From IMG/VR virus record IMGVR_UViG_3300042475_005534, positions 1 to 64,000 of that record: a DNA stretch of 64,000 nt. One strand, written 5' to 3'. The stretch is from a virus. Both the position numbers and the translations under genes were made by a program. The notes under the pieces were generated by a model. It ran no database searches and was not told the origin of the DNA. It saw only the letters and a program-made list of their open reading frames with translations. Within the stretch, counting starts at the first letter, position 1; each line of letters starts with the position of its first letter. Shown piece by piece: positions 1 through 64,000 of this stretch.

Positions 1-2848
1 CTGGCAAGTTGGGATTTGTACCAATCGCTCCACCGTTGGTGATATTGCCGTGGGCGTGTGCCACGGGTGTACGAGAATCACTGAGTCTGCTGTCGTTACC
101 TTGACAGAAAGAATTCGCAGTGTTTCCGAAAGACCCAGCGGTGAGAACTCCTCCCGCTCCGGTGATGATCGGAACATTGGCCGTGGCGCCAACACCAAGT
201 GGCGTTGAGCCAGCTGCTGTCAACCTCCCCTGTTGATCAACCGTGAGTGTGGCAACCTGAGATGCGCTTCCGTAAGTGCCAGGCGTGACCACGGTATTCG
301 CGAGGGAGATCGTGTTTCCCGCCTTGTTGAGACCTGTCCCCGCGGCGATCTCAATGGCAGCGCTAAACAGGATAAATTCGATATCTGAAGAGCCTATTTC
401 ACTAGCACCGAACAGATTGCTGCCACTTATACAGACAAAACTATCGCCCGCATTGACCAGGCCTTCTCTAACAAATACATAAGCATTTGGGACTTCCGAC
501 CATTCATCAAAGTCCGCCGTGCGCGTCCATGCTCCTGCTGCATTGTAGTTGTAAAAGCCATTCTTAGATTTATCAGTCTGGTCTTTTACAAGAACACGGT
601 CGCCCGTAGCTAAAGTAGTGACAGTATCAACAGTCTGGGCCCCCGATAGCGTGATGTTTGCCGTGGTTGCAACCCGGACGGCGGTTTTAGGCTTCAGGCC
701 TTGAGCCAGTGCATCCGTCTCCGCCTTGGTGTAGGCATTTGTAATTCCATACCCGGACAGAGTTGTCGGCGTTGAGGTGAGCGTCGAAAAGAGCTGCGTT
801 CCCGTGTGATTCGCCCTGTTCAACAGGAACGCGTCACTGGAGTTCGCAGTGGCCCCCGTGCTGATTCCATTGAGCTTGGTCTTGTCGGCACCAGACAGAA
901 GCCCAGCGTTACCAGCTGCCTCTACAAGCGGAAGCGTCGTACTCAGGCCAGTCGAGCTAGTGATGACCCTGGAAGAAGCCGTATAGCCGAGATTGGTTGC
1001 CAACCTGGAATCGTTTCCTTCGCAAAACGTGCCCCCTGTCGTCCCAAAAGAACCAGCAGCAAGGACTCCCCCAGTCGTCGTAATAATCGGGAGATTCGCG
1101 GTGCTGCCAATAGCGCCGCCATTGGTGATATTCCCGTGGCTGTGCGATGTGGGTTCTCGAGGGCCGCTCAGCCTTGAATCATTCCCCTCACAAAACGTGC
1201 CCCCTGCTGCTCCAAAGGAGCCGGTCGTAAGGACGCCCCCTGTCGTGGTGATGATCGGGAGATTCGCAGTGCTGCCAATAGCGCCGCCATTGGTGATATT
1301 CCCGTGGCCGTGGGCAGCTGGTGGGCGGTTATTGTCCAGACGTGGATCGTCGCCCCTGACGACCTGGCCCGAGAGAGCGGTCCCCCCAGCAGCCGCGGGA
1401 ACATCCAAGGCTGCAGCTGTCCCGAGAGTGGGTCGATTGGTTAGATCAAGAAAGGAGCCGCTTGTGGCGACCGTTGCCAAGCCTGAAATCGTGGAAGCGG
1501 CCTGGCTTCCCGTGTGGTTCGCCCTATTGAGCAAGAAGGCATCACTGGAATTGGCAGTGGCCCCCGGGGTGATCCCGTCGAGTTTTGTTTTATCGCTAGA
1601 GCCGTTCCACCAGCTTGCGATGGATTGGAAGACTCGAACTGGAGACCAGGCGCGCCTTTCCGTCGACGTACCCTGGGTGGCCTCCGCTTCCGTGGCTGTT
1701 GGAGCGCTCCATTCCCTGGAGTCGCTCAGCCTGGAATCTCCCGTTGCAACAGCACCAGAAACATCTCCGACACTGAGAACAACGCTTCCCGTGCGCCCCG
1801 CTACCGACTGAACAGGCGCTGCTGCTGCTGCCCTTTGCTCCGTGAAGTATTTGTTGACACTGCCCTCAGGGACAGCGTCCGTTGATCCTGGAGAAGCCGT
1901 GAGCTGGATGTAACTCGAGCCGCTCCATCGGTACTGCTTGTTTTCATCGAGTGCGACGTAAATGACTCCTGTCGTTCCCGGGTTGGGGAAACTTGCCAAA
2001 TTGGTATATTCCCGAACGTCATCCACGAATCCCGGTAGCTGTGAGGCCGGGACCAGGCCGTTGACCAGATCAGCCTTGAAAGACAGGGCGCTTGTCAGCT
2101 CCTCTGGCTGAACCGCCGTATCAGCAAGTTCCCCTTGCTCCCAGGTGGCGTAGTCTTCCGAGTCAGTAAAGGCTGCAGAGCCAAGGTCCGGCAGATCTGA
2201 CAGGTCGTCGTAGGAGCCAGTGAGTGCAACAAGCTTGAGGTCGTCAATTTTGGCCTTGTCCTCCCCGGTGAGGAGGCCTGGATCACCCTCCGGTTCCGCC
2301 AGTGGCAGTGTGACTCCTTCGCCCGTGGAGATATCGAGCTCACCGGTGACCGGGTCGTAGGACAAATCACTGCTGCTGACCCGTTCGTCAATCGCCAGTG
2401 CCGTGGTGTACGGAGTCATCAGCACTGAATTGCTGATGCTGTTTGGAGTCGAGAGATCCCCTGCTACGGCCTCCTGATTGGTCGCCCGATCAGAAGCGTC
2501 GTATTTGGTGTTGAACAGGAACTCGGTGTCCTCCCCCAGTTGTACGACTTCTTCTTCCAGGGTGTCGACCCTGTCTAGGAGGTCGCCAAGACCCACCCGC
2601 TGGTCCAGGGCCAATGCGGTGGTGTAAGGGGTCATCAGCGTTGTATTGCTGATACTGCCTGGTGTTTCCAGGCTCCCGGCTACAGCCTCCTCTTCTGTTG
2701 CCCTGTCATCGGGCGAGTATTTGTCATCAAGTGCATCCTCCGCCTCGTCAATGCGGTAAGTCAGCAGGCGCCAGTTATCGTCAACTTCCTGAAACGAAAG
2801 AGGCTCACCCTTCTCCGATCTTGTCGTAATGCCCGGCTGATCCGGCAT
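1..2848 (-). CDS. Large tail fibre / virion structural protein (runs off window start)
   Basis: Open frame from ATG 2848 (MPDQPGITTRSEKGEPLSFQEVDDN) to position 1, missing from the ORF track because its stop is outside the window. Gly/Thr/Ala-rich, with fibre-type motifs (GLLSGADKTKLNGI, DRVLVKDQTD.S.NG.Y, repeated HGNITNGGAIG). Confidence 0.85.
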   Translation of the reverse strand, partial: MPDQPGITTRSEKGEPLSFQEVDDNWRLLTYRIDEAEDALDDKYSPDDRATEEEAVAGSLETPGSISNTTLMTPYTTALALDQRVGLGDLLDRVDTLEEEVVQLGEDTEFLFNTKYDASDRATNQEAVAGDLSTPNSISNSVLMTPYTTALAIDERVSSSDLSYDPVTGELDISTGEGVTLPLAEPEGDPGLLTGEDKAKIDDLKLVALTGSYDDLSDLPDLGSAAFTDSEDYATWEQGELADTAVQPEELTSALSFKADLVNGLVPASQLPGFVDDVREYTNLASFPNPGTTGVIYVALDENKQYRWSGSSYIQLTASPGSTDAVPEGSVNKYFTEQRAAAAAPVQSVAGRTGSVVLSVGDVSGAVATGDSRLSDSREWSAPTATEAEATQGTSTERRAWSPVRVFQSIASWWNGSSDKTKLDGITPGATANSSDAFLLNRANHTGSQAASTISGLATVATSGSFLDLTNRPTLGTAAALDVPAAAGGTALSGQVVRGDDPRLDNNRPPAAHGHGNITNGGAIGSTANLPIITTTGGVLTTGSFGAAGGTFCEGNDSRLSGPREPTSHSHGNITNGGAIGSTANLPIITTTGGVLAAGSFGTTGGTFCEGNDSRLATNLGYTASSRVITSSTGLSTTLPLVEAAGNAGLLSGADKTKLNGISTGATANSSDAFLLNRANHTGTQLFSTLTSTPTTLSGYGITNAYTKAETDALAQGLKPKTAVRVATTANITLSGAQTVDTVTTLATGDRVLVKDQTDKSKNGFYNYNAAGAWTRTADFDEWSEVPNAYVFVREGLVNAGDSFVCISGSNLFGASEIGSSDIEFILFSAAIEIAAGTGLNKAGNTISLANTVVTPGTYGSASQVATLTVDQQGRLTAAGSTPLGVGATANVPIITGAGGVLTAGSFGNTANSFCQGNDSRLSDSRTPVAHAHGNITNGGAIGTNPNLP
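1008..1308. repeat. Two ~133-bp direct repeats (168-bp period) within the tail fibre gene
   Basis: 1008-1140 and 1176-1308 both encode HGNITNGGAIGSTANLPIITTTGGVL..GSFG..GGTFCEGNDS; related copies lie at ~1-190. Confidence 0.9.
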
Positions 2849-3023
2849 GCCAACTGATTGCCCTATCTAGCAATCCTAGAGAGTTTTACCAGGCGCTCCG
2901 CCCGGGGGCGACCCAAGCGGAGATCGGTTACCGCGATGGAGAAACGACAAAAATCCACCGCCCTGGCAATTGCCCTTGCGCTACCAACAAGGGCGACCCC
3001 CTGACGCCGTTCTGCTTCGGGGG

Positions 3024-3632
3024 TCAGACAAGGGTAGCAACTCGCATGATTGAGGTGCCATGCTTTGAACCCTCCCTGAGGGCATGGGCCATCGAGCGGT
3101 GGACATGGTGTCGAATCAGCCCGCTGAATTGGGCGAACTGCCGCTTTGAGAGGCGCAGGGTTGCCGGATTACCCCCCTTGCAGATTCCAGTAACGCCACG
3201 CCCGATCAGATGACTCAGCAGGGCATCTGCATTGGGCTCACTAGAGAGAGGGATCACAGCAGTTCCCCTATCCCAGTGGCCTAGGTCCAGCCAAATACTG
3301 GCCAGGCCCCTGCCTCCTCCGATTTCGAGGACTTCTTTGGAGAGAGAGATTTCACCTTCTGGAGCGAGCAGTTCAATGGCCCTCTCGAATGCATCGTGCT
3401 GCAGGCGGGCCCTGCAGACATCGTAAAAATGCCGGCCTGGAAGCATGTCAACAGCAGCGCGCACTGGGCCCGCTCCCGCTCGCTGCAGGGATCGCACCTG
3501 GTGCAGCATGTAGGTTCGCTCTGTTTCGAGCCGCTTCAGCTCCAGCCAAGGGCGCTGCTTGACCCCCTTGCACCTCAAAGTGCCACTGCCCATGGCATAG
3601 GCGACAGCCATGGAAACCAGACGAGCGCTCAT
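3024..3632 (-). CDS. Degenerate LAGLIDADG-like protein
   Basis: AVAYAMGSG and LASIWLDLG sit at the positions of the two LAGLIDADG motifs, with the acidic residues substituted. Overlaps the upstream paralog by 4 bp. Confidence 0.55.
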   Translation of the reverse strand: MSARLVSMAVAYAMGSGTLRCKGVKQRPWLELKRLETERTYMLHQVRSLQRAGAGPVRAAVDMLPGRHFYDVCRARLQHDAFERAIELLAPEGEISLSKEVLEIGGGRGLASIWLDLGHWDRGTAVIPLSSEPNADALLSHLIGRGVTGICKGGNPATLRLSKRQFAQFSGLIRHHVHRSMAHALREGSKHGTSIMRVATLV

Positions 3633-4240
3633 TTTTCCCCCGGGAGAAACAAATGCTTCCGGCTGATCGGGGCATAGGGAAGGAGGGCCTCCTTGACGAT
3701 TTCCGCATCCTTAGGGCTGAACGACAGTTGAGGCAGTATTCGAGAGGACTGGCCCGTGACGGACGACCTGGCGCCAGTCAAAAACTCGAGCCAGCCACTG
3801 ACCAATCGAGCCTCGTCGCGCAGGGCTCCAACTCTCCTCAGGCGATGGTCCTTGTCCCCCTTTCGATACCCCTCAGCCCAAAGCCAGGCTGCTGCTCTGA
3901 GTCCAAGAATGTCCAAGAGGGGGTGCGTGATTTCCCGAAATCCATCGGGATAGAACAAGTTGTAGACCGGATCTAGCAGTGGGCTCGAGAACCGGAATCG
4001 CAGCACCGTGGTCTGATGGCCGGTCCGGCTGGGGCGCATCTGATAGGTCGAGATCTTGGCCTGGGTTGGGATGACGAGCTTGATTTCACTTGCCTTCTCC
4101 TCGAGGAATTCACGCTCGTCGGCACCACCGTGGAAGGTGGCCTTGATATGGCCCTTGACCGCTGACCTGCTTTGAGAGAGGAAGCCGTCGCCCAGGAAGA
4201 CCCCCAGCAGGCCGCGAATGTCTGGTGCGTTCAATTTCAC
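3629..4240 (-). CDS. Free-standing LAGLIDADG endonuclease-like protein
   Basis: Motif 1 LLGVFLGDG, motif 2 AAWLWAEG, and a YNLFYPDG.REIT segment typical of the family. Confidence 0.75.
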   Translation of the reverse strand: MKLNAPDIRGLLGVFLGDGFLSQSRSAVKGHIKATFHGGADEREFLEEKASEIKLVIPTQAKISTYQMRPSRTGHQTTVLRFRFSSPLLDPVYNLFYPDGFREITHPLLDILGLRAAAWLWAEGYRKGDKDHRLRRVGALRDEARLVSGWLEFLTGARSSVTGQSSRILPQLSFSPKDAEIVKEALLPYAPISRKHLFLPGEK

Positions 4241-4322
4241 CCCACGCGTCCTTTCTAGTGTAAGAAGCAGCGGGCGGAATGCTTGCTATCAACATCCTTT
4301 ATCTTTCGGAGCGTGTCATCCA

Positions 4323-4587
4323 ATGTGGATAGACAATGATTTCCCGAAAATCCTGGGCGCCGAACTTTATCGACCCCATCCTGCCTACGTGGTAGAGATG
4401 GCGGTTGATCCTGTTGTCGTTCACGATTTCGGGGCACAACCAGGTCAAACGGTCGCCCTAGACCGCTATCGCTACTGGGGAAATCCTGGCACCAAGGACT
4501 CCCGAGAGCGCACTGCTGATCAGACGCTCGGCACGGCGTCGTCTCGCAACATCGTGAAGGACAAGGTCAATGTGACCCTTAAAGAGT
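4323..4587 (+). CDS. Major capsid protein (N4-gp56-like), exon 1
   Basis: MWIDNDFPKILGAELYRPHPAY...KDKVNVTLKE. Joins exon 2 in frame (T|AT = Tyr) to give 379 aa. Confidence 0.85.
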
Positions 4588-5601
4588 TGGCTCAAGCCCT
4601 GACTGGCCTGTTCGCCCCTGAGGCGGACGTACCAGCTCTGGCTATCAGCTCCTTCGCGGCGTAATCCGCGTCGAACACGGAGTGAATTGCTGGAAGCCCT
4701 CCAACCGGTAGACTCTTACGGATGACACTGGGCCGGGTAATCAGCAGCCAAGCCAGCCAGGAATGGCTGGAAGGTTCAACGACTACCGTTGTCGACTCCC
4801 TAGGCAATCAAGTTGTGACACAAGCGTTTTTCATGGGATGTGCTCTTGGTGATGGCTGTCTGAGACGCGATAAGCGTTTCGGAACAGTTACGCTGTACAT
4901 CAGCCGCTGTCAGCGCCAGGCGCCTTACGCGCAATGGCAGCTGGCTCGGCTGAATCAAGAGCTCGGGACTGCTGCATCTCTGCGCTCGTTTATGGACAAA
5001 GGGAAATACCCCGCCGTCCGTTTCGGCGTCAGCAGCAAGCGGCACCTCGCCCCCGTGTATGACGTCTTATATCCAAATGGCGTCAAAAGATTCACCCCTC
5101 AGGCGTTCAGTGACCTCGGCCCCGAGGCGTTGGCACTTCTCTGGATGGACGATGGATCCCTGGAGGTCCGTCGCCGTCAGAGGCCTCGCTCGATCAAGGT
5201 CGAGCGCTCTGGCTGGCTGCCCGTCAGCAAGGATGAAGAGGAGGTTGATGTTGTCGCTTCTTGGATTCACGACGTCACCGGAGCCTCTGGCTCAGTTGTT
5301 CGTCACAAAGGTGGAATGCTGTATCTCCGATGGTTCGCCAAGCAGTTTCGACTACTTGTTGGAGCCATTACTGAGTACATACATCCCTGCCTTGCCTACA
5401 AAGTTGACCTCAGTCGAACGGGCACTGTTGCCCAATGGCTGAGCGAGTCCCAACACCTGCTTGCAGGAAGTGGACGATAAGGCGGCACGAGTGCTCCGCA
5501 CCCGAATCAGGTGGACCTGAAGGGTGATGATATAGTCTGAGCTGCAGCAATGGCAAAGCTGCAGAACTAGGGGATAAAGAGCCTCTAGGGTAACAACACT
5601 G
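4588..5601 (+). ncRNA. Group I intron in the major capsid gene (1014 nt)
   Basis: The 5' exon ends in U and the intron ends in G. Core elements: GAATTGCTGGAA, AATCAGCAGCC, GTTCAACGACTA (4774-4785) and GATATAGTCT (~5529-5538), with P7 pairing GACTA/TAGTC. An internal guide at 4638-4654 pairs with both exons. Confidence 0.92.
4815..5480 (+). CDS. Intron-encoded LAGLIDADG homing endonuclease
   Basis: FFMGCALGDG and LALLWMDDG motifs, located between the intron R and S elements. Start uncertain (GTG 4815; frame open from 4722). Confidence 0.88.
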   Translation: MTQAFFMGCALGDGCLRRDKRFGTVTLYISRCQRQAPYAQWQLARLNQELGTAASLRSFMDKGKYPAVRFGVSSKRHLAPVYDVLYPNGVKRFTPQAFSDLGPEALALLWMDDGSLEVRRRQRPRSIKVERSGWLPVSKDEEEVDVVASWIHDVTGASGSVVRHKGGMLYLRWFAKQFRLLVGAITEYIHPCLAYKVDLSRTGTVAQWLSESQHLLAGSGR

Positions 5602-6476
5602 ATACCGGCCCCGCCGACCCTTCACAGGCTGACCAGCCCAGCACCTTCAAGGTGGCACGGGAGACGCTGATGACTTCTCAGCGCCTGCTGCTGGATACCC
5701 GCAATATCGCGGCGTTCCACCAGTCGATCGGCTCCTTAACACTTCTTGACGATTACCGCCGTTGGCGTGATCGGGTGTTCGCTGACGAGCTCTTCAAAGC
5801 AGAAGCCAACGGAAGGGCTGATTCCACCCAGGGTGGCTACTTCTTCCCCAAGAACAAGACCAAAACCGGCACCACGGTCGCAAGCTACGGCTCCGGCCAG
5901 TCCGCCAAATTTGGGGTCAAGGACGACCTCCTGGATGTCCTCGAGGGCATGCGTCGGCGCAACGTGCCAACCTTCCCGAATGGGCACTATCGCTGCATCG
6001 CCAGTCCCACTGCGATGAAGCACCTGCGCCAAGACAGCGATTTCCGCGAAATCGCTCGTTACCCCGGCAATGGCATGGCCAATCCGATGCAACCGCATCT
6101 GGCCCCCAATGCCATCAACTACCTGGGTTCTGGCGTTGGCTACGGCCAGGCTGGCTTTGTGGCCGGTCAGCCGGTCATGCCGACTGGATTCCTTTTCGAG
6201 GGGATTCAATGGTTTGAATCGACCAACCTGCCAGACAAGAGCTACACCACCACCATCCCTGTGGCCAGCATCTCTGCTGCTGTCACGGAAGCTGCTCCAA
6301 TCCTGTTCTTCGGGATGCAGGCCGTTGGCGTGGGCATTGGCGGTGACAATGCTCAAATCCTGCTCAACAACAATGATGACTTTGGTCGATTCATCATCAT
6401 GGTGTGGAGCCTCATGGCCGGCTTTGAAGTGCTGAACAAGGACTTCATCACGGTCGCCTACAGCTTCGTTTACTGA
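5602..6476 (+). CDS. Major capsid protein, exon 2
   Basis: (Y)TGPADPSQADQPSTFKVARETL...FLFEGIQWFEST...NDDFGRFIIMVW. The C-terminal DDFGR motif is typical of N4-gp56-like capsid proteins. Confidence 0.85.
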
Positions 6477-6491
6477 TCAGAGGCTACTGAC

Positions 6492-7139
6492 ATGACCAAG
6501 AAGATTTATCCGGGCAACTACGTTTCTGCGCTGAGCGCTTACCAAAGCCAGGGCGTCGTGACCATGCCCGGTCGGACCTACATTCACAGGGTCGGCTACA
6601 TCAAGGTCGATTCCACCGCTCGTACCGAGTTTAATGTCATTGTGCCATCGCCTGACAAGCGGCCCGATGACAAGCCCCGTCCCGACATCACCGGTCTGGT
6701 GATTCCCAACGGCGCATTTGTGTACTTCCTGGGTCTACGGATCCGGGATGCACGCAAGGACGCCGGCCAGGGCACTGCCCGTTCTGGACTGGTCTGGGGT
6801 GCTGGCACGGACCGCATCAAGCTCGCTAGCGCAGTGAGCGTGAACGGGGCGGCAATTACCGCCACGACACTCTCCACCACGCCGATTGATGACACCAGCA
6901 ACACTGCCGCTCCCCAGAGCTCGGTGTTTGGTGTGATCACCCCCGTCAAGACCACAGCTCAGATGACCCTGAAGCTGTTCTATGACAACGGGAGCACGGC
7001 AGCTGGCGACGCTGCTGGGCTGACCTCCAGCGAGCCTGGTGGCAGCTTCCTCATTGCTGAGGTGGCTTACTACCTGGATGACGAGGCCAGCGACGAAAGC
7101 GCGTTTGGTGGCCTGCCTGCCATCGTCGAGACCATCTAG
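6492..7139 (+). CDS. Probable virion structural protein (head decoration-like)
   Basis: Directly follows the capsid gene with a GAGG RBS, similar codon bias, and a downstream hairpin. Confidence 0.6.
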   Translation: MTKKIYPGNYVSALSAYQSQGVVTMPGRTYIHRVGYIKVDSTARTEFNVIVPSPDKRPDDKPRPDITGLVIPNGAFVYFLGLRIRDARKDAGQGTARSGLVWGAGTDRIKLASAVSVNGAAITATTLSTTPIDDTSNTAAPQSSVFGVITPVKTTAQMTLKLFYDNGSTAAGDAAGLTSSEPGGSFLIAEVAYYLDDEASDESAFGGLPAIVETI

Positions 7140-7157
7140 GACTAACCCGTGGAATCA

Positions 7158-7190
7158 GAGCAGGGTGATCTCGGTCGCCCTGCTCCTTCC
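7158..7190 (+). terminator. Hairpin / probable terminator after the capsid operon
   Basis: GAGCAGGGTGA...TCGCCCTGCTC stem with a weak pyrimidine tail. Confidence 0.5.
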
Positions 7191-7236
7191 CCTTAGGATT
7201 ACTTAGAACAATGGCCTCTACCAAGAGAGCGCAAGC

Positions 7237-7668
7237 ATGTCTCTTTACCTCGAGCGGAAAACTGGGCAGATCGTTGAATTGATCAGCTTTCACGGCAAGG
7301 ACTGTGCCCAAGTCCAGACCCAGTCAGGAGCAGTGGTTTATCCGCTCCTGAAAGACCTGGAGGAGTACACCCCAGGCAAAGGCCGCACTGGTGGCAGCCC
7401 AGAGTCTCCCATGGCGGACAACTCCGCTGATGAGGACAAGATCCCTGAGCGGGCTATTCCTGTCGATACCCGATTGAATTTGAATCTGGCAACAGCTGAG
7501 CAGATTGCCAAGCATGTCAATGGTGTTGGCTTCTCAACAGCCAAGAAGATTGTTGAGCTGAGGATGAGCCTTCCTGGGGAGAAGTTCCAGAACCTGGAGC
7601 AACTCAAGTCCGTACCTCGAGTGGATTGGGAGCAGGTCCGCCTGGACGATTTGATCTATGTGGCCTGA
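7237..7668 (+). CDS. Helix-hairpin-helix (ComEA-like) domain protein
   Basis: RLNLNLATAEQIAKHVNGVGFSTAKKIVELR...FQNLEQLKSV. Confidence 0.75.
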   Translation: MSLYLERKTGQIVELISFHGKDCAQVQTQSGAVVYPLLKDLEEYTPGKGRTGGSPESPMADNSADEDKIPERAIPVDTRLNLNLATAEQIAKHVNGVGFSTAKKIVELRMSLPGEKFQNLEQLKSVPRVDWEQVRLDDLIYVA

Positions 7669-7705
7669 TCGCTAGACTTCACCGAGGCCAATTAGCCGCG
7701 GTGGC

Positions 7706-8191
7706 GTGGAGCTCAATCCTTACGACAAATCCCGCTGCCGGTTTCACCTGGGCTACAACCTAGGGGCGCAAATCCCGGCTGGCGATGCGGCCAGGCTAGA
7801 GGAAGCAATGGCCCGGGTTCCCGACAGCTTCTTCTATGACAAGGTTTTAGAGCATCTCAAACGATGCGACAACGCCTGGCAGCTCTCGGAAGTGCTTCGG
7901 GATGAAACCCAGCCGATGCCCAGCCGGATTGAGCGTATCACAGGCGACACGGATCGGGCCATCTTCCAATCGGATCCGTTAAAAGCGGACCAGATGTACA
8001 GGGAGATCTACCTCCGGGAAGTGGACCGATTGGCTGAAACCCTTTACGTCCCCAATTACCGGCGGGAGGACGTACATCGCTTTGCGTTTATTCGCAGCGG
8101 TGCTGAGTTCATCATGGCGGTTCCCGGTCCAGCTGATACGGCTGTCGGGACTCGCGTGGCGACCATGACCGGCGCCATCAACTGGAGGTAA
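7706..8191 (+). CDS. Hypothetical protein, possibly head completion
   Basis: 161-aa ORF in the late gene cluster; no recognised motif. Confidence 0.55.
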   Translation: MELNPYDKSRCRFHLGYNLGAQIPAGDAARLEEAMARVPDSFFYDKVLEHLKRCDNAWQLSEVLRDETQPMPSRIERITGDTDRAIFQSDPLKADQMYREIYLREVDRLAETLYVPNYRREDVHRFAFIRSGAEFIMAVPGPADTAVGTRVATMTGAINWR

Positions 8192-8194
8192 CAG

Positions 8195-9175
8195 ATGCCT
8201 GGCCAACCCGGAGCTTACGGCGGTGGCAGCACAAGGCAGCCCCGTCCCGCTGCCGCCCAGGGTGGTAATCGCTGGTGGAGTCCAAATCCAACGCAACCAG
8301 GCGGCCGGTTCGGTCCTAGGCGGATGCCAGGACTGCCTCCTTCAGCCAAGGTCATTGCAGATTACCCCCAGGGCGTTCCCACCGGCAGCGTCGGCGGCGG
8401 AAACGCCGGGGGCTCGAGACTGGCTTCAGCGCTTCCTCCTCCAACCCGGCAGGTCTCTGCTCGTATTCCCGCTTTTCAGGCTCCCCCACCCCGGACGCCT
8501 GGAATAAGCAATGTGGCCAGGCCCGTGACTGGCCCCTCTGGAAGAGAACGGGCCTACAACGCCATGGTCCAACAGGCGGGATTAACGCCAGAGCAGGCTG
8601 ATGCCGCACAGGCAAGAGGAAAGGCCGCACTGGAATACCGGAAAGGAGGAGCCCTTGATGGAAGACTGGATCCTTCCCAGCAGGAATACTGGGATCAGGC
8701 GGATATCAAGTCCTGGGCTGGCGCCAACAGGAAACTTGCAGACAAGCTCAAGGCCAAGCATGGCTACATGGAGCCAGCTTCGATCGAGGGCATTACTGGT
8801 TCGATCTCCAGACAGCTGCCAAATTTCTCTGGCACGGCAGAACAGGCCTATGCGTCAACTGAAAGCAATCCGTTCTTGCCAGAGGTGAATCTGGGCAGCA
8901 AGTTCAACATCCCCGAAGTCCAGCCCCGTCCCGATGCGTTTCAAGACACCGTAAGCAACATCCCAGCGTGGGAGCCTGACCCGGTGCAGGCCAATCGTGC
9001 GTTTTCCCCAGAGCAAGAGGCCATCTCCCCTTACGGCAAGGCGGGGGATCTTCTGGGTGAGCACCTCAACAGAATTCGCAAGGGGCGGCAAGATGCGCCA
9101 GCCGCGCCCTCTCCCCAGTCCGACGAGGAACTGCTGAGGGGAGTCAATCCTTGGAACCTTAATTGGAGGAAATGA
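8195..9175 (+). CDS. Hypothetical Pro/Gly-rich protein
   Basis: 326-aa ORF tightly packed in the operon. Confidence 0.55.
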   Translation: MPGQPGAYGGGSTRQPRPAAAQGGNRWWSPNPTQPGGRFGPRRMPGLPPSAKVIADYPQGVPTGSVGGGNAGGSRLASALPPPTRQVSARIPAFQAPPPRTPGISNVARPVTGPSGRERAYNAMVQQAGLTPEQADAAQARGKAALEYRKGGALDGRLDPSQQEYWDQADIKSWAGANRKLADKLKAKHGYMEPASIEGITGSISRQLPNFSGTAEQAYASTESNPFLPEVNLGSKFNIPEVQPRPDAFQDTVSNIPAWEPDPVQANRAFSPEQEAISPYGKAGDLLGEHLNRIRKGRQDAPAAPSPQSDEELLRGVNPWNLNWRK

Positions 9176-9591
9176 TGAAGAACGCTCCATCACTGGCAGC
9201 TCTTTTCAGCGGGCATCCGACAGCGCCGGGTGATCCAAGGAATCAGCTCAACAACACGATGAATACCGCAGGATTGCGGCCAATGGAGATCGAGTACCGA
9301 ACGCCATATAACGACAACATCGTTCGATACCCCATCGCAGGGGTGCAACTTGTCGATGCACTGGCGACCCCTCCCCGCAGTCAGTTTCCGTTGACTCCAC
9401 AACAGGAGCAAGCCGCTGACTTTTTGAAAGGCACCACAACACTCCCCATGGGAGAGACAGAGCGCCGTGGACCAGGGAACCGCCTGGCTGGTGCCGACAA
9501 CGGCATCAACCCGGACATGTTCACCGGGCCGACCCGTGGGCCGAGGGGAATGAACACTGCTTTGAGGCGCGGGCCGCAATTGCGTGCCTGA
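9172..9591 (+). CDS. Hypothetical protein
   Basis: GGAGG RBS and ATGA overlap with the previous gene. Confidence 0.55.
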   Translation: MMKNAPSLAALFSGHPTAPGDPRNQLNNTMNTAGLRPMEIEYRTPYNDNIVRYPIAGVQLVDALATPPRSQFPLTPQQEQAADFLKGTTTLPMGETERRGPGNRLAGADNGINPDMFTGPTRGPRGMNTALRRGPQLRA

Positions 9592-9631
9592 CTTTGCTTA
9601 GCATGACCAGGTCAGCAACTTGTAAGAAAAA

Positions 9632-10153
9632 GTGAGCAGTTCAAGCACCAACAAGCAGCCCCTGCTGGTTGATCGACCTCTTCACGAGTTTGCGACTCTT
9701 GGGGCAACGCCAGCCCTGTCGTCGCAGGCCAACCTAGCCAGCATCCTTGGTGGTGGCTGCACCATGCTGGTGGACTGCCTTGGCAACGATGGTGCTGTCA
9801 TTGACAGTCTCTCCCTTGTTGCCACAGAGGCCAATACCACGGCTGCTGTTGTCCTTTTCTTCCTGAGCTCCTCGCCAACACCGTTTGGGATCACAATAGA
9901 GAACACGGCTGTTGTGGCCTCCGCTGCGATTGTCTCAGGTGCTGCGGGACAAAGAACGAACGTCTCCCTGCCTCCTTTGTCTGTACCGGTTCCAAATCTT
10001 GGGGCTGACACGTCCACATCAGAGACGGCCAAGAAGAACACTGGGCTCCTGATCAAAGCCAATCAGCTGCTGTATGTGGGACTGGATCGGGCCATTACTG
10101 CCCCCAATCCCCTTACAAAAGTTAACATTTTTGCCCAAGGCGGGTACTACTAA
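9632..10153 (+). CDS. Probable structural protein
   Basis: 173 aa, MSSSSTNKQPLLVDRPL...AQGGYY, rich in small residues. Confidence 0.55.
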   Translation: MSSSSTNKQPLLVDRPLHEFATLGATPALSSQANLASILGGGCTMLVDCLGNDGAVIDSLSLVATEANTTAAVVLFFLSSSPTPFGITIENTAVVASAAIVSGAAGQRTNVSLPPLSVPVPNLGADTSTSETAKKNTGLLIKANQLLYVGLDRAITAPNPLTKVNIFAQGGYY

Positions 10154-11583
10154 TGCGGGTGGATCGATCCCCTCGGGTCGATAACTTCGCCCGAATGGAC
10201 AGCGTGACCAGGCCGGCTCGGGCAACAAAAGCCGGAAGTTACCGCAGTAGCGCCCGTGGCGGGGGGCAGGGGCAAACAGGGGGGACGGTCTATCCGACCA
10301 TCCTTGAGGCGTACAACCGGGACAGTGATTACAAGAGGTGGCGCGCTGGCTGGGACTACTGGCAGGGCTCCGGCAAAAGCTGGGCCGACCTTGAGAGATA
10401 CTTCCTGGTCAGGAGCCTCAGGGATTATGGAGCGCTCCCGGGTCCGCAGCTGACGACTGTCACCTACTTCCCTAGCGGATCCTCCCCGGATGCATCCTGG
10501 ACGGTCGTCAATCGAAACCGAGGAGCCCTCATCCTCCCGCAACTGCTCAGGGCGGAGAACATGGTTCTCGACACGTCCCGCCCAGAAGCCGATCGCCACC
10601 GACTGATTCTTGATGTCAGCTCGACCCTGACCAGCACGCAAATCATGGAATGGTCTGCGTTTATCGGAGATCAATTTGAGGATTCGGCTGTTGGGACGGA
10701 GTCGCCCCAGGGATTGATTGCAGAGCCGATCGATACCATTGCTTACACGCTGGTAGATATCAATCCCGACCAGGGGCAACTGTTCTTTGATTTATCCCGC
10801 CCGTTCATGCGCAGGCGGCCCAACCCCAGGAAGGACAGAGCATTTTGGCAGCGCGTGAACTACGACCGCAGACTGCCACTCTCCTGGAGAAATAACGGAT
10901 CCCGCTATCTCTGCAGCAGTCATCGTTTCTTCTGCTCCTGCCCTGACTACAGCGGAAGTCGAATTGCTGACTTCAGTGGAGACAGCAGCGCCAGCCAGGC
11001 ATTGTTCCCCAGGCCCAGCGCTGGCCGATCTCTCGAGGGCCGATGGGAGTCGCAGGCTGTTGGCTACAGCAGCCGGTTTCGGACGCTCTCTGATCGCTCG
11101 GACCAACGAAGGGAGTGCAAGCATATTCATGCTGTGCGCTGGTCTGTTGGCTATCCGTTCTACGAGCCCAGCGACTATCAGATCAGCGGCAATGAAGACC
11201 GTGGTTTCCAGGGGATCTCTAGCGGGGAGGGACTAGAGAGCAGTGAGGTCCTCCGCTACCACAGACGGAGAGAGCAGACCCTGGACCGACTGGGGAATGC
11301 CCTGGCTGAATCCAGTCGCATCTCGATCGATGCGCGCAACACAATCCCCGCCGACGAAGAAGTCCCGACGGGTGACAGGTCTCCAGTCCTTTGGTCAACC
11401 GATACGGAGCCAGCGGCACTGAGATGCCGGAAGGACGATTGGTGGCTCCCAAGAGGGACCAATACCTTGAAGGTCTTCGATCCATCGACCGAGCGCTTTG
11501 TTGAACTGGTCACGGTCGGCTCCTCTAGGAAGCCGTTCCTCGAAGAGATCCCTGCCAAAGGATTGATCCCGCGGGAGCCCTGA
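10153..11583 (+). CDS. SWIM zinc-finger-like protein
   Basis: FFCSCPD...RECKHIHAV (CxC...CxH) with a long insert. Confidence 0.6.
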   Translation: MRVDRSPRVDNFARMDSVTRPARATKAGSYRSSARGGGQGQTGGTVYPTILEAYNRDSDYKRWRAGWDYWQGSGKSWADLERYFLVRSLRDYGALPGPQLTTVTYFPSGSSPDASWTVVNRNRGALILPQLLRAENMVLDTSRPEADRHRLILDVSSTLTSTQIMEWSAFIGDQFEDSAVGTESPQGLIAEPIDTIAYTLVDINPDQGQLFFDLSRPFMRRRPNPRKDRAFWQRVNYDRRLPLSWRNNGSRYLCSSHRFFCSCPDYSGSRIADFSGDSSASQALFPRPSAGRSLEGRWESQAVGYSSRFRTLSDRSDQRRECKHIHAVRWSVGYPFYEPSDYQISGNEDRGFQGISSGEGLESSEVLRYHRRREQTLDRLGNALAESSRISIDARNTIPADEEVPTGDRSPVLWSTDTEPAALRCRKDDWWLPRGTNTLKVFDPSTERFVELVTVGSSRKPFLEEIPAKGLIPREP

Positions 11584-11793
11584 TCAAGGCCGCCTTCCTT
11601 CTTCAATGCCATCGCCGACGACGGGTCGCGGCACAAAAGCATTGATCAGGCTTCCCGCCTCGATATCCTCGTAGGTGGTCCAGCGGATCTGGCATGCCCT
11701 GCAGCCCCTGCGACGACGGACAACTCCGTCCTCCCTATGAACCGTGTTGAGGACACAGGTGTGTTCCATCACCTGACACTGGGGGCAACGCAT
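11584..11793 (-). CDS. NrdR-like zinc ribbon protein without ATP cone
   Basis: MRCPQC...VRRRRGCRACQIRWTTYE matches the NrdR N-terminal pattern. Confidence 0.75.
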   Translation of the reverse strand: MRCPQCQVMEHTCVLNTVHREDGVVRRRRGCRACQIRWTTYEDIEAGSLINAFVPRPVVGDGIEEGRRP

Positions 11794-12117
11794 GAACAGT
11801 GATTGACTTGTATGGCATAGTGCCAGATATGGCATATCCTGACAGAAGCAAGGAACATTCCGTGTCGACTTACGTGCAACTTGAGCTCCCCTTGGGGCCC
11901 CTCTCATCGGGAGAAGCTCCCCCGTGCGGGGGGTACTGCAAAGAGGTGCCGCCTGTGTCGTGGCTTCAGACAGAAGCCCTACTGGCTGCGCGGACTTTCC
12001 TGGGAAGCCTGATCGACCCCAGGCGCACCCCGAGAGTGCCCAGGGCTGTCAGGGCGGAAGCAAGGGCGCTGCTGGCCAGGTACCCCTCAAGGGGGGACAT
12101 GGAGGCAATGATTGAAA

Positions 12118-12339
12118 GGGTAAGTCCACGGGTAAGTCCAAAAACCACTCTCTCAAACCCACTGCTAGCAAAGGCTTTCAAGGAATGAATCCCCCCTCTA
12201 TCAGCGGGAGGGGCGGAGACGGGCAAACCCACTGCTATTGCTAGAAAACCACTCTGCCAGCTAGGTTTCGAGCTCTTGGAACTGGAGGCAAGTGGAGGCA
12301 ACTGGAGGCAAAAGGGGTCAAAAAAGGGTAAACTTACCC
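12118..12339. repeat. Short repeat cluster at the integrase 5' end (attP arm-site candidate)
   Basis: GGGTAAGTCCA x2 (12118, 12130), AAAACCACTCT x2 (12141, 12245), CAAACCCACTGCTA x2 (12154, 12224), A(C/G)TGGAGGCA x3 (12281-12310), inverted repeat GGGTAA-AC-TTACCC. Confidence 0.65.
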
Positions 12340-13449
12340 TCGACCCCCCAGCAAAAGGTGGTCGATTTAACAGTGGCCCTCCTGTCGGAAAAGTGCGGTG
12401 GCACCTTTGGCAGGGGATTCCGTCTTAAGGCCATTGGACAGCGCTTGTACGTCCAGGTCAGTGGCCGAAAAATCCCACTGCACCTGGATTTTGAGGCGGG
12501 CCCGGAGGCTGTCCAAAAGCGTGCATGGGACCTCAAGAGCTACCTAAGTAAGCAGGCGGACGGCTTTGACTCGGATGCCTGGAGGGGTGCCTGCGCGGTC
12601 GAAAGGGTAAAAAAGGGTAAGACGAGCCAGTCGAGGCTGGACCTTGATGACGTTGTTGCGCGTTGGAAGAGGCTTAAGCTCGCAGAAGGGATTGCCGAAT
12701 CGACCTTCCAAAGGAATCACCTGCCGATCCTCCAGAGGCTTGATTCGCGTCGACCCCTCAGCGAGGAGTCGCTGCTGAGCGCAATCGAGGGGGCCAAGGT
12801 GGGAACGCTCGCCAGGAGGCGGCTGATCCCCTTCTTGCGCAAAGTGGTCAGGGTGTGCGGAGGGACGTGGAATGCTGACCTCCTGGACCCGCTTCAATCG
12901 GCGGTCAGGGAACCCCAACGGGGGCAACCCTTCTTCCCCGACGAAGAGGTGCTGCGAATTGTGATGCATCCATCTCTGACCATGCCATGGCGACGTGTTG
13001 TTGCTGTCATGGCTGTCTATGGATTGAGGCCCTGGGAAGCCTGGATTGCCGAGCCGTGCAACAAGCGCCCCGGGTGCGCATGGATCAAAGAAGGCAAGAC
13101 AAATAACAGGGGGACAACCAAGCCGCGTCAGGTGCCTCCTTTCCATCCTGAGTGGGTGGAGGATTTTGGGCTGGAACAACTATGGACGCAGCCCCTGCCG
13201 AGCCGAGCAGGAAAAGCAAGATCGGGCTGGAGCGTCAATCAGCGACTGCGCCAGACGGGAATCCTGCAACGCGGAAGTTCCACTGCCTATGGATTTCGGC
13301 ATGCATATGCCAGACGGCTTCATTCCCCCAGGTACCGGGTGACCGATACTCATGCGGCCTTGTTCATGGGCCACACAGTTGCAGTCCACAACCAGGTGTA
13401 CAGAGAGTGGCTCGGAGGGGAGGATCCAATCGGAGTGTACTTTGACTGA
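12292..13449 (+). CDS. int: Tyrosine recombinase / integrase
   Basis: YGLRPWE, KT, YGFRHAYARR and MGHTVAVHNQVY give the R-K-HxxR-H-Y catalytic set. Start uncertain. Confidence 0.9.
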   Translation: MEATGGKRGQKRVNLPSTPQQKVVDLTVALLSEKCGGTFGRGFRLKAIGQRLYVQVSGRKIPLHLDFEAGPEAVQKRAWDLKSYLSKQADGFDSDAWRGACAVERVKKGKTSQSRLDLDDVVARWKRLKLAEGIAESTFQRNHLPILQRLDSRRPLSEESLLSAIEGAKVGTLARRRLIPFLRKVVRVCGGTWNADLLDPLQSAVREPQRGQPFFPDEEVLRIVMHPSLTMPWRRVVAVMAVYGLRPWEAWIAEPCNKRPGCAWIKEGKTNNRGTTKPRQVPPFHPEWVEDFGLEQLWTQPLPSRAGKARSGWSVNQRLRQTGILQRGSSTAYGFRHAYARRLHSPRYRVTDTHAALFMGHTVAVHNQVYREWLGGEDPIGVYFD

Positions 13450-13488
13450 CCTGGCTAGCATGTCATCAGCCAGAGCTGTTGATTCGAG

Positions 13489-13746
13489 ATGCCTACACGT
13501 CGCGTCTATGGTCAGACCTATGACGAGATTGCGGTCGTCTCGGCTGATCCACTACTGGTCGAGGGCAGCGATGGGGGCATGCGCGTCCCTCCCCACGACT
13601 ACAGGGGTTTCACGTACAACGGCGCAGGGGATCCAACGGCAATTGTCTACAAGGTAGGCGGCAGCTCAGGAACGACAGTTGCGACCAAGGCCTTCACTTA
13701 CGACGCCGGTGGAAACGTCACCAGCATCACGCTGACCCTGGCCTGA
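13489..13746 (+). CDS. Small virion-associated protein
   Basis: TYNGAGDPTAIVYKVGGSSGTTVATKAFTYD; 1 bp upstream of the tail fibre gene. Confidence 0.6.
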   Translation: MPTRRVYGQTYDEIAVVSADPLLVEGSDGGMRVPPHDYRGFTYNGAGDPTAIVYKVGGSSGTTVATKAFTYDAGGNVTSITLTLA

Positions 13747-13747
13747 G

Positions 13748-15109
13748 ATGGGCAAATACAAGCTCAATCCCACAACCAGTGAGCTGGACATGGTGGGCGG
13801 GGAGGCGGCACAAGGAACCCCCGGCGGCTCCAATACCCAGATCCAATTCAACGATGGTGGCACTTTCGGCGGTGATGTAGATCTCACCTACAACAAGACC
13901 ACCAACCTGCTGACCAGCAAGGGTGACATCCTTCTGGATGATGGTGGGTCTTTTACTACCACGCTTCAGACGGTTACAGCAACAGCGAATCGCACGATTT
14001 CATTCCCTGATGCAACCGGCACGGTGGCCCTGGTTGGTGGCAGCAGCGGCCAGGTCTTGGTTAATACCAATGGTGCTGTTGCGGGGCTAAGCACCCTCAC
14101 CTCTGACGCCTCGGGCAATCTCACGCTAACGGCCCGGCTGATCAATGCTTTCAACAGCCTGGCCAGCGCACCGGCCAAGTTGTTTAGCGGCACCTGGTTC
14201 ACGGGTGGGACATCAACCACCACGAAACCGCATGTGCTGATTGAGCCGGCGGGGACGACTTCGAATAATTTCAGCCCGCTTGGAACTGGGTTTGCGGTTA
14301 ATGCTCCTGCTGGGTTTGGGGGGGATCTGGCGTGGTTTGGGGTGGGGGGGCAATCAAGAATTACTTTGAGCTCAGCAGGCACAGTTGGTTGCGTAAACTT
14401 ACTTGCAACTACTGGTGCATTTGTCAATCTCCAAAACAACGGTGGGGGTTATCAAATAAATTCTAGCGGCAGGATTAACCTTAACGTCATTGGCTCTTTG
14501 TGCTGGGCCCCAGATGTATTTAATGGCAATCCAGATCTAATAGTTTTACGCGGCGCCGCCAACACCCTCGCCCAACGCAACGGCACCAACGCACAAACAA
14601 GTTGGATATTCAACACCTACACCAGTGATACAAACTTTGAGCGAGCAAGGCTGGGGTGGGCCAGCAATGTATTCCTCTTCGGCACAGAGAAAGGCACGGC
14701 AGGCGGCACAGCCCGCGCCATAGAGTTTCAGACCAATGGCATCACCCGCGTGCAGATCAGCCGGGATGGCTTCTACCGCTATAGCCAGCCCGCTCCGGCT
14801 GCTATTAATTCCACGGCGACTTTGACGGTTGCCAATCTGCAGGCGGGGATCATCACGACGACCACTGCCGCAGCGGTGGACCTGACGCTGCCCACAGGAA
14901 CCAACGTGGAGGGTGGTTTTGCGGTGAACAGCAACGACCTCACGATGGAGTGGAGCGTGATCAACACCGGCAGCAATAGCGCCACGGTGCTGGCTGCCAC
15001 GGATCACACGCTGGTGGGTTCTGGGGTGGTGGCTGCTGGCAGTTCCGGGCGCTTTGCCACCCGGCGAGCGGCGGCGAATACCTACGTCACCTATCGCCTA
15101 GGCAGCTAA
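13748..15109 (+). CDS. Tail fibre protein
   Basis: PGGSNTQIQFNDGGTFGG and TANRTISFPDATGTVAL fibre motifs; Gly/Thr-rich. Confidence 0.8.
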   Translation: MGKYKLNPTTSELDMVGGEAAQGTPGGSNTQIQFNDGGTFGGDVDLTYNKTTNLLTSKGDILLDDGGSFTTTLQTVTATANRTISFPDATGTVALVGGSSGQVLVNTNGAVAGLSTLTSDASGNLTLTARLINAFNSLASAPAKLFSGTWFTGGTSTTTKPHVLIEPAGTTSNNFSPLGTGFAVNAPAGFGGDLAWFGVGGQSRITLSSAGTVGCVNLLATTGAFVNLQNNGGGYQINSSGRINLNVIGSLCWAPDVFNGNPDLIVLRGAANTLAQRNGTNAQTSWIFNTYTSDTNFERARLGWASNVFLFGTEKGTAGGTARAIEFQTNGITRVQISRDGFYRYSQPAPAAINSTATLTVANLQAGIITTTTAAAVDLTLPTGTNVEGGFAVNSNDLTMEWSVINTGSNSATVLAATDHTLVGSGVVAAGSSGRFATRRAAANTYVTYRLGS

Positions 15110-15111
15110 TC

Positions 15112-15510
15112 ATGAACTCCTTAACCATCACCATTTCTGACCTCCGCGCCATCGACGGCTGGGTCGAGGCCAGCAACAGGGCAGGCGTAACACCTGAGGC
15201 CATGGCCCTGGAGATGCTCCAGCATCAGGGGTTGCGGTATGCGGATCTGTTCAAGATTGGGCTGTTGACCAGTGCCGCATTTGTTCAGCGGTTCACGGCG
15301 GCAGAGTATGGCGCCATCAGGGCAGCGGCGACCCAATCGGCTGAGGTGGCCAGCTTGATTGGGGAGTTGGTGGATTCCCCCATGGTGGTGCTGACGGACC
15401 CGCGCATTGATCCAGGGTTGGCAATGCTCACAGCTGCTGGGCTGCTGGCCCAGGGCAGGGCAGCGGAAATCATGGCGTGGGAGCACCCCAGCCCGCAGGA
15501 GGAAGTATGA
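15112..15510 (+). CDS. Hypothetical protein, possible fibre chaperone
   Basis: Follows the fibre gene; AFVQRFTAAEY..I...GLLAQGRAAEI. Confidence 0.55.
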   Translation: MNSLTITISDLRAIDGWVEASNRAGVTPEAMALEMLQHQGLRYADLFKIGLLTSAAFVQRFTAAEYGAIRAAATQSAEVASLIGELVDSPMVVLTDPRIDPGLAMLTAAGLLAQGRAAEIMAWEHPSPQEEV

Positions 15511-16202
15511 CCCTGATCCTGAAGAAGGGGTTGAGGTTGCGTAGGGGCGGGCCATCCAGTTTGCTGATTACACCAAGACAGCCCGCACCTGCCGTCATTG
15601 GTGAGCCCTTTGGGGGTGGCTTTTTCGCTGGTTATATCAGCCATACCGCAGACGGAAATCCAACCCATGCTTTGATCGTGGCTCCAAGGGTGACAGGCGC
15701 CACTGGTACGGGGTACACGCTGACGGACAATATCGCTTGGAAGACCGCAAACAGTACTTCCTTGGGCGCTACCAGCACATTTGATGGCGCTGCCAACGCA
15801 GCCGCAATAGCAACCGCTGGAATCGCCGCTCATCCAGGGGCTCAATTCTGCGCCAATCTCAGCATTGGTGGTTTCACAGACTGGTATCTACCAGCAATAC
15901 TGGAGTTAGACATCGCTTATTTTAACCTAAAGCCCACTACTGCAAGCAACCTTACACAGTGGGGGATCAATGATTACTCTGTACCTAAACGAGCAGCAAA
16001 TTTTATCCAAACTCGACCTGAGCAAACGCCTGTGGCCATGTTTAATACATCAACACAATCGTTTTTGATTGGCAACCATTGGTCATCTACTCAAGCCAAT
16101 GAGACTGAGGCTTGGCTTCTTCGCTTTGAAAATGGCAATCGGTTTACCAGCAGTAAAACAGGTGCTTTTCTTGTCCGCGCCTTCCGCCGGATAGCACTAT
16201 GA
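15507..16202 (+). CDS. DUF1566 / Lcl-type C-type-lectin-fold protein
   Basis: IGEPFGGGFFAG, GGFTDWYLPAILEL, HWSSTQ, AW...F.NG, VRAFRR. Confidence 0.75.
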   Translation: MTLILKKGLRLRRGGPSSLLITPRQPAPAVIGEPFGGGFFAGYISHTADGNPTHALIVAPRVTGATGTGYTLTDNIAWKTANSTSLGATSTFDGAANAAAIATAGIAAHPGAQFCANLSIGGFTDWYLPAILELDIAYFNLKPTTASNLTQWGINDYSVPKRAANFIQTRPEQTPVAMFNTSTQSFLIGNHWSSTQANETEAWLLRFENGNRFTSSKTGAFLVRAFRRIAL

Positions 16203-16273
16203 CCACCTCCCGCCGCGAGCACATCCTGCAGCCCCTGCTGGCCACCCTCAACGGCCTGGCGGGGGTGGGTTAG
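16199..16273 (+). pseudogene. Truncated 5' remnant of a phage tail-completion-like gene
   Basis: ATGA-coupled 24-aa ORF MTTSRREHILQPLLATLNGLAGVG*, ending exactly at the stop of the convergent HTH gene. Confidence 0.4.
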
Positions 16274-16497
16274 ACCCAACCACGGGCATTCATCAGGCGC
16301 ACCACGGCTGGGAGATTGATTTCGATGGTTGCCCTCTGCCTGGCAGTGACCCAGCGCCAGTGGACCCCCTCTATCCAGTGCTCCTGCTCCAGCCGTCTGC
16401 GCAGAGTGCGTTCACTGCAGCCCAGGACAGCAGCGGCGGCCCGGGTCTTGAACCAGTCCCGCCTGGCGATAGGGACGGAAATCTTTACGGAGGACAT
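16270..16497 (-). CDS. Excisionase-like helix-turn-helix protein
   Basis: WFKTRAAAAVLGCSERTLRRR...EGVHWR; 75 aa, basic. Confidence 0.65.
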   Translation of the reverse strand: MSSVKISVPIARRDWFKTRAAAAVLGCSERTLRRRLEQEHWIEGVHWRWVTARQRATIEINLPAVVRLMNARGWV

Positions 16498-16639
16498 GGA
16501 GCCAGCACCCGCGCTCCTGCGATGGGTTGTTGGCATAGGGGTCGAGGTGGGACTGGCGGAGCGTAAGACACATCATGCGCAAAAGCAAGATGAGTGAAGT
16601 TGCGCAGGCTTTAGATTGGGTCTAGGGCAGGAGCACTGA

Positions 16640-17011
16640 ATGACTGGTGAGCTGACGATGGAGGAGGAGTTCATCCTGCGTCGCATGAGGGACAGCCTGC
16701 ATCAAGCATCCCAAGCTGAGCTGCTGGATCTGGTGATCACTGCTCAGGCCAAGATCTTCTCCCTGGCCCACCACTTCCGAGAAGCCGCTGCAGAGGCGGG
16801 GATTGCCACGCAAATCGAGATTGTCGACGACTTCGATTGCGGTCTTCCTGATTCAGGGGAGGAGCTAGTACAGGTCTTCGGGGGGAGGCCCACCACAGAA
16901 GAAGTGGAGCGCTACGCAGAAGAGCGCATTCAAGCTTTCCAGGCTTTCCACGGCATGGACATTGACTTCAGTGATATCGCCATGGAAGAAGACGGAGATT
17001 GGGATCTATGA
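16640..17011 (+). CDS. Hypothetical acidic protein
   Basis: AGGAG RBS; coupled to the lysozyme gene. Confidence 0.6.
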   Translation: MTGELTMEEEFILRRMRDSLHQASQAELLDLVITAQAKIFSLAHHFREAAAEAGIATQIEIVDDFDCGLPDSGEELVQVFGGRPTTEEVERYAEERIQAFQAFHGMDIDFSDIAMEEDGDWDL

Positions 17012-18291
17012 CAACAATTCAAGAGCGCGCCCTTCTCAATACCATCAGGCACGCAGAAGGCACCTGGCTGGGCGGGGACCCCAGCGGGTACCAGGTGATG
17101 TTCGGGGGAGGCAAGACACCGTCACTAGAGCGACACCCTGACCGAGTCATCAGAACTAGCGGCTACAGCAGTGCCGCTGCGGGTGCCTACCAGTTCATGC
17201 CGGGTACCTGGGGCCCACTGCAACAGCGCCTAGGGCTCAAGGATTTTGGGCCTCAGTCTCAAGACTTCGCAGCACTTGAGCTGGTCAGGCAGCGTGGCGC
17301 CCGGGACCTGATCAACAAAGAAGGCTTCACTCCGGATGTGGCCGCCAAGCTGGCTCCAGAGTGGGCATCGTTCCCGACGAGGAAAGGCACGAGCTACTAC
17401 GGGCAGCCTGTCAAGCAGTATCCAGAGCTCAAGAAGTTCTACGACTCACAGATTGCAGCTCTCTCTAAAGGCGGGGGCGCCCCGGCCCCGGCCCCAGTGA
17501 CGCCATCCCCTGACCCACCGGAAAACGACAGCTTTACGCGCACCCTGCTGAAATCCATGCTGGGCGGCGGTGATGACGACATGGCCTCGCCTGAGTCGAT
17601 CACATCATTGAGTGCCCCCCGGAATCGACAGGTCTCACCGTTCACGAGTGCCCTACTGGGCGGCGGTGTTGCTGGAGCCTTTGCTCCACTTGTTGGCGCC
17701 ATCGCTGGGCTGAACGGGAGAGGCGGAGCAGAGCGCTCCCAGAGCGCCGGGCAAGAAGCCCCCAGGATGGCCGCAGGAGGATTCTTTCCGTCGCTGGTGC
17801 AGGCCATCCTGTCGGATTCGCCAGAGGCCTCGCCAGCCCCTGCCGCCGCTGCCGCTGCCACGGGAGCGCCTCCAGCGGTGGCACGCGCCAGTGGAGGGGG
17901 CGGGGCGACAGTGAAAATCACAGACGTCGGGAAGATGCTTCAGGGCGCAGGACTCAGGGTGAGAGAGCATCCAGACTTTGGCGGAGTGGGCGGACACTCA
18001 AAGGGTTCCCTGCACTACGACGGCAAAGCCCTCGACATCACAGACTGGCAGGATCCAGGGGAATCCAAAAACTCCTGGCTCCCAAGGAAGGAGTGGTACG
18101 CGCAACAGGTCCAAAACGCCCTGGCTGGTACCGGAGCCGAAGTCTTTGGCCCCCACAATGATCCCAGGGGTCACGGAACACATATCCACCTGGGCCTTCC
18201 GAGCGGGAGCCTTTCATCGGAAGCCGCTGCACGATTGGTGGAATTACGACAGCAATCGATCAAGCGATTCCCGCTCCGTTGGAAGGGCTAA
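17008..18291 (+). CDS. Lambda-R-like lysozyme with C-terminal M15-like peptidase domain
   Basis: N-terminal ALLNTIRHAEGT, SAAAGAYQF, LAPEWASFP; C-terminal SLHYDGKALDI and HGTHIHLG. Confidence 0.85.
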   Translation: MTTIQERALLNTIRHAEGTWLGGDPSGYQVMFGGGKTPSLERHPDRVIRTSGYSSAAAGAYQFMPGTWGPLQQRLGLKDFGPQSQDFAALELVRQRGARDLINKEGFTPDVAAKLAPEWASFPTRKGTSYYGQPVKQYPELKKFYDSQIAALSKGGGAPAPAPVTPSPDPPENDSFTRTLLKSMLGGGDDDMASPESITSLSAPRNRQVSPFTSALLGGGVAGAFAPLVGAIAGLNGRGGAERSQSAGQEAPRMAAGGFFPSLVQAILSDSPEASPAPAAAAAATGAPPAVARASGGGGATVKITDVGKMLQGAGLRVREHPDFGGVGGHSKGSLHYDGKALDITDWQDPGESKNSWLPRKEWYAQQVQNALAGTGAEVFGPHNDPRGHGTHIHLGLPSGSLSSEAAARLVELRQQSIKRFPLRWKG

Positions 18292-18621
18292 TCACCGATC
18301 GTCCCCGCTGCCGCTGAGCACGCCCCTGTGTTGCCGGTTGGCCAGTTTGTCTAGGTTGTTGGCGGCGACATCCCCGAGGTCGATGTCCAGCTCATTGGCC
18401 AACTGCGCCACGTACCAAAGCACATCACCCAGCTCCAGAGTGATGGCCGTGATGGCGGCGCTATCAAAGTGGCCCTCCTTGTCACGAATCACCTTTTTGA
18501 CTTTCTCTGCCACCTCCCCTGATTCACCGCAGAGGCCCAGGGTGGGGTAGATGGGGTTGCTGCCGCAGTCGGGATAGATCGCGAACTGGGAGGAGCGAAT
18601 CTGGTACTCGCGGAGATCCAT
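18292..18621 (-). CDS. mazG: MazG-like nucleotide pyrophosphohydrolase
   Basis: LGLCGESGEVAEKVKK...ELGDVLWYVA...NLDKL. Confidence 0.88.
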   Translation of the reverse strand: MDLREYQIRSSQFAIYPDCGSNPIYPTLGLCGESGEVAEKVKKVIRDKEGHFDSAAITAITLELGDVLWYVAQLANELDIDLGDVAANNLDKLANRQHRGVLSGSGDDR

Positions 18622-18682
18622 GGTGAAAGAGAGGTCATGCGTTTCTGCCAGAATAGGTTCGCATTGATTTGGTCCCGGCGCT

Positions 18683-18976
18683 ATGGCATCTACTCCTATC
18701 CCTGGTGTCGGAGCACGCCCAGCTGTTGCTGCTGGCTCTGTTGCTGTCCTTGCTATGGCAGCTAGCTTGGCTTTTGGTGCCGTGTATATCTGGGACTGCC
18801 GGCGCTCTGGCGGAGAGGTCAAGGCCTGTTGGCAGGACGGTCGCCAAGCTGCGGGGCTGAATTCAGAAGGCGGCCTCATCGCAGGAGCCATCGGCATGGC
18901 CAGCTGGGCTCTGGGCTTCAACACATACAACCCACGTCTTCGGAGGGAAGAGGGCGAAAAAGAAAAGCAATTCTGA
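18683..18976 (+). CDS. Small membrane protein (holin candidate)
   Basis: Two hydrophobic segments and a charged C-terminus; near the lysozyme gene. Confidence 0.45.
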   Translation: MASTPIPGVGARPAVAAGSVAVLAMAASLAFGAVYIWDCRRSGGEVKACWQDGRQAAGLNSEGGLIAGAIGMASWALGFNTYNPRLRREEGEKEKQF

Positions 18977-19054
18977 AGTTCGCCTTGATGGGGTGAAACT
19001 GGTACATTTACCGCAGGGCGACAGCCCAGGCATGCACTACGTTCGCCAAGCCCC

Positions 19055-19537
19055 ATGATCTCTACCGGATTGATGTCCATCCTGTGGTTCCTCGGAATCG
19101 CAAGCGGGGCCAGCAGTGGCTGGTATTTCTCTCGCCGGAACAGGAGGTGGGTAGAAAGAACCCTCAGGGAATTTGGCCCGGCCTACGCCAAGCTGGTAGA
19201 GGAAACAGAAGGCATCATCGAGAACGAGCTCGATGGGATCGATGTGCGTATCCAGGAGATCGTCCAGCAACAAGTGTCTCTTGCCATGAGCGAGGTGCTG
19301 GCGGCCATGGCGCAAGCAGAGCAGCAAAAGATCGCTTACGCCCAGGCCCAGGCCCAGGCAGAGGAATTGGCTCGATTGAGAGCAGCCGCGGCATCAAGGC
19401 CCCAGCCAGGATTTGGTTCACCCGCTATTGATATGGGACAGTCCACCGCCCAGGCCATTGCTGAGATGAATGAGCGCATGGCAGGAATACAAGAGAAAAT
19501 GCGCCGAGCGGGAATGCCAGCCCCAGGGGATCGATGA
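19055..19537 (+). CDS. Membrane-anchored coiled-coil protein
   Basis: N-terminal hydrophobic stretch followed by a Q/A/E-rich region. Confidence 0.55.
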   Translation: MISTGLMSILWFLGIASGASSGWYFSRRNRRWVERTLREFGPAYAKLVEETEGIIENELDGIDVRIQEIVQQQVSLAMSEVLAAMAQAEQQKIAYAQAQAQAEELARLRAAAASRPQPGFGSPAIDMGQSTAQAIAEMNERMAGIQEKMRRAGMPAPGDR

Positions 19538-19758
19538 TGAGTGGAACCACCCCTAGACTGGGTTGGTCTCGGGGCCGGTTCACTTGGACAGGAGATATAA
19601 GCAGGCCCAGGGGGCGTCAAAGAATGGAGAAGCGCGCAGAGAAGCCTTGACCAGGTCCATGCTGGCCTCCGCAAGAAGCCAGACCCGCTCAATCAATAGC
19701 GAAAGAGCCGGCTACGAAAGCGGTCCCAAGGGAACCGAGTTTGGCACTGGCGGAAGAG

Positions 19759-20388
19759 TCAGTGCTGCTCGAGCTGCTGAGCGCCGTTCGGCTGATCAAG
19801 TCTTCCAGGAGGAGGGGTCCGGGACTTACGGCGACTCGAAGAGCTTTGGCGGTTCGCCGGAGTCGGAGATCCGGTCCCGATCCAGGGGTTCAGCACTAAC
19901 GGTGTCTTGACGAGCGTTGCTTCAAGGTGCCTGTTGCTTACAGCGATCAGCCTGGCCGGTGGGTCTTGCTTGTACTTAGATTCCCAGCTGTACTTGGCCT
20001 CCCAGGCTGATTGAAAGACTGCTGCTGGCCTGTCCTCCAGTAGTGGACATGGCGGGTTGTAACGAAACAGGATGCAGCATCCCGTCTGCCATTCGTCATC
20101 AGCTTCTGGATCCCACCAACGGGAAACCCGAAACGGGGTGTCATCCAGATCTCCGTACCCGGGAATCGTCATGTGGACGTCATGCAGAGCCTGAGCCAGG
20201 AAAGCAATCGATGCGCTGACATCGAGCGGCATCTCTTGCCGAGCTTGCACGCAATCTGGAATGGCATGACGCCAAGAAAGCCATCCATCATGGACGATCG
20301 AGCGACTCAAGAGGTACCACCCGTGAGATGGATGGTAGAACTCGTCATCGTCGCTTTCTGCCCAGGGTAGGTGTGGCACTGAGATCAC
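19759..20388 (-). CDS. Hypothetical protein
   Basis: 209-aa ORF coupled to the upstream gene. Confidence 0.5.
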   Translation of the reverse strand: MISVPHLPWAESDDDEFYHPSHGWYLLSRSIVHDGWLSWRHAIPDCVQARQEMPLDVSASIAFLAQALHDVHMTIPGYGDLDDTPFRVSRWWDPEADDEWQTGCCILFRYNPPCPLLEDRPAAVFQSAWEAKYSWESKYKQDPPARLIAVSNRHLEATLVKTPLVLNPWIGTGSPTPANRQSSSSRRKSRTPPPGRLDQPNGAQQLEQH

Positions 20389-21014
20389 TCCGCTCCAGGC
20401 AGTGCGTCGTCGTAATCACGCCTTAAAGAAGCGCGATAGGAATCCTTCCAGCGGCTTTCTCCGCTCCATTGATCGAGAACAACTCGCCCATGGTGTGACG
20501 CTGCTGCATGGAACCTGGCCAGGGACGAATTGAATGCAGTGGAGGGGAACGCACTAGGGAGGTAGACGATCGGGGACCAGTCCGCTGGCGGTACACGAAC
20601 GGCCTCCTCCAGTTCGTCATCCCAGAACTGGGGAGCGAGCCTGCTGAACGGGAAGCAAACTGGAAAGTCCCAGATCCAGGGACATCGCGTAATGACCTCG
20701 TTGGAACCGGGCCAGAGGATGGCCTCCCAGATGTGGCCGGCTCGGTATTCCTCCAGAAGCTTGTTGGCCATGGCCTTACCAAGGGGCACCCCACTGGGAA
20801 CTCCCAGGAAGACACGCTTGCTTCCCGATGGACTCCAGTGGCGCCCTGCTGCAATATCAATGTGGGGCGATCGATCCAGATAGCGAGCGGCCTGGACGAC
20901 ATGGTTCACCTCCGCGGTGCTGTAGGGATCAAGATCAATCCCACCCATGGTGCTTCTAGCGATCTCAATAACAGCCCTTGGTGGTATCAACTCACGCCGG
21001 GGCTGCTGACTCAT
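20385..21014 (-). CDS. Phage DNA adenine methyltransferase-like protein (catalytic motif degenerate)
   Basis: P..VIEIARSTMGGIDLDPYS present; VFLGVP occupies the position of the usual VFxNPPY. Confidence 0.6.
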   Translation of the reverse strand: MSQQPRRELIPPRAVIEIARSTMGGIDLDPYSTAEVNHVVQAARYLDRSPHIDIAAGRHWSPSGSKRVFLGVPSGVPLGKAMANKLLEEYRAGHIWEAILWPGSNEVITRCPWIWDFPVCFPFSRLAPQFWDDELEEAVRVPPADWSPIVYLPSAFPSTAFNSSLARFHAAASHHGRVVLDQWSGESRWKDSYRASLRRDYDDALPGAE

Positions 21015-21202
21015 GGCTGGGGATCCATCACTGGAAGAGTTCCATCCAGTTCGCCCATGATGCGCCGAATCGTCGGACGGTGAATTCGGGCATGCGTGCC
21101 ATGGTTCCAATCGCTTCCATGGCAAAGGCCGTGGATCGCTTCGTAGAGCTCCTTGGGAATAAGGATATTTCCATCATCCGTTGTAAACGTATTGGAACTC
21201 AT
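21011..21202 (-). CDS. Hypothetical protein
   Basis: 63 aa with 4-bp overlaps on both sides. Confidence 0.55.
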   Translation of the reverse strand: MSSNTFTTDDGNILIPKELYEAIHGLCHGSDWNHGTHARIHRPTIRRIMGELDGTLPVMDPQP

Positions 21203-21642
21203 ACCGTGAGTCTCTCCTGCAGCTCCTGGATTCCCTTGGCTGGATGATCTCGGGGGATAGGAAGCAAGCTGCTTTGGCTGTTGTCAATCAACATGAGCAG
21301 GACCTTCTCCTTGAAGTTGGCAGCTTCGATTTCCTTGATCAGGGATTCAAGCATCTGATGGATGTCGATCTGGTCAAGGCTTTTGGCAACTTTGAGGTCA
21401 GCTTGAAAATCATCAATCGTGAGGTAGTAGGCCGCTGAGCCCTTGTTGGCCAAATTGATGCACATGATGCCAGGTCCCTGTTTTTCGTAGAACCGATCGA
21501 AATGCTTGATGTGGTCCGCGAGGATCACTTCACAGGCCCTGGTATTGAGGGCGATTTGCTCCTCCGTATCGGCCTTCGTGAGCGTGTCGCCAAGTTCCTG
21601 GAAGAAGCTCTTGAGCAGGGTGGCGCGATCGGGTCTCTTCAT
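21199..21642 (-). CDS. Hypothetical protein
   Basis: 147 aa, translationally coupled. Confidence 0.6.
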   Translation of the reverse strand: MKRPDRATLLKSFFQELGDTLTKADTEEQIALNTRACEVILADHIKHFDRFYEKQGPGIMCINLANKGSAAYYLTIDDFQADLKVAKSLDQIDIHQMLESLIKEIEAANFKEKVLLMLIDNSQSSLLPIPRDHPAKGIQELQERLTV

Positions 21643-22439
21643 GGGGCAAGCCGGGCTTTGCCCTGGCGGTTAGCTGAGTACCAATTGGCAATCTCGGGAA
21701 TCCAATTTCGAATGGCGCCAGTCAGAAGTTCCATAGCCCAGCGAATTTCGTACTGAGCATCTGGCTTGAGGCGCACATCAAGCAGGTGCAACCACATACG
21801 AGCATTCATGGTCAGAAAAACATTCTGGAGAAAGGCTCCCGGCAAAACCTGCCTGGCGTGCTCCTCTGATATCCCCTGCCTTCTAAGTTCGTGATACTGG
21901 TGGCAAGCATTCTGGTAGACGATGGCCAGCTTGGCGTTGTCATGCTTGCTCCAGAGATATGGGTCCCCTTGGCGATCCCTGTAGGTGCCAGGGGGCCGGA
22001 AATGGAAAGCTTCCTGAACCGGGAGCGCACCAGTGGCGACATCAATAAAGCGCTGCCCTGTGTATCGATTGGACTGAACATCGAAAGAGGCAATGCGATG
22101 CGTCCTTAGTTGAACCATCGTGTCGTGATCCACTTGGAGTAACACCGATAGATGGGCGTGCTCCAGGGGGCCGTAATGTCCGCGCTCTCCCTTAAGCAGA
22201 CGGCGAACAACAATTTCCCCGCAGCGGTCCTCAGGCAAATCGGTATCCCAGACAGGGACTTCCGAGTAATCGTTGTGAAGAGCAAGGTAGATACGCCGCT
22301 GCGGCATATCACCTGTAGGTCCTATCACCCACAGCTTGAAGGGATTTTCTGATTTGGGCGGAACAGGTAGGGGCGCAAGGGCAACCTCCCCGTCTGGGGT
22401 GGTTTCCATGAGCCACTCTGGGGCGGGCGCTGCAGTCAT
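21639..22439 (-). CDS. thyX: Flavin-dependent thymidylate synthase
   Basis: GHYGPLEHA, QLRTHRIASFDVQSNRY, EHARQVLP, AQYEIR. Start uncertain. Confidence 0.92.
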   Translation of the reverse strand: MTAAPAPEWLMETTPDGEVALAPLPVPPKSENPFKLWVIGPTGDMPQRRIYLALHNDYSEVPVWDTDLPEDRCGEIVVRRLLKGERGHYGPLEHAHLSVLLQVDHDTMVQLRTHRIASFDVQSNRYTGQRFIDVATGALPVQEAFHFRPPGTYRDRQGDPYLWSKHDNAKLAIVYQNACHQYHELRRQGISEEHARQVLPGAFLQNVFLTMNARMWLHLLDVRLKPDAQYEIRWAMELLTGAIRNWIPEIANWYSANRQGKARLAP

Positions 22440-22533
22440 GAGGAAGTCAATACGGGGGTGAGGCCCGGATGATTCACATGGCACAACGTACTCTAAAGCG
22501 CGCAATCGTGCAAGCTATGTCTTGCAGTCTCAA

Positions 22534-23178
22534 TCACTCGGACTCCAGGGGTCCTTCCACTCTCTGCCTGATCCATTCGGCATTGGCTCGCTCAAGCCTG
22601 GCGAATGCGGCTGGAGAACAGTCACGAGCAGCCTCGATGTAGGACTGGGTGTCAGAGACCAGGACGGAGGCGGCAGGGAATAGTTTGATCGTGGCCAATT
22701 TCCTGTTGGCGTAAAAGTGTGGGACCCCTTGCACTCGAATATGCAACGGGTTGCAACAGAAGGGATTCTCACAGATGTTCTTAACCGGCAGCCTTCCGAT
22801 GTCGCCCCATGTGAACCAAGTGGCCACACGAGGCGCAGAGTATTGACGGCCTCCACCCCAATGCCTCTTAAGGCGGAAGTAGGTGGAGCTGCCGTCCTTG
22901 TAATAGGAGCCCTGCCAGTCCCAGCACTCCATTGGGTCACTGATGTCCACGAGGGACCAGAACTCAAGAAATCTCTTGCGGAACTGTGGATGAATCCGTG
23001 GCAGGCTTAGCTCTACTCGTCCCTCAGTGAGGGCCCCGATGCAGCGGACGCAAGCGTGGCTGTCGTCGTAGCGGGGAATCTGACCGTCCAGGGATCCATG
23101 GGAGTGATCCAGGAATGGACACAGTGGACCTTGGATGATCCTGCTGTGGAGATCGTTAGGAATTTTCCAGCGTGGCAT
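22534..23178 (-). CDS. HNH / zinc-loop endonuclease-like protein
   Basis: FWSLVD...ECWDWQG...APRVA.W...VKNICENPFCCNPLHI. Confidence 0.7.
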   Translation of the reverse strand: MPRWKIPNDLHSRIIQGPLCPFLDHSHGSLDGQIPRYDDSHACVRCIGALTEGRVELSLPRIHPQFRKRFLEFWSLVDISDPMECWDWQGSYYKDGSSTYFRLKRHWGGGRQYSAPRVATWFTWGDIGRLPVKNICENPFCCNPLHIRVQGVPHFYANRKLATIKLFPAASVLVSDTQSYIEAARDCSPAAFARLERANAEWIRQRVEGPLESE

Positions 23179-23413
23179 GGTGTTGCAGTCGGGAGACAGC
23201 GTGCATGGAGGGAGACTTGAGCCCGTCCCAAATGACATGGGCGTAATTCACGCAAACGCCTGATTTGCCATGCATGGAGACGGTGGCAACAATCCTGCCA
23301 ATTCGCCGGCTGAAGCGCTTGCCCTTCTCTAAAGAGGAAGGCGCAAGATGCCCGCCTGGGTTCGGGCGTTCGATGACCCTGTCACCTGCAGTAAAAACGC
23401 TTCCTTTGGTCAT
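23156..23413 (-). CDS. Hypothetical protein
   Basis: 85 aa, FTAGDRV...HVIWDG. Confidence 0.5.
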   Translation of the reverse strand: MTKGSVFTAGDRVIERPNPGGHLAPSSLEKGKRFSRRIGRIVATVSMHGKSGVCVNYAHVIWDGLKSPSMHAVSRLQHHATLENS

Positions 23414-23697
23414 TTGGCATCATCCGATGGAATCATTGGGTAGCCCTTTGGAGGCTTGAACGATCCGCCAAGACTCTCTAGCTGTTTCTCCTGCGGGAGA
23501 GGCTCGAAGTCGGTTAGTCGCCATGTTCGCGGTCTGCCATCGGTACATCCTTCTGGGATGACATCGATAACTGGAATGCCAGACTCCATGCGCTCTGCCC
23601 CTGTAACAATTGCAAGGCGCCCTCGCCCATCAAGGTTGGTCCGTCGAACTCTTTGGTGCATGGGATGGTTCGAGTTGGTGTTCACCACAGATTTCAT
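23410..23697 (-). CDS. Hypothetical protein
   Basis: Coupled ORF in the operon; start uncertain. Confidence 0.45.
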   Translation of the reverse strand: MKSVVNTNSNHPMHQRVRRTNLDGRGRLAIVTGAERMESGIPVIDVIPEGCTDGRPRTWRLTDFEPLPQEKQLESLGGSFKPPKGYPMIPSDDAK

Positions 23698-24217
23698 AAT
23701 GCGCGCCAAAGATAGCGTCGAACTGTTCTCTGACCAAGAGGACACCTGCTTCTGCGGCCATTGAGCGAATCAGTCGACGAGCATCTTCCCGTGATGCGGG
23801 GATTTGATAGTCAGGCTCAACAATCACCGACACCCCTGCAGCAATTAACAGAGATGCGTCGTGGCATGAATTGAGCATGGGCCAGCAATACACGGTGCTG
23901 CCTCGCAGGGAGGCCCCATGCAAGGCCGCGTGAGAAACCAGGGCTGCTTCCGCACCGAGGTGCATGCCATCCCAACAGGCAAAATCTGCCTCCCTGGCAG
24001 CTGAATTGTTGACACAAGGAGGAAAGCCATCAACAGCTGCGGCAATGATTTGCCCATCTCTTCTGGCTAGAGCAGAGGATGCCCTAGTCCGACGCCGAGT
24101 TGCTGAAAGACCAATCAGGTCTCGAGCCATTCGAAGCCAGAACTGATTGGCATTCGTGGACTCAGGAGGAAAGGCGGCTCCGGGCAGCCTCACGTCCAAT
24201 TGAAAATCAGGCATCAT
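23630..24217 (-). CDS. dCMP deaminase-like protein (zinc ligands degenerate)
   Basis: DGQIIAAAVDGFP, GAEAAL, GASLRGSTVY, SCHDASLLIAAGVSVIV align by eye to the dCMP deaminase pattern. Confidence 0.65.
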   Translation of the reverse strand: MMPDFQLDVRLPGAAFPPESTNANQFWLRMARDLIGLSATRRRTRASSALARRDGQIIAAAVDGFPPCVNNSAAREADFACWDGMHLGAEAALVSHAALHGASLRGSTVYCWPMLNSCHDASLLIAAGVSVIVEPDYQIPASREDARRLIRSMAAEAGVLLVREQFDAIFGAHYEICGEHQLEPSHAPKSSTDQP

Positions 24218-25098
24218 GAGGCCTTCGTGATGGATAGAGCGTCTTCGATATAGGCAAGAGCAAGGTCCTCAGCAGGGGTATTCAGGTTTAGGGCTTGGCG
24301 ATGCATCCCCTTGGTGTAGATAGTGTATCCCCGGGGAATGGAATAAAGGTGATTAGCCTTTCCAAGAACAGAAGCCATAGAAGGGCAGGCCTGCTGCACT
24401 TCGTCCTTCAGTAAAAAATTGACCGTGGCCTCGAGGTCGTCCAGGGAGCCATCATTGACAATCCGGAGATTGAATCGGGGGTAATTCCTTAGGCGCCCTT
24501 CACTTGCATGAAAGCGGGATCGCCAGCGCCTAGGGATGAGGCGAGACGCCCAGCTGAGCCACTCCGGCAGTGGGTGATGACGAGGCGTCCCAGGGCGGAT
24601 GATCTCCCAAAGCTGACCGCCCAGCCGGAGGATTGTGTCGGCTTCATCCGGAAAACGGACATCATCCGCGACAACCCGCAAGTCGGCCAACTCCGGGAAA
24701 TGAACGCCGGTCATGGGATGGGATCGAACGTTGAGGTAGATCTGGTACGTGTTCTCCCAACAAAGAAGCCAAAGTCGGCGATTGATCTTCTTTCGCCCCC
24801 AGTCGGTGCCAAGGGTCTGGAGGATATGACGCCCCGTGACACCAAGTTCTGGAATGACTTTTGCTTTGTTCTCGTAGAGATACTCCTCTGCATCTGCAGG
24901 TAGAACACCAGCATTGATCAAAACACCCAAGGCGCACTCCTTGATAGGGCCGGCAAATGGCTCACAGATGAAACCATGGTAGATATCCAGGATTTCAGCA
25001 ATAGCACTTTTGCCGGATCCGGGCGCGTGCGACACCAAACCGATGAGAGGCGGCTTGGCGCGAGCTGGATGGCTGGACTGATTCGTGGTCATCATCAC
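24214..25098 (-). CDS. Deoxynucleoside monophosphate kinase
   Basis: LIGL..APGSGKS, FAGPIK, RHILQTLGTDWGR, DDVRFPDEA, HASE, IVNDGSLDDL. Confidence 0.88.
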   Translation of the reverse strand: MMMTTNQSSHPARAKPPLIGLVSHAPGSGKSAIAEILDIYHGFICEPFAGPIKECALGVLINAGVLPADAEEYLYENKAKVIPELGVTGRHILQTLGTDWGRKKINRRLWLLCWENTYQIYLNVRSHPMTGVHFPELADLRVVADDVRFPDEADTILRLGGQLWEIIRPGTPRHHPLPEWLSWASRLIPRRWRSRFHASEGRLRNYPRFNLRIVNDGSLDDLEATVNFLLKDEVQQACPSMASVLGKANHLYSIPRGYTIYTKGMHRQALNLNTPAEDLALAYIEDALSITKAS

Positions 25099-25358
25099 TC
25101 CTGAAATGAAATGTTTACAGTTATCTGGTAGGGAACCGCATCATACAAACTGTCGCGGCATTTCCCTTCGCCTAGCGGTTCTTCGCTTGCGCTGTCTGAA
25201 ACCGTTTTCGGTTCCGTGTATGGAATGAAAGGGGTACCTATACGGATGTCATCCCATTTCCTAATGGCAAAGCAATCCTTGAGTACCCCGTACACGATCA
25301 CGTCGCCATCACCGTCCCCATCCTCCTTGGTTGGCGCTCGATGAGTAATCCAGCTCAT
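25095..25358 (-). CDS. Hypothetical protein
   Basis: MSWITHRAPTKEDGD; coupled. Confidence 0.5.
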   Translation of the reverse strand: MSWITHRAPTKEDGDGDGDVIVYGVLKDCFAIRKWDDIRIGTPFIPYTEPKTVSDSASEEPLGEGKCRDSLYDAVPYQITVNISFQE

Positions 25359-25687
25359 TGGTCCGCCTCGCATGAATCTGACCAGAGCATGCATGCAAGC
25401 TCCTTGTGCTGGGCTGGCATGTCCTCCGGTCCTTCCCAAATCACCTCACTGGCAGAGAGGCCGTCGGCCTCCCTCATGCGCGTTGCTATCCACTGATCAA
25501 TGCTCCATTCAGTATTGGCCTGCGTGCACATCTGCCGCGCCTTGGGGGCGTTAGTGGCGTAGGCAATGACATGAAAATCCAAGTTCCGAGGGGAACAGGA
25601 GTAAGCCCTGAGTCGCCGTTGGGTGATCGATAGCCGGCTGCGACCAGGCTTCGCGTGGCTCGCTTTGGTTGCTTTGGCCATGATCAA
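25355..25687 (-). CDS. Hypothetical protein
   Basis: 110-aa coupled ORF. Confidence 0.5.
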   Translation of the reverse strand: MIMAKATKASHAKPGRSRLSITQRRLRAYSCSPRNLDFHVIAYATNAPKARQMCTQANTEWSIDQWIATRMREADGLSASEVIWEGPEDMPAQHKELACMLWSDSCEADQ

Positions 25688-26007
25688 CCCTCCACGTCGG
25701 CGCCGGAGCCAACAGCTTGAACGGCAATGCTTTCGACAACGTTGGGCTTCCAGCCGGACTCCCAGATCTCCCTGGCGCGAGTCATGAGTTGGTCACGGGT
25801 GAGGAACCCCCACCGCTTAGCGATAGACCTGAGGCGATCAAGGAGATCTCCTGAGAGGAGAGAGCCCTCGTAACGCAGGACAAGACGGGCTGCATGAGCG
25901 ATGTCGGCCTCACAAGGAGTGCCTGCTTGTTCAAGGGAGAGGACGATCTGCCTGTCGATGCCGTCCATTGGATGGCCGCCTGTGGCTGTGGTTCCAGCAG
26001 GATTCAT
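25684..26007 (-). CDS. DUF3288-like protein
   Basis: HP...IDRQIV.SL...AARL.LRYEG...WG.T...L...AREIW...GSG. Confidence 0.6.
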   Translation of the reverse strand: MNPAGTTATGGHPMDGIDRQIVLSLEQAGTPCEADIAHAARLVLRYEGSLLSGDLLDRLRSIAKRWGFLTRDQLMTRAREIWESGWKPNVVESIAVQAVGSGADVEG

Positions 26008-26119
26008 GGGGTGAAGGTCTGGCGTGCGGATTGTAAGCCTTCTGACGCAGATGGGCAATGGTTTGGTATGTAAAGAGCCGGCGGGGTGCCTATCAGGAGG
26101 CTTCCCAGAATTTGGAAAA

Positions 26120-26470
26120 GTACATCTTGATACAGTGCCGCGAGTGCCTTCGAGCTTGACACGGGCAAAACGACTGGGGCGGAAGGAGTTTGACGAGGTG
26201 TGTCAAGGTCGTCAAGCTTTTCCTATACCTTCCTAGGGAAATTCCCTTATTCCAGGAAATCCCTTGTCAGCACTGTCTTGTCAAGGATAGCAAGAATTCA
26301 ACGAGCTAGGCAAGGAAAAAAGCTTGACACCAAGGGGAACCCAGCAAGAGAGACCTTGGAATTTATTTTTCCCAGAAAAGGTTTGGAGAAAGCTTGACAC
26401 AGCCAACACCGCAGCTCAAACCCCTTGCCACAACAGGCGTTTCCCCGTGTCAAACCCCTTGACACGCAGG
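26120..26470. repeat. Non-coding region with repeated CTTGACAC (origin candidate)
   Basis: Copies or variants in both orientations at ~26126, 26155, 26200, 26210, 26278, 26323, 26393, 26447, 26458; directly downstream of the primase/helicase gene. Confidence 0.6.
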
Positions 26471-26577
26471 CGGCAAGTGGGGACATTCCGGGCGGTAGTC
26501 CAGCGAGTCTCACCCGCAAGCAAGAAAAAGCCCCGCAAGACGCGTCTGACAGGATGCAACACAGGTAGTCGCAGGGG

Positions 26578-29061
26578 CTACCAGTCGAGCGGAATGTCGC
26601 TCTTCTCAGAGGGCTCTAACTCCGTGTTGGGATCGTCAGGGTCGCCCTCCATCCAGTAGTTCTGAGGATTCCGTTTGCCTGGAGGTCTGATCCGGACCTT
26701 TCGCAGGCCCAGCCTCTTGAGGACATCACCGATCGGCTGCCTCACTCTGTGGAAGTCTTTTTCCTCGATGCTCAAGTGCTTGCAGATATCAGCCATCAAG
26801 TAGGCGGGTCGCCCCATGTGGATCGTGCTGGGATGGAGCTGCAGGACCCTGGAGACGGCATCCATCAATGGGTCGTCCACCATGAAGTTGGTCATGTACT
26901 CCTCCACCTGGCTGATCTCGTCAGAGCTGAAGCCATGGGGCTCGCCATCGAGGTAAGCCTTTCGAGCAGCAGACCAGATGGCATCCCGATCGGTTTTGAC
27001 TTTGTCGAGGTCGATGATCAGGTTCTTCTCGCTGCGAGGGGCGAGAACCTTGCCGGTAACTCGGATGGGAAGAAACCTCCGATTTCCGGTGGGATCCAGC
27101 ATGAAGCTGTCATGGTTGGTGTTGCCCGCCAGGACGAAGGATCTGGGATAGGACCTTTCGTTTTGGTATTTGGGAGCGGATCTGTCGGTGGCTACTGAGA
27201 CGAGGTTCTTGAGTTCTTCGACGTAGCGGCGCTCAAAGAAGCGGTCGCATTCATCAAGGAGGACAACCCAGCCTGCATGCAAGACGTGGGGCCTGTCCTT
27301 GAGGTAGCCGATCCCCTGCTGCACGGTGGCGCACATGGGGTAGCGATTGAGGTGGTCCGGCGGGGTGAGGTATTGGAAGAAGAAGGACTTGCCCTTGTTC
27401 TGGTCACCGATGAGGATCATCATCCAGCTGTGCTCACAGCCAGGTTCAGTGGCCCGGGCAATGGCGCCAATCAGGAATCGCTGCAGGATGACATTGGCCA
27501 GCAAGCGGCCATCAGGGAGTCGGGGGTTGAGGATCTCGTCGTAGGACACCCCGAGGAGTTCTTCTGCGATGGTGTCCCAGTAGGGAGCAGGTGCAGTGGC
27601 AGCGCAGGATTCCAGGTAGTCAGTAACTGGGTTGTAGCGCCGCTCCCATGCCTCCACCTGGAGGATGTCGTGAACGCCACCCTTGGGATAGAGGTCCCCC
27701 TTGCGCCCTCTGGAAATACGGGTGTAGACAGTGGAGGGGTCGGGAACTTCAGTGATGCCGTCCTTGCCGTCGTATTCGATGGTCTGGGTCAGGACGTTCA
27801 GTCGCAGGCCTGGATAGAAGATGCGGATGCGATCCAGGATCTCGTCAGCGGCTCCACCTGCTGATTTGTCCTTGCTACCTGTGGGGCGGCCTCGGCCTCT
27901 TTTGGGCGGAGGAGTGACGGGGTCTGGACTGACGTCGCCGTAACTGATGGTTTCGAAATCGTCATCGAGCTGCGATTCGATTCCTGCGTCATCAAAGGGC
28001 GGCGGCTCGGGCATGGGTAGATCGCTGTCTGCAGGTGCGGGACTGGAGGAATAGGAGGCGCCCCACTCCAGGAGGGATGGGGTGGAAGCTCCCAGGACGG
28101 GATCATCTGGGTCGATCTCGTGGAGACCCAGGAAATCCTGGTGGGAGTAGCCAGCTACACCTGGGATGCCGGCATCGCTGTATTCACTGCGGAGATGATC
28201 AGGCAGGTGCTTGCGCCAGCTGGGGTCCTGCTCTCCCGCCAAAAAGAAGAGAGTCGCCAAGGTGGTATTGCCAGAGAAGCCGCGGAAGAAGCGCTCGCTG
28301 GTTTGCCGGCGATTCTTGCCCTGGCCGTGGTGACCGCGGGAGGCCCAATCGGACCAGACCCCATAGAGAGCGTCACCAACGGATGCTGCTGCTGCTGTGA
28401 TGCGGATGAAGAGATGCCGCTCGCCGTCAGCGGTGGGACTGATGACGTTCTGCAGAACCCATTCCGCCTGGGCAATGGAGATGGGATCTGCCTCCTCTGT
28501 AGCCTGCCGGCGACGCTTGAGGTCCTCTTGTAGCTGTTCCCGTGCTGCATTGATAATGGCTTCTGGGAGTGTGGCTTCTGGGTGGAGGAGTTTTTGGGTA
28601 CCGCCGGAATAGCTATAGAAGATGCGGCAGGGGTCTGAGCAACTCTTGTCGCTGCCAAGGGTGCCGATCAGCTGGGTAACGACGGCTTTGTAGAGCTCGG
28701 GGTCGTCGATGCGGCAAGGGAGACGGAAGACCACCCGGAAGCGATTGGCTCCGGCTCGAGGCTGATGACTGGCGGTTGTGTAATAGAGGAGGGCGGAGGC
28801 AGCGAGCTCATGGGCCAGGAAGTCCTCCAAGTCCATGCCGTAGTCGATGTCGACCACTGCCAGATCTGCGTACTTGAAGGCGGACGTGGTGCGGTGGGTT
28901 GAGCTCATGGCAGCAGCAATCCAGCCAGTGCCCGCCCGGATCAACTGGAGGAGGCCGTCGCTATCGACTGTTCGCTGCTGCCAGTTACTGCCGTACTCCT
29001 CACGCCAGGCTGGCTTGTCGTGGATTGCCGGGTTGAGTGAGATCGGGAAGGATGGCGGCAT
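26578..29061 (-). CDS. Primase - VapE/VirE-type helicase fusion
   Basis: N-terminal VVDID / TTASH / RFRVVF primase-like motifs, PriCT-like W.DW region, Walker A GDQNKGKS, Walker B VLLDE, FMLDPTGNRRF. Confidence 0.88.
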   Translation of the reverse strand: MPPSFPISLNPAIHDKPAWREEYGSNWQQRTVDSDGLLQLIRAGTGWIAAAMSSTHRTTSAFKYADLAVVDIDYGMDLEDFLAHELAASALLYYTTASHQPRAGANRFRVVFRLPCRIDDPELYKAVVTQLIGTLGSDKSCSDPCRIFYSYSGGTQKLLHPEATLPEAIINAAREQLQEDLKRRRQATEEADPISIAQAEWVLQNVISPTADGERHLFIRITAAAASVGDALYGVWSDWASRGHHGQGKNRRQTSERFFRGFSGNTTLATLFFLAGEQDPSWRKHLPDHLRSEYSDAGIPGVAGYSHQDFLGLHEIDPDDPVLGASTPSLLEWGASYSSSPAPADSDLPMPEPPPFDDAGIESQLDDDFETISYGDVSPDPVTPPPKRGRGRPTGSKDKSAGGAADEILDRIRIFYPGLRLNVLTQTIEYDGKDGITEVPDPSTVYTRISRGRKGDLYPKGGVHDILQVEAWERRYNPVTDYLESCAATAPAPYWDTIAEELLGVSYDEILNPRLPDGRLLANVILQRFLIGAIARATEPGCEHSWMMILIGDQNKGKSFFFQYLTPPDHLNRYPMCATVQQGIGYLKDRPHVLHAGWVVLLDECDRFFERRYVEELKNLVSVATDRSAPKYQNERSYPRSFVLAGNTNHDSFMLDPTGNRRFLPIRVTGKVLAPRSEKNLIIDLDKVKTDRDAIWSAARKAYLDGEPHGFSSDEISQVEEYMTNFMVDDPLMDAVSRVLQLHPSTIHMGRPAYLMADICKHLSIEEKDFHRVRQPIGDVLKRLGLRKVRIRPPGKRNPQNYWMEGDPDDPNTELEPSEKSDIPLDW

Positions 29062-29313
29062 TCGGCCGAGGGAGACTGGAGGGTCTTAGGGCTGCTTAGC
29101 TAGTCTGGCGCCTTGCGTGACTTGTTTTGCAGCACAGGCGCGAAGGCTACTGGGGATCGGGGAAGTTCGCCAGATGTGGTTTATTAAATCTTGCATAAGG
29201 GATTTAATGTGCAAAAGTTTAAGCAGAACTATCTCAGAAGCGCAGCCCGACTGGGCGTGAGCGATTGACAGGTGCTACTGTCCGATCTCGCTCAATACGC
29301 AAGGTAGGACCCA

Positions 29314-29934
29314 ATGCCGGCAAGACGAAGCTCAATCAAGGATAACGACTCCACCTATTACGAGAGATTCGCTGCGGCACTCCGTCAAGTGATGGCAAGA
29401 CACGAATGGAGCGAGAGGCGTCTTGCATCGGAACTGGGTATCACGATAGGAACGACTCAGAAATATTTTCGTGCAGGGGTGCACCCATTACGGGTGTCGA
29501 CTGGGATCAACAAGCGCCTCTCCGTGCTGATGGGGATCACGTTGGACGCGCTGGTCGCGTACTACGAAACAGGAGTCTACGAAAGCGATATCTCGTTTGA
29601 GGATGTCGTGTCGTGGATTCGCTCCAGTGCAGGTGCAGGGCACATCTCGGGAATGCTGGAGGCCATGACGACAGCGAGCCAGAGGAGTATCCCGGCTGCG
29701 GCTCTCCCACCGGCAGAAGAGAAGTCGCTTTACTCGTGGCCCAGGGAGGAGCTTGTAGCAGCGGAGGTGCCCGAGTGGTTGCAGGAGAAGATGGGATTGA
29801 CGACCGAGGCGCTGGACCTGCTCGAGAGGGAGGGGACGTTTAGCGATGAGTTGGTTGCTGCGTTCGCGGTGGCCACCAACCTGGAGGAGGAGGCGGTCCG
29901 AGAAGCATTCACCAATAGGGAGGCGGTTGCCTAG
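29314..29934 (+). CDS. XRE-like HTH regulator (repressor candidate)
   Basis: FAAALRQVM...WSERRLASELGITIGTTQKY; divergent from the replication operon. Confidence 0.7.
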   Translation: MPARRSSIKDNDSTYYERFAAALRQVMARHEWSERRLASELGITIGTTQKYFRAGVHPLRVSTGINKRLSVLMGITLDALVAYYETGVYESDISFEDVVSWIRSSAGAGHISGMLEAMTTASQRSIPAAALPPAEEKSLYSWPREELVAAEVPEWLQEKMGLTTEALDLLEREGTFSDELVAAFAVATNLEEEAVREAFTNREAVA

Positions 29935-30172
29935 GCGGGCAGGATGCATGCTATGGTAATCACGTTCCTTCGATTGAAGGGTCGAAGGAACCTCTTGGTG
30001 TGACCGGGGTGAGCCGGACATTACGACTAGAGGGTAAGTGGGATTCAGAGCTCTCCGTGGTAGGGGAGCTTTTTTTTTGGCAAGAAGACAGCGGAGCTAT
30101 CACCAAGGTGCACGACCAGGATGGCGGCAATTTCTGGGTGACTAGGATAGGTCGAGAAATAGATCGGTCCCG

Positions 30173-30508
30173 ATGGCGAGAATGGCCGGTCGGTCGGACA
30201 TTGCACAGCTGCTTCAGGCGGACAAGGACCTGAAGTATGGCTTTGGCGAATTAACGGACGGGGACCTCGGCTTGATTGCAAGAGCCGGCAACGAGTACGA
30301 CCCAGATTCAGCAAGGGTCGAGACTGAAAGAATGTCCGCTGTTCCTGGTAGTGCTTATTTCACTGATGGCCAGGGGTTCGAGAGATATCTGTCTCCGGCA
30401 GAGGGCAAGATGATGCTTGCGCAGGCAATGGCGGATCCCCAGGGATTCATGCGGAGTTACGGGGTACCAGCAGCGGACTTCCTGGGTGCCGTTGCAAGGC
30501 AGGGATAA
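30173..30508 (+). CDS. Hypothetical protein
   Basis: 111-aa ORF, 2 bp from the next gene. Confidence 0.5.
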   Translation: MARMAGRSDIAQLLQADKDLKYGFGELTDGDLGLIARAGNEYDPDSARVETERMSAVPGSAYFTDGQGFERYLSPAEGKMMLAQAMADPQGFMRSYGVPAADFLGAVARQG

Positions 30509-30510
30509 AC

Positions 30511-31518
30511 ATGAATCGTGCACGACGAAGGATACCCCTTGGAACAAGCGCAGCACGACGCCTGCAGCAACTGAGCGCAAGAACCTCACGGCAACGACAG
30601 GGACAGTTCAGGGCCGAGCTTGAGGAGCGTCGCCAGTTCGAAGACCTAGGACTGGATCACGAGGCGGTCCAGAGAGCCAGGGCTGCTGCCTACCTAGAGG
30701 CAATGACTGGAGTCATGGAAGAGCGAAGAGAGCCGTATCAGTTAGAGATTCCTGGGATCAAGGCGACGCTTATGTCGCTGCGCTCTCGAGAACCAATGAC
30801 AGATGACGAAGCCCGCGCCATGGGAATTGTTCTACCCATCGAGCCGGTTGCTAGAGGCCCAGCGGGAGAACAGATGGAAATTAACTTTGATGCACCTACG
30901 GCTGCCAATCAAATCACCCTCCTTCCGCGCCAGGTCACGGGTGAATCCGTTTCGGACTATATCGATCAGTTACCTAGACTTAGGGAACAACCAAGGACCA
31001 GCAAGGCAATGAGAGGGCTCCCACCAGGAAACACTCGCATGGCAGGAGACCCCGCAATCCAGGCTATGGCGCTCAGTATTTTACTGGGACAGGCGGCACC
31101 AGGAGCCTATGGCTTGTACGATGCCGCGACAGGGGAAGAGAGCGGCATAGGCGAGCTGGCGATGAATTACGCCTTGACTGGCTTACCGGCCCTGGGATTC
31201 GTTGGAGGAATAGCAGGAGCTCTAGCAGCAGATCCGGCATCTCGGGCTGCGGCCGATGGATTACGCATTTGGTCAGCCAAGGCCAAGGAAGGTAAACCTC
31301 CAACGGCGGAGGAAATGGCAAGCTTTATGCAAGCCGCTAACGCAGCAGCTGCTCAGAGAATGAAGCAAAACCCAGACATGTCAAGACAGGAAGCGGTGGC
31401 CCTGACCGGGAAGAGGGGACAACGGAATCTCATGGGAGGCGCGTTGGCGGGCACCTTGGCAGGTGGGATTCCAGCGATAATGCTCATGCAAGATTCCCCT
31501 CGGGAGCAAGAGGGTTGA
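30511..31518 (+). CDS. Hypothetical Ala-rich protein
   Basis: 335 aa with hydrophobic Gly/Ala segments. Confidence 0.6.
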   Translation: MNRARRRIPLGTSAARRLQQLSARTSRQRQGQFRAELEERRQFEDLGLDHEAVQRARAAAYLEAMTGVMEERREPYQLEIPGIKATLMSLRSREPMTDDEARAMGIVLPIEPVARGPAGEQMEINFDAPTAANQITLLPRQVTGESVSDYIDQLPRLREQPRTSKAMRGLPPGNTRMAGDPAIQAMALSILLGQAAPGAYGLYDAATGEESGIGELAMNYALTGLPALGFVGGIAGALAADPASRAAADGLRIWSAKAKEGKPPTAEEMASFMQAANAAAAQRMKQNPDMSRQEAVALTGKRGQRNLMGGALAGTLAGGIPAIMLMQDSPREQEG

Positions 31519-31522
31519 CCTG

Positions 31523-31642
31523 GTGACACGCAAAGCCGGAGACAAACTTGCCGCCGCCTGTTGGAAGGGCTATGAGGCTATTGGCACCAAGGTGAAAGAT
31601 GGTCGCACGGTGCCGAATTGTGTACCTGTGAAGAAAGCTTGA
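31523..31642 (+). CDS. Small CWKGY...VPNCVP motif protein (39 aa)
   Basis: MTRKAGDKLAAACWKGYEAIGTKVKDGRTVPNCVPVKKA*, a recurrent phage motif; below the ORF-track cutoff. Confidence 0.65.
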   Translation: MTRKAGDKLAAACWKGYEAIGTKVKDGRTVPNCVPVKKA

Positions 31643-31926
31643 TGGCCAAGATCCGTGTTGCTGGTGAGATCTTTGAGGGATTAAACCAACCCAAGCGCAC
31701 GCCAGGCGACAGCAAGAAGTTTGCAGTCGCAGTGCGGGGACCAGGGGGCGACCCCAGGATCGTGCGCTTTGGAGATCCTTCGATGCAGAATTACCGCAAC
31801 GGACCCCAGGGACAGGGAGGACACGGGGACGACGGACGCAGGGCCAACTTCAAGAGTCGCCACAATTGCGATGAGAAAACTGACAAGACCAAGCCTGGCT
31901 GGTGGAGTTGTAACTGGAGCTGGTAG
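31642..31926 (+). CDS. Conserved phage hypothetical protein
   Basis: KKFAV...IVRFGD...RRANFKSRHNCD...PGWWSC. Confidence 0.7.
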   Translation: MAKIRVAGEIFEGLNQPKRTPGDSKKFAVAVRGPGGDPRIVRFGDPSMQNYRNGPQGQGGHGDDGRRANFKSRHNCDEKTDKTKPGWWSCNWSW

Positions 31927-32009
31927 GCACCCCCCCAGCTAGCGAGCAAAGGGATAGTCCATCCTTGCTAGCCTGGTCTTGCGCTTAAACCCCGGCGAGA
32001 CTAAGCCCT

Positions 32010-32324
32010 TTGTCTCACAGGATTGAAGGATCGGAGTTGGTCTCGAAGCGGGCCACCAAGAACAGTTTCAGGCGAGAGATCATCAACGCGTGGGACGGCT
32101 GCTGCAGTTACTGCGGATGCCAGCCCGAGAAGGTCACCCTTGACCATGTCGTCCCCAAGATCAAGGGCGGCACCACGAAGAGATCGAATCTGGTGCCAGC
32201 CTGTGCTTCGTGCAATGTCTCAAAGAATCACTGCGACGTTTGGCAGTGGTACATGGAGCAGCCGTTCTACTGCGCCGACAAGGAGCAAGCGATCAGGAGC
32301 TGGCTATCGAATGGACCGGGCTAG
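32010..32324 (+). CDS. HNH endonuclease
   Basis: CSYCG...TLDHVVPKIKGG....NLVPACASCNVSK. Confidence 0.88.
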   Translation: MSHRIEGSELVSKRATKNSFRREIINAWDGCCSYCGCQPEKVTLDHVVPKIKGGTTKRSNLVPACASCNVSKNHCDVWQWYMEQPFYCADKEQAIRSWLSNGPG

Positions 32325-32330
32325 CGCTGT

Positions 32331-34016
32331 TCACACTCTTGCGAGTACAACCTTCTCCGGCTGGTGCTGATACTTGCCATCGCGGTCCTCGTAGGTGACA
32401 TCACAGGGATCCCCCTCGAAAAACAGGAGTTGACAGATCCCTTCATTGGCGTAGATGCGGCAGTCAGCCCCTGAGGAGTTGCTGAACTCCAGGGTGAGGT
32501 GGCCTTCCCAGCCGGCCTCGGCGGGAGTTGTGTTGAGAATGATACCGCAGTTCTTGACAAAGACTCCCGCAGACAGGGCAAAGTTTCCTGTCCTGGGAGC
32601 GGCGAGGCAGTAGGTTGGATGAAGACCAGGAACGCGGCGCACATTGCAAATCTTATGGTTTGCAGCCAGCGTTCCTGCCCGGAAGCCTTCGATGATGCTG
32701 TGGAACCGGCGAAAAGCGGAGCGATCTACGCTCAGCATCCTGGCAGCTCCACGAATGGAACCCGTAGCCAGTAGTGCGTTCGTCAGACTTTCAGAAGTGA
32801 CATCTTTTCGGCGGCGAAGCGCTCCCGCGCCAGCGTGTGCCACGGCCGACTGTTTGGCCCTGGCGTCTGGCTGAAGCCAGCGCTTCTTTCTTGCCTTAGC
32901 AAGGTTTTGACGGCTCTCTTCCGAGTCGAGATAAGGACGTCGTCCCTCTAGGGCCTTGCGCTTGCTCTCGTCACAGTGCAAGGCATTCAAGATTTTTTTC
33001 CGGTGTTGCGAATCCAACGCAAACTTCTCCGCGCTTTTCCGGCCACCATGCAAATGCCTGAGATCTTCCTGGTTGTGAAGTCGCGTGTGCTGCGCTTGCG
33101 TCAACAATGCAAGGTTGTCCGGGTGATTGTTTGTCTTAATTCCGTCTCGATGATGGACGTGCAGATCTTCGCAGTCAAGGATATCCCTGGCGACCATCCG
33201 GTGAACCGATGTGCGTGCACCTCGCCTGTCACTTCCTTTGGAGGCCAGCGCCGAAGCGTGAACCGGATCGTAAACGCCGGGATAGCCGTGGTCCTCCCAG
33301 TCGTAGAAAGCGTGCAGGGAATCCCCAGGCTGGAGGTGCTGGGCCTCTTTCTCAGTACCGTCTCGAAGCAGGAATCCGTGGTCAGGCGTGCAATGAATCA
33401 ATTCTCCGTTGTCCAGTTCAACTTCAAGAAGTTGGCTTTCCTCGATAAGACGCGGCGCAACCAATTCCTGAGCGATGATTCGACCGTCCAGGACTCCGAA
33501 GCCGTACAACCTTTCTCCAGCCTTTGCTTTGTCGATCAATTCCAGAAAGGTGAAATCTCCGTCAACAAGGCGAACCTTGGTGTCACCACTGAAGCAACGC
33601 GCATAAGTGCTCTTGCCCAGGCAGATGACCGTGACATTGGCTGGGACCTTGAGCTTTTCCAGGGCGACCCCGAGTCCGTAGGAGTGGGCCGGGAGAATGA
33701 AGTAGGCCCCATCACTGTCTGAGTGCAGGGCAGCAGGCTCCAGGTTGTCGGGGTTGAACCGCTTGGGGTCCATCACCGTGCCGGGTATATGGCGGAAGAT
33801 CAGGAACTCCTTGGGCGAGAGACGCAGGTCATAGCCGTAGGAGCTGCAGCCGTAGGACAGGGCCGGGACGGTGTCGATCTCCCAGACGACCTTGTCCAGT
33901 ATGGGATCAAAGGAGTAGGGATGCCTCAGCTCAATGCGGCGTACCAGCTCCGGAGTGAACGGTTCGATCATCCCAGCAGAGGCCTGCTGCTTAATCCAGC
34001 GGTCGTTCTTCAGCAT
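32331..34016 (-). CDS. dcd: dCTP deaminase with intein (561-aa precursor, 212 aa spliced)
   Basis: [21 protein letters not shown]|[36 protein letters not shown]. Confidence 0.92.
32550..33596 (-). mobile_element. Intein (349 aa) with HNH endonuclease
   Basis: Begins CFSGDTKV, block [11 protein letters not shown], ends [13 protein letters not shown] followed by +1 Cys; internal [16 protein letters not shown]. Confidence 0.92.
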
Positions 34017-34020
34017 GGGT

Positions 34021-34233
34021 TTAGGGCACGTAGCCCATGACGATGCCCAGGGGAACGACCCCGATCCCAATAGCCCGGATCACAACCACGCCGCCCAGGG
34101 GGTCGAACGACGAGCCAGCAAGCTTGATGATGTTGCTGGTCCAGCCGTAGGAGCTACCGCCCACGATGGCAGCGAAGAGTAAGCCAACACCGATGCTCTG
34201 AAGGCGAAAGACAATCGAAGGACCGCGGGCCAT
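34021..34233 (-). CDS. Small membrane protein
   Basis: GWTSNIIKL...[18 protein letters not shown]. Confidence 0.6.
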
Positions 34234-34775
34234 GGGGTGAAAGGATGGGGCTTTCATTATGACCGCCACGGCAGGCAGTGGCAAGCAATTGGTGCTCGGG
34301 GGTGTAAGCACTTATACTCACTGCTCATTCGGTAGAATGCTTTTGACCTGAATGGAGCGTAAGCTTGCACAGGAAAGCAATCAATTGGTCAGGCACAGCA
34401 CACATCCCCTGGGCGGCGCTGCTGCTTGGGCTGGCGCTAGGGCAGGCCGTTGCTGCAAATGCAGCACCCGAGGGGCACATGGTGCAGACACTGCGTTACG
34501 GGGACAGGCGCCACTGCGTCAATGCTGGCGATCTATACGCCCCGGATCGATGGAAGCTGTGGCTGATTTGGGCTCCCAGGAGGGATTGCCAGGAAACGCC
34601 TGTAAATCTTGTCGCGCATCGCGGGGCTGTTGGCGTTTGGCACCCCTTCCAGTGAACGCCCCGGAACGTAAGGAGTGTCCACCCTGAAGCTAGGCCCCCC
34701 CGCAATGGCGTCTTGCAGGAGGGGCGCTACTTTAGGGCTGAATGCCATTCGCATGGTTAATTGGGGGAGGTGTCC

Positions 34776-35192
34776 TCAATAGCCGCGAAGAAGACGTCTT
34801 TTTTGCTCTTCCCGATCCAACGCGCCACTACCCCCCTGAGCGAAAGTCTTTAAGTCATTGCCGCGGGCATATCGCCTCCAGGCCTCCTCCCCTGGACTGA
34901 GCTGTCCGGGGCGCGATGGAGCGCCTCCCCCGCCCCTCCCAAAGACAGCGTCATTGATTCGCTGTAAAGAATCAGGTGGAGCCACGTCGGGATTGAGGAA
35001 ATCGGTAGCCCCTTTCACTACCCCGCCAAACAGTCGACGAGGGTCCATAGCAACTTCGTTACCGTCGTCAGGCATGTATGCGCCAAACTTGGCAGCGTTG
35101 AAGCCGTCTGGCCGTCCACCGCCCTTAGGGATCCCTCGCTGATAATCCTTGATTCGGTCGAGGTAAGGGCTTACGAAGTCACGCAAATTCAT
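34776..35192 (-). CDS. Hypothetical protein
   Basis: Gly-rich 138-aa ORF. Confidence 0.5.
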   Translation of the reverse strand: MNLRDFVSPYLDRIKDYQRGIPKGGGRPDGFNAAKFGAYMPDDGNEVAMDPRRLFGGVVKGATDFLNPDVAPPDSLQRINDAVFGRGGGGAPSRPGQLSPGEEAWRRYARGNDLKTFAQGGSGALDREEQKRRLLRGY

Positions 35193-35229
35193 GAAGGGGT
35201 CAAGAATCCTGTAACCCAATCATAGTGAA

Positions 35230-35982
35230 CTAGGAAGCGAGGGCTAACGCTTCCTTCTCTAGTGCGACCAAGCGCTTGTATTCGGCGACCTTCTGCAGCC
35301 ACTTGAAGCGGAAACTCCGCAATTCATGGGGGCGCAGGATGAAGGACTGGACGGTCTCTGGAGTTGTGACCAACATGCCACCGAACTCGACATCGATGCC
35401 AAGGGTCTCTTCGATTGCGATGGAGTAGGCGCCGAGCTGGAGGCCGCACTTATTGAATTTCATCCAGCCAGAGAAGTGTGCTCGGTTCTCGTCCTTTGGG
35501 AAGTAGCGGCAATAGGGAGAGACAGAGGATTTGACGTCAGCCAGCCAGGCGACGCCGCCTCTGAGGCCAACGATGTCAGGACATCCGGAGTAGCCGTGCT
35601 CGTGAGACCAGATCCTGGAGATGCCATCTTCTCCAGTGCAGAAGTCCCATTCCTTACGGAGCGGCTTTTCCGACCAGAGAAAGCCTTCGTAGCGATCGAG
35701 GTGCTGGGCAACACCCTCCCAGTAGGGCAGGAGGTCATCAGGCAGATTGACCTCCTTGCCACGGATGTAGTCTTCGCAGGCGGCGTGGATTGCCGTCCCT
35801 CGTTTCGCTGCTGCTTCTCTTGCGCCAGGGTTATTGAGATTCCATGCTTGGAGCCTCTGATTGGCTTTGGCTCCTGCTGTTTTTCCGAGAATGGAAGTTA
35901 CCGAAGGGTAGACCCGATTGGGGTCATCTCCGGCCCTGTAATGCCGAACCCCGTTGATTTCGAATCGGGTCGGCGCTTGCAC
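35230..35982 (-). CDS. PD-(D/E)xK exonuclease
   Basis: YPSVTSIL, RGTAIH, YSGCPD, LADVKSS, LQLGAY. Confidence 0.85.
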   Translation of the reverse strand: MQAPTRFEINGVRHYRAGDDPNRVYPSVTSILGKTAGAKANQRLQAWNLNNPGAREAAAKRGTAIHAACEDYIRGKEVNLPDDLLPYWEGVAQHLDRYEGFLWSEKPLRKEWDFCTGEDGISRIWSHEHGYSGCPDIVGLRGGVAWLADVKSSVSPYCRYFPKDENRAHFSGWMKFNKCGLQLGAYSIAIEETLGIDVEFGGMLVTTPETVQSFILRPHELRSFRFKWLQKVAEYKRLVALEKEALALAS

Positions 35983-36093
35983 ATAGGAATTGATTTCCTT
36001 GAGTGTAACTAGATCTCATGGGGTGAAATTGCGAGCGGCTGATTCGGAAAGCAGGGCCGTCCAATCCGGAATGGAATCAGCTAGGAGCAGCTA

Positions 36094-36348
36094 TCACGGC
36101 AATGGCCCATAGGGCTCGTCGTCACTGGCGTCAGCATCGACGGTCTCGATGTCCCTCCATTCGCCACAAAGCGCCCGCATGCATCCCTGGTACCATGTGA
36201 AGTATCCCTGGAGTTTTAGGTGCGTCCTGCCTTCCTCGGTCTGGAAGCGAGCCAGGCGGTAAGCGTCGGGCAAGGTTTTGTCGATAGTGGGCGCGCCAAT
36301 TTGCATCAACATCTGGGAGTCTTCAGGTCCAGTAAGTGAAATCGTCAT
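36094..36348 (-). CDS. Hypothetical protein
   Basis: 84-aa coupled ORF. Confidence 0.55.
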   Translation of the reverse strand: MTISLTGPEDSQMLMQIGAPTIDKTLPDAYRLARFQTEEGRTHLKLQGYFTWYQGCMRALCGEWRDIETVDADASDDEPYGPLP

Positions 36349-36662
36349 GGTGTTTCAGGGGTAGGTGAACAGGCAACTGGCAGGGCGCGTACAGCGTGAG
36401 CAAAGCTGATTAAGTCCCGACCGAGCGTGTGTGAACACATGCTGACAGGGATAAAGCCCGAGCCATAGTCGTCACCTCGCATATGGGGGAAGTGCTCACC
36501 CGCAAGGCGCATGATGTCGTCGTCCAGGGTGGGAGGTTTCTGGGCTTCTGCCCAGTAGGCCTCGATGTCGGCTCTCACGTCAGAAAATGCAATCGTACAT
36601 AAATTTTTTCGGATGTCATTAAAACGGGCTGATTCTAAATCAATTGTAGATCGGTCGGTCAT
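36345..36662 (-). CDS. Hypothetical protein
   Basis: 105-aa ORF. Confidence 0.55.
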   Translation of the reverse strand: MTDRSTIDLESARFNDIRKNLCTIAFSDVRADIEAYWAEAQKPPTLDDDIMRLAGEHFPHMRGDDYGSGFIPVSMCSHTLGRDLISFAHAVRALPVACSPTPETP

Positions 36663-36667
36663 GGTAG

Positions 36668-37069
36668 TTAAAAATCATCTGGATTGATGCCAATGGATTC
36701 AGCAAAATCGTCTAAATCTTGCGAATCTGAATCCCATAAAACTCGTCCGTTTTCTGTGATTTTCTTGGGAGAGGCATAGCCATCCATTGCTTCAGATAGC
36801 GCTTGAATTACGGCCATTCTCACTGACTCACACGGGTTAGTCATTGAAGTCATGCATCTGATCTTGTGATAGACAACGCTCTTGCCTTCATCAGGCCTGA
36901 TCTGCTTGTCAGGCACCGGCACGGGCGTTTGCTGTGGGCACCAGCGTGAACCAGGATGCTCAAGAATGGCTTTCGCCAAGGACGTGGCCTCCTGATCCGT
37001 GCAGTGCTCGCAAGACTCCTGAATGATTTGGGCCAAACGAAAAATGTGGCCAACTTTGGGAGTAGTCAT
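36668..37069 (-). CDS. Hypothetical protein sharing a module with the upstream gene
   Basis: P.VGHI.RLA.II...LA.AIL.HPGSRW is also present in 37074-38147. Confidence 0.6.
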   Translation of the reverse strand: MTTPKVGHIFRLAQIIQESCEHCTDQEATSLAKAILEHPGSRWCPQQTPVPVPDKQIRPDEGKSVVYHKIRCMTSMTNPCESVRMAVIQALSEAMDGYASPKKITENGRVLWDSDSQDLDDFAESIGINPDDF

Positions 37070-37073
37070 GGGT

Positions 37074-38147
37074 TTACGGGCTCTCCTGGCTAGTTGGCAC
37101 CGGCAGGGCGTAGTGGGGGAGCACCTCGACACGCCGAATCTCTAGAGAATGTGGGCCGTCCTGTGAATACTCGGACAAATAGTGCTGGCCTTCGCTCAGT
37201 GCTTGGGCGTAGGTGGGAGCGGCTCCACCGGCCTGTTCTTCGTATTCATTGTTGAATACCGAGAACTCAAACCGCTCCGCCACGGGCGCGGGCTTGATGA
37301 CGGGGCGGGCGTAGCGGACGAGGACGGCGCTGCACAGATCGGCAACATCTTCAGCGCAGACGTTGCCGATCACCTGGACATCGGGTTCCCAGCCGAAGGC
37401 GCACTTTTGGACTGCCTTTGCAATAGAGATGATACGCTCACTCGGCCCCTCCGGATCGGGCTGGGCTGTTCGCTGTTCGGCGCGGTTGAGGGAGGCCACA
37501 ACCTCCTCAATCGGAACCATCACGCCGTCACGAAGAATTGCTGCTCCATTACCGCAGATTCCTTCCGACCATTGCACAGCCGCCACCGGCTCAGGCTTGG
37601 CCAGGGCGGCGTGTGCCGAATCTTCCAGGCCTTTCAAATAACCCAGCCGCCGCTCTTCGGTGGGGTCGGAGTACGGCTGGGCCAGCTCGGCGCGGGTGCG
37701 CCAGCGGCTACCGGGATGACTCAAGATCGCCTCGGCCAACGCACCAGCGCCTTTATCGTGATTGCCGTCAACCTCGCGGATGATTTCAGCTAGGCGCAGG
37801 ATATGGCCCACTCTGGGTGGAAGCCCCTCCGGCTCGGGCTGAGCCAGGGCGGACTTGAGCCGTTGCCTAATGTCCTGCCAAGCATCAAAAGCAGCATTAT
37901 CCCTGTCATAAGGTTTTAAGCTAGAAAAGTTATAGCAACCTTCTCCATTGTTAAATGCCAAGACTTCGGCACAAAGCCCTCTCCAATGGGCAAGGCTCAC
38001 CCCCTCCGGCTCGGGCTGGGCCAGCTCGGCGCGGGTGCGGGCGATCAGTTGTCTCATGCTTCGCTCAGTGTCACTTTGGACCGTATAGGTCAGCGCGTCG
38101 TCTAGGCGATCAGCCAGCTCAGCACACCGGGCTTTCCAATCAGTCAT
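37074..38147 (-). CDS. Mosaic protein with repeated LAQPEPEG linkers
   Basis: 357 aa with five LAQP-type linkers separating unrelated modules. Confidence 0.7.
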   Translation of the reverse strand: MTDWKARCAELADRLDDALTYTVQSDTERSMRQLIARTRAELAQPEPEGVSLAHWRGLCAEVLAFNNGEGCYNFSSLKPYDRDNAAFDAWQDIRQRLKSALAQPEPEGLPPRVGHILRLAEIIREVDGNHDKGAGALAEAILSHPGSRWRTRAELAQPYSDPTEERRLGYLKGLEDSAHAALAKPEPVAAVQWSEGICGNGAAILRDGVMVPIEEVVASLNRAEQRTAQPDPEGPSERIISIAKAVQKCAFGWEPDVQVIGNVCAEDVADLCSAVLVRYARPVIKPAPVAERFEFSVFNNEYEEQAGGAAPTYAQALSEGQHYLSEYSQDGPHSLEIRRVEVLPHYALPVPTSQESP

Positions 38148-38733
38148 TTTTCAGATCCTCGGTTGTGATAGTAGATAACTGTTGAAGCAGGGTGGCGATG
38201 CGTTCGCGCTCCTCCAGCAATGGAATGGAATGCCAGTCCCGCAGTCGCCTGACCAGCTCTTCCACCTCTCCCTCCCCCACCTCCGGCTTGATGGCGGGAC
38301 GGCCCCAGCGGGCGAGGACGGCCAACATCAGATCACTCAGTTCACAGTGGGCTGATTCCAGGCAGCCACCTCTCCGCAGCCACGTTGCCCATGGCTCCCT
38401 CGCAAAAGCAAAGCCAATTAGGTTTACGTGGTCCGGCGTCACCCCCTCCGGCTCGGGCTGGGCCAGGGCGTCGTCCGGGGCCCAGCCCCCCAGCTCGGCG
38501 GCGATGGCGTTTATCTTCCGAAGCATCCTGATCCGCTCAGTGAGAACCGCAACCTCAAGATCGCTACTCATGGGAGCTGGCTTGTCTTGCGCGAGTTGCT
38601 CTTCCAGGGCGAGAAGGGCTTCGGCAATAAGGACTACCTCAGGGCACTTGGGGCCTTCATGATCGGCCCGCATGTGATAAGCATCCAGTACCGCCTGAGC
38701 GGCGGGGGATAACTGTTTAGAATCGTTGTCCAT
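38140..38733 (-). CDS. Hypothetical protein with LAQPEPEG linker
   Basis: LSPAAQAVLDA start; shares linker DNA with the next gene. Confidence 0.65.
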   Translation of the reverse strand: MDNDSKQLSPAAQAVLDAYHMRADHEGPKCPEVVLIAEALLALEEQLAQDKPAPMSSDLEVAVLTERIRMLRKINAIAAELGGWAPDDALAQPEPEGVTPDHVNLIGFAFAREPWATWLRRGGCLESAHCELSDLMLAVLARWGRPAIKPEVGEGEVEELVRRLRDWHSIPLLEERERIATLLQQLSTITTEDLKND

Positions 38734-38923
38734 GGTAATCGCAGGAAGAACAGTGGATTTTGTATTGAAGAGGGTTGGTTAAGAGTGCTCCGCTTGGGTC
38801 GGAGTCATATAGCTCCTCCCCGCAGACTGGGCAAGCGATTCCATTGAGACGCGGGCTACTAAGCAAAAAGGCCTTTGCTTGGTGCTTGCGATTGTGGTCA
38901 TATAGTGAGATGAGGTCAGTCAC
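38717..38923 (-). CDS. Small zinc-ribbon protein
   Basis: NGIACPVCGEEL...CSSCDY. Confidence 0.6.
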   Translation of the reverse strand: MTDLISLYDHNRKHQAKAFLLSSPRLNGIACPVCGEELYDSDPSGALLTNPLQYKIHCSSCDYHGQRF

Positions 38924-41142
38924 AGCTCTCGTAGCGATGAATATGGGTTGGGGGTGAATTGTTGGAATGGGTGATCAGCCGTAGCAAAACCGGTCTGGCC
39001 ATACAACTTCAGATCTGCGATTTGCATCATGTTGCCATCCGCTCTAAGAGTTGGAAAGACTAGGCGATAACTATTAAATGCTGACAGCCCATCCATTGAC
39101 ACCAATGGTGCTTCCGTATGTCGCGCAGTGGGCAGCTGCAGCCCACCTGAGATGAGAAGATCCCAGGATCCGTTGCGCTGTCCATAGATCTGGTAAGAGG
39201 CAGGATCCCTGCCGGGCATGTCATTTGCTGTAGTTATCCTGAACCCAGTGAGACGGGTTGCTGTTGAATATGAGAACTCAACACCTGACCGAGACCCCCC
39301 GATATTCAGGTACTTTGTTAAGGGATCATTATCAAAGGCGTTTTCTACCTGCTCGAACACCGGGGAAGCAGTGAAACCATCAAGATCCACCGCAGTGGTT
39401 CTTGATGGCGAGGGGAGAAGCCCTGGTGGCGCAGGGGCTGGCTTCGGCGGAACTGGCTCAGGGGCTGGTGTTGGAGGTGCTGGTGCCGGTGGCACAGGAG
39501 CAGGAGCAGGAGCAGGTGGCGCTGGAGTGGGAGCTGGCGAGCTGGATTGAGTGCCAAAAAGCTTAAGCTCGGCGATCTGCACGAACCAGTCTTGAACACG
39601 CACAGCCGTAAAGATGAGGCGGTACTGCGTGAACAGGGACAGTTCGGGGAGCGTGACTGGTGCTGAGTCGGTCTGCCTGGCCTGTGGGAGCGACAGTGCA
39701 CCCGAGCTGAGTATCTGCCAAGAGGAACCGTCGTTGGAACCCTCAAGGCGGTAGGCGGTCGGATCGTACTGGGGATTGTCGTGAGCTGAGGTGACGATGA
39801 ACGACGTCAGGCGGTAGGGAACATCGTATGTAAATGAGACGCCCGTGGTTCCGTTTCTTCCGTGGTTGTTGCGGTGTGTGGAACTTCTGTTGTTGTCGAA
39901 CGCATTGCCCACCTGCCAGCCACTGTCTACCAAGCCGTTGACGAAACCAGAGTTCAGGGGCGCGGGCAGGAGGTACGGGGTGGACGACGGCGGGGCTGGT
40001 GTTGGAGGTGCTGGTGCCGGTGGTGCAGGAGTAGGAGCAGGAGTGGGAGCAGGGGGTGGGGTTGGCACCGGAGCCGGTCTTGGAGGTACCGGGGCCGGTG
40101 TTGGAGCTGGAAAAACGCCAGTTGGTGGGGTTGCAAGGAATGCCGCTACATTCAGCCGACCGCCTGTCGCCGTTTTGCCCGCCAACGAGGCTGTTGGAGT
40201 GGTACTCGCTAGCAACGCTTCTCGAATCTGTTGAGCACTGGCGGTGGGATACTTACTGGCATAAAGTGCAATGGCTCCCGTAACATGCGGCGCCGCCATA
40301 GAACTGCCGCTCAGGGTTGTGTAATTGTTCCCCGGCAGGGTGGAGTAAATACCAGACGCGGGTGCGCCAAGGTCTACCGTTGTCCTTCCATAATTAAATT
40401 GTTGATTCCCGTTGCTATCTAGTCCTGTTACAGAGATGACGGCTTCGTAACCGGCTCTCTGCAAGGTGCTTATCCCAGATGGGTAGGAGACATGAACATC
40501 ACTGTCCCGACCGGCATTGCCGGCAGCCGCGACGAAGAGAATGCCCGCTTGCGCGGCTCTAACCATGGCGTCTTCCATCCATGGCCCAGTTCCACCTCCC
40601 CATGAGTTGTTACTGGCTACGATGTTGAGACCATGACGACGCTTTAGATCCGTCAGGTAATCCAGGGCCAGCTTGACTCCATAGGTCGTTCCGCCCAAAT
40701 TCCCCAGGAACTTGAGGGGGATAATCTTCACGTTCCAGGCCACTCCAGCGACCCCTTCGCCATTGCCGCCAACAGCCCCGATAATTCCGGCTACATGGGT
40801 GCCGTGGCCGTCTTGGTGACCATCGAAAGTCGTATTGTCATTGCGGTCGAAATCCCAGCCGCGAATATCATCAATGTAGCCGTTTCCATCATTATCAATT
40901 CCGTCTCCCTCTATTTCGAAGGGATTGCGCCAGATATTCGCAGCCAAATCTGGGTGGGTATGATCAATTCCCGTATCAATAATTCCGATGTAAACATCCC
41001 TCGAACCCGTGTGGCCCGTTTTCCATGCTGCTTCGGCATTGGAGCCGAAGCCAGGGCCCATGCCCCATAAGTGGCCATTGGTGAGGGCGGGGTCATTGAT
41101 GGTGACGTTGCTCGTGAAGAGCTGATCCTGTAGCGGTTTCAT
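38920..41142 (-). CDS. S8 subtilisin-like protease with two discoidin/F5-8-like domains
   Basis: Triad IIDTG, HGTHVAG, SGSSMAAPHV; AAGN; two Pro/Ala linkers each followed by NAFDN...TSA(H/N)D...DP..Y...QIA(E/D)LKL. Confidence 0.9.
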   Translation of the reverse strand: MKPLQDQLFTSNVTINDPALTNGHLWGMGPGFGSNAEAAWKTGHTGSRDVYIGIIDTGIDHTHPDLAANIWRNPFEIEGDGIDNDGNGYIDDIRGWDFDRNDNTTFDGHQDGHGTHVAGIIGAVGGNGEGVAGVAWNVKIIPLKFLGNLGGTTYGVKLALDYLTDLKRRHGLNIVASNNSWGGGTGPWMEDAMVRAAQAGILFVAAAGNAGRDSDVHVSYPSGISTLQRAGYEAVISVTGLDSNGNQQFNYGRTTVDLGAPASGIYSTLPGNNYTTLSGSSMAAPHVTGAIALYASKYPTASAQQIREALLASTTPTASLAGKTATGGRLNVAAFLATPPTGVFPAPTPAPVPPRPAPVPTPPPAPTPAPTPAPPAPAPPTPAPPSSTPYLLPAPLNSGFVNGLVDSGWQVGNAFDNNRSSTHRNNHGRNGTTGVSFTYDVPYRLTSFIVTSAHDNPQYDPTAYRLEGSNDGSSWQILSSGALSLPQARQTDSAPVTLPELSLFTQYRLIFTAVRVQDWFVQIAELKLFGTQSSSPAPTPAPPAPAPAPVPPAPAPPTPAPEPVPPKPAPAPPGLLPSPSRTTAVDLDGFTASPVFEQVENAFDNDPLTKYLNIGGSRSGVEFSYSTATRLTGFRITTANDMPGRDPASYQIYGQRNGSWDLLISGGLQLPTARHTEAPLVSMDGLSAFNSYRLVFPTLRADGNMMQIADLKLYGQTGFATADHPFQQFTPNPYSSLREL

Positions 41143-41591
41143 GTTGATGCAGTAGCAGGTGGTTCAGTTGGCGGCTTGATATCTCCAGCCACATGCTCCA
41201 GGTAGCTGCGTCCGTCTCCGCGTTCCTGGTAAGCGTCAAGCTCTCGGAGTAATCGGCGTGCGTAAGGAATAGCGCCTTTGATCATGAGATCCTCGTAGTC
41301 GGCCGCCTTGGCAACAACCGAATCCAATCGGTCACCCAGGATGGGACCAAGGATGGAGGCGTAGACGATCACCATGGGATCAGTCTGGTACGAGCGGAAG
41401 CTGCTGCCACTGGAGGTGAAGCCGTCGATTAGGCGGTTCAACTCCGAGAGCTGCTCCAGCTGCTTCTGTTGCAATTGCTTCGTCTCCTGAAGAAGCGTGA
41501 GCCCCGAAGTGATCCCCATGCGGATCGCTCGGAGCTCGATCCCTACTAGATCCTTCGGGGGTGTCGGAGAGTCTTTGGACGAGGACGCCAT
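41139..41591 (-). CDS. Hypothetical protein
   Basis: 150 aa, coupled to the protease gene. Confidence 0.5.
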   Translation of the reverse strand: MASSSKDSPTPPKDLVGIELRAIRMGITSGLTLLQETKQLQQKQLEQLSELNRLIDGFTSSGSSFRSYQTDPMVIVYASILGPILGDRLDSVVAKAADYEDLMIKGAIPYARRLLRELDAYQERGDGRSYLEHVAGDIKPPTEPPATAST

Positions 41592-41677
41592 CGAATGCTC
41601 GGCAGAATTGGAGTGATGCTCGGTGCACAGGCTCGAGCTGTTTCCAGGCTTGATTGACCTGGCTTACACCGTAGCGC

Positions 41678-42037
41678 TCAATCAGTTGGCGCACATCCGA
41701 CTTCTGTACCGCCTCCTGCAGAAGCTGCAGAAGGCCTGGGTCTGAGAACGACATACGCGTAATCTCCTGTTGCGGAAGTCATGCCTTCAAGGGGCGCGAA
41801 AGAAATGATCAACGCAGTGTCCACCAGCTCACGCAAGCAGGCTTTGTGGGTCCACCCAATAGCAGCCTCGCTGTACCTGGAGGAAGGGGGGAGAGTCAAG
41901 AGAATGACCTCCCCCTCCCGGGCTTCGAGAACCGTCGGTGCCGAAGCGACCTGCTCGCAAGCTTCGACCAGGGTGGCTACGAGCCCACTGGTCGTTGAGT
42001 GCGTGACAGAACTGTCATCCTGGAGACTTTGGCTCAT
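41678..42037 (-). CDS. Hypothetical protein
   Basis: From MSQSLQDD; boundaries uncertain. Confidence 0.35.
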   Translation of the reverse strand: MSQSLQDDSSVTHSTTSGLVATLVEACEQVASAPTVLEAREGEVILLTLPPSSRYSEAAIGWTHKACLRELVDTALIISFAPLEGMTSATGDYAYVVLRPRPSAASAGGGTEVGCAPTD

Positions 42038-42071
42038 AGCAGTTAGCGTGTAACGAGAGTGGGCGCAATGA

Positions 42072-42347
42072 ATGACGACTGGATCAGGCATGGAGATGGA
42101 GGCAACCCTTGAGGCCCATTTCCAGTACAGGCAACTGGAGCTTCTTGTTGAGAAGGCAGGGCTCAAGGATCTCAAGGAGTTGTGCCTATTGCTGGGAAAG
42201 CACGCGCTGGTTGCACAACCAGCCGCCCTCCGGTGGGCAGCGATGGAGGCGGCCAGGGCCTTATCCCTTGGGATGCGCAATGACGCAGATCCCGGGGAGG
42301 CCCTCCTCCAGCAACTGCAGGAAAACAGCCAGCCGCCCCACGAGTGA
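42072..42347 (+). CDS. Hypothetical protein
   Basis: 91-aa helical ORF convergent with the next gene. Confidence 0.45.
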   Translation: MTTGSGMEMEATLEAHFQYRQLELLVEKAGLKDLKELCLLLGKHALVAQPAALRWAAMEAARALSLGMRNDADPGEALLQQLQENSQPPHE

Positions 42348-42368
42348 GCGGCCGGGCGTTACAAGCAG

Positions 42369-43064
42369 TTACCAGCCACCACCTGCAGCAACAGCAGTGC
42401 TTTCGAGTTCCTCGTCAGCACCGAGCACATCCCTCCCACCGGCTGGAATCACAGTGGCATTCAGTTGCAGATCTGCACCTGTAGCCCCTGCTGGGGGACC
42501 GGCAAAGGGATCACCACCCTCAAACATTGCAGGCAGCCAGATCGAGGAGCGGGATGCTTCCCACATCTTGAATGGGGCATCGTTCTTCGAGACGGCCTTC
42601 AGCGTTGGAATCGCCGTGTAGGTGGGCTTGTTGTTTTTTGAAACCTTAGAGATGGTCAGGTAAAAATTCGCAGGCTTACCGTCATCGACCTGGTAGTCCT
42701 CGAGGGCGAGGGTCTGCTCGATTGATGTCTGGAGGGAGGGCTGGGTGATTTCAAAGATCACGGGCTCGTCAGCTCCTTTCATCAGGGCTGCCCAGCTCAG
42801 GAAGTAGAAGGGCTCCGCCTTCTCCTGGCCGTTGAAGGCCATGCCAATGTCAGCGGCGTAACCCCTCGGGAAGAGGGGGAACAAACGGGGGCGCTTCTCC
42901 ATTGTGAAGTATTTGTAGCCGGAGATCACATGCCCAGTGGCAGCAGTGCCGCAGAGGCGGATCTCAACTGTCTTTCCCTCTGATAGGGACTTGGCATTGA
43001 AGAAGCGGTTACTGGAAAAGCGTTCGTCGGTCGGTTTGTAGTTGGTTGGGAATGGTGATGTCAT
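42369..43064 (-). CDS. Probable ssDNA-binding/replication protein
   Basis: PVIFEITQ..LQ, LTISK.....TY...P, MFEGGDPF and an acidic tail; next to the SSB gene. Confidence 0.45.
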   Translation of the reverse strand: MTSPFPTNYKPTDERFSSNRFFNAKSLSEGKTVEIRLCGTAATGHVISGYKYFTMEKRPRLFPLFPRGYAADIGMAFNGQEKAEPFYFLSWAALMKGADEPVIFEITQPSLQTSIEQTLALEDYQVDDGKPANFYLTISKVSKNNKPTYTAIPTLKAVSKNDAPFKMWEASRSSIWLPAMFEGGDPFAGPPAGATGADLQLNATVIPAGGRDVLGADEELESTAVAAGGGW

Positions 43065-43078
43065 GAATTGGCTTGAGT

Positions 43079-43798
43079 TTAGTTCCAGTTGGGATGAATG
43101 TCGTGATCGGCCTCAAAAGAGGCCTGGTCGTAGCCGACTGCCGCAGTACCCGTAGCGGGATCACTGCTGCCGCCGCGCCCTCTGTGGACTCGGAAGGAGC
43201 GAACCTTAACCTCACAGTAGGGCTCATTGGTAGAGGATGTCATCTGGGAGAACGATCCAGAGACCTCCACCAGTGCACCGATATCCACCCTGGAGAAGCG
43301 CTCCTGGGTGGTACCGAATACCCGACAACCATACCAATCGGTCTGCTCAATCGGGTCTCCCCCTTGCGGATTGGGGAGGTACCGATTCAGGGCTACAGAG
43401 CGCCGGGTTGATTTCCCGGCTGGCTTGGGTTCGCTACCGATGCGACCGACAAGAGTGACCTCGTTGAGGTACTGCTCGTCAGTAGCAGGGCAACAGACGA
43501 AAGCCGTAATGACAGGCTGGCTGGAGCCTTCCATGAGCAGGACATCGCCGGAGACCAGGATGCGATCACCGACGATCTTCTGTGCAAGGAGCCCAGCTGA
43601 GGGCCCATCCTTGAAGGCCCTCACGTCCACAAGGACGGGGGTCTGGCCTGAGGGGATCTCCCCAGTGGCGCAGAGAAATTCACGACTGCCGTCTATAACG
43701 GACTGGGGGTTCCCGGTCAGGACAACGACAGCTGCCGCATAGGTCAAGCGAATTCGAGCAGGGCGCAACCAAGATATCCAAAATGCGCGAAGTGTCAA
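43079..43798 (-). CDS. ssb: Single-stranded DNA-binding protein (tandem OB-fold type)
   Basis: LNEVTLVGRIGSEP, VALNR, TDWY.C.VFG, GALVEVSG. Start uncertain. Confidence 0.7.
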   Translation of the reverse strand: MTLRAFWISWLRPARIRLTYAAAVVVLTGNPQSVIDGSREFLCATGEIPSGQTPVLVDVRAFKDGPSAGLLAQKIVGDRILVSGDVLLMEGSSQPVITAFVCCPATDEQYLNEVTLVGRIGSEPKPAGKSTRRSVALNRYLPNPQGGDPIEQTDWYGCRVFGTTQERFSRVDIGALVEVSGSFSQMTSSTNEPYCEVKVRSFRVHRGRGGSSDPATGTAAVGYDQASFEADHDIHPNWN

Positions 43799-43825
43799 GC
43801 ATTGCCCGATACATCAGGCATTGCA

Positions 43826-44443
43826 CTAAGCGCCGTACTCCAGTAGCCAGTCAGGCAGGGGCGGGATGGGGACTGCTGTCTGGGGCATCAGCATGGCCAC
43901 AAGAGAAAGATCCTCTCTCTGTAGACGTAGGGGGCCATTGGGGTAGGGAGAGACAACCAGTGATTGGGTTGCATCAGCCATAGACCGCATCGCAGAGAGC
44001 AGCAGGGGCAAGTCGTATCGCCCAGAGGATCCCAGCTGGATTGGCGCAGAGCCCCAGAACTCGACGGCCCTGGCAATGACAGAGCGAACCGGGGGGAAGG
44101 GGACACTTGTTGTGGCGATGGGAAATGATTTACCGACGGAGTGCGACTGGTAGTACGTGGTCACTGTGGCCAGCCCGTCTTCAATGGCCAGTTCCCTTTC
44201 AGCGCTTTTGATCCCCTTGCTGGCGGTCTTGATCTCAGGGGTGGGGAGGAACACCGTTGCGGGTTCATCTGTGACGCCCTTGGGGTCGTAGCCGATGACG
44301 ACCATGGCCTGGGAATCGGCAAGTGCTGTGACGGTGACGCCCTTGCCGGAGGGGTGCGGTGCTAGCTCAATTCCCTGACAGGGAGCGAACTTCCCGACGA
44401 CATCGGCTGCGTGGGAGAAGAGGGAAGAATTGAGGCGAAACAT
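43826..44443 (-). CDS. Hypothetical protein, possibly sliding-clamp-like fragment
   Basis: GIELAP...GVTV.A, FPPVRSVI and VAMLMP loosely resemble clamp motifs. Confidence 0.35.
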   Translation of the reverse strand: MFRLNSSLFSHAADVVGKFAPCQGIELAPHPSGKGVTVTALADSQAMVVIGYDPKGVTDEPATVFLPTPEIKTASKGIKSAERELAIEDGLATVTTYYQSHSVGKSFPIATTSVPFPPVRSVIARAVEFWGSAPIQLGSSGRYDLPLLLSAMRSMADATQSLVVSPYPNGPLRLQREDLSLVAMLMPQTAVPIPPLPDWLLEYGA

Positions 44444-44578
44444 AGATGGATTAGATGAAAGCCACCAAGCGGAGATCGCTAGGCTAAGGGTGGGCCCCGC
44501 GTCGTTCGGTCGTGGTGATTGACCAGTGAGTCATTCTGCACGAGCTGTCACGAGCTGGGCTGTTTTCAGGGCACTACC

Positions 44579-45415
44579 ATGTCTCAGCTTCCCGACAAGC
44601 CGGAACCAAAGCCCACCTGGCTGCCGATGGAGGCAGTCGTGGTCTGCGTGAACTATGCAGACTTCCTAGCCCACACGTTGCCGCATAACAAAAGCCAGTT
44701 CGATCGCATGGTCGTGGTCACGGCACCTGGGGACGAGGAGACCGTGAGCCTTTGCCGTTACTACAACGTTGAATGCGTCGAAACAGATGTGTTCTACAGG
44801 AACGGGGACGATTTCAACAAGGGTGCGGGCATCAATGAAGGGCTAGCCAAGCTATCTCTTCGTGGCTGGACAGTCCACATGGATGCAGACATTTACATGC
44901 CTCCGCAGACGAGGTCGATAATCGATCGCCTGCAGCTGGATCCACAGAAGGTCTACGGGGCTGACCGACTGATGTGTCCCAGCTACGAGGCATGGGCTGA
45001 ATTCATGTGTGCTCCAAAGCCGATCCAGGACAGTTGGGTTTTCATTCACCCAACAGCATTTCCGGTTGGGATTCGCTTGGCCCAGTACATGAGCTACTGG
45101 GGTGGATACGAACCGCTGGGATACTTCCAGCTGTGGAATCCACAGAGTTCTGGAATCACCAGATATCCAACAGAGCATGGAGCGGCAGATCGAACTGACG
45201 TGCTGTTCTGCAAGAAGTGGCCAAGAGCCAAACGGGAATTGCTTCCAGAGATTCTCTTGATCCACTTGGAAAGCACTGACGAGATGGGGGCTAATTGGTG
45301 GGGGAGGAAAAGCCCCAGGTTTGCCCCACCGGCAAGGAAGCCGAAGCGGTCCCTACTGCGGAGATTCGTCGAGTGGTTCAGGGGTCCCGGGCCGCACGTC
45401 ACCTGGAGCCATTGA
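44579..45415 (+). CDS. GT-A fold glycosyltransferase
   Basis: VVVCVNYADFL, FNKGAGINEGL, HMDADI (DxD), GYFQLW. Confidence 0.75.
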   Translation: MSQLPDKPEPKPTWLPMEAVVVCVNYADFLAHTLPHNKSQFDRMVVVTAPGDEETVSLCRYYNVECVETDVFYRNGDDFNKGAGINEGLAKLSLRGWTVHMDADIYMPPQTRSIIDRLQLDPQKVYGADRLMCPSYEAWAEFMCAPKPIQDSWVFIHPTAFPVGIRLAQYMSYWGGYEPLGYFQLWNPQSSGITRYPTEHGAADRTDVLFCKKWPRAKRELLPEILLIHLESTDEMGANWWGRKSPRFAPPARKPKRSLLRRFVEWFRGPGPHVTWSH

Positions 45416-45673
45416 GGCAAGGACCCACTTCCATGGGAGGTTGCGCGCCTGGAGCCCATGATTGGCTTCCAGTAGTTCGTCCATGGTGATCGTTGGCGTC
45501 CAGTCAGCGAGGATGGGCGCACCGGTTTCACGATGGACAAGTCTGACCATCCGGAATGACATGACAGCTTCATCAGCTGAACCAGGCTAGGAAGTCTGGA
45601 GGCCTGCGCTTGATGTGTAAAGCATTGTGCCAGCTGGGTTTCAATAGGATAGAAGGCGATTAGCCGCCTTGCC

Positions 45674-45910
45674 TTGAGCGACGAACAGGATCGGGAGGAC
45701 GTCGATTTCTGGTATCAGATTCGACTGAATGCTGTCTCCGCTTTGGTGATGGCAGGTGGTGCTGCGATCTTGTGGATTGGTTACAAGGTGCCACTGCAGT
45801 TGGATGCCATCCTCGATAATCAGAAGGAGCAATCAGAGGAGATCGTGCAGATCAAGGTAGACCTCAAATCACACGATCGCCGAATCACCCAGCTGGAGCT
45901 GAGGCCGTGA
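45674..45910 (+). CDS. Small membrane / coiled-coil protein
   Basis: One hydrophobic segment followed by ..HDRRITQLE. Confidence 0.5.
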   Translation: MSDEQDREDVDFWYQIRLNAVSALVMAGGAAILWIGYKVPLQLDAILDNQKEQSEEIVQIKVDLKSHDRRITQLELRP

Positions 45911-46313
45911 CTTGCCAAGGAAACGAGCGCTGCTGCCGCAGGACTGAGAACGCCATACTGATTGGCGGGTTGGTCATTACGGCAGCGACGTTGATTCTGG
46001 GTATCACCTTTAGTCGGCATCTACGGGCCTTGGTCACAGGCGGTACCCCGTCGGGATTGGTACGAGTGTTGTCGCCCGCTGCCGAAGCGGCAGGTTCTAA
46101 TCGCTAGTGTGCGGCGCTCTCGTGTTGGCAGGTGCGAAACGTTTTTGGTAGTAGGGCTCAAGGATCTTAAGCCACTGCTTGGCTGAGTAAATCCGCCGCG
46201 TCTTGAGATTAAGCTCTCGATCCGCCCTTTGGCAGTAGTGGTCAATACGGGCGGCCTCGAGGGAGAGGGCAACGTAGTAACGCAAGAGGCAGTGGCTAGT
46301 GATCTCGATGGAG

Positions 46314-47123
46314 TCAGGCTCCTGATTTGCGCTTGCTTCCATAGCCTGTGAACTCTCCGTTGCGACGACGTATTTTGATGGCCTCTGCGGCGGGGGTGCC
46401 AGGGGGCTGGAAGCCGTGGCTCAGGTGGCAGAAGTGGGAGGGTGTCTCAGTCCAGGCCAGGTAGTCCGTCTTGTCAATGGGGAGTCCCAAGGCTTCTGCT
46501 TCGTGCTCATAGTTGAGGACGCGAGCAGAGCGAGGGAAGATGCCCTGCTCGATCAGGTGATCGAACTTGCCGCCCCATGATGCCGTGACCCTGAGGTTTT
46601 GTGGCAGGGGCAGAAGTCTTGGAGGATTCCCCACCACAAAGAGCGGCAGATTCTTGGTGTAGAAGTAGTGGATCAAGTCAGGAGTTCTTTCCGCGGCGGC
46701 AATGATGCCATCACGGAGGGCCACTGAGAAGCAGTCGCCGCCAGCAAACCAGCGGACATGGGTGGTCTTGTGCTGCCTGGAGCGCTCGATGCCGCCGAGG
46801 AGGATGTCCCTGAGGGCATCTGGAGCGGCATGGCGCACAAGATCGAAATTGCGCCAGCGGCTATTGCGAGCCGTGGGATAACGCTGCTCCGTGCTGACCT
46901 CGTAGCAACGAATGATCTGTTGAGGGCCATCCGTAATTTGGCCGGTATTCCGATCGGAAAGCGCAAGGCAAGCTAAGGCGCCAGGGCAGGTGTGCCCAGA
47001 AGGAAGTGAAAAGGTCAAGAAAGAATCAGGGAGTTTGCCATTGCCTCGACCGAAGAATGGCAACTCACGGAAGGTGCTGACCTCAAGCGCACGGGTGGGA
47101 CGAACAAGGACCGTCATGATCAC
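46314..47123 (-). CDS. GP88-like phage protein
   Basis: GNGKL, FSLPSGHTCPGA..C, CY, VRW..GGD.FS, YFYTK. Confidence 0.7.
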   Translation of the reverse strand: MIMTVLVRPTRALEVSTFRELPFFGRGNGKLPDSFLTFSLPSGHTCPGALACLALSDRNTGQITDGPQQIIRCYEVSTEQRYPTARNSRWRNFDLVRHAAPDALRDILLGGIERSRQHKTTHVRWFAGGDCFSVALRDGIIAAAERTPDLIHYFYTKNLPLFVVGNPPRLLPLPQNLRVTASWGGKFDHLIEQGIFPRSARVLNYEHEAEALGLPIDKTDYLAWTETPSHFCHLSHGFQPPGTPAAEAIKIRRRNGEFTGYGSKRKSGA

Positions 47124-47371
47124 TTAGCCGAGTCAGCAGAGACATCACGCTTGAGCTGCTGCAGCTGGACATCAGCCAGGGCTTGCGCTTTTTCAAGTTC
47201 AGACTTGAGGCGTGACAGGGTGTTAGCCAGGGTAAGCGCTTCATCGGTGGTCAAGGGACTGGATGGACCCAGGGAGTCGTAATGCGACTGAAGAGCCAGG
47301 AGCTCCCAGTAGAGGAACTCCGCCTGCCTGGGAGTGTGATCCAGGCGGATCATGTAGGGACGTGGATACAT
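47120..47371 (-). CDS. Hypothetical protein
   Basis: From MYPRPY, downstream of leader motif copy 1. Confidence 0.5.
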   Translation of the reverse strand: MYPRPYMIRLDHTPRQAEFLYWELLALQSHYDSLGPSSPLTTDEALTLANTLSRLKSELEKAQALADVQLQQLKRDVSADSAK

Positions 47372-47400
47372 GTGATTAGTGGTTGAATAGAAAAACGAAA

Positions 47401-47438
47401 GCCCGCCCAGCAAGCAGTGCGCACTGCTGAGAAAGGGC
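47401..47438 (-). promoter_or_regulatory. Conserved leader hairpin motif, copy 1
   Basis: TCAGCAGTGCGCAC, core at 47421-47430. Confidence 0.7.
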
Positions 47439-47441
47439 AAT

Positions 47442-47465
47442 AAAAAAGCCGACCCATTGGCCGGC
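47442..47465 (-). terminator. Intrinsic terminator
   Basis: GCCGGCCAATGGGTCGGC followed by TTTTTT on the minus strand. Confidence 0.7.
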
Positions 47466-47516
47466 GAGGTGGTGAGTTATGCGACAGTGGAGGCAGTAGC
47501 TTGCGCCCCCGTGGAA

Positions 47517-47921
47517 TTAAAGATTCGACTCTATCAAGTCAGCGATCTGAAGGAACGAAAAACCGTTGTCATTAACATCGGTCAGATTTTGACTGCTTAG
47601 GTCATATTCGTGGTTAGCGCAGGAAGGGTCGTCAACCCTAAAGTCGGGCAAACTGACGTTGAACTCCCCTGTCAGCGCGAAGTCGGGATCAACAGCAATT
47701 ATTCCTGCCCACTTGGCAACCTCCCCAGGGAGAAGCGCGTCGCAGCGCAGATAGGTCGTGTCTTTGTCGTCCCACCCTGGCCCACCCTGGTCGCGATCGT
47801 AGAGATCGCAGAGGACCCCCAGACAGCAGTAAGTGTCCCCGCAGCGGAGCTGGCCAATGCCCTGCTGGTAGTTACCTGAGCGCAGGGCGTCGACCCAGAG
47901 TTTTTTGATGTGTTCGTGCAT
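47517..47921 (-). CDS. Conserved phage hypothetical protein
   Basis: WVDALRSGNYQQG.GQL...YCCLGVLCD...SF.QIADLIE. Confidence 0.75.
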   Translation of the reverse strand: MHEHIKKLWVDALRSGNYQQGIGQLRCGDTYCCLGVLCDLYDRDQGGPGWDDKDTTYLRCDALLPGEVAKWAGIIAVDPDFALTGEFNVSLPDFRVDDPSCANHEYDLSSQNLTDVNDNGFSFLQIADLIESNL

Positions 47922-48217
47922 GAGAATTACCGGCTCAGGGCCGGGGGGAGGGGATGCGGTAAAAGGGGTTTTCGTAGCGATGAATGACTTCCATGGCGGC
48001 TTGGACTTCCGCCCTGATCAGTCCTTGAACGTAGCGATGTCTATCATCCTGGTGGGCGTTCCCACACTTGAGTGCCATATCAATAGCAGCAACATGCCTG
48101 GCAAGAGCGGCGTAGGCATGAGCCAGATCTGGTTGGATGATTTCGGGCGTTTCCATGAATAGGCCTGGTTGGGTGATCTCGGTCATTTCGATTCGTGTTG
48201 GAAGCGAGGGAAGCGTT

Positions 48218-48616
48218 TTACCCATCAGGGAGAGCCGCTATAGCGCGGCGGAGGATTGCTTTGTGGGCAGGTCGATAAGTTGGCACGCCGGCTTCTATGG
48301 CATCAAAGTGCGCCTCAAGCGCTTCCAAGGCCTGCTCCTTCAAGCTCGGCGGCTTGGGGCGTCGGGCGACGCGGAGATCATCGATCACGGCTTGTGGATA
48401 CCACTCGGCACGTAAATGATGCAAGCATGCTTCCAGCTCAGCATCTGCAGCGGCCTGAATCTCCGGCTCGCGCTGGTCCCAGGCCCATCGGGCGGCCTGG
48501 GCAATTAAATAATCAGAGAGTTTGTCATAGTCGGGATAATCCCATGGAGCTTCTTTTCTCCATTTGACTCGCATCTCTTGAGGCGGGCTGCTGGGGTGCT
48601 GCTGTTGTTCAGTCAT
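48218..48616 (-). CDS. Hypothetical protein
   Basis: ADAELEAC...RRPKPPSLKEQAL motif. Confidence 0.65.
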   Translation of the reverse strand: MTEQQQHPSSPPQEMRVKWRKEAPWDYPDYDKLSDYLIAQAARWAWDQREPEIQAAADAELEACLHHLRAEWYPQAVIDDLRVARRPKPPSLKEQALEALEAHFDAIEAGVPTYRPAHKAILRRAIAALPDG

Positions 48617-48756
48617 GGGTTTAGGTGTTGAACTCAGAGGTTTTTCCGGATAGTTGGATTAGGCGGTCAACACCAGGAGTCAGTCATCGTCAAAGAAGGG
48701 TTGGGCGCCGAACAAGGCAACTTCCACGGCAGGGGGAGCAATCAAAAGTAGTTGTT

Positions 48757-48978
48757 TCATGGGGTAAGGGGGTCACAAGCCCGGGCGAGGTGAGTCACGA
48801 CGTCTTCGTAGTAGATCCAGCGCCAGCATTGGACGTAGGCGCCGTCTTCGTCTTCCCTGCTAATCTTGGCGTCGTCGTCGAACTCAAGTTCGCCATCGCG
48901 GCCATAGAGTTCGTTGGCGACCTGGCGGAGGACCTCATCGTTGGGACCTGGAAATAGGTCAGGCATTGAGTGGCTCAT
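48757..48978 (-). CDS. Hypothetical protein
   Basis: DGELEFDDDAKIS...GAYVQCWRW. Confidence 0.6.
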   Translation of the reverse strand: MSHSMPDLFPGPNDEVLRQVANELYGRDGELEFDDDAKISREDEDGAYVQCWRWIYYEDVVTHLARACDPLTP

Positions 48979-49175
48979 GGCAGGAAGTAAGCAGTAGCCC
49001 CAGGAGAAGTGGCTTCCCCTTGGCTGACGCCGATCAGCCTGCGAGAGGTGTCGAGCGTGCGCCACTCCGAGCGGTAGGGCCAGCGGTCGTTGACAATTCG
49101 CGGATGAATGTTGATACCTGCTGTTGAGAGGCGATTGATTTCAGAAAAGAACTGGTTGCGGTCGACGGGTTTCAT
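48975..49175 (-). CDS. Hypothetical protein
   Basis: 66-aa coupled ORF. Confidence 0.55.
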   Translation of the reverse strand: MKPVDRNQFFSEINRLSTAGINIHPRIVNDRWPYRSEWRTLDTSRRLIGVSQGEATSPGATAYFLP

Positions 49176-49233
49176 TGGGCTTTGAACTCAGAGGTTGTTC
49201 CGGATAGTTGGATTAGGCGGTCAGCACCAGGAG

Positions 49234-49398
49234 TCAGTCATCGTCAGACTCTTCTGCGATGTCGATCTGTCGCTGAACCCAGTCCCAGTAGCCGAGACGG
49301 GTGTCGCCCTCAAGGGCTTCGTGGGCCCAGTCACTAGGCGGAAAGGCTGGGTGTTCACCCCAGTGGCCGCCGTAAAGGGAATCCAAATGGATAGTCAT
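49234..49398 (-). CDS. Small phage protein (54 aa)
   Basis: WGEHPAFPPSDW..E...GDTRLGYWDWV. Confidence 0.6.
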   Translation of the reverse strand: MTIHLDSLYGGHWGEHPAFPPSDWAHEALEGDTRLGYWDWVQRQIDIAEESDDD

Positions 49399-50138
49399 TG
49401 CGAAATGCGAGAACTGAGTGAATAAGGGAGGGGCTCACCGTGCAGCACAACAAACGTCAGTGGTGGACACAACGCTTCTCGTGCATCACAGGAGGTTCGC
49501 GCCAGGATGTGAGCAATCCCGGGCAGGGTGAGATGGCGACCTGGGATTGATCTGGGCCAAGCCAGGGCAAACCGGTAGGTAGCCAAGTGGTGTGGATCAT
49601 CAATGAGTTGATCCAGCCGAACTCTCCCCTGAAGAAGCAGGTAGAGATCGGTAGCCAGGAAACGCAGCGCCGCATGCAAGGCACCCAGGATCAAGGTCAT
49701 TGTCCAGGGCCTCGTAGTGAAATGCGGCTGCGATGAAGCCCCCGTATTCCGGGTGCTCAGGGAGGGGATCTCCCTCAAGGAGCCAGTCCCGTTCAGGGAT
49801 CGGCTTTCCGTCGTGGTGGAAGGGTGCATACCAGGTGCCTTCATGGAGGGACCATCCAGCAGAACGTCGCACACGGGCGACAGGGCTCAGAAGTAAGACA
49901 AGTCTGTCAAGGATGTTGATCATTGGGATAAGTGGCACAGGCTAGGGTCTGGGAAGGTGACAACGCTCGTCAGCAATCACAACAACGCACGGACCATAGG
50001 CCCGCTCGTGTTGTCTTGCAAGCCGTGCGAGGTCTCTGGCAGTGCCATTGGCCTCGAGGAAGGGTTGCTTTTTGTTGGGCTCGTAGATCTTGAGGGTCAT
50101 GATGAGTCAGGAGGGGTGAGTGGAGGGAAGGAGTGGGA

Positions 50139-51536
50139 TCAGTTGGCGCCGATGCAGGCAGCAGTAGCGGCGAGGGCTGGCGGGGTGGACTGCTCCATCA
50201 AGGAGGCGACAGCCTTGGCCCAGATGGCAGCTTGCGCCCGGTCGTGTTGCACGCTGCCGTCAGTGCCGCAGTCGTGGGCCAACTCATGGACTAGGACCGA
50301 TAGGAAGGATTCCATCGATACCAGGGAGCAGCGGGAGACCCTGATTTTTCCAGTGGAGGCGTGATGGGTCCCGAGGATGGTGGGACTAGAGAAGTCGACG
50401 ATGCTGACGCGCCCGAGCAGGGGTGCCAACTCGAGCGCAAGTCCAGCGCCGCCGACCAATCCCATGCCACGCAGGTAGATCACCTGCTCGCTTTCTGTGA
50501 GATCAGCAATGGTGTAGGTCTGAGTGATGGCACCGACCTCGCTCTTTTTGATCTGATCAAGATCAAGGTCGCTGCCCTTGAAGAAATCACAGAGGAGCTT
50601 GGAGGAGAGGATTCCCATCCGTCCGTAGTGGCCGGCCTCCTTGTAGTCGGAGGCGGAGTGGACAGGGATGGCGGTGTCGCCATGGGCATCTCGGAAGAGT
50701 CCCTCGACGCAAGCGCGGAGGCCATGATCGGGAGTGGCGAACTCGTAGTAGCAGAGGTCTTGCTTGCCAGAAGCCAGGAGATCCAGGACTTGCTGGGCCA
50801 CGGATTCGGAGCCGATGCTGTCGGTGAATGCTTCTCGGCTCTCCTCGAAGTGGTTAAACAACTGCTCCCACAGCTTGACCCTGTTGTACTTGGCGTCATA
50901 GCTGTTGACCATGCGCCGGTCCCGATCGGTCGAGGCATGGAGAAAGTTGTAGCCGTACTGAAGGTTGTCATCGCCTTCCACCCAGATGCCTTTGACGTAG
51001 GACTGGCTGTGGAATTTGGGCTCCATCAGGACCTGGCCGCTGGTGGTCTTGATGGCTGTTGTGTCCTGGAAATCGAGGAAGCGATCACGGAAGGAACGCC
51101 ATTCGGCAAGAGTGATTTGGACTTCAACGACGAAATCCTCTGCGGCCCTAGGGAGATGACGGGTGCGGATGGTCAGAACGTCCTGGCCGAACTCCTTGGA
51201 TGGAGCAATGAGTGGCGTCCAGGATTCGTCACCATTGAGGAAGCGGATCTGACGACCAGCCCGGGCTAGAGCAAGGGCGCCGAGCTTGAGGCCTTCACCG
51301 AAGTGACCGCGCTGGGAGTCATCACCAGCCTTGGTGGTCTGGCCCATGAGCCAGACATTGCGCTGCAGCTTGGCGCCACTGCTACTGACACGCAAGTGGC
51401 GGCCGGTGTGACTGATGGAGAGCTCGTGGCCGATATCACGGGCATCGAGGGCGTTCTGGATGACTTCGCGAACACCCTCGTAGATGCCCCAGTCACTGAC
51501 GTATTCGGGGCTGATGGTGAGCTGAAATGTTGCCAT
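50139..51536 (-). CDS. GHKL-type ATPase with C-terminal HExxH motif
   Basis: WGIYEGVREVIQNALDA, GHFGEGLK, VLVHELAH. Confidence 0.75.
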   Translation of the reverse strand: MATFQLTISPEYVSDWGIYEGVREVIQNALDARDIGHELSISHTGRHLRVSSSGAKLQRNVWLMGQTTKAGDDSQRGHFGEGLKLGALALARAGRQIRFLNGDESWTPLIAPSKEFGQDVLTIRTRHLPRAAEDFVVEVQITLAEWRSFRDRFLDFQDTTAIKTTSGQVLMEPKFHSQSYVKGIWVEGDDNLQYGYNFLHASTDRDRRMVNSYDAKYNRVKLWEQLFNHFEESREAFTDSIGSESVAQQVLDLLASGKQDLCYYEFATPDHGLRACVEGLFRDAHGDTAIPVHSASDYKEAGHYGRMGILSSKLLCDFFKGSDLDLDQIKKSEVGAITQTYTIADLTESEQVIYLRGMGLVGGAGLALELAPLLGRVSIVDFSSPTILGTHHASTGKIRVSRCSLVSMESFLSVLVHELAHDCGTDGSVQHDRAQAAIWAKAVASLMEQSTPPALAATAACIGAN

Positions 51537-51574
51537 GAATGAAATGAGGTAGAGAGTTCAGGGATAAGGGGAAC

Positions 51575-51614
51575 TGCGCACCGAAACAGGCAGTGTGCAC
51601 TGCTGAGTGGGCCC
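51575..51614 (-). promoter_or_regulatory. Conserved leader hairpin motif, copy 2
   Basis: TCAGCAGTGCACAC, core at 51597-51606. Confidence 0.7.
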
Positions 51615-51656
51615 AACGAACTAGGAATCAGCGGCTCCGGGGAAAGCGCTGAATAC

Positions 51657-52088
51657 TCAAACCACTGAGCGCTGTGGGGGTGCTTCCTTGAAAAGATGTC
51701 TGTAGGCTCCTCGCGGCATGAGCCAATCTGTTCTCCATTCCCCATCGGAAGAGAAGGAGAAAGCGGGGCAGTGGTGGGCTATACGCAAGAGACAGAGACA
51801 GACGGCTAGGTCATAGGGTTTGTGCGCTGTTTTGCAGAAGTTGAATTCCCTATCAGCGCGACCAGGACTGAATGGGACATGAAAAGTCTCGTAGCCGTCC
51901 CCACCAGCACCGTTAAGTCGAATTTCCGACTTTGTTACAAGAGGAGGGAGATTGTTGTCGTATTCGGCCTGTAGAGCGATTCCCTGCTCCCCGCAGTACG
52001 AGACAATCTTGCGAGTATCTCTGCAGATTGCAGACCATTGATCAAGGGTAAAGTCTTTGGATTGCTGCCAGTAATGTGTGTAGCCCAT
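51657..52088 (-). CDS. Conserved phage hypothetical protein
   Basis: MGYTHYW...FNFCKTAHKPYDLAV...SSDG. Confidence 0.7.
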   Translation of the reverse strand: MGYTHYWQQSKDFTLDQWSAICRDTRKIVSYCGEQGIALQAEYDNNLPPLVTKSEIRLNGAGGDGYETFHVPFSPGRADREFNFCKTAHKPYDLAVCLCLLRIAHHCPAFSFSSDGEWRTDWLMPRGAYRHLFKEAPPQRSVV

Positions 52089-52156
52089 TTGATAGTGGGT
52101 GCAGGTGGAAATAGAAGGAGAAGGGCCGCCAAGCGCGGCCCCGTTGGCGGAAGCGA

Positions 52157-53245
52157 TCAGGCATGGACCAGTTCGCGGGCGACTTCATTGGCCCGCTTGA
52201 TGACACCAGCGCCGGTGCCGAAGAGGGCCGAGTGGATGCGGCGCTTGCCGGCGCCTTGGGTCTTGCCGGAGGATTCGACTTCGGTGACGGCATTGAGGCC
52301 CCAGTAGAGGGTGCCTGCAACGCCCGGGATGTCACGGCCGAGGCCGTAATTCCAGGCGTGCTCGAGCTTGGCCCACTTGCGGGGCATGTCTTCGATGGAG
52401 CCAGGGCGGGTGTCGCCGTTGTCCATGCGGACAGATGGGATTTGCTTTTCGTAGACCTGCTCAAGGAAGTGCCGGTAGAGATCGGTGGTCATGGGCACCT
52501 CCCGCATGGCGCGGTACTCATCGACGACCTGGGCAAAGCTCTGGCGAGCAATGTCGATACTGGAGAGGATGCGATCGATTTGGGCCACATCGTTCTCGGT
52601 GTGCTTGATGGTGAACTGCCGGCCGTGGCGGTTAGCGTCGTTCATGGCGTAGCCGAGGGTGTTCAAACAGACGACCCTGGTGTCAGTGAAGATCCCTCCG
52701 AAGGCAGTGCTGCCGTCGTGGCCGAGGTAGCCGACGATGTTGCGGTAGACCTTGTCACCAGGGATGACCTGCTGGTCAGTGCCGCGGATCTTGGCAGTGA
52801 AGGCCACCTTGGCACCCTCGCGCAGGACGATCACAGCATCCATGTCGCATTCTTCCCGTAGGGCAGAAGCGAAATCCAGCAGGCGCTGGTTGGGGATGAT
52901 CTTGTAATCGGGGCTGGCGGTGCCGAGGATCTTGCGGGTGTCGGGACGCCAGATGGCAACACGGCTGTCCGCCATGCTGATCAGGTGCTGATACGCGGCC
53001 TGGTGGATGGCTTCTCCACGCTCTTGCGGGGTAGAGAAGGGCTGGTCAGCCGCCAGGGCAATGGCATCGAGGAGCTCAGGATTGCTGAGGTCGCCGGCCC
53101 AGAGCTGGAGCTTCTCCACAGGGAAGAGAGCTCCGTAGCGACGGAAGGCGTCAGGGGCGGGCATGGTGCCTTCGATGACGTCGCCTTCGGGGTGCCAGGC
53201 GGCAGTGCCGTGCATGAAGACTGCAGAAGTGACTTCGTGTGCCAT
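52157..53245 (-). CDS. DUF932-family protein
   Basis: MAHE...AWH, YKIIPNQ, HDGS, TRVVCLNTL, GTLYWGLNAVTE. Confidence 0.85.
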   Translation of the reverse strand: MAHEVTSAVFMHGTAAWHPEGDVIEGTMPAPDAFRRYGALFPVEKLQLWAGDLSNPELLDAIALAADQPFSTPQERGEAIHQAAYQHLISMADSRVAIWRPDTRKILGTASPDYKIIPNQRLLDFASALREECDMDAVIVLREGAKVAFTAKIRGTDQQVIPGDKVYRNIVGYLGHDGSTAFGGIFTDTRVVCLNTLGYAMNDANRHGRQFTIKHTENDVAQIDRILSSIDIARQSFAQVVDEYRAMREVPMTTDLYRHFLEQVYEKQIPSVRMDNGDTRPGSIEDMPRKWAKLEHAWNYGLGRDIPGVAGTLYWGLNAVTEVESSGKTQGAGKRRIHSALFGTGAGVIKRANEVARELVHA

Positions 53246-53288
53246 GGGATTTAAGAAATGGATGAGAAAGTGAAAGGAGAAGACGGGG

Positions 53289-53873
53289 CTAGCGGCTGGG
53301 GAGGGCCACTACCCCTTGCTGAAGGGATTGATTGATTTGGGCGATGGCTGCAACCATGTCGGCTTTGGAGCCGCCGATGTTTTCAGCTCTGACCTGGGCG
53401 ATGGATTCCCAGTCAGGACCGCAGACGCAGACATTGATGAACGTCGGCTTGCGGTTCTTGACTCGACCCTCACCCTTTGAGGTGATCAGCTTGACTGCCT
53501 GGGTAGTCAGATCAAGAACGAGCAGCGCCCCTAGAAGGCTTTTGATGGAGTTGGAAGTAGAAACCTGGCCAGGTTCTCTGTCCACGGGACGCTCATCAGC
53601 GGGCAGAAGCAGACGAAACGGCTGAGTAGGAGCACCAGAGATCATGCGTACCTCGAGGTAATCACGAGGGCCTGACTCGGTGTTCCCTGCTAGCTGGATC
53701 AAGCGGAGGGCAGTGATTGCCCCGCGGATCTCAGGGAAGATGACGTCCTTGCGGTCATACAGGTAGAAATTGGCTAGGGGGTCGATGCCGATGGTCATCG
53801 GCTGAGGAGGGGGAGGAGTGGGAGTCGCCCAGTGGGGTAGCTCGGGTGATTGAGTGGATAGAGAGGAAGTCAT
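53289..53873 (-). CDS. Hypothetical protein
   Basis: 194 aa from MTSSLS, downstream of motif copy 3. Confidence 0.55.
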   Translation of the reverse strand: MTSSLSTQSPELPHWATPTPPPPQPMTIGIDPLANFYLYDRKDVIFPEIRGAITALRLIQLAGNTESGPRDYLEVRMISGAPTQPFRLLLPADERPVDREPGQVSTSNSIKSLLGALLVLDLTTQAVKLITSKGEGRVKNRKPTFINVCVCGPDWESIAQVRAENIGGSKADMVAAIAQINQSLQQGVVALPSR

Positions 53874-53887
53874 GGGCAAATGAAATG

Positions 53888-53922
53888 AACGCAGCAGGTC
53901 GTGCGCACTGCTGAACAGGCGC
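53888..53922 (-). promoter_or_regulatory. Conserved leader hairpin motif, copy 3
   Basis: TCAGCAGTGCGCACGACCTGCTG, core at 53905-53914. Confidence 0.7.
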
Positions 53923-54703
53923 AAGAATTTGTCACATGGTCATGCCTTTGACGTCGTCCTCACTGAGTTCGACGCCTGCTGCCCTGTAATAGGGAATACA
54001 AGCAATAGCTGTAAGTTTCTGAGCGACGTCAGCTCGGCGTGCCTCGTTGACGACAGGCGAGATCAGCCTGTATATCATGCAGTAGCAGGAGGCAATTTCA
54101 CTTGCGATCCGGACGAGGGCAGCTGGAAGGGTTTGAGCCCCCTCCTCCCTGGCCCGCTTACGGGCGGTATGGGGATGGGGCGGTCGATGCCCGTTGCTGC
54201 CGTGTCCTAATTCCGCGGTAGGGAGACAGTCAGGATCTCCCCACCCGGCCTCAGGGTTAGGAGGGATCGAAGGCTCTTCCATTTGCTGCGGCTCATGGAA
54301 GTCCAATTCGAGGACAGAAGCACCGAGAGTTGGTTCGAAGCGGAGCTGGCTTTCGTCGAACTGAAATCCAGGTTTGATGATGTCTGAAATTGCGGGCGAG
54401 AAGACAGCGACGGACTGCCCGCCTGCGTTGGTGGGTTTATCGAAGTAGGAATAGTCCCAGCCGGGGATTTTGTAGCTGGGCTTGGGATGGGTTGTGACGG
54501 TGTGAATTGGCATTGGAGGGATGAAAGGAAAGAGCACATCGCGCTCAGCTGCTCAGGAGGGAGCAGGACTGATTCGCCGATGCGCTCAAATTGGTAGAGA
54601 GGGAAGAGGGTGATGAGTGCGCTTTTGGCCCGACCATTGATGGGCGTGATTAGCCCATCTCCGGTCGGGGTGTAACTCACTTGCAGCCATGGCGGCTGGA
54701 GCG

Positions 54704-55546
54704 TCACTTGATGGACCAGGTCTTCTTGCGAACGACCTCAGCGCCAGGGACTGCGTCTGATCTCAGGACGACCGCATGCGTTGCTGGGCCGTAAGCCGCT
54801 GAGAGGGAGCGGACTTCTTCGGGGGCTGGATTTTGCTTGATGCGTTCCTTGACAAGATTCTTGATTGGATAGGAATTAAGGGTTGGCAAGAGATAATCAC
54901 CTCCCGACACACCAGTGATGAGCTCAGCAATGAAATCACTGATTTCCTTGTGAAGCATGGGGCCTAAATCACCCTTGCCAGCAGGGACTTGGATGATGAT
55001 TTCGTGCCGGCACAAATCCGGCGGGACCTGCTGGTCATCCAGGATCTCGGTGGAGTCACTCTGACGTGAGCAGAGGTCGTAATCCGAAAGATGGAATTCC
55101 TTCTTGCCAGGGTGGAGGGCCGCCAAGGTTCGAACCAGGTAGCGGAGCAAGCGATCGGAATCGGCCTGGTCGCGATTGCTCTTCTCCTTGTAGGTCTCGA
55201 CCTGCTGCTTGAAGTAATCAGCACGGTTCTCCAGTGACTTAACAACAAAGGCCATTTGATTGACCTTGTCCAGCAATGACTGCTGGCTGGTATTGGCGCG
55301 TTGGAGGATAGAGGAGATGAGCTCTTCTGCAGTAGCTACCTCTTCGGGGTCCTCAGAGGAGAGCTGGGCGACGGCAATCGCAAGCTCGCCGTCAATCTCC
55401 TGGGCCTCCATGGCCAGATGGAAGAGGGATCTGCCATTGGCCTGAACAATGGGCTCAAAGGTGGTGGGCTTGGGTGGTGGAGCGACGGTCATAGGAGTGA
55501 GATGGAAGGATGGAGTGTCTGGCGGTATGCCCGACGTGGCGGTCAT
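54704..55546 (-). CDS. Siphovirus Gp157-like coiled-coil protein
   Basis: SLFHLA.E, DKV......VKSLE, ...D..QVP, VPGAEVV. Start uncertain. Confidence 0.55.
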   Translation of the reverse strand: MTATSGIPPDTPSFHLTPMTVAPPPKPTTFEPIVQANGRSLFHLAMEAQEIDGELAIAVAQLSSEDPEEVATAEELISSILQRANTSQQSLLDKVNQMAFVVKSLENRADYFKQQVETYKEKSNRDQADSDRLLRYLVRTLAALHPGKKEFHLSDYDLCSRQSDSTEILDDQQVPPDLCRHEIIIQVPAGKGDLGPMLHKEISDFIAELITGVSGGDYLLPTLNSYPIKNLVKERIKQNPAPEEVRSLSAAYGPATHAVVLRSDAVPGAEVVRKKTWSIK

Positions 55547-55554
55547 TGAAGCAG

Positions 55555-55580
55555 AAAAGCCCCGGCTTGCGCCAGGGCTC
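55555..55580 (-). terminator. Intrinsic terminator
   Basis: GAGCCCTGGC-GCAA-GCCGGGGCTTTT on the minus strand. Confidence 0.65.
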
Positions 55581-55605
55581 GTTGCTACCGAAACAGATGT
55601 TGGTC

Positions 55606-56025
55606 TTAGGCGGTTTGAGCCTCGCCGGAGTCGTCGGACTTGCTGGGAGCGTCAGTGATGTTGATCACTTTGGCTTGCTTCCTGGCGTCCTGCAGCTGCT
55701 TGAGCTGACAGGCACGCATGCCGACCTGGAGGGCGCTCAGCCGGTATGGCTTCCCTTCCTCCGGGGATTGGACGATCTTGGCGAAGTAGGTCACTCCGTT
55801 GATCTCGACGGACTCGGATGGATCATCCTCGCCAAACATCTCGATGGCGTGGTCGGACTTGAAGCCAACCTTGACGGCTGTCTCACGAACAGCGATGCCG
55901 TCCTTGCGGCCGGTCACGAAAGCCAGGGTGGCCTCAGTCCAGTTGGACTTTTCGGAGTTGTCGCTGTCGAGAATGTTGTACCAGCGAAGCTCGATGGGAA
56001 CGAGGGGAAGAGAGATTTGGGGCAT
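55606..56025 (-). CDS. Hypothetical protein
   Basis: 139 aa, downstream of motif copy 4. Confidence 0.6.
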   Translation of the reverse strand: MPQISLPLVPIELRWYNILDSDNSEKSNWTEATLAFVTGRKDGIAVRETAVKVGFKSDHAIEMFGEDDPSESVEINGVTYFAKIVQSPEEGKPYRLSALQVGMRACQLKQLQDARKQAKVINITDAPSKSDDSGEAQTA

Positions 56026-56052
56026 GATCAGAGGAAAGGGTAAAGGGACATT

Positions 56053-56093
56053 GGCCCGCTCAACAGGCAGTGTGCACTGCTGAGAAGGCTCAC
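56053..56093 (-). promoter_or_regulatory. Conserved leader hairpin motif, copy 4
   Basis: CTCAGCAGTGCACACTGCCTGTTGAG, core at 56074-56083. Confidence 0.7.
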
Positions 56094-56132
56094 AAAACAG
56101 GAACTAGACTGAGAGGGATCCAGGATCGAGTT

Positions 56133-56636
56133 ATGGGCATGAATCCGCTGAAATGGCTGGGTGGCATCGAGCAGAAGATGATCGATAAAGCCATTGCAGA
56201 CGAGATTGCCCATAGGACGTCGGGCGTGGCAAGGCAGGCCAACCTCGTCGGGAAGCTCTACAAGGACAATCCCGACAGAATGATCCAGGAGATTGCCGAT
56301 CGGGCCAGGGATGGATCTGGTAAGCAGATCGAGATGGGAGCGATTCGGAAGGACTTCAGCGAGATGGGGGAGAGCGACTTCGTGGCAAGGTATTCATCCC
56401 AGATGAAACGAGGAATGGGTGGACATGGCTCACTGGGGCCAAGGGAGCGCCTGAGCCACCAGTTCGCGAATAGTGCGCTTGTGCGGCGTGGCGCCTACCC
56501 AGCATTGGCCGCTGGCGGTGCAGTGGCCGGCGGTGCGGCCATGACTGAAGGCGCTCAGCAACTGATGGCTCTGATGGGCTTCATGCAGCAGGGGCAGCAA
56601 CAGGTCCAGCGGACTGAGGAGAGCCCACTGGCCTGA
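56133..56636 (+). CDS. Hypothetical protein
   Basis: Plus-strand island with TAGACT at 56105 upstream. Confidence 0.55.
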   Translation: MGMNPLKWLGGIEQKMIDKAIADEIAHRTSGVARQANLVGKLYKDNPDRMIQEIADRARDGSGKQIEMGAIRKDFSEMGESDFVARYSSQMKRGMGGHGSLGPRERLSHQFANSALVRRGAYPALAAGGAVAGGAAMTEGAQQLMALMGFMQQGQQQVQRTEESPLA

Positions 56637-56818
56637 TGCGATACGCAGGGGAGGAGACTGAGCTGGCGCAGTTGATCGAGGACGCCATGCGGCGCGATTT
56701 AGAGCTGGCCATTCTTCAGCACTCCCTGCTGGAGGGATTCCGCCGGAAGTTCGCAACTGAAGACCTGGCGGGCCTCCAGCTGCCTGGATGGGATGCACTA
56801 ATGCATGACATGGGGTAA
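56636..56818 (+). CDS. Hypothetical protein
   Basis: TGATG coupling, 60 aa. Confidence 0.45.
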   Translation: MRYAGEETELAQLIEDAMRRDLELAILQHSLLEGFRRKFATEDLAGLQLPGWDALMHDMG

Positions 56819-56845
56819 GTTGTCGGGCATTGCGCAACACACGTC

Positions 56846-57244
56846 ATGCAGTGCGAATGCGGTGGTGAGACAAAGGTGGCTCACACCTACAAGGGGGAAG
56901 ACGGGATACGAGTGAGAGCTAGGAAGTGCGACTGTTGCAGTCAAATGCTGTGGACGTCTCAACAGCCAGAGGAGGTGATCCCAGCTGAGCTGAGGCAGTG
57001 GACAGATGGGAAGCCATGCCGTGCGGCGGAGCCGAGACAGAAGGGGTCTCGCATGCCACCGACGATCGAGGAGTGGGAGGCCAATCCAGAGATGGCCTAT
57101 GGCCTCAAGGCTGACGAGTTGAGGACGCTGGCAAGGCTCAAGGGTTTAACTGGAGCATGGATGTTCAACAAGACTGAGTTGCTGGAGTTCCTGATGGAAG
57201 GAGCCTGGCAGACGGGCCTAGCGAGTGAGAACCACGCGCAATAG
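56846..57244 (+). CDS. NrdR-like zinc ribbon plus Rho-N-like helical domain
   Basis: MQCECGGETKV..T......VRARKCDCC and LKADELRTLARLKGL......KTELL. Confidence 0.55.
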   Translation: MQCECGGETKVAHTYKGEDGIRVRARKCDCCSQMLWTSQQPEEVIPAELRQWTDGKPCRAAEPRQKGSRMPPTIEEWEANPEMAYGLKADELRTLARLKGLTGAWMFNKTELLEFLMEGAWQTGLASENHAQ

Positions 57245-57395
57245 GGCCCTCCAAGGAAGAAGTCCTTGGCATCGTTAGCTGCTGCAACCCCGAGGTAGAG
57301 GAATAGGGCCGCAGAAATGGAGAGCCGGAGGCTTTTACCGAGCTTAGGTCGATGGAGAGAAGTCATGGGGTTGAGAAAGAAGTGAAGTGTGTTGG

Positions 57396-57827
57396 TCAGG
57401 AGGGCGGAAGACAGATCACACGAAAGCCGATGTAGTCGTCGGTATAGCCGGGCAGGTCAATGCCGCGGTGAGCCAAGCGGCGGTCTGAGGGGAGACTGTC
57501 CCAGCCGCCGCCGCGCAATACCGCCCGGCATGGTGCTTCTTCCTGGGGGAGGCACACCACGCGAAACCCGATGACGTCGTTGGCATAGCCGGGCTGGTCG
57601 CGGTAGCGGTAGACCGAGCGGCAGTTCCTGGGGAAGTTGAACCAGGAGCCACCGCGCATTGACAAGTCGCAGCGTGCGGTGGAGGCCCCTGGAGGGACGC
57701 ACACCACGCGGAAACCGATGTTGTCGATTGGCTCGCCGGGTTCTCCGGGAAAGCGATGGGCAGAGCGGCAATGCCTAAGGAAGAAGTCCCAGGGACCGCC
57801 GCGTAACGCCCGATTGGGGATCGTCAT
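57396..57827 (-). CDS. Protein made of three FGE/CLec C-terminal (DGR variable-region-like) modules
   Basis: MTIPNR...; 3 x RGG.W...CRS..R...GFRV(V/I)C; ATGA-coupled to the upstream ORF. Confidence 0.8.
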   Translation of the reverse strand: MTIPNRALRGGPWDFFLRHCRSAHRFPGEPGEPIDNIGFRVVCVPPGASTARCDLSMRGGSWFNFPRNCRSVYRYRDQPGYANDVIGFRVVCLPQEEAPCRAVLRGGGWDSLPSDRRLAHRGIDLPGYTDDYIGFRVICLPPS

Positions 57828-58276
57828 GGTGTCATCCCCCGCGGAAGACAGATCACACGAAAGCCGAGGTCGTAGTCGGCATAGTCGGGCGAATGGGAAA
57901 TGCCGCGACAGGTCGAGCGGCACCAGGGGTAGCTGAGCTGGGCGTGGGAGCCGCCGCGCATGGTTACCTGCGTGGGCTTGACCCCCAGAGGGAGGCACAC
58001 CACGCGGAAGCCCAAGCCGCTGCTGGCATAGCCGGGCTGGAAGCGTCCGAAGCCGCGGCAGGCCGAGCGGCAGAACCCGGGGTTGTTGCCCCAGGAGCCA
58101 CCGCGCAGTGGCGGTAGCATCCGAGGTGGTGCCACCTCCCGAGGGAGGCACACCACGCGGAAACCGACGAGATCGTCTTGGTAGTGCGGAGCGGCGCGTC
58201 GGTAGGACAAGCGTAAATACGCCTGTTGTTCCGTCCTGAAAAACCAAGTACCGCCGCGTTGCACTTGATACGTCAT
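57824..58276 (-). CDS. Protein made of three FGE/CLec C-terminal (DGR variable-region-like) modules
   Basis: 3 x RGG...GFRV(V/I)CLP. Confidence 0.8.
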   Translation of the reverse strand: MTYQVQRGGTWFFRTEQQAYLRLSYRRAAPHYQDDLVGFRVVCLPREVAPPRMLPPLRGGSWGNNPGFCRSACRGFGRFQPGYASSGLGFRVVCLPLGVKPTQVTMRGGSHAQLSYPWCRSTCRGISHSPDYADYDLGFRVICLPRGMTP

Positions 58277-58677
58277 GACCTGCTCAGCAGGAGGAGCAGG
58301 TCAGAGCGGCGAGCTCGGGAGACCTTGTTGCCGCGGTGCCCCCGCTCGCGAGCCAGGGCACGCAGCTGGGACACATTGAGGCTGAGGTCGATTCCATTGA
58401 GAGCGCAGCGGAAGGCTGTTAGCTCCGGGTCTTCTGTAATGGGCACAGAGAGAGTCATAGGAGGGATGGATTGGGGTTCAGGGGGAGTGAGGCCGAGGAG
58501 GTGGAGATGGAGGGCTGCTAGCTGCTGGCTGCGCTCTTCCAGGGCAAGACGCAGCTGGCCGCCGGCGGCGTAGGAGGCGTCGGCAAGATGCCAGAGCAGG
58601 GCAATAGCAATGCAGAAAAAAGGGGCGGCTTGATGCATGAAATGTCGAAGCCGGCCCCCAATCAGATCGGAATGCAT
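58273..58677 (-). CDS. Hypothetical protein with C-terminal Rho-N-like motif
   Basis: From MHSDLIGG; LNVSQLRALARERG.......RRSDLL. Confidence 0.5.
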   Translation of the reverse strand: MHSDLIGGRLRHFMHQAAPFFCIAIALLWHLADASYAAGGQLRLALEERSQQLAALHLHLLGLTPPEPQSIPPMTLSVPITEDPELTAFRCALNGIDLSLNVSQLRALARERGHRGNKVSRARRSDLLLLLSRS

Positions 58678-58687
58678 GGGCAGGGAA

Positions 58688-59407
58688 TCAATAGGGCCTG
58701 TATTCGTTGCGGCACCACTCGAAGACCTGGCCGTGCATGTCGTAGAGGCCCCAGGCATTGGGTTGGTACTGCTTGACATCGCAGGTGGAATCTGCGTTGA
58801 AGCGTGCCTGGGACTCATCGAGGGTGTCACCGAAAGCGAATTCAGTGGTGGTGCCTGCGCGGCAGGCGTATTCCCACTGTTCTTCTGTGGGGAGGGTGTA
58901 GGTCTTACCTGTAGCCCGGCTGAGGCGGGCACAGAATTCCATGGCGTCATACCAGGAGACGCATTCGACGGGGCGGTCATCGCCCTTGAAGCGTGAGGGA
59001 TCGGGATTGAGATCGCGCTCGACCTTGGGCAGGTTCTCGGCGACCCATCGCCACTGGGCTTGAGTGGTCGGAGTTTCCGCCATCTCAAAGCCCTCGTCGA
59101 TGATCACCTCATGGACCGGCTTCTCATCAGAGAAAGCGGACGGTGAATCAGATCCCATCATGAAGCGCCCTGGAGCGATGGAAACCATCGGCAGGTTGAG
59201 GGCGGAAGCGGAGATGCTGTGATTGGAGGTAGTCATGGTTCCTGAAGAAATGGAAGATGGATGGAGGAGGCGGCAGGGGCGAATCCCGATGATGGGGAGG
59301 GCGCAGGCCTTGTTGACGCTGCCCCGGAGGGTGGCACGGCAGTTGCGTGGTTCGTCACTGATCCAGGAGCCACCGCGCAGCTGCCGATGGGCGTCAAGGG
59401 CTGTCAT
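58688..59407 (-). CDS. FGE-sulfatase (SUMF1/CLec-fold) domain protein, C-terminally truncated or circularly permuted
   Basis: MVSIAPGRFMMGS, EKPVHEV, PVECVSWYDA, LPTEEQWEYACRAG, PNAWGLYDMHGQVFEWC, then stop. One RGGSW module lies N-terminal; alternative start at 59236. Confidence 0.88.
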   Translation of the reverse strand: MTALDAHRQLRGGSWISDEPRNCRATLRGSVNKACALPIIGIRPCRLLHPSSISSGTMTTSNHSISASALNLPMVSIAPGRFMMGSDSPSAFSDEKPVHEVIIDEGFEMAETPTTQAQWRWVAENLPKVERDLNPDPSRFKGDDRPVECVSWYDAMEFCARLSRATGKTYTLPTEEQWEYACRAGTTTEFAFGDTLDESQARFNADSTCDVKQYQPNAWGLYDMHGQVFEWCRNEYRPY

Positions 59408-59766
59408 GGCGCCACCTCCCGAGAGAGGCGGACCACACGAAAGCCGAGGCCGTAGCCGCGGTAGCTACCGACGGGCGGGTCGTCTTCGCGGAAGGCCGAG
59501 CGGCAATAGCTGGGAGCTTCGTCCCAGCCGCCGCCGCGCAGCACCGCCCGGCATGGTGCCACTTCCCGAGGGAGGCGCACCACGCGAAACCCGACGTCGG
59601 TAAGGTTTCCCTCTTCGCCTAAGACGGCCTCACTTAGCTCTGCCTCGTGGCGGCCAGCCGAACGGCAGGTATAGGAGGCTTCGCCATAGGAACCACCGCG
59701 AATGGAGTTTCCCAGGGAAAGCGGTAAATCAAGAGACAGTAGAAAAGGGGACAAGCGATAACCCAT
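59404..59766 (-). CDS. Protein made of two FGE/CLec C-terminal modules
   Basis: 2 x RGG...CRSA.R...GFRVVRL. Confidence 0.78.
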   Translation of the reverse strand: MGYRLSPFLLSLDLPLSLGNSIRGGSYGEASYTCRSAGRHEAELSEAVLGEEGNLTDVGFRVVRLPREVAPCRAVLRGGGWDEAPSYCRSAFREDDPPVGSYRGYGLGFRVVRLSREVAP

Positions 59767-59798
59767 GAGACATCAGAGAGGGGTGCATGCCATGGTGA

Positions 59799-60458
59799 TC
59801 AGGAAGGGGTCACAACAGGCGCCTCTCGGATGAGCCGCAACAGGGATTCCCGCTGCCGGCGAGTTTCGGCGGCCCTGGCGGCGGCCCCGGCGGCGTCCCT
59901 GGCGGCGTCCCAGGCGGCCCAGGCGGCCCCGGCGGCGTCCCTGGCGGCGTCCCAGGCGGCCCAGGCGGCCCTGGCGGCGTCCCTGGCGGCGTCCCAGGCG
60001 GCCCAGGCGGCCCTGGCGGCGGCCCCGGCGGCGGCCCAGGCGTTTTTCTCCCAGACGTTGCCAGAAGCCAGTAAATCCATGCCATCAATAACTGGGTCAA
60101 TAACGGCCTGGATTTCGAGCCGCTGAGGAGGGAGATTCCTTAGGGTTTCACCGAGGAAGGCCCAATGGATCAAGGAGAGGTCTTTACCGTCCGTAGCCAC
60201 AGCGTCGGGGAAGTCGTAGAAGAATTGCTTAGCTTCCTCGAGCGGAAGAGATTCAAAGATGTGTTCCGCGATGCGAAGAATGGACTCAGTGAGCCCAAAT
60301 CGCTCCACAGCAGGAGTGGAGTCGTTTGAATGGGTCAGGCACCCGATGAAGCAGCCTTTGCCGTCTGACCAGTAATTACCCTGGACGACGGAATCCGCCG
60401 TGATGTGTTCGTGGACCTCCTGTTTGAGGAGGTCGGTGTTCTTGGTGAGGGTGGTCAT
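59799..60458 (-). CDS. Phage protein with AAWAAWDAARD tandem repeats
   Basis: KGCFIGC N-terminal domain; GC-rich tandem repeat at ~59868-60041. Confidence 0.75.
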   Translation of the reverse strand: MTTLTKNTDLLKQEVHEHITADSVVQGNYWSDGKGCFIGCLTHSNDSTPAVERFGLTESILRIAEHIFESLPLEEAKQFFYDFPDAVATDGKDLSLIHWAFLGETLRNLPPQRLEIQAVIDPVIDGMDLLASGNVWEKNAWAAAGAAARAAWAAWDAARDAARAAWAAWDAARDAAGAAWAAWDAARDAAGAAARAAETRRQRESLLRLIREAPVVTPS

Positions 60459-60647
60459 AAGAAAAGAATTGAGAGGAGGTTAGCCCGCATGCCATGGCTA
60501 ACAAGTCGCCCGGCACGGCTCTGTAAGAGCGCTAGGACACGCAATTGCTTAATGGCCATGGACTCCAGGAGAGGCCGAGCGACGGCCATGGAAGGGGCCA
60601 CTGGATGGATTAGGGCCCCGCCCGGGTGGATGGGGCCTGGATGTACC

Positions 60648-61211
60648 TCAGAAGGGAACTTCCTCTGAGGTGGGCTCACCCGAGAAGGGAGCCTCGGGCT
60701 CGCTCATCGGAGAGGGGCTATCCAGCCTTGCAACGGGCTGGAAGGACACAACGATCCATTCGGTGTTGCGAGTGCTTACAGGGCCCTCTGGACCGGCAGT
60801 GGTGCCGTGCCAGGGGCGCTCGTATGCAGTGATGCGCACGAGGCGATCGTCTGTGTTGAAGAATTCACCGATGGTCTCAGCGAGTTCGCCGTATGCGGTG
60901 AAGTTCTTCCAGTCGCCGAAGACCCTGGAATTGGTCTTCTTGCTGAGGTATCCATATTGGGCACCAAACTTGATAAAGGCTGTGCCGTTAGGAGTGAAGC
61001 CTTGGCGAGAGCCTTTGGGGGGAGTCCTTTGGAGCCAAAGGGTCTGATTGAGCTGTTCGCCTGAGGACTCCAGCTCAGTGATTCTTGCCTTGGCGGCTTC
61101 GAGCTCAGCGACGAGCTCTTCGTAGATGCCAAAGATGGGCTGTTCTTCGGGAGCTTCAGGTGCCACGGGGGTGGCGGTAGAGGAAGGCTTGGACTTGGTG
61201 GCAGTGGACAT
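60648..61211 (-). CDS. Hypothetical protein, possibly SSB-like
   Basis: WKNFTAYGELAE.I and an acidic tail ending EEVPF. Confidence 0.5.
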   Translation of the reverse strand: MSTATKSKPSSTATPVAPEAPEEQPIFGIYEELVAELEAAKARITELESSGEQLNQTLWLQRTPPKGSRQGFTPNGTAFIKFGAQYGYLSKKTNSRVFGDWKNFTAYGELAETIGEFFNTDDRLVRITAYERPWHGTTAGPEGPVSTRNTEWIVVSFQPVARLDSPSPMSEPEAPFSGEPTSEEVPF

Positions 61212-61233
61212 GGGGATTTCCAGTGAGGGGTAT

Positions 61234-61315
61234 TGAGCCGCACAACAGGCGGTGTGCACTGCTGATTTGGCTCAGTGAATAGGATCAAAGGGAGGGGTGC
61301 CAGGTATGACACCCC
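61234..61315 (-). promoter_or_regulatory. Leader motif copy 5 with upstream GTGTCA-N4-TGGCAC hairpin
   Basis: TGAGCC...TCAGCAGTGCACACCGCCTGTTG...GGCTCA, core at 61256-61265. Confidence 0.75.
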
Positions 61316-61325
61316 AGAAGATACA

Positions 61326-61595
61326 TCAAGCAGCCGCTCGCCGCAGCTGGCGAAGCGTTTGCTGATTATCGAGGCAGAGGGTGCGTGCTGTGGTGACAGC
61401 GGCGACCATCTGCTGGGTGATGGTGAGGCCATCTTGCTTGGCCCAGAGGGCATCAAGGATGACCTCACGGAGGGCTTCGATTTTGCGATCGATAGAGCCT
61501 TGGAGGACCCGCCCAGTGGAGGGGCAGGTCCAGATGCTTGCCCTTGCGAGCAAGCGTAGATCAATAGACAGAGAATGAAGGTTGTTCTCGGTCAT
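61326..61595 (-). CDS. Hypothetical protein
   Basis: 89 aa between repeat units. Confidence 0.55.
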   Translation of the reverse strand: MTENNLHSLSIDLRLLARASIWTCPSTGRVLQGSIDRKIEALREVILDALWAKQDGLTITQQMVAAVTTARTLCLDNQQTLRQLRRAAA

Positions 61596-61601
61596 TGAGG
61601 G

Positions 61602-61738
61602 GTAGCCCGGTTGCTAACCGGGGCGAAGGGATGTGAGCCGTAGACAGCAGGTGGCACTGCTGAGAAGGCTCACTAAAAAAGCCCCACCCGGGGGATAGCC
61701 GGATGGGGCGGGGTAGGGGGTGCCAGATGTGGCACTAG
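61602..61738 (-). repeat. Intergenic repeat unit (hairpin, terminator, leader motif copy 6)
   Basis: CTAGTGCCACATCTGGCACCCCCTACCCCGCCCC...GGGGCTTTTTT...TGAGCC...TCAGCAGTGC...GGCTCACATCC. Confidence 0.85.
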
Positions 61739-61739
61739 C

Positions 61740-61886
61740 TCATCGGTGGATGAGGGGATAGAGGGGGTCGAAGAACAGACCCATGTCGCCATGGCATAGA
61801 GCCAGGCGAAGAATGAAGCCGAGAGCCAGACACCCAGCGAGGTAGGTCTTGGGGTTGGCTTCGGCGAAGGAGGCGATGGTGCGCAT
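61740..61886 (-). CDS. Small hypothetical protein (48 aa)
   Basis: MRTIASFAEANPKTYLAGCLALGFILRL...; fills the gap between two repeat units. Confidence 0.45.
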   Translation of the reverse strand: MRTIASFAEANPKTYLAGCLALGFILRLALCHGDMGLFFDPLYPLIHR

Positions 61887-61890
61887 GTGA

Positions 61891-62024
61891 GTAGCCGGCG
61901 GCTAGCCGGGGGCAAGGGATGTGAGCCGTAGCAGGTGGTGTGCACTGCTGATTTGGCTCAATGGAAAGCCCCACTTGGATGGTTCCGAGCGGGGCGGGGT
62001 AGGGGGTGCCAGATGTGGCACTAG
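61891..62024 (-). repeat. Intergenic repeat unit (leader motif copy 7)
   Basis: Same architecture as 61602-61738; core at 61942-61951. Confidence 0.85.
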
Positions 62025-62212
62025 GTGTACCAGCGGGGATCATCCTCCTCCGGGGAGAGGAGCATGTCCCCTATGGGCATGAAGGAGGAGGAGGAGAAGA
62101 GATCCCATCCGGCGTTGTAGTCGGGATGGGATCGGTAGTCTCCATCGCTATCGATAGCACGCATGTGCATGCATTCGATCGCGGAGCCCATCCAGGCGTG
62201 GTTGATGCTCAT
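62021..62212 (-). CDS. Hypothetical protein
   Basis: 63 aa; its TAG is the CTAG that starts the repeat unit. Confidence 0.5.
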   Translation of the reverse strand: MSINHAWMGSAIECMHMRAIDSDGDYRSHPDYNAGWDLFSSSSFMPIGDMLLSPEEDDPRWYT

Positions 62213-62214
62213 AA

Positions 62215-62433
62215 TCAGTTGATGACAGGGATTTCGGCTACTTGCTCACGGCAGGACGTGTCGAAGAAAGCCTGCATGGAGTGGTCATCTATGGCGTGCT
62301 CACGGCGGGATATTTCGCGGAAGACCTCCATGAGGCGATCATCCACAGATGGGTCTTCCGTGAGGCGGTATTGGTCGGCGAGCTGGTCAGCTAGCTGATG
62401 GAGCTGGAAATCGGAAAGGGATGTAAGGGACAT
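62215..62433 (-). CDS. Hypothetical protein
   Basis: From MSLTSLSD, downstream of motif copy 8. Confidence 0.55.
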   Translation of the reverse strand: MSLTSLSDFQLHQLADQLADQYRLTEDPSVDDRLMEVFREISRREHAIDDHSMQAFFDTSCREQVAEIPVIN

Positions 62434-62440
62434 AGAAACG

Positions 62441-62538
62441 AAGAAGGTGGTGTCCACTGCTGAGTGGACTCAGTAAAAAAGCCCCACTCGGATGACTCCA
62501 AGCGGGGCGGGGGTAGGGGGTGCCAGAGGTGGCACTAG
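62441..62538 (-). repeat. Intergenic repeat unit (leader motif copy 8)
   Basis: CTAGTGCCACCTCTGGCACCCCCTACCCCCGCCCC...GGGGCTTTTTT...TCAGCAGTGGACAC. Confidence 0.85.
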
Positions 62539-62831
62539 AGGGGAGTGTGCTCATGATCAAGGGTGTCGCAGAGGCGATCCCAAATGCTCTGGAGCCTGTC
62601 GGGTCCGGAGCCCCGGAGGCTCTCCCACCAGGCATCACGGGGGCGATACCCGAAGGCATCTTTGTGTAGGTCGCTAAAGAGATCAATGCGGTAGGAATAG
62701 CCCTCGAGCGGGAAGGACTGGGTGGACCAGGCCTCCGGGGAGATATAGGAGCCGTAGATTTCGCGGTCGAAGGATTCCCGTTCTTGCCGCCAAGCAAGGT
62801 CTTCAGGTGAAAGGGTTGCGGAATTAGTCAT
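62535..62831 (-). CDS. Conserved phage hypothetical protein
   Basis: LFSDLHKDAFGYRPR motif. Confidence 0.7.
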   Translation of the reverse strand: MTNSATLSPEDLAWRQERESFDREIYGSYISPEAWSTQSFPLEGYSYRIDLFSDLHKDAFGYRPRDAWWESLRGSGPDRLQSIWDRLCDTLDHEHTPL

Positions 62832-62851
62832 GGAAATTGCGGGTAGCGAAT

Positions 62852-62932
62852 GGATGTGAGCCGTAGCAGGTGGTGTGCACTGCTGATTTGGCTCAATGGA
62901 AAAAGCCCCTGATCCAGTAAAGGACCAGAGGC
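62852..62932 (-). repeat. Leader motif copy 9 with upstream terminator-like hairpin
   Basis: GGATGTGAGCCGTAGCAGGTGGTGTGCACTGCTGATTTGGCTCAATGGAAA is identical to the corresponding part of copy 7. Confidence 0.85.
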
Positions 62933-62939
62933 GAAGGGA

Positions 62940-63119
62940 TCAAGCAATCGCTTGAGTCCGAAGTGTGGCGAGAAGGCGGCGAGCCCTCTCGATGCAGTAA
63001 CTCGTGGACTGGGGCCATAGTCCACGCGCTCCCTTGAGGGGGTAGACGCTAACTGCAACGGTCTCAGGATTGAGAGTGCTGAAGCGGTAGACCCGATCAG
63101 CAAGAATGACGGTAGCCAT
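62940..63119 (-). CDS. Hypothetical protein (59 aa)
   Basis: From MATVILADRVYRF, downstream of motif copy 10. Confidence 0.5.
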   Translation of the reverse strand: MATVILADRVYRFSTLNPETVAVSVYPLKGARGLWPQSTSYCIERARRLLATLRTQAIA

Positions 63120-63182
63120 TGAGGTTGCTGCTGCAATAGCAGTAGTTGTCGGGCGCTTATCTCCCGTGAAAGCGCTATGCTT

Positions 63183-63209
63183 CTCAACAGATGGTGTGCA
63201 CTGCTGAGT
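63183..63209 (-). promoter_or_regulatory. Conserved leader hairpin motif, copy 10
   Basis: CTCAGCAGTGCACACCATCTGTTGAG, core at 63198-63207. Confidence 0.7.
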
Positions 63210-64000
63210 TGCTTCACTGATGATGTGATCATGAGTAGTGCAACCGCGCTGCGTGCGTGAGTGTGTGCGAAAGGGAGCGGGAGTGGGAGCGTAGCGTAGG
63301 GAGCTAGGGAAGCGAGAGATAGCAGGTGCTGCAAGGGAAGGGGAGGATGAGAGATGTAAGGGTAAGATAGAGATAGTGAGGGTAGAGTATAAGAGTAGAG
63401 CGTAGTATAGGGAGTGTAGCAAAAGTATAGAAAGGATAAAAGGAACCAGGGAGGCATAGCATATGCCGCAACTATCGCTGCTGCTGCTGCATCCGCTGCA
63501 TTGGCGCTAGCTGCTGCTATGCATTAGCTACGCGACCTGCTGCTACGCGTTGCGGCAAGGCACGTATCCCCCCTCGCTGCTCCGCTCGCGGCGCTTGCTG
63601 CTGCTGCTGACAGGGGCGCTACATGCCTAATCTTTTTTTTCCTCCCAGGTTCCCATTTTGCGTGGGGGGTTTTTGATGTATGGAGCGCGCCGCAAAAAAT
63701 TTTCAGAATTCCATAGGGGAGCTTGCTTCTGTTGCTTGATTCATGGGGTGAAAGGCGTTATGATTCGCAGTGCGCGACACAGCATGCAAGCGCAACCAAC
63801 CATCGGAGCAACCCCAATGACCGATCCAAAACCCCAGCACCCAACGAATCCCCCTAATTCGCCGGATCACTTCTGGGCTGTGGAATCCGGACGACAGGGC
63901 TGGCGTCTCCCCACAGGAGGAAGCGCAGGAGGAGGGGCTGCTGCGGCGTCTTGTAATCCGGCTAGCGGCCTGTCCGCTTTTGCAGGGCGGGTCCCTGGGC

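Follow-up and report, generated by a model that had tools for sequence, protein, structure and literature searches.

A repeated, one-stranded stem-loop element heading early gene units of an uncultured lake phage, possibly a PeSL-like promoter cassette

In the early region of a lake phage, an element of about 23 letters is repeated ten times on one strand, with each copy placed ahead of the first gene of a unit. Its layout comprises a T-rich tract, TG, N7 and TCAGCAGTGCACAC. The explanation tentatively preferred here, derived from sequence comparison, is that the element is a composite terminator/promoter/stem-loop cassette resembling the promoter-early stem-loops (PeSLs) of T4-like phages and carrying a phage-specific promoter of a non-sigma70 type.

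Copies of the element and their setting

The window, which is the whole stretch of 64,000 nucleotides that was analysed, contains the ten copies on its minus strand between 47.4 and 63.2 kb (Table 1). Nine of them, all on the minus strand, are the only exact matches to the pattern TCAGCAGTGSRCAC in the window, and the tenth has three mismatches with the family flanks kept. When up to two mismatches are allowed, the window yields 14 matches, whereas 100 dinucleotide shuffles of the window averaged 2.11, peaked at 6 and never reached 14. In the full record of 88,123 bases, the exact pattern was matched nine times in reverse and never in forward orientation, the reversed control is not found on either strand, and no further copies were detected outside 47.4-63.2 kb. 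The element is restricted to the early ORFan region, in which most ORFs have no family matches. Five related lake-phage contigs provide 1-10 additional copies each, giving a full set of 43 copies over six records, and a search of 206,413 bases with a covariance model (R1) returned the known copies only. A single strand is used in every record examined, the orientation strictly following that of the downstream genes.

The initial annotation described the element as new, and the searches agree: no Rfam family reached its gathering score in the 91,123 bases searched for the whole record, cmscan at E<=1 over 46000-64000 returned only a chance-level match to CC2171 elsewhere in the region (28.5 bits; gathering score, 75), and a 12-mer of the element was not found in any phage paper in a literature search.

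All ten window copies are followed in the same orientation by an ATG-started ORF, the first of its unit, at +30 to +88 from the first base of the core, confirming the earlier report of ten same-orientation copies ahead of start codons; the coordinates given in that report are positions inside each copy. Its remark that several copies directly follow an intrinsic terminator applies to five of the ten, where a terminator-like hairpin with a T-run ends 2-4 nt before the TG. Over the six records, 18 of the 43 copies lie 2-4 nt behind a strong hairpin and T-run, and because these structures stand just upstream of the copy, the genes behind them need a new start. No Shine-Dalgarno sequence was found downstream of the element. 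Longer alternative ORFs cross five copies, their upstream parts lacking the coding GC pattern; the motif is kept as nucleotides and the flanks diverge.

Table 1. Positions of the ten copies and of an example of the composite module ahead of the motif (z, fold relative to shuffled 3' halves; bits, covariance model)
Feature	Position	Strand	Core	Hairpin	Upstream	Downstream and relatives
Copy 1	63166..63219	-	63194-63207	long-hairpin type; z -2.37; 58.1 bits	first after 440-bp control region	ORF 62940-63119, ATG +88
Copy 2	62847..62898	-	62873-62886	TGAGCC/GGCTCA hairpin; z -4.21	directly behind terminator 62905-62932	ORF 62535-62831
Copy 3	62422..62475	-	62450-62463, C9G variant	short-leader type, without long hairpin; z +0.44; alternative GTCCAC/GTGGAC stem possible	terminator 62481-62508	ORF 62215-62433, ATG +30
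Copy 4	61912..61963	-	61938-61951	near-duplicate of copy 2	terminator-like hairpin 61965-61995	ORF 61740-61886; cassette missing from relative G001
Copy 5	61624..61675	-	61650-61663, degenerate, TCAGCAGTGCCACC	strong hairpin; z -5.93	terminator 61681-61709	ORF 61326-61595
Copy 6	61224..61277	-	61252-61265	z -4.81		long unit beginning with ORF 60648-61211
Copy 7	56042..56095	-	56070-56083	67.6 bits		ORF 55606-56025, Gam-like gene 54704-55546, ORF 53932-54537; orthologues in G002, G003 and L200 with compensatory stem changes
Copy 8	53873..53926	-	53901-53914, A10G variant	short-leader type; z +1.21; partial covariance-model match	begins ~5 nt past upstream stop codon	ORF 53289-53873 and DUF932 gene 52157-53245
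Copy 9	51565..51618	-	51593-51606	weak hairpin; z -0.60		RIIA-like gene 50139-51536; lineage-specific, RIIA-like genes of G002 and G003 without a copy directly upstream
Copy 10	47389..47442	-	47417-47430	hairpin with T-rich tail; z -3.15	terminator 47448-47465	ORFs 47120-47371 and 46314-47123; last before replication and nucleotide-metabolism genes
Composite module	61965..62025	-			in order: stop codon in CTAG, GTGCCA-N-TGGCAC mini-hairpin, C-rich box, GC-rich terminator with T-run	comparable modules at 62481-62541 and 61681-61738

Conservation of the 5' half and pairing of the 3' half

The conserved block extends contiguously from -9 to +13, with the core occupying 0 to +13. In 35 of 35 copies, T-9, G-8 and core positions 0-8 show no variation, and the TG is present in 42 of 43. 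This 5' half (TG at -9/-8 and the core) is almost invariant even without a pairing partner, as illustrated by T0 and C1, which never change even though 6 of 25 rows (T0) and 6 of 20 rows (C1) have lost the pair. The 3' half is variable, with complementarity kept in 31 of the 43 copies and the long hairpin missing from 12. At orthologous sites the core persists between genomes whose proteins are only 31-41% identical, accompanied by compensatory changes in the stem.

The inverted repeat consists of an outer stem from -9 to -4, which includes the TGAGCC/GGCTCA form noted in the initial annotation, an inner stem from 0 to +6 and the loop TGCACAC-nn, with stems of 13-16 bp and loops of 9-10 nt. 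Since RNAalifold found no consensus structure on a plain MAFFT alignment, the case for structure draws on folds of the individual copies, on a model-fitted alignment and on a permutation test. Of the 31 distinct copies, 22 have a fold that surpasses those obtained after shuffling the 3' half (z<=-2); the outer arms pair at -8.64 kcal/mol with their cognate partners versus -6.76 with non-cognate ones (permutation p 5e-5); and 86.4% of cells are paired in the model-fitted alignment, compared with 30-44% for slid partners. The proposed structure is also borne out by covariation, with 13 cells in four pairs changed on both sides, a level reached in 0 of 500 shuffles. The pair G(+3)/+19 is most commonly G.U (15 of 25 distinct rows), a state from which the initial annotation had argued for a structure formed by one strand; despite it, better folding of the sense than of the antisense strand is seen in just half of the copies (17 versus 17 of 34, Wilcoxon p 0.36), and this argument does not hold overall.

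The reality of the hairpin and the frequent G.U pair favour an alternative in which the element would act in an RNA leader, a reading that we regard as rather unlikely. A long read-through RNA would originate from the control region at 63.2-63.7 kb, and the hairpin would be bound or cut on this RNA, through cassette-separating processing of the RNase III/E type, as a protective 5' stem, or by nut/put-like antitermination reloaded after each terminator. In 12 of the 43 leaders another small hairpin lies ahead of the ATG, and the order motif, gene, terminator, motif permits serial antitermination. There are precedents in the RNase III hairpins repeated between the genes of T7 early mRNA, as well as in lambda nut and HK022 put, all being repeated or leader hairpins of early transcripts with conserved unpaired bases, as here. 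However, a site defined by structure should not have a 5' strand that stays invariant when unpaired, overall folding is without strand asymmetry, and, as strong terminators abut the element, its RNA would exist only through read-through. Additionally, put contains two stem-loops versus one here, and the classical substrates of RNase III have stems longer than 13-16 bp. The first gene after copy 1 differs among G000, G001, G002 and G003, leaving no conserved first gene for an N-like factor and disfavouring an N-like regulator encoded there. An RNase III site of the T7 early type would have an extended stem in each copy, whereas here the stem does not occur at every site (long hairpin 31/43, shuffle test 22/31). 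Among the functions suggested in the initial annotation (phage-specific promoter, RNase III-type processing site, antitermination element, protein-binding hairpin), the evidence leans to the promoter, and the case for an element that is nothing more than an RNase III site or a structure is weakened by the invariance of the unpaired 5' half, the copies devoid of the long hairpin and the location of half of the window copies behind strong terminators.

Comparison with known promoter classes

The initial annotation saw no clear sigma70 elements nearby, and this observation stands: no sigma70-consensus site was found on the minus strand at 46-64 kb, and a -10 element (TAnnnT, 15-19 bp spacer) accompanies 0 of 43 copies. 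As a candidate -35 hexamer, the kTG at -10 to -8 (at -10, T 40% and G 46%), mostly followed by AGC, would provide at best four of six matches to the TTGACA type. Promoters of the sigma54 class, characterized by GG and GC doublets ten bases apart, were also considered and rejected: the GC is correctly spaced from -8 in 42 of 43 copies, yet in place of the required GG, which never occurs, 42 of 43 have TG. On the side of the transcription machinery, Sigma70_r2 and r4 profiles, whose controls worked, matched nothing in the phage, and PF00940 (T7-type polymerase) was silent in the phage and likewise in the control genomes. Neither a polymerase nor a sigma factor emerged when about 60 ORFs, including those of at least 700 aa, were scanned against PHROG and Pfam. 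Only tail-fibre-like ORFs, a repeat protein and a 919-aa protein without polymerase signal (AlphaFold2 mean pLDDT 49) exceed 900 aa, and no virion-polymerase-like ORF was found in the genome.

If the element is a promoter, each copy would signal where transcription of an early unit begins, and the recognised part would be a double-stranded block of about 23 bp, composed of the T-rich tract at -17 to -12, TG at -9/-8 and TCAGCAGTGCACAC at 0 to +13. Given its departure from the housekeeping sigma consensus, the block would require either a putative phage or host factor that redirects host RNA polymerase to it, or a polymerase diverged beyond recognition. The shortest leaders among the 43 copies place the ATG at +28, which suggests initiation within or just after the core. 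Ten of the 13 copies with the ATG at or before +43 have no long hairpin and nonetheless keep the 5' half, and the inverted repeat may be an optional part of the leader, present almost only where the leader is long, serving as a read-through attenuator or insulator or as a stabilising leader structure. If transcription starts inside the core, the covarying stem, which begins at -9, could not fold in the RNA of the unit itself, and selection on the hairpin must act on DNA or on read-through RNA; this selection is left unexplained by the promoter reading.

The contiguous and nearly invariant block before gene units, often right after terminators, is a feature of T7-type promoters, whose block is likewise about 23 bp according to a review (PMC4496689). 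The differences are that a polymerase gene was not detected here (in the PHROG scans, with PF00940 silent in controls too) and that the presumed start has no adjoining A/T-rich melting segment, the block lacking one downstream of the T-tract.

The early promoters of the N4 virion RNA polymerase are described in the same review (PMC4496689) as hairpins with a 5-7 bp stem and a 3-nt loop lying wholly upstream of +1, present in three copies at one genome end and served by an injected polymerase of about 3,500 aa. Inverted repeats ahead of early genes, with some bases conserved and other stem bases varying freely as long as they pair, are found in both systems, exactly as the review describes for N4. 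It is therefore conceivable, but improbable, that the repeat is extruded by supercoiling and that conserved bases in the loop and in one stem strand are read by a polymerase or factor arriving together with the DNA, the remaining stem bases needing only to pair. Folding without strand bias is consistent with an inverted repeat that acts as DNA, the repeat is bordered by an AT-rich flank, and every short-leader copy keeps some small stem involving the palindromic GTGCAC of the core. However, the element has longer stems, larger loops and ten dispersed copies, no giant virion polymerase was found among the ORFs above 900 aa, and short-leader copies, with the ATG at +28, could hardly accommodate a start beyond the hairpin. 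There is a correspondingly small chance that the element adds to the N4-like phages a second, independent example of promoters recognised by their structure. In that event the hairpin, extruded as DNA or present as an RNA/DNA hybrid, would offer its invariant loop and 5' strand to a transcription machine not recognisable by sequence; this machine could be an injected factor or polymerase of a freshwater phage lineage distantly related to cyanophage S-EIVl.

Cassette exchange and likeness to PeSLs

The closest parallel to the promoter reading is offered by the PeSLs of T4-like phages, for which Arbiol et al. 2010 (PMC2839356) and Comeau et al. 2014 (PMC4122927) describe stem-loops overlapping the promoter, G-T pairs, an AT-rich tract that follows the stop of the gene before, and copies that recombine with one another. 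Like the present element, PeSLs are small terminator/promoter/stem-loop composites separating the ORFans of a plastic early region. In both systems the upstream stop codon lies within an A/T-rich tract, the stem-loop may overlap the promoter, the stems contain G-T pairs, and the copies are crossover points at which cassettes are inserted, deleted or replaced between close relatives. In contrast, PeSL promoters match the sigma70 consensus, and the element described here lacks the -10, contains an invariant 14-nt core within the 5' arm and loop of the hairpin, is not followed by a Shine-Dalgarno sequence and resides in a phage that is not T4-like, the nearest cultured relative being Synechococcus phage S-EIVl (42% identity in a portal-like protein).

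Close relatives differ by whole ORFan cassettes, with breakpoints within the motif and terminator modules. Between G000 and G001 they fall at 63110, 62865/62541 and 61964/61738, and contigs from two other lake runs join 62538 to 62865. The role of the module as a breakpoint of cassette exchange was absent from the initial annotation. As a portable cassette, the element would be ordered as upstream stop or terminator, T-rich tract, promoter with embedded stem-loop, leader and ATG, and the conserved terminator and motif modules of about 100 bp would supply homology for ORFan cassette exchange between related phages.

It is very unlikely that the module is mainly a recombination or selfish repeat, persisting through the gain and loss of cassettes that it mediates as a homologous-recombination linker or as the target of a site-specific enzyme, without a role of its own in expression. 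Such a repeat would account for the breakpoints and for near-duplicates within one genome (copies 2 and 4), and hairpin-forming repeats are typical substrates of several recombinases. However, it would not be expected to keep an orientation strictly tied to downstream genes on one strand, a head-of-unit position among genomes with such divergent proteins, or a nearly invariant 23-bp block in a module that otherwise drifts; no dedicated recombinase was found beside the array, the only candidate being a weak integrase-like match at 12292-13449.

Of the 24 lake metagenome runs listed (24 studies), 22 contain 50% or more of the words sampled from the stretch. If the element is a promoter, the block defines the early regulon of an uncultured and widespread lake-phage lineage, and since it would be recognised in a way that differs from sigma70 and has no link to a known phage polymerase, the ORFans should include a new transcription factor or polymerase. 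The PeSL principle, in which regulatory cassettes double as recombination seams, would thereby extend beyond T4-like phages, and the 23-nt block or covariance model R1 would provide a handle for finding the early host-takeover genes of related phages in metagenomes.

Copies of the motif and their distribution

A search of the whole record of the uncultured lake phage (G000; 88,123 bases, G+C content 57.8%), whose bases 1−64000 form the window, located nine exact occurrences of the core TCAGCAGTGSRCAC, all on the minus strand and all within 47.4−63.2 kb. When up to two mismatches are allowed, the window contains 14 matches against 2.11 expected, and none of 100 shuffles reaches this number; at up to three mismatches to the 14-mer, 21 places are found in the whole record, ten of which make up the motif family, including a tenth, degenerate core whose flanks are common to the family. 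Each of the ten copies, numbered from 63.2 kb downward, heads a minus-strand unit as judged by ORF position and codon-position G+C, which bears out the same-strand series of ten described in the initial annotation. That several copies follow an intrinsic terminator is also confirmed, as a G+C-rich hairpin with a T-run ends 2−4 nt upstream of five of the ten. The genes behind the copies are mostly ORFans, the exceptions being RIIA-like, DUF932, Gam-like, and FGE-type proteins, and the replication and nucleotide-metabolism genes below 47 kb are without a copy.

A megablast search of 47000−63500 against GenBank phages returned no close DNA relative. The portal-like protein shares 42% identity with Synechococcus phage S-EIVl, in which the motif is not above chance and the covariance model has no match, and the abstracts of the S-EIV1 literature make no mention of such a motif. 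When viral contigs were scanned with the 14-mer, 77 stretches were returned and four contigs proved to have several copies; relaxed searches revealed further degenerate copies. Metagenome relatives contributed seven copies from L200 and one from L201, bringing the number examined to 43 in six records, which do not represent 43 independent events because G000/G001 and G002/G004/L200 are close kin. The covariance model found no copy beyond the known ones in 206,413 bases of G000 and related records, and the more distant relative L202, with a DUF932 protein 66% identical, showed no copy at up to four mismatches and no analogous repeat.

The phage DNA was found solely in lake-water metagenome runs, with no RNA data set among those listed, and the four runs compared with it consist of DNA contigs. 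A scan of genome contigs gave 76 single, taxonomically scattered matches, with no genome holding several copies. One 38-kb phage contig that is nearly identical (L166, contig C132 of G005) is binned with a lake Pirellulales MAG, where covariance-model matches fall on this contig only and none in the rest; its placement there probably reflects an artefact of binning and is not taken as evidence of the host, being a weak hint at best.

The conserved 5' half and the associated hairpin

With the first core base taken as position 0, a conservation profile of 35 core-anchored copies shows −9 to be always T and −8 always G, core positions 0−8 to be invariant, positions 9−13 to be 77−97% conserved, and a T-rich tract to span −17 to −12, even in copies without a preceding terminator. 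Core variants ending in CACAC, CACAT, and CACAG occur. Conservation 3' of the core is only partial: position +16 is C in 89% of copies, and there is a stretch resembling CTGYT. One L200 copy has TA in place of TG, with its pairing partner base changed to match.

In most copies, −9 to +6 is complementary to a downstream segment, giving the previously noted outer stem TGAGCC/GGCTCA or variants of it, an inner stem TCAGCAG/CTGYTGA, and a loop of TGCACAC plus about 2 nt. Compared with shuffled 3' halves, 22 of 31 distinct copies fold with z ≤ −2 and the other nine do not. The outer 5' arm pairs more strongly with its own 3' region than with those of other copies (mean −8.64 versus −6.76 kcal/mol, permutation p 5e-5; 27 copies, with one of each near-identical pair left out). 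In a model-fitted alignment, which is biased towards structure by construction, 86.4% of cells are paired versus 29.6−43.7% with slid partners, thirteen cells in four pairs carry changes on both sides, and the observed covariation score is reached in 0 of 500 shuffles; RNAalifold predicted 0 pairs on a plain MAFFT alignment of 31 copies. Covariation across homologues, as expected of the structured element initially proposed, is also seen in the orthologous copies before the 139-aa/Gam-like unit, where compensatory stem changes occur across G000, G003, and G002 despite protein identities of just 31−41%.

The initial annotation's case for a sense-strand structure, built on G-U pairs, does not hold overall: folding favours the sense strand in 17 copies and the antisense strand in another 17 (p 0.36). 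One inner pair is G.U in 15 of 25 rows, but other copies have mismatches equal to G.U on the antisense strand. Given this lack of bias, complementarity cannot distinguish RNA from DNA.

Besides the RNAalifold result, the fold criterion speaks against a structure common to all copies: the long hairpin is present in 31 of the 43 and absent from 12, and it tracks leader length, occurring in 25 of 27 copies whose ATG lies at +51 or beyond versus 3 of 13 whose ATG is at +43 or nearer. Short-leader copies share a pyrimidine-rich yTCGTTyC stretch upstream of the ATG, and some form a small alternative stem between −7 to −1 and the core's palindromic GTGCAC. Additionally, 12 of the 43 leaders have a second small hairpin, CCCGG/CCGGG with a loop of 4−7 nt, placed 5−12 nt upstream of their ATG.

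Promoter reading and its competitors

The 5' half is invariant whether paired or unpaired, the distance from TG to the core is fixed, and the T-rich tract is present even without a terminator; the 5' half would therefore be recognised as sequence, with the 3' arm as an accessory. Because strong terminators abut half of the window copies and no other promoter-like sequence is seen, a start signal is the simplest function, and the favoured reading, given slightly less than an even chance, is a phage-specific promoter within a cassette like the promoter-early stem-loops (PeSLs) of T4-like phages. Transcription would start at or directly past the core, since the ATG can lie as near as +28.

The chief weakness of the promoter reading is that the outer stem covaries yet begins at −9, upstream of this putative start, so that selection on the stem would act through DNA or read-through RNA. 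Two rival readings persist for this reason. One, regarded as rather unlikely, is that the motif acts in the leader of read-through RNA, with a role in processing, stability, or antitermination. The other, a promoter formed by an extruded DNA hairpin, as in phage N4, is improbable: the conserved contacts and freely covarying stem bases described in PMC4496689 resemble the pattern here, but the stem and loop dimensions and the giant polymerase of N4 are not matched.

An Rfam search of the record matched no family, in keeping with the undescribed element first suggested, and a literature search with the core sequence gave only unrelated primer-like matches. The earlier impression that clear sigma70 elements are missing nearby was correct: a sigma70-type promoter is rejected by the occurrence of TAnnnT at compatible spacing in 0 of 43 copies and by zero minus-strand consensus sites between 46 and 64 kb, and a sigma54 promoter by GG in 0 of 43. 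A good sigma70-like site, TTGATT-17-TATGAT, faces the opposite (rightward) direction. Sigma70_r2 and r4 domains were not found in the genome, with working controls; a PF00940 search also gave no match, but its control was equally silent. Family scans of about 60 ORFs detected no polymerase. A 919-aa ORF adjoining the early region has 21 homologues, all unannotated; it falls into neither a Pfam nor a PHROG family, and sequence and profile searches of the PDB found nothing similar. Its atlas leads all score <0.8 and its AlphaFold2 model has a mean pLDDT of 49. A search for a second promoter class through shared 9-mers in 27 other presumed intergenic stretches yielded one 11-mer only, in probable coding sequence.

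Across the record, start codons generally lack an upstream Shine-Dalgarno sequence, and the leaders are rich in C and T. The non-coding control region of approximately 440 bp between divergent gene blocks carries, on its minus strand, GCAGCAGC runs in the first half and a pyrimidine-rich second half with three TATACT boxes, and its 436 nt fold no better than shuffles (z +0.71).

Coordinates and states of the features described
Feature	Position or state	Remark
Degenerate tenth core	61650−61663	
First ATG-ORF start, offset from core position 0	copies 1−10: +88, +55, +30, +65, +68, +54, +58, +41, +70, +59	
Copies at ≤1 mismatch	G001 9; G002 5; G003 7; G004 4	one strand per contig
Stem states before the 139-aa/Gam-like unit	G000 GAGCC..; G003 GAGGCCTC/GAGAGGCC; G002 GGGTCCAC/GTGGCCC	
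Second small hairpin, examples	window ~61900−61925, 61605−61632	also G002, G003, L200
Composite module upstream of motif	window 61681−61738, 61965−62025, 62481−62541	similar in G001−G003
Control region	63220−63660	
Sigma70-like site	63736−63764	
919-aa ORF	64450−67209	
Hypervariable stretch	window 58750−58860 and 57450−58180	FGE/C-type-lectin-like gene region
Tail-fibre-like gene repeat zone	G000 86870−88123 and window 1−1300	
dCTP-deaminase-like, dNMP kinase, and thymidylate-synthase-like genes	21639−25098, 32331−34070	

Cassette exchange and other features of the record

G000 and its relative G001 are 93−98% identical over most of the region, and whole small-gene cassettes differ between them. 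Identity is lost at 63110, just past the start of the first ORF, returns across the terminator-plus-motif segment 62942−62865, and is lost again until 62541; a further break, 61964/61738, spans a 48-aa gene absent from G001, and in contigs of two further lake runs position 62538 is joined straight to 62865. As breaks and joins fall at terminator-plus-motif modules, the exchanged units are flanked by these conserved modules. The composite module opens with a stop codon in CTAG, followed by a mini-hairpin of the form GTGCCA-N3/4-TGGCAC; next comes a CCCCTACCCC box and, last, a terminator that is GC-rich and carries a T-run. That the motif is a purely recombinational repeat is the least likely reading and very improbable, as its orientation and position are bound to gene units across diverged genomes. 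An integron attC-like interpretation was set aside, since no integrase lies beside the array and the cassettes are separated by terminators.

Elsewhere in the record, the 127-bp "direct terminal repeat" sits within coding tandem repeats of approximately 168 bp in a tail-fibre-like gene spanning the record ends, and may thus be an assembly effect and not a physical genome end. At 58756−58857, a segment of 75−95 bases is swapped for many different sequences in lake metagenome contigs, with local depth spikes. Three genes lie together, one dCTP-deaminase-like and bearing an HNH insert, one encoding a dNMP kinase, and one thymidylate-synthase-like; jointly they could indicate a modified pyrimidine in the phage DNA, which, if true, would bear on promoter recognition.

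The motif modules resemble in layout the PeSLs of T4-like phages, for which PMC2839356 and PMC4122927 report proven promoter and terminator activity and recombination of copies with each other. Unlike the PeSL promoter, the candidate here has no −10 element and carries an invariant 14-nt core. The cassette principle is already known; the recognition sequence, its embedding in a hairpin, and the phage lineage are new.

What the first reader, a model, noticed from the sequence alone, without database searches (positions are those of the whole stretch)
57396..59766. Split C-type-lectin (FGE) scaffold plus a library of nine variable C-terminal modules
Seen: the FGE-sulfatase gene 58688-59407 has all N-terminal and core motifs but stops at EWCRNEYRPY*, just before the canonical RGGSW...CRSA.R...GFRVV segment. 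That segment occurs nine times nearby, each with a different central sequence: two copies in 59404-59766, one at the N-terminus of the FGE ORF (59267-59377), three in 57824-58276 and three in 57396-57827. The ORFs are open, co-oriented and mostly ATGA-coupled. Established: this segment carries the ligand-binding variable residues of CLec-fold DGR target proteins. Inference: a constant scaffold may be completed in trans or by circular permutation using interchangeable variable peptides, or the modules may be donor cassettes recombined onto the scaffold. Either way it would be a diversification system I do not recognise as described.
Basis: partly seen in the sequence, partly recalled or inferred. 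Interest (0 to 1): 0.92.

Follow-up and report, generated by a model that had tools for sequence, protein, structure and literature searches.

The report
Phage variable-repeat array matching host retroelement
A lake cyanophage carries one truncated lectin-like binding-protein core plus nine copies of its variable binding segment, and these segments bear the mutational signature of a diversity-generating retroelement whose template and reverse transcriptase are found not in the phage but in Cyanobium genomes.

Summary
The complete 88-kb phage genome holds exactly nine RGGSW..CRSA..GFRVV modules, all at 57414-59700 on the minus strand, around an FGE/CLec core that stops before its own module.

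The split is not an artefact. It recurs in relatives with 54-97% core identity, and core dN/dS is 0.08-0.20.

At codons where a template has AAC, positions 1-2 vary and the third-position C is kept. Modules M5 and M8 equal the template repeat of chromosomal Cyanobium DGRs at 48 of 50 non-adenine sites, yet differ at 17 and 12 of 25 adenines. Relatives reach 50 of 50.

No reverse transcriptase was found in any of the ten phage records searched. The window's own genome also lacks an Avd match and an Asn-rich template.

The variable information therefore comes from a host-type DGR, either written in trans or captured by recombination.

One module sits N-terminal to the core, which is a circular permutation. 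A complex model docks M8 into the core (0.86 against 0.06 for the best control).

Two other first-stage notes on this stretch had already proposed the NNC footprint.

The parts
59404..59766 (-). ORF1, 120 aa, with modules M1 (59578-59700) and M2 (59431-59538). It forms the upstream variable array.
   Evidence: Identity to L001 is only about 25-65% per 40-nt bin here, while the flanks are about 95-100%. In runs X15 and X20 this stretch is replaced by other modules.
59273..59377 (-). M3, the module at the N-terminus of the core ORF. This is the variable segment in circularly permuted position. Its end reads GIRPC rather than GFRVV.
   Evidence: BLASTP to the C-terminal VR of the Cyanobium target. 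dN/dS is 0.67-1.48 with dS similar to the core. In the AF2 model the GIRPCRLL strand (residues 41-50) has pLDDT 87, but residues 1-30 are below 45. The variable part is exchanged in X15/X20, with the breakpoint at 59283.
58688..59236 (-). FGE/CLec-type core without its C-terminal variable repeat. It stops after EWCRNEYRPY.
   Evidence: Pfam PF03781 positions 5-194 of 255, E 2.5e-41. dN/dS 0.08-0.20. AF2 pLDDT 80-97. Foldseek hits PvdO 5hha (E 5e-10) and FGE structures. 44% identity to a Cyanobium DGR target.
58273..58677 (-). 134-aa ORF. It begins like a module ORF (MHSDLIGG), then has a hydrophobic stretch and a SAP/Rho-N-like tail. It occupies the place of the first downstream module ORF of L002.
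   Evidence: L002 reads MHSDLRGGSW... (P0005 joins its inner MTLSVPI.EDPELTAFR directly to modules). No Pfam or PHROG family was found (one search scanned the ORF without its first three residues).
57824..58276 (-). ORF4, 150 aa, with modules M4, M5 and M6. M5 (57998-58105) is a young variable repeat.
   Evidence: Against the Cyanobium TR core, M5 differs at 17 of 25 adenines and 2 of 50 non-adenines, plus a 6-nt insertion.
57396..57827 (-). ORF5, 143 aa, with modules M7, M8 and M9. M8 (57555-57656) is a young variable repeat and is the module docked in the complex model.
   Evidence: M8 differs at 12 of 25 adenines and 2 of 50 non-adenines, Fisher p 1.2e-5. ORF5 residues 53-95, which span M8, form the interface.

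Best explanation
This is an operon in the early (replication) region of a freshwater cyanophage. The phage is related to S-EIVl, and its probable host is Cyanobium. The operon encodes a rebuilt homologue of the host's DGR target protein.

The CLec/FGE core has lost its C-terminal variable repeat (VR). One VR-type module (M3) is fused to its N-terminus as a circular permutation. Eight more modules are encoded in four small co-oriented ORFs that are mostly linked by stop-start overlaps.

Shown:
- All nine modules are DGR-type variable repeats.
- The youngest two (M5, M8) are adenine-mutagenised copies of a template repeat nearly identical to that of chromosomal Cyanobium DGRs.
- The phage has no RT and no Avd match, and none of its nine modules is Asn-rich (template-like).

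Inferred:
- The variable information is supplied by a host-type DGR. My odds within this reading are about 0.45 that the host RT/TR complex writes into phage DNA in trans, and about 0.4 that host VR/TR DNA is captured by recombination at the shared anchors. The remainder is undecided.
- The modules are then reshuffled, gained and lost by recombination at the RGGSW, CRSA and GFRVVCLP anchors.
- The modules are translated, and each can complete the single core, M3 in cis and the others in trans. One scaffold gene would then display several alternative binding surfaces.

The ligand is unknown.
For: (1) Footprint.
- In 12 gapless modules from four phages, the 10 codons that are AAC/AAT in an Asn-rich template have entropy 1.62/1.44/0.41 at positions 1/2/3. 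The other 30 codons have 0.63/0.53/0.76.
- 70% of 613 variable-segment codons end in C, against 45% of 3675 codons in eight other genes.
- K/E/Q/M/W make up 6% of residues there, against 16-22% elsewhere.

(2) Template match.
- A chromosomal Cyanobium DGR (L217) has Avd, RT, TR and an FGE-type target next to FtsH and LexA genes. Its own VR differs from its TR at 15 adenines and 0 other sites in 120 nt.
- Against that TR core (25 A, 50 non-A), M8 differs at 12 A and 2 non-A, and M5 at 17 A and 2 non-A.
- In relatives: L002_d1_m1 11 and 0 (p 9e-7); L002_d2_m1 12 and 1; L078_m1 16 and 1; L003_d_m1 17 and 2. In L003 and L078 the GC-rich tract sits in AT-rich phage DNA. In L003 its 5' edge is the same as the host TR/VR edge, and in L078 it is the same but for one mismatch.
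- Of the 81 template-like stretches compared (from the loci plus the phage contig of L160/L161), Cyanobium or Prochlorococcaceae MAGs gave most of the best matches to the window modules (L216, L217, L175, L223, L192). L185 (a Cyanobacteriota MAG) and the phage's own L160 ranked among them.

(3) Machinery absent from the phages.
- No RVT_1 match in the window genome (DTR, rated 100% complete) or in 9 other phage records, 3 of them rated 100% complete.
- The same search finds the RT in 4 of 5 Cyanobium genomes.
- No Avd family match, and no Asn-rich module in the genome.

(4) Function of the split.
- The truncated core is kept in L001, L002, L003, L007, L009-L011, L031 and L078.
- Core dN/dS is 0.08-0.20.
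- The anchor residues R, G, G / C, R, S / G, F, R vary only at third codon positions.
- L078 and L009 encode 2 or 4 modules plus the truncated core in one ORF.
- P0185 has 4 modules, a core and 5 more modules in one 731-aa polypeptide.

(5) Complex model. Core residues 58-239 with ORF5 score ipSAE 0.86, against 0.06 for the best of 3 controls. That mark was reached by 58 of 80 solved complexes and 2 of 110 mismatched pairs. The runs agree in at least 97% of contacts. The partner's pLDDT is 52-57. The docked part is M8. These are halves of a known fold, so the pass may reflect likeness to solved FGE structures.

(6) Turnover.
- The arrays drop to about 45-65% identity between phages whose flanks and core are about 95-100% identical.
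- A 90%-identity protein cluster holds members with 2, 3 or 4 modules.
Against: - No direct sign of ongoing diversification. Contigs of runs recorded under 2020 (X15, X20) carry the downstream arrays essentially unchanged (0 differences over 56900-58082; at most 2 of X20's 27 differences remain unplaced). Contigs hide rare variants.
- M5 and M8 still have 2 non-adenine mismatches. Their 3' anchor differs from the Cyanobium TR at 3-5 synonymous sites, so no cognate TR is in hand.
- Seven of the nine window modules have 7-15 non-adenine mismatches, which means they are old or have been altered otherwise.
- The host assignment is indirect. It rests on 42% identity of a portal-like protein to Synechococcus phage S-EIVl and on the TR match.
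- No prophage copy was found in 301 genomes of the Cyanobium family sampled, so there is no long residence in a DGR-bearing cell.
- An unmutated template copy inside a phage ORF (L160_m1: 0 of 25 A changed) points to DNA-level capture rather than mutagenic writing.
- The AF2 monomer models place only the last strand of the cis module with confidence (pLDDT 87 in ORF2, 63-66 in L078). The rest of the module is below 45.
- No expression data were available.
Confidence: 0.6

Rival explanations
1. Fossil of a lost phage DGR. An ancestral phage carried its own RT/TR. The cassette was lost, and the arrays are relics with no present link to host DGRs. They are now shaped only by recombination and selection.
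For: No RT in 10 phage records. Most window modules are diverged from any template, with 7-15 non-adenine mismatches. The arrays are stable between runs.
Against: Young modules with 0-2 of 50 non-adenine mismatches to one Cyanobium TR occur in four phage lineages whose cores differ by dS 0.37-0.86 and whose GC differs widely, including GC-rich tracts inside AT-rich DNA. Third positions of the variable codons are better conserved than those of the flanking anchor codons. The exact template pattern was found in only 1 phage contig of the viral collection.
Confidence: 0.12
2. RT-independent cassette system. The modules diversify only by recombination and positive selection, either as silent donors for an expression site or as interchangeable peptides.
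For: Modules are mosaic, with halves shared between different modules and phages. Alternative module joints appear in minor contigs. Copy number varies.
Against: Selection plus recombination does not explain variation confined to codon positions 1-2 with C kept at position 3. It also does not explain identity to a host TR at synonymous sites. No inverted repeats or nearby recombinase were found.
Confidence: 0.06
3. Non-functional debris. This would be a decaying copy of a captured host DGR target, broken by frameshifts, with leftover VR fragments.
For: The frames change between ORFs. High GC keeps many frames open by chance. Some modules have lost canonical residues (M1, M4). The Atlas model of ORF5 alone is poor, with pTM 0.25.
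Against: Core dN/dS is 0.08-0.20. The same truncation point is kept at 54-97% identity with different downstream frames. An ATG lies just before the first module of every module ORF, and the ATGA junction recurs in many database proteins. Anchor residues are conserved through synonymous change.
Confidence: 0.08
4. Recoding. A frameshift or read-through joins the core to the downstream module to give an ordinary full-length FGE-type protein.
For: In L002 the youngest module lies 10 nt after the core stop, in the place of the canonical VR. P0072 and P0075 read from the core through out-of-frame modules into an in-frame one.
Against: The downstream frame is +1 in the window and L002 but -1 in L003. 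No slippery site was seen on reading the sequence. In the window a 134-aa unrelated ORF intervenes. L078 has no downstream module at all within 6.7 kb.
Confidence: 0.04

Closest known systems
Diversity-generating retroelements with FGE-type CLec targets (Treponema TvpA type; cyanobacterial DGRs)
   Same: The same fold, and the same position of the variable repeat (RGGSW..GFRVV). The same AAC-to-NNC footprint. The template family is shared with Cyanobium DGRs. General DGR features are taken from PMC5758913 and PMC7159879 (passages read).
   Different: No RT, Avd or TR in the element. There are nine VRs for one core. The core is truncated, and the VRs sit in separate ORFs or N-terminally. Most modules have drifted beyond adenine sites.
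Trans-acting DGRs on remote targets within one genome (Thiohalocapsa PB-PSB1; PMC10907252, passages read)
   Same: [quoted passage not shown] L002_d1_m1 meets it (50 of 50), and M5 and M8 nearly meet it (48 of 50).
   Different: Here the TR/RT would lie on another replicon and in another organism (host chromosome against phage genome). My searches found no description of that.
Silent-cassette gene conversion (Neisseria pilE/pilS, Borrelia vlsE; recalled, not read here)
   Same: Arrays of partial copies with conserved anchors and variable cores, and mosaic exchange of sub-segments.
   Different: All copies lie in ATG-started frames. No single expression site is evident. The primary variation is retroelement-type.
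Tail-fibre inversion systems and shufflons (Mu Gin, P1 Cin, R64 Rci; recalled)
   Same: Alternative C-terminal specificity segments for one constant part.
   Different: All modules are co-oriented. There are no inverted repeats beyond chance and no recombinase nearby. The locus is not in the structural module.
Tandem whole FGE-type paralogues in cyanophages (Microcystis phages Ma-LMM01 and MaMV-DC; metagenomic phages L034-L064)
   Same: Phage-borne multi-copy FGE-type proteins whose C-terminal segments differ.
   Different: Those repeat the whole domain, core plus module in frame. The window repeats only the module.

Membership tests
Diversity-generating retroelement (complete cassette) | DGR-type reverse transcriptase encoded in the element | tested here: not met
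   RVT_1 search of the complete genome found 0 matches. It also found 0 in 9 related phage records. The same search finds the RT in 4 of 5 Cyanobium genomes.
Diversity-generating retroelement (complete cassette) | Template repeat (adenine/Asn-codon-rich copy of the VR) in the element | tested here: not met
   The genome has nine modules and none is Asn-rich. The template pattern is present in only one phage contig of the viral collection, and that is not this phage.
Diversity-generating retroelement (complete cassette) | VR differs from a TR at adenine positions only | tested here: met
   Met approximately, and against a TR in another genome. M8 differs at 12 of 25 A and 2 of 50 non-A, and M5 at 17 of 25 and 2 of 50. 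L002_d1_m1 differs at 11 of 25 and 0 of 50. Seven other window modules have 7-15 non-A mismatches.
Diversity-generating retroelement (complete cassette) | Accessory protein Avd | tested here: not met
   PF05635 search of the genome found 0 matches. An Avd-like ORF lies next to the RT in Cyanobium locus L217; I read this from the ORF list and did not scan it.
Diversity-generating retroelement (complete cassette) | IMH and a downstream hairpin at the 3' end of the VR | tested here: inconclusive
   The 3' anchor GG.TT.CG.GTGGT.TGCCTCCC resembles the host VR/TR end but differs at 3-5 synonymous sites. A short CCTCC-N4-GGAGG stem in LPREVAP linkers was seen by eye only. No functional definition exists for this DGR family.
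Diversity-generating retroelement (complete cassette) | Target protein with a CLec fold carrying the VR | tested here: met
   Pfam FGE-sulfatase. Foldseek hits to PvdO and FGE. 44% identity to a Cyanobium DGR target.
FGE-sulfatase domain protein (PF03781) | Whole domain in one polypeptide in canonical order | tested here: not met
   The core covers profile positions 5-194 of 255. The modules cover 214/217-255 in other ORFs or N-terminally.
FGE-sulfatase domain protein (PF03781) | Formylglycine-generating catalytic activity (copper-binding cysteine pair) | not tested
   No residue-level comparison with FGE active sites was made. DGR-type CLec proteins are binding proteins (PMC7159879, passages read).
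Invertase or shufflon specificity switch | Inverted recombination sites and a site-specific recombinase at the locus | tested here: not met
   Only 9 weak inverted pairs of 14-21 nt at 76-88% identity. The neighbours searched gave a Mu Gam-like protein and unknowns.
Silent-cassette gene conversion system | One expressed copy plus untranslated donor copies | tested here: inconclusive
   All nine modules lie in ATG-started ORFs. Relatives fuse modules to the core. No expression data were available.

The most novel reading that the evidence does not exclude
An RT-less lytic cyanophage uses its host's chromosomal DGR as a writing machine. During infection the Cyanobium RT/Avd/TR-RNA complex retrohomes adenine-mutagenised cDNA into phage-borne variable repeats. 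The phage keeps many such repeats as separately translated peptides that compete to complete one shared, circularly permuted CLec core. A single scaffold gene thereby displays a host-written, recombination-shuffled library of binding sites, possibly aimed at the host's own DGR-diversified sensor proteins.
Probability: 0.25. Interest if true: 0.95.

Novelty: new variant of a known kind. Interest (0 to 1): 0.82.

Why it matters
DGRs are understood as self-contained cassettes that diversify targets on their own replicon. Here the variable repeats sit in phage genomes with no RT found. Their template type sits, with RT and Avd, in the chromosome of the probable host genus, and the match extends to synonymous sites.

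If the host machine writes into phage DNA, that would be cross-replicon hypermutation in a host-virus conflict. If instead the phage harvests host-made variants, that would be a new route by which phages acquire pre-diversified binding loops.

Separately, there is one truncated CLec core with up to nine separately encoded or N-terminally fused variable segments. I found no published case of the binding-loop segment of this fold being supplied by circular permutation or in trans.

Both ideas can be tested directly with a Cyanobium-phage pair or with a reconstituted DGR.

Tried and rejected
- Intron or ribozyme between core and modules: an Rfam scan of 56800-60600 at E<=1 gave only two chance-level sRNA hits.
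- Invertase or shufflon: no meaningful inverted repeats. Promoter and terminator scans were at shuffle level.
- Module-against-module test for adenine bias: the best pair had 9 of 21 mismatches at A. I first read this as "no DGR signature". It was the wrong test, because two VRs differ at template-A columns whatever base each holds. It was superseded.
- AF2 of L078 (2 modules plus core): the modules had pLDDT about 30, so it says nothing on cis docking beyond the last strand.
- Prophage search: the portal-like protein was not found in 301 sampled genomes of the family of G010. This shows nothing by itself.
- Read laying used contigs only. Parts without cover, and the depth peak at 58724-58951 (conserved FGE motif of other organisms), carry no meaning.
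- The metagenome scan added only L078, the fragment L079 and L080 (the same contig as L003) as close or split relatives. The 12 other "truncated" flags were misses of my regex.
- The output was cut in the middle, so my list of split loci among the 73 viral loci is a lower bound.
The best-template ranking covers 81 stretches only.
- Supplements of the DGR papers were closed. They may list orphan VRs that I could not see.
- Literature searches and passages read found no split or permuted FGE core with module arrays, and no host-to-phage DGR action.
Full report
**What is there**

The window is the first 64 kb of an 88,123-bp IMG/VR virus record with direct terminal repeats, rated complete.

On the minus strand between 59766 and 57396 lie five co-oriented ORFs:
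- ORF1, 120 aa, two modules.
- ORF2, 239 aa, one module and then an FGE/CLec core.
- A 134-aa ORF with no family.
- ORF4, 150 aa, three modules.
- ORF5, 143 aa, three modules.

Pfam places ORF2 residues 74-237 on FGE-sulfatase profile positions 5-194 of 255 (E 2.5e-41). The module ORFs match only positions 214/217-255. A six-frame regex scan of the whole genome finds exactly nine modules, all here. Three of the four ORF junctions are ATGA overlaps.

**The split is conserved and selected**

Relatives whose cores are 97% (L001), 82% (L002), 78% (L078) and 54% (L003) identical all end the core just before the module position. Phages at 41-51% identity (L007, L009, L010, L011) and a GC-34% phage (L031) do the same.

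The downstream module ORF is in the +1 frame in the window and L002, and in the -1 frame in L003. A conserved frameshift is therefore unlikely.

Most other relatives are ordinary unsplit FGE-type genes. In the metagenome loci, 60 core matches were whole. Most of the 73 viral loci were whole as well; that output was partly cut.

Core dN/dS is 0.08-0.20. The module next to the core has dN/dS 0.67-1.48 at similar dS. The invariant anchor residues (R, G, G / C, R, S / G, F, R) vary only at third codon positions.

**Architecture**

BLASTP against a Cyanobium DGR target aligns ORF2 residues 67-236 to the target's residues 55-260. It aligns ORF2 residues 8-55 (M3) to the target's C-terminal variable repeat, residues 290-336. 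This is a circular permutation.

Other lineages show related layouts:
- L078 has 2 modules plus a truncated core in one ORF, with no other module in 6.7 kb.
- L009 has 4 modules plus core, and L011 has 3.
- Among the 120 best ORF2 homologues, 77 had my core motif. Of these, 50 were canonical. The rest were 9 with no module, 8 with one N-terminal module only, and 10 further mixed forms.
- A phmmer search of 1.84 billion representatives gave 1478 hits at E<=0.001. Of the best 150, 88 had no core motif. These are module-only proteins, mostly with 2-4 modules.
- Single polypeptides with one core and many modules also exist: P0185 with 4 + core + 5, P0203 with core + 6, and P0191 with 5 + truncated core.

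**Structure models**

- AF2 of ORF2 gives a confident core (pLDDT 80-97) and a confident GIRPCRLL strand of M3 (87). The rest of M3 is below 45.
- Foldseek finds PvdO and FGE structures.
- AF2 of L078 leaves its modules unplaced.
- The complex model of core residues 58-239 with ORF5 scored ipSAE 0.86, against 0.06 for the best of three controls. That mark was reached by 58 of 80 solved complexes and 2 of 110 mismatched pairs. The runs agree in at least 97% of contacts. The partner's pLDDT is 52-57. The interface is ORF5 residues 53-95, which is module M8.
- These are the two halves of a fold with solved structures. The pass shows compatibility and may come from memory.
- The Atlas model of ORF5 alone is poor, with pTM 0.25.

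**Hypervariability**

Between the window and L001, the flanks, the core and the 134-aa ORF are about 95-100% identical per 40-nt bin. The two arrays (59768-59424 and 58263-57429) fall to about 45-65% identity with indels. L001 has 2 + 1 + 4 + 2 modules.

The stretch is held by 24 lake-water metagenome runs recorded from 2020 to 2024.

Contigs from X15 and X20 carry the downstream arrays essentially unchanged, and the core with 27 differences. Everything between 59283 (the GIR anchor of M3) and 59794 is replaced by other modules. Minor contigs in X3 and X7 join modules differently.

Modules are mosaic, with halves shared across modules and phages. One 90%-identity protein cluster has members with 2, 3 or 4 modules.

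**The modules are DGR variable repeats**

Two other first-stage notes on this stretch (e1-6115934 and e1-6115944) proposed an NNC footprint. My first test, which compared module with module, missed it. The proper tests support it:
- In the variable segments, 70% of 613 codons end in C, against 45% in eight other genes. K/E/Q/M/W are 6% of residues, against 16-22%.
- A related phage contig (L160) and the database protein P0336 contain Asn-rich, template-like modules.
- In 12 gapless modules from four phages, the 10 codons that are AAC/AAT in that template have entropy 1.62/1.44/0.41 at positions 1/2/3. The other 30 codons have 0.63/0.53/0.76. The 3' anchor codons reach 1.73 at position 3.

Ordinary selection does not keep third positions fixed while the first two vary.

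**Where the template is**

A pattern scan of one genome per prokaryote species found the template motif in at least 120 stretches. Most of the records listed were cyanobacteria, with a few Planctomycetota and others.

I compared 81 template-like stretches with the window modules. Cyanobium or Prochlorococcaceae MAGs gave most of the best matches (L216, L217, L175, L223, L192), and several of these carry lake time-series names. L185 (a Cyanobacteriota MAG) and the phage's own Asn-rich module (L160) ranked among them.

L217 is chromosomal, with FtsH, a carbamoyltransferase-like gene and LexA next to it. It holds an FGE-type target, TR, RT and an Avd-like ORF. Its VR differs from its TR at 15 adenines and 0 other sites in 120 nt.

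The table compares phage modules with that TR core (25 A, 50 non-A).

| Module | A sites changed | Non-A sites changed |
|---|---|---|
| M8 | 12 of 25 | 2 of 50 |
| M5 | 17 of 25 | 2 of 50, plus a 6-nt insertion |
| M6 | 15 of 23 | 7 of 49 |
| M2 | 16 of 25 | 9 of 50 |
| M9 | 16 of 25 | 11 of 50 |
| M3 | 12 of 23 | 13 of 49 |
| M7 | 15 of 25 | 14 of 50 |
| M1 | 13 of 25 | 15 of 50 |
| M4 | 13 of 24 | 15 of 48 |
| L002_d1_m1 | 11 of 25 | 0 of 50 |
| L002_d2_m1 | 12 of 25 | 1 of 50 |
| L078_m1 | 16 of 25 | 1 of 50 |
| L003_d_m1 | 17 of 25 | 2 of 50 |

Fisher p for the five young modules tested (M8 and the four modules of relatives) ranges from 1e-5 to 4e-9. In L003 and L078 the GC-rich tract sits in AT-rich phage DNA. 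In L003 it begins at the same base as the host TR/VR homology, and in L078 it does so but for one mismatch.

**What the phages lack**

- No RVT_1 match in the window genome or in nine other phage records. Four of the ten records are rated 100% complete. The same search finds the RT in 4 of 5 Cyanobium genomes.
- No Avd family match in the window's genome.
- The exact template pattern occurs in one contig of the viral collection only.

**Context**

The terminase, the portal-like protein and a 1611-aa tail-fibre protein lie at about 75-88 kb. The locus lies in the minus-strand block with a Mu Gam-like protein, DUF932 and a VapE-type primase. It is therefore probably not a virion gene.

The portal-like protein is 42% identical to that of Synechococcus phage S-EIVl. 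Core homologues occur in Microcystis phages. No prophage copy was found in 301 sampled genomes of the Cyanobium family. The Cyanobium genomes searched hold 5-15 FGE-type matches each.

**Reading**

Shown:
- The anatomy of the locus.
- Selection on the split core.
- The DGR footprint.
- The near-exact match of young modules to Cyanobium TRs.
- No RT found in any of the ten phage records, and no Avd match or Asn-rich module in the window's genome.

Inferred:
- The information comes from a host-type DGR, either by trans retrohoming or by recombinational capture. The unmutated template copy in L160 shows that DNA-level capture happens at least sometimes.
- The modules are translated and complete the core in cis or in trans.

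Against rapid ongoing writing: the arrays are unchanged between runs recorded years apart. No cognate TR with a perfect match to a window module is in hand.

I found nothing in print on split or permuted FGE cores with module arrays, or on host-to-phage DGR action (passages). Supplements were closed.

Noticed in passing
window 32331-34070 (-): A 579-aa dCTP-deaminase-like ORF is interrupted by an intein with an HNH endonuclease (Pfam DCD, Intein_splicing and HNH_3).
   Followed up: no
window 58273-58677 (-): A 134-aa ORF sits between the core and ORF4. It starts MHSDLIGG, like the first downstream module ORF of L002 (MHSDLRGGSW). It continues with a hydrophobic stretch and a SAP/Rho-N-like tail. 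Database protein P0005 joins its inner MTLSVPI.EDPELTAFR directly to modules. It looks like an insertion or replacement within a former module ORF.
   Followed up: partly
window 59799-60458 (-): A 219-aa ORF has AAWAAWDAARDAA-type repeats. The repeat block differs between the window and L001, and contigs in other runs skip or replace 122-132 nt there.
   Followed up: no
window about 61600-63460: A repeated intergenic element of about 100 nt (it reads ..SSAHHLLRLTS.. when translated) lies between small minus-strand genes. Copies also occur in L001. Other first-stage notes describe it as well.
   Followed up: no
L160:3795-4334: A phage ORF has a first module that is an unmutated Asn-rich template copy (0 of 25 adenines changed, 3 of 50 other sites) and lacks the host spacer. 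It is followed by a diversified module. A second ORF at 8868-9722 has three modules plus a C-terminal domain. No RT was found in that 26.8-kb record.
   Followed up: partly
P0153 cluster (L009/L011 lineage): Within one 90%-identity cluster, members have 2, 3 or 4 N-terminal modules (282-392 aa). One member (P0336) has an Asn-rich, template-like module.
   Followed up: partly
P0185, P0203, P0191 (metagenome proteins): Single polypeptides with one FGE core and 5-9 tandem modules (4 + core + 5; core + 6; 5 + truncated core). P0185's modules contain W, Q, E, K and M, so they do not look DGR-written.
   Followed up: partly
L034-L064 (viral contigs) and Microcystis phages Ma-LMM01/MaMV: These phages carry 2-6 tandem complete FGE-type paralogues ending GFRVVCDN, each with a different C-terminal segment.
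   Followed up: no
G012:C58:117351-142767 (Cyanobium sp. FGCU6 genome): A cluster of at least seven FGE-sulfatase matches surrounds a DGR-type RT at 129699-130337. Some matches cover only profile positions 4-209/220.
   Followed up: no
window 38920-41142 (-): A 740-aa subtilase (Peptidase_S8) with an F5/8 type C domain is encoded in a phage genome.
   Followed up: no

Follow-up and report, generated by a model that had tools for sequence, protein, structure and literature searches.

In known DGRs the variable repeat (VR) forms the end of a lectin-fold domain, and a neighbouring reverse transcriptase (RT) keeps it variable; in the phage described here the same segment is free-standing and repeated in tandem. 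Templates use AAC more than any other codon, and 15 residues can arise from it, according to Wu et al. 2018 (PMC5758913), who also describe one target with three tandem FGE-sulfatase domains. Some targets have tandem whole CLec domains according to Dore et al. 2024 (PMC10907252), and Kaur et al. 2020 (PMC7159879) present FGE-type domains as the DGR-diversified parts of cyanobacterial conflict systems. Multi-domain and multi-gene targets (PMC5758913, PMC10907252) are like our locus in having several diversifiable units side by side; they repeat whole domains or genes, each matched to a template served by an RT, whereas here only a terminal segment of about 47 aa is repeated and there is no RT. 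We found no published description of RT-less arrays of terminal modules in the literature searched, supplementary files lying outside that search.

Conserved framework blocks alternate with variable blocks in antigenic-variation cassette arrays such as pilS and vls, and the mosaic and chimeric copies seen among relatives of our array would be a likeness to these systems. Unlike such cassettes, all copies of the array lie in ORFs coupled by ATGA overlaps, and no single expression site varies. FGE-type DGR target VRs (Treponema TvpA and cyanobacterial targets) use the same segment of the fold (Pfam ~207-255) with the framework RGGSW..CR.A.R..P..GFR. The variable columns of the array coincide with the AAC columns of the template repeat of an Accumulibacter DGR (contig L005) and of T, an Asn-rich module of a related phage, and show an excess of C-ending codons there. 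The array differs from FGE-type DGR targets in lying in a complete genome without RT, Avd or template, in having its modules detached from the fold core as nine copies in small ORFs, and in combining diverged synonymous framework sites and indels with main array contigs that do not vary in four metagenomic runs.

The DNA analysed, hereafter the window, covers positions 1 to 64,000 of a virus record 88,123 bp long. This record carries direct terminal repeats of 127 bp and has a GC content of 57.6%; CheckV puts the completeness of the 88-kb genome at 100%. PHROG matches to a primase/helicase, a dCTP deaminase and an endolysin confirm that it is a phage. The primase/helicase is closest to Synechococcus phage S-LBS1 and cyanophage S-2L, at only ~29% identity, which is too distant to fix the host. 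We also observed that a 561-aa ORF on the minus strand (32331-34016) matches the dCTP deaminase family end to end and HNH endonucleases at residues ~250-440, which suggests that it may carry an inserted homing-endonuclease-type element.

The array belongs to an operon on the minus strand (59766-57396), a run of translationally coupled genes with ATGA start/stop overlaps at the junctions A/B, E/C and C/D, whose downstream part is the stretch under study. In total the operon holds nine modules of ~47 aa each with linker, and among them a C-terminally truncated FGE core. The module consensus, RGGSW..CRSA.R..P..GFRVVCLP, matches positions ~207-255 of Pfam FGE-sulfatase, the terminal segment of the FGE-type C-type-lectin fold. 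ORF A (59404-59766, minus strand, 120 aa) contains M1 (59581-59700) and M2 (59434-59538), matches Pfam FGE-sulfatase at 214-255 (E 4.8e-5), and overlaps the start of ORF B with its stop (ATGA); the related contig L001 has a different two-module ORF in its place. ORF B (58688-59407, minus strand, 239 aa) consists of M3 (59276-59377), a linker and the FGE-sulfatase core (Pfam 5-194 of 255), and ends in EWCRNEYRPY followed by a stop, the usual C-terminal module being missing. ORF E (58273-58638, minus strand, 121 aa) has a hydrophobic N-terminus and no family match, and its stop overlaps the ORF C start (ATGA). ORF C (57824-58276, minus strand, 150 aa, Pfam E 7.3e-11) contains M4 (58154-58258), M5 (58001-58105) and M6 (57854-57958), and its stop overlaps the start of ORF D (57396-57830, minus strand, 144 aa, Pfam E 5.7e-13), which contains M7 (57705-57803), M8 (57558-57656) and M9 (57417-57515). 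An 87-aa gene-caller version of ORF D is present on 22 contigs. The interval singled out by the initial annotation (57405-58258) contains M4-M9, and the two units that it compared are M8 and M5.

All four module-bearing ORFs score above the curated PF03781 cut-off of 23.3 bits (ORF B 142.5, ORF D 49.5, ORF C 42.6 and ORF A 23.6). No single polypeptide spans PF03781 in the usual order, however, as the core covers 5-194 and then stops, and the modules stand before the core or in separate ORFs. A PDB sequence search with ORF D gave 0 matches, and its ESM Atlas model was set aside as poor (pTM 0.25), its structural neighbours being meaningless. Close relatives of ORFs C and D were neither found by distant blastn in the phage collection nor confirmed by IMG/VR scans.

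Two further features of the region deserve mention. The gene just upstream of the operon (59799-60458) contains 21/42-nt tandem repeats (59868-59993) encoding AAWAAWDAARDAA-type units; L001 has a different version of the repeat in this gene, and two lake runs have a contig that skips 122 nt (59873 to 59996). Directly after GFRVVC stands a hairpin, CCTCC-N3-4-GGAGG (58128-58160, also after other modules and in L001 and L002), which codes for the recurrent linker LP(R/G/P)EV. A hairpin has been reported downstream of some DGR variable repeats, and the one seen here resembles it. We treat it as a lead only, with z scores for DNA folding of only +0.3 to -1.7 and a perfect stem after 10 of 34 modules where 4.3 are expected.

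The observation that the window holds neither an RT nor a template was borne out and extends to the whole complete genome (G000). RVT_1 and Avd (PF05635) each gave 0 matches in it at E<=10, and tblastn with the DGR RT from metagenome locus L017 returned nothing at the same threshold. No module is AAC-rich enough to be the template, as the initial annotation had also stated, the maximum being three Asn in any module of this genome. The AAC-densest windows of G000 and of the viral record G003 were considered as templates and rejected as unrelated sequence that is not module-like. RVT_1 is likewise absent from G001-G007, seven viral records that are related or similar to this one and 21-98% complete, and no RT-bearing relative that might be an ancestor or donor was found among the relatives examined. 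An exact IMG/VR scan with the M5/M8 framework found nothing, and one protein-query scan of genome contigs recovered only the unrelated Accumulibacter DGR. The latter (L005, 8756-14315, on a contig of an Accumulibacter MAG) is a classical DGR locus in which TIR-FGE and STAND-NTPase-FGE targets face a template repeat (10309-10407). After that repeat only a C-terminal remnant of an RT-like frame is left, and the locus served as our positive control.

The suggestion of adenine mutagenesis came from comparing M5 with M8. The four strings said to be shared by these modules are found on the minus strand in both, where they had been placed; a third module shares three of them, and CAGCCCGGCTATGCC is confined to M5 and M8. 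Eight of the nine NNC codon pairs listed for the two modules appear in a codon alignment, and the ninth hinges on where a two-codon gap is placed. At 18 codons M5 and M8 encode different residues; the third base is unchanged in 15 of these, and in 10 both modules have an NNC codon. A 6-nt indel also separates the two modules. The claim that differences fall mainly at codon positions 1 and 2 holds for this pair (11/14/6 at positions 1, 2 and 3), which is the most similar of the 36 module pairs and thus the outlier, but fails over all 36 (681/621/693). Framework columns have a pS of 0.48 and a pN of 0.19 over the 36 pairs, compared with 0.49 and 0.59 at variable (loop) columns. Purifying selection acts on the framework; in the loops evolution is neutral, relaxed or diversifying. 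Given their near-saturated synonymous divergence, the modules are therefore old paralogues, and since they differ at synonymous framework sites and by indels, no single template could serve all of them.

The retained third-position C could likewise be upheld only in part. It exceeds the local background at variable columns, where 127 of 212 codons in our array are NNC compared with 113.6 expected (z 2.0), but largely reflects a regional richness in C3; conserved columns, with 87 NNC codons of 155, lie close to the same background (z 0.2). The C3 share is 0.48-0.53 in neighbouring module-free genes of the minus strand, 0.51-0.60 in the three-module ORFs C and D, 0.45 in ORF A and 0.21 in the only nearby plus-strand gene. 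Local codon background and, for the test at template-Asn columns described below, within-module comparison columns served as controls. They replaced a genome-wide codon background, which was rejected because it mixes both strands while the minus-strand genes here are C3-rich, and which overstated the C excess.

Degenerate IMG/VR scans for template-type sequence (one of them with NNN.GFRVVCL) returned a single contig, L086, which is record G005 (26.8 kb, 31% complete). It has a homologue of the window gene 52157-53245 and six modules, the first of which, T, contains nine AAC codons and one AAT. There is a large overlap between the Asn columns of T and the Asn columns of the Accumulibacter DGR's true template repeat. 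The modules of G005 form the N-terminal parts of proteins whose remainder has no family match; no FGE core was found near them, nor an RT in the 3.8 kb upstream of T or in the 23 kb downstream. Between T and the other modules of G005 there are differences at 15-25 of 96 non-adenine sites, and a fresh VR/TR pair was not seen anywhere in the phage group. The expectation that mismatches would be confined to template adenines did not hold against T: the modules of our array show 13-33 differences from it among 87-96 non-adenine sites, and gaps are required to align seven of the nine. True VRs of L005, by comparison, differ from their own template almost only at adenines within the repeat. An enrichment of mismatches at the adenines of T (odds ratios 3.2-17.6) was dropped as evidence, because these adenines sit in variable columns, where any module would differ.

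We counted C-ending codons at the ten columns aligned to the Asn codons of T, leaving out the L001 copy of M3, whose residues equal those of our M3, and a frameshifted module of L001. The counts were 59/85 in our array, 47/65 in L001, 45/50 in L002, 19/20 in L003, 17/20 in L006 and 44/50 in G005, with 20/20 in the true VRs of L005. Among degenerate codons of our array, 57/75 at these columns end in C compared with 142/242 elsewhere (p=0.004), and the relatives show the same enrichment (p=7e-11). For four-fold codon families, a test that additionally excludes T itself, the share was 68/83, compared with 380/670 at other module columns (p 3.6e-6) and with 225/429 in FGE cores (p 2.3e-7); for our array alone the effect is modest (20/26 vs 113/200, p 0.035). 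Codon classes that cannot be reached from AAC are depleted at the same columns (13/290 vs 104/956 elsewhere). The pattern first seen in M5 and M8 is clearer in relatives, with differences of 11/8/4 by codon position among modules 2-4 of L002. A weaker enrichment (124/229 vs 555/1373) is also present in 64 ordinary single FGE modules from metagenome loci, a set of 74 from which 10 duplicates were removed and from which L037, a VR/TR pair, was also left out. Since ordinary modules are enriched too, the footprint may be an old, family-wide property of this domain subfamily and not a mark of recent capture. The codon footprint of AAC mutagenesis is thus statistically real for the array in this refined form, but it is old, and weak in this phage.

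The relatives show how the region changes. ORF B has relatives at 97% (L001 and L007), 82% (L002), 78% (L006) and 54% (L003 and L008). Its core has the same truncated end in L001, L002 and L006, so that the end point is shared by all four lineages aligned. With a dN/dS of 0.07-0.19 the core is under strong purifying selection, compared with 0.5-1.1 for the N-terminal module and linker. In L006 two N-terminal modules and the core share one ORF and the downstream array is absent; in L002 and L003 modules follow directly after the core, in another frame. Upstream of the operon the phage shares 92% identity with L001, and in the ORF B protein 97%; L001 nevertheless has another ORF in place of ORF A, and the downstream arrays of the two are mosaics. 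A module like M6 stands last in the L001 array, fused to an end like that of M9, an M5 block is found in the fourth downstream module of L001, and a 5' block like that of M8 in its ORF A counterpart. One module of L001 (11734-11871) carries an internal double frameshift, its middle being the canonical FNFPRNRRSAYR in another frame, and the same version occurs in protein P0005, a second independent record. The residues of M3 are identical in our phage and L001 although the arrays differ. Such differences between the arrays are the product of recombination at conserved framework blocks, not of adenine mutagenesis.

Further afield, a full HMMER search with ORF D matched 1474 cluster representatives at E<=0.001, of which 138 also passed E<=1e-10; in many cases 2-6 stretches were matched. 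P0014 has four modules, a core and five modules; P0018 and P0023 have four or five N-terminal modules and a core without its own C-terminal module; P0034 has a core and six modules. These proteins, from public protein sets, are like our operon in combining an FGE core with two to nine modules that precede or follow it, and P0018 and P0023 also in the missing C-terminal module; unlike it, they are single long polypeptides. Among the 85 loci scanned, tandem modules were confined to this phage group except for L005 and L037, which are true DGR VR/TR pairs, and L064, a doubtful regex pair. Viral fragments L100 (8237-8465) and L101 (156-384) each have a module pair, which ends in two stop codons in L100 and is partly Asn-rich (NRNNN before GFRV) in L101. 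As for ORF E, a reading MHSDL after the FGE core is common to our phage (58638-58700) and L002 (10700-10760); L002 runs from it straight into its first module and ORF E is absent there, so that ORF E looks like an insertion here or a loss from L002.

Lake metagenomes offered a view of the array over time. The stretch is held by 24 lake-water runs, and we compared assembled contigs from four of them, spanning 2020-2024; X1, which may be the source sample, was left out. X2 has a 975-nt contig over 57365-58339 and X7 (2020) a 953-nt contig over 57365-58317, both with 0 other letters, as have two contigs of X20 over 56800-58177. X9 has a 7.7-kb contig over 56800-59283 with 27 other letters, of which the 21 listed all fall at 58420-59241, outside the array. 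Position-specific hypervariability, which the initial annotation had led one to expect of metagenomic data, was thus not seen: the main array contigs equal the window in four of four runs, out of 24 listed, and because contigs drop rare variants this excludes turnover of the dominant sequence, not low-level mutagenesis. The flank in ORF E and ORF B differs at 14 (X7), 25 (X20) and 27 (X9) places. Changes in the lake runs are mainly transitions of all four kinds and not adenine-specific. Lower-depth contigs with module-level joints show that other array versions coexist in these runs. Raised depth at 57544-57667, 58040-58163 and 58660-58907 comes from many foreign contigs and is uninformative on copy number. 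The last of these intervals is the most conserved part of the FGE core, where depth rises several-fold in all four runs with many loose ends; close FGE-core sequences are carried by many other organisms in these lakes.

How, then, should the array be read? Our data give no support to its still being diversified, whether in cis or in trans. The initial annotation had inferred that a DGR elsewhere acts on the array in trans, and trans diversification is unlikely: the complete phage genome has no RT, Avd or template, the modules differ in their framework and by indels, and the main array contigs were unchanged over 2020-2024. In its general form, with the enzyme supplied by the host or a co-infecting phage, we regard this explanation as very improbable. 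It could draw on the trans action on remote targets documented for cellular DGRs in PMC10907252. The GC-rich 3' block kept in each module and the excess of the hairpin over shuffles would also agree with it. Set against these are the letter-identical main array contigs beside differing flanking genes, changes in the lake runs that are not adenine-specific, a framework that one template cannot fit, and scans that recovered no more than the unrelated Accumulibacter DGR. A DGR may also never have been involved, which is possible if rather unlikely. The array would then be an ordinary tandem-repeat family with loops under diversifying selection, its C-ending codons arising from local strand composition and from a preference for certain residues (Tyr, Ser, Gly, Asp, Asn and Phe). 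High C3 in all neighbouring minus-strand genes fits this explanation, as do an excess at variable columns of only z 2.0 on the local background, third-position differences as numerous over the 36 pairs as those at either of the other codon positions, near-saturated synonymous divergence, the weaker enrichment in generic FGE modules and the wide occurrence of tandem-module proteins. What it leaves unexplained is the third base of four-fold codons, which residue choice cannot account for and which differs between columns of the same modules, together with a related phage that has a module with ten Asn codons at positions typical of a template repeat.

An improbable alternative is that a free module completes the ORF B core in trans, or that gene conversion moves modules into an expression site, giving alternative binding surfaces without an RT. 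In four lineages the core is without its C-terminal module and still under strong purifying selection, modules follow it directly in another frame in L002 and L003, and the framework blocks are conserved in DNA sequence as well as being points of recombination, all of which would suit such an arrangement. Yet L006 has N-terminal modules and a core with no downstream array, and in G005, where no FGE core was found nearby, unrelated C-terminal regions follow the modules in the same proteins. Moreover, only M3 is a candidate expression site, and its residues do not differ between our phage and L001 although the two arrays do. We lean, with modest confidence, towards a different reading, namely that the array is a decayed record of old DGR-type repeats that lack an RT; its translated modules would now be shaped by recombination and drift, next to a lectin core that is permuted or truncated. 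The earlier suggestion that the array records DGR products survives in so far as C-ending codons are enriched at the AAC columns of a relative, and is weakened by the small size of that effect in this phage and by its presence in ordinary modules.

Under this preferred reading of the array as old DGR-type repeats, the modules would descend from DGR-diversified repeats, inherited from an ancestor with a DGR or captured from a host, and C-ending codons would have been left at former AAC positions. Present change proceeds by duplication, by unequal recombination at framework blocks, which yields the shuffled and chimeric modules, and by indels, with selection purifying on the framework and relaxed or diversifying at loop positions. 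To judge from position and homology, the products might be small repeat proteins that show variable loop surfaces for binding, and they may be made together with an FGE core bearing a module at its N-terminus, within a block of replication-type genes; we hold both suggestions with low certainty. A more speculative and decidedly improbable idea is that lake phages which carry VR-type and, in one case, TR-type modules but no RT of their own exploit the DGR world of their hosts, their modules being occasionally re-diversified in trans by a host DGR enzyme or serving as decoys against DGR-diversified C-type-lectin anti-phage sensors of the host.

To conclude, we present free-standing terminal modules of the FGE-type lectin fold in at least seven viral records in which no RT was found, one of them complete, beside a truncated and strongly conserved lectin core. 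If these modules are former DGR products, a hypervariable repeat can persist, multiply and be shuffled after loss of the retroelement. This short segment would then be usable without its core, or together with a core that carries the segment at its other end. Either outcome bears on how much variation the lectin fold tolerates.
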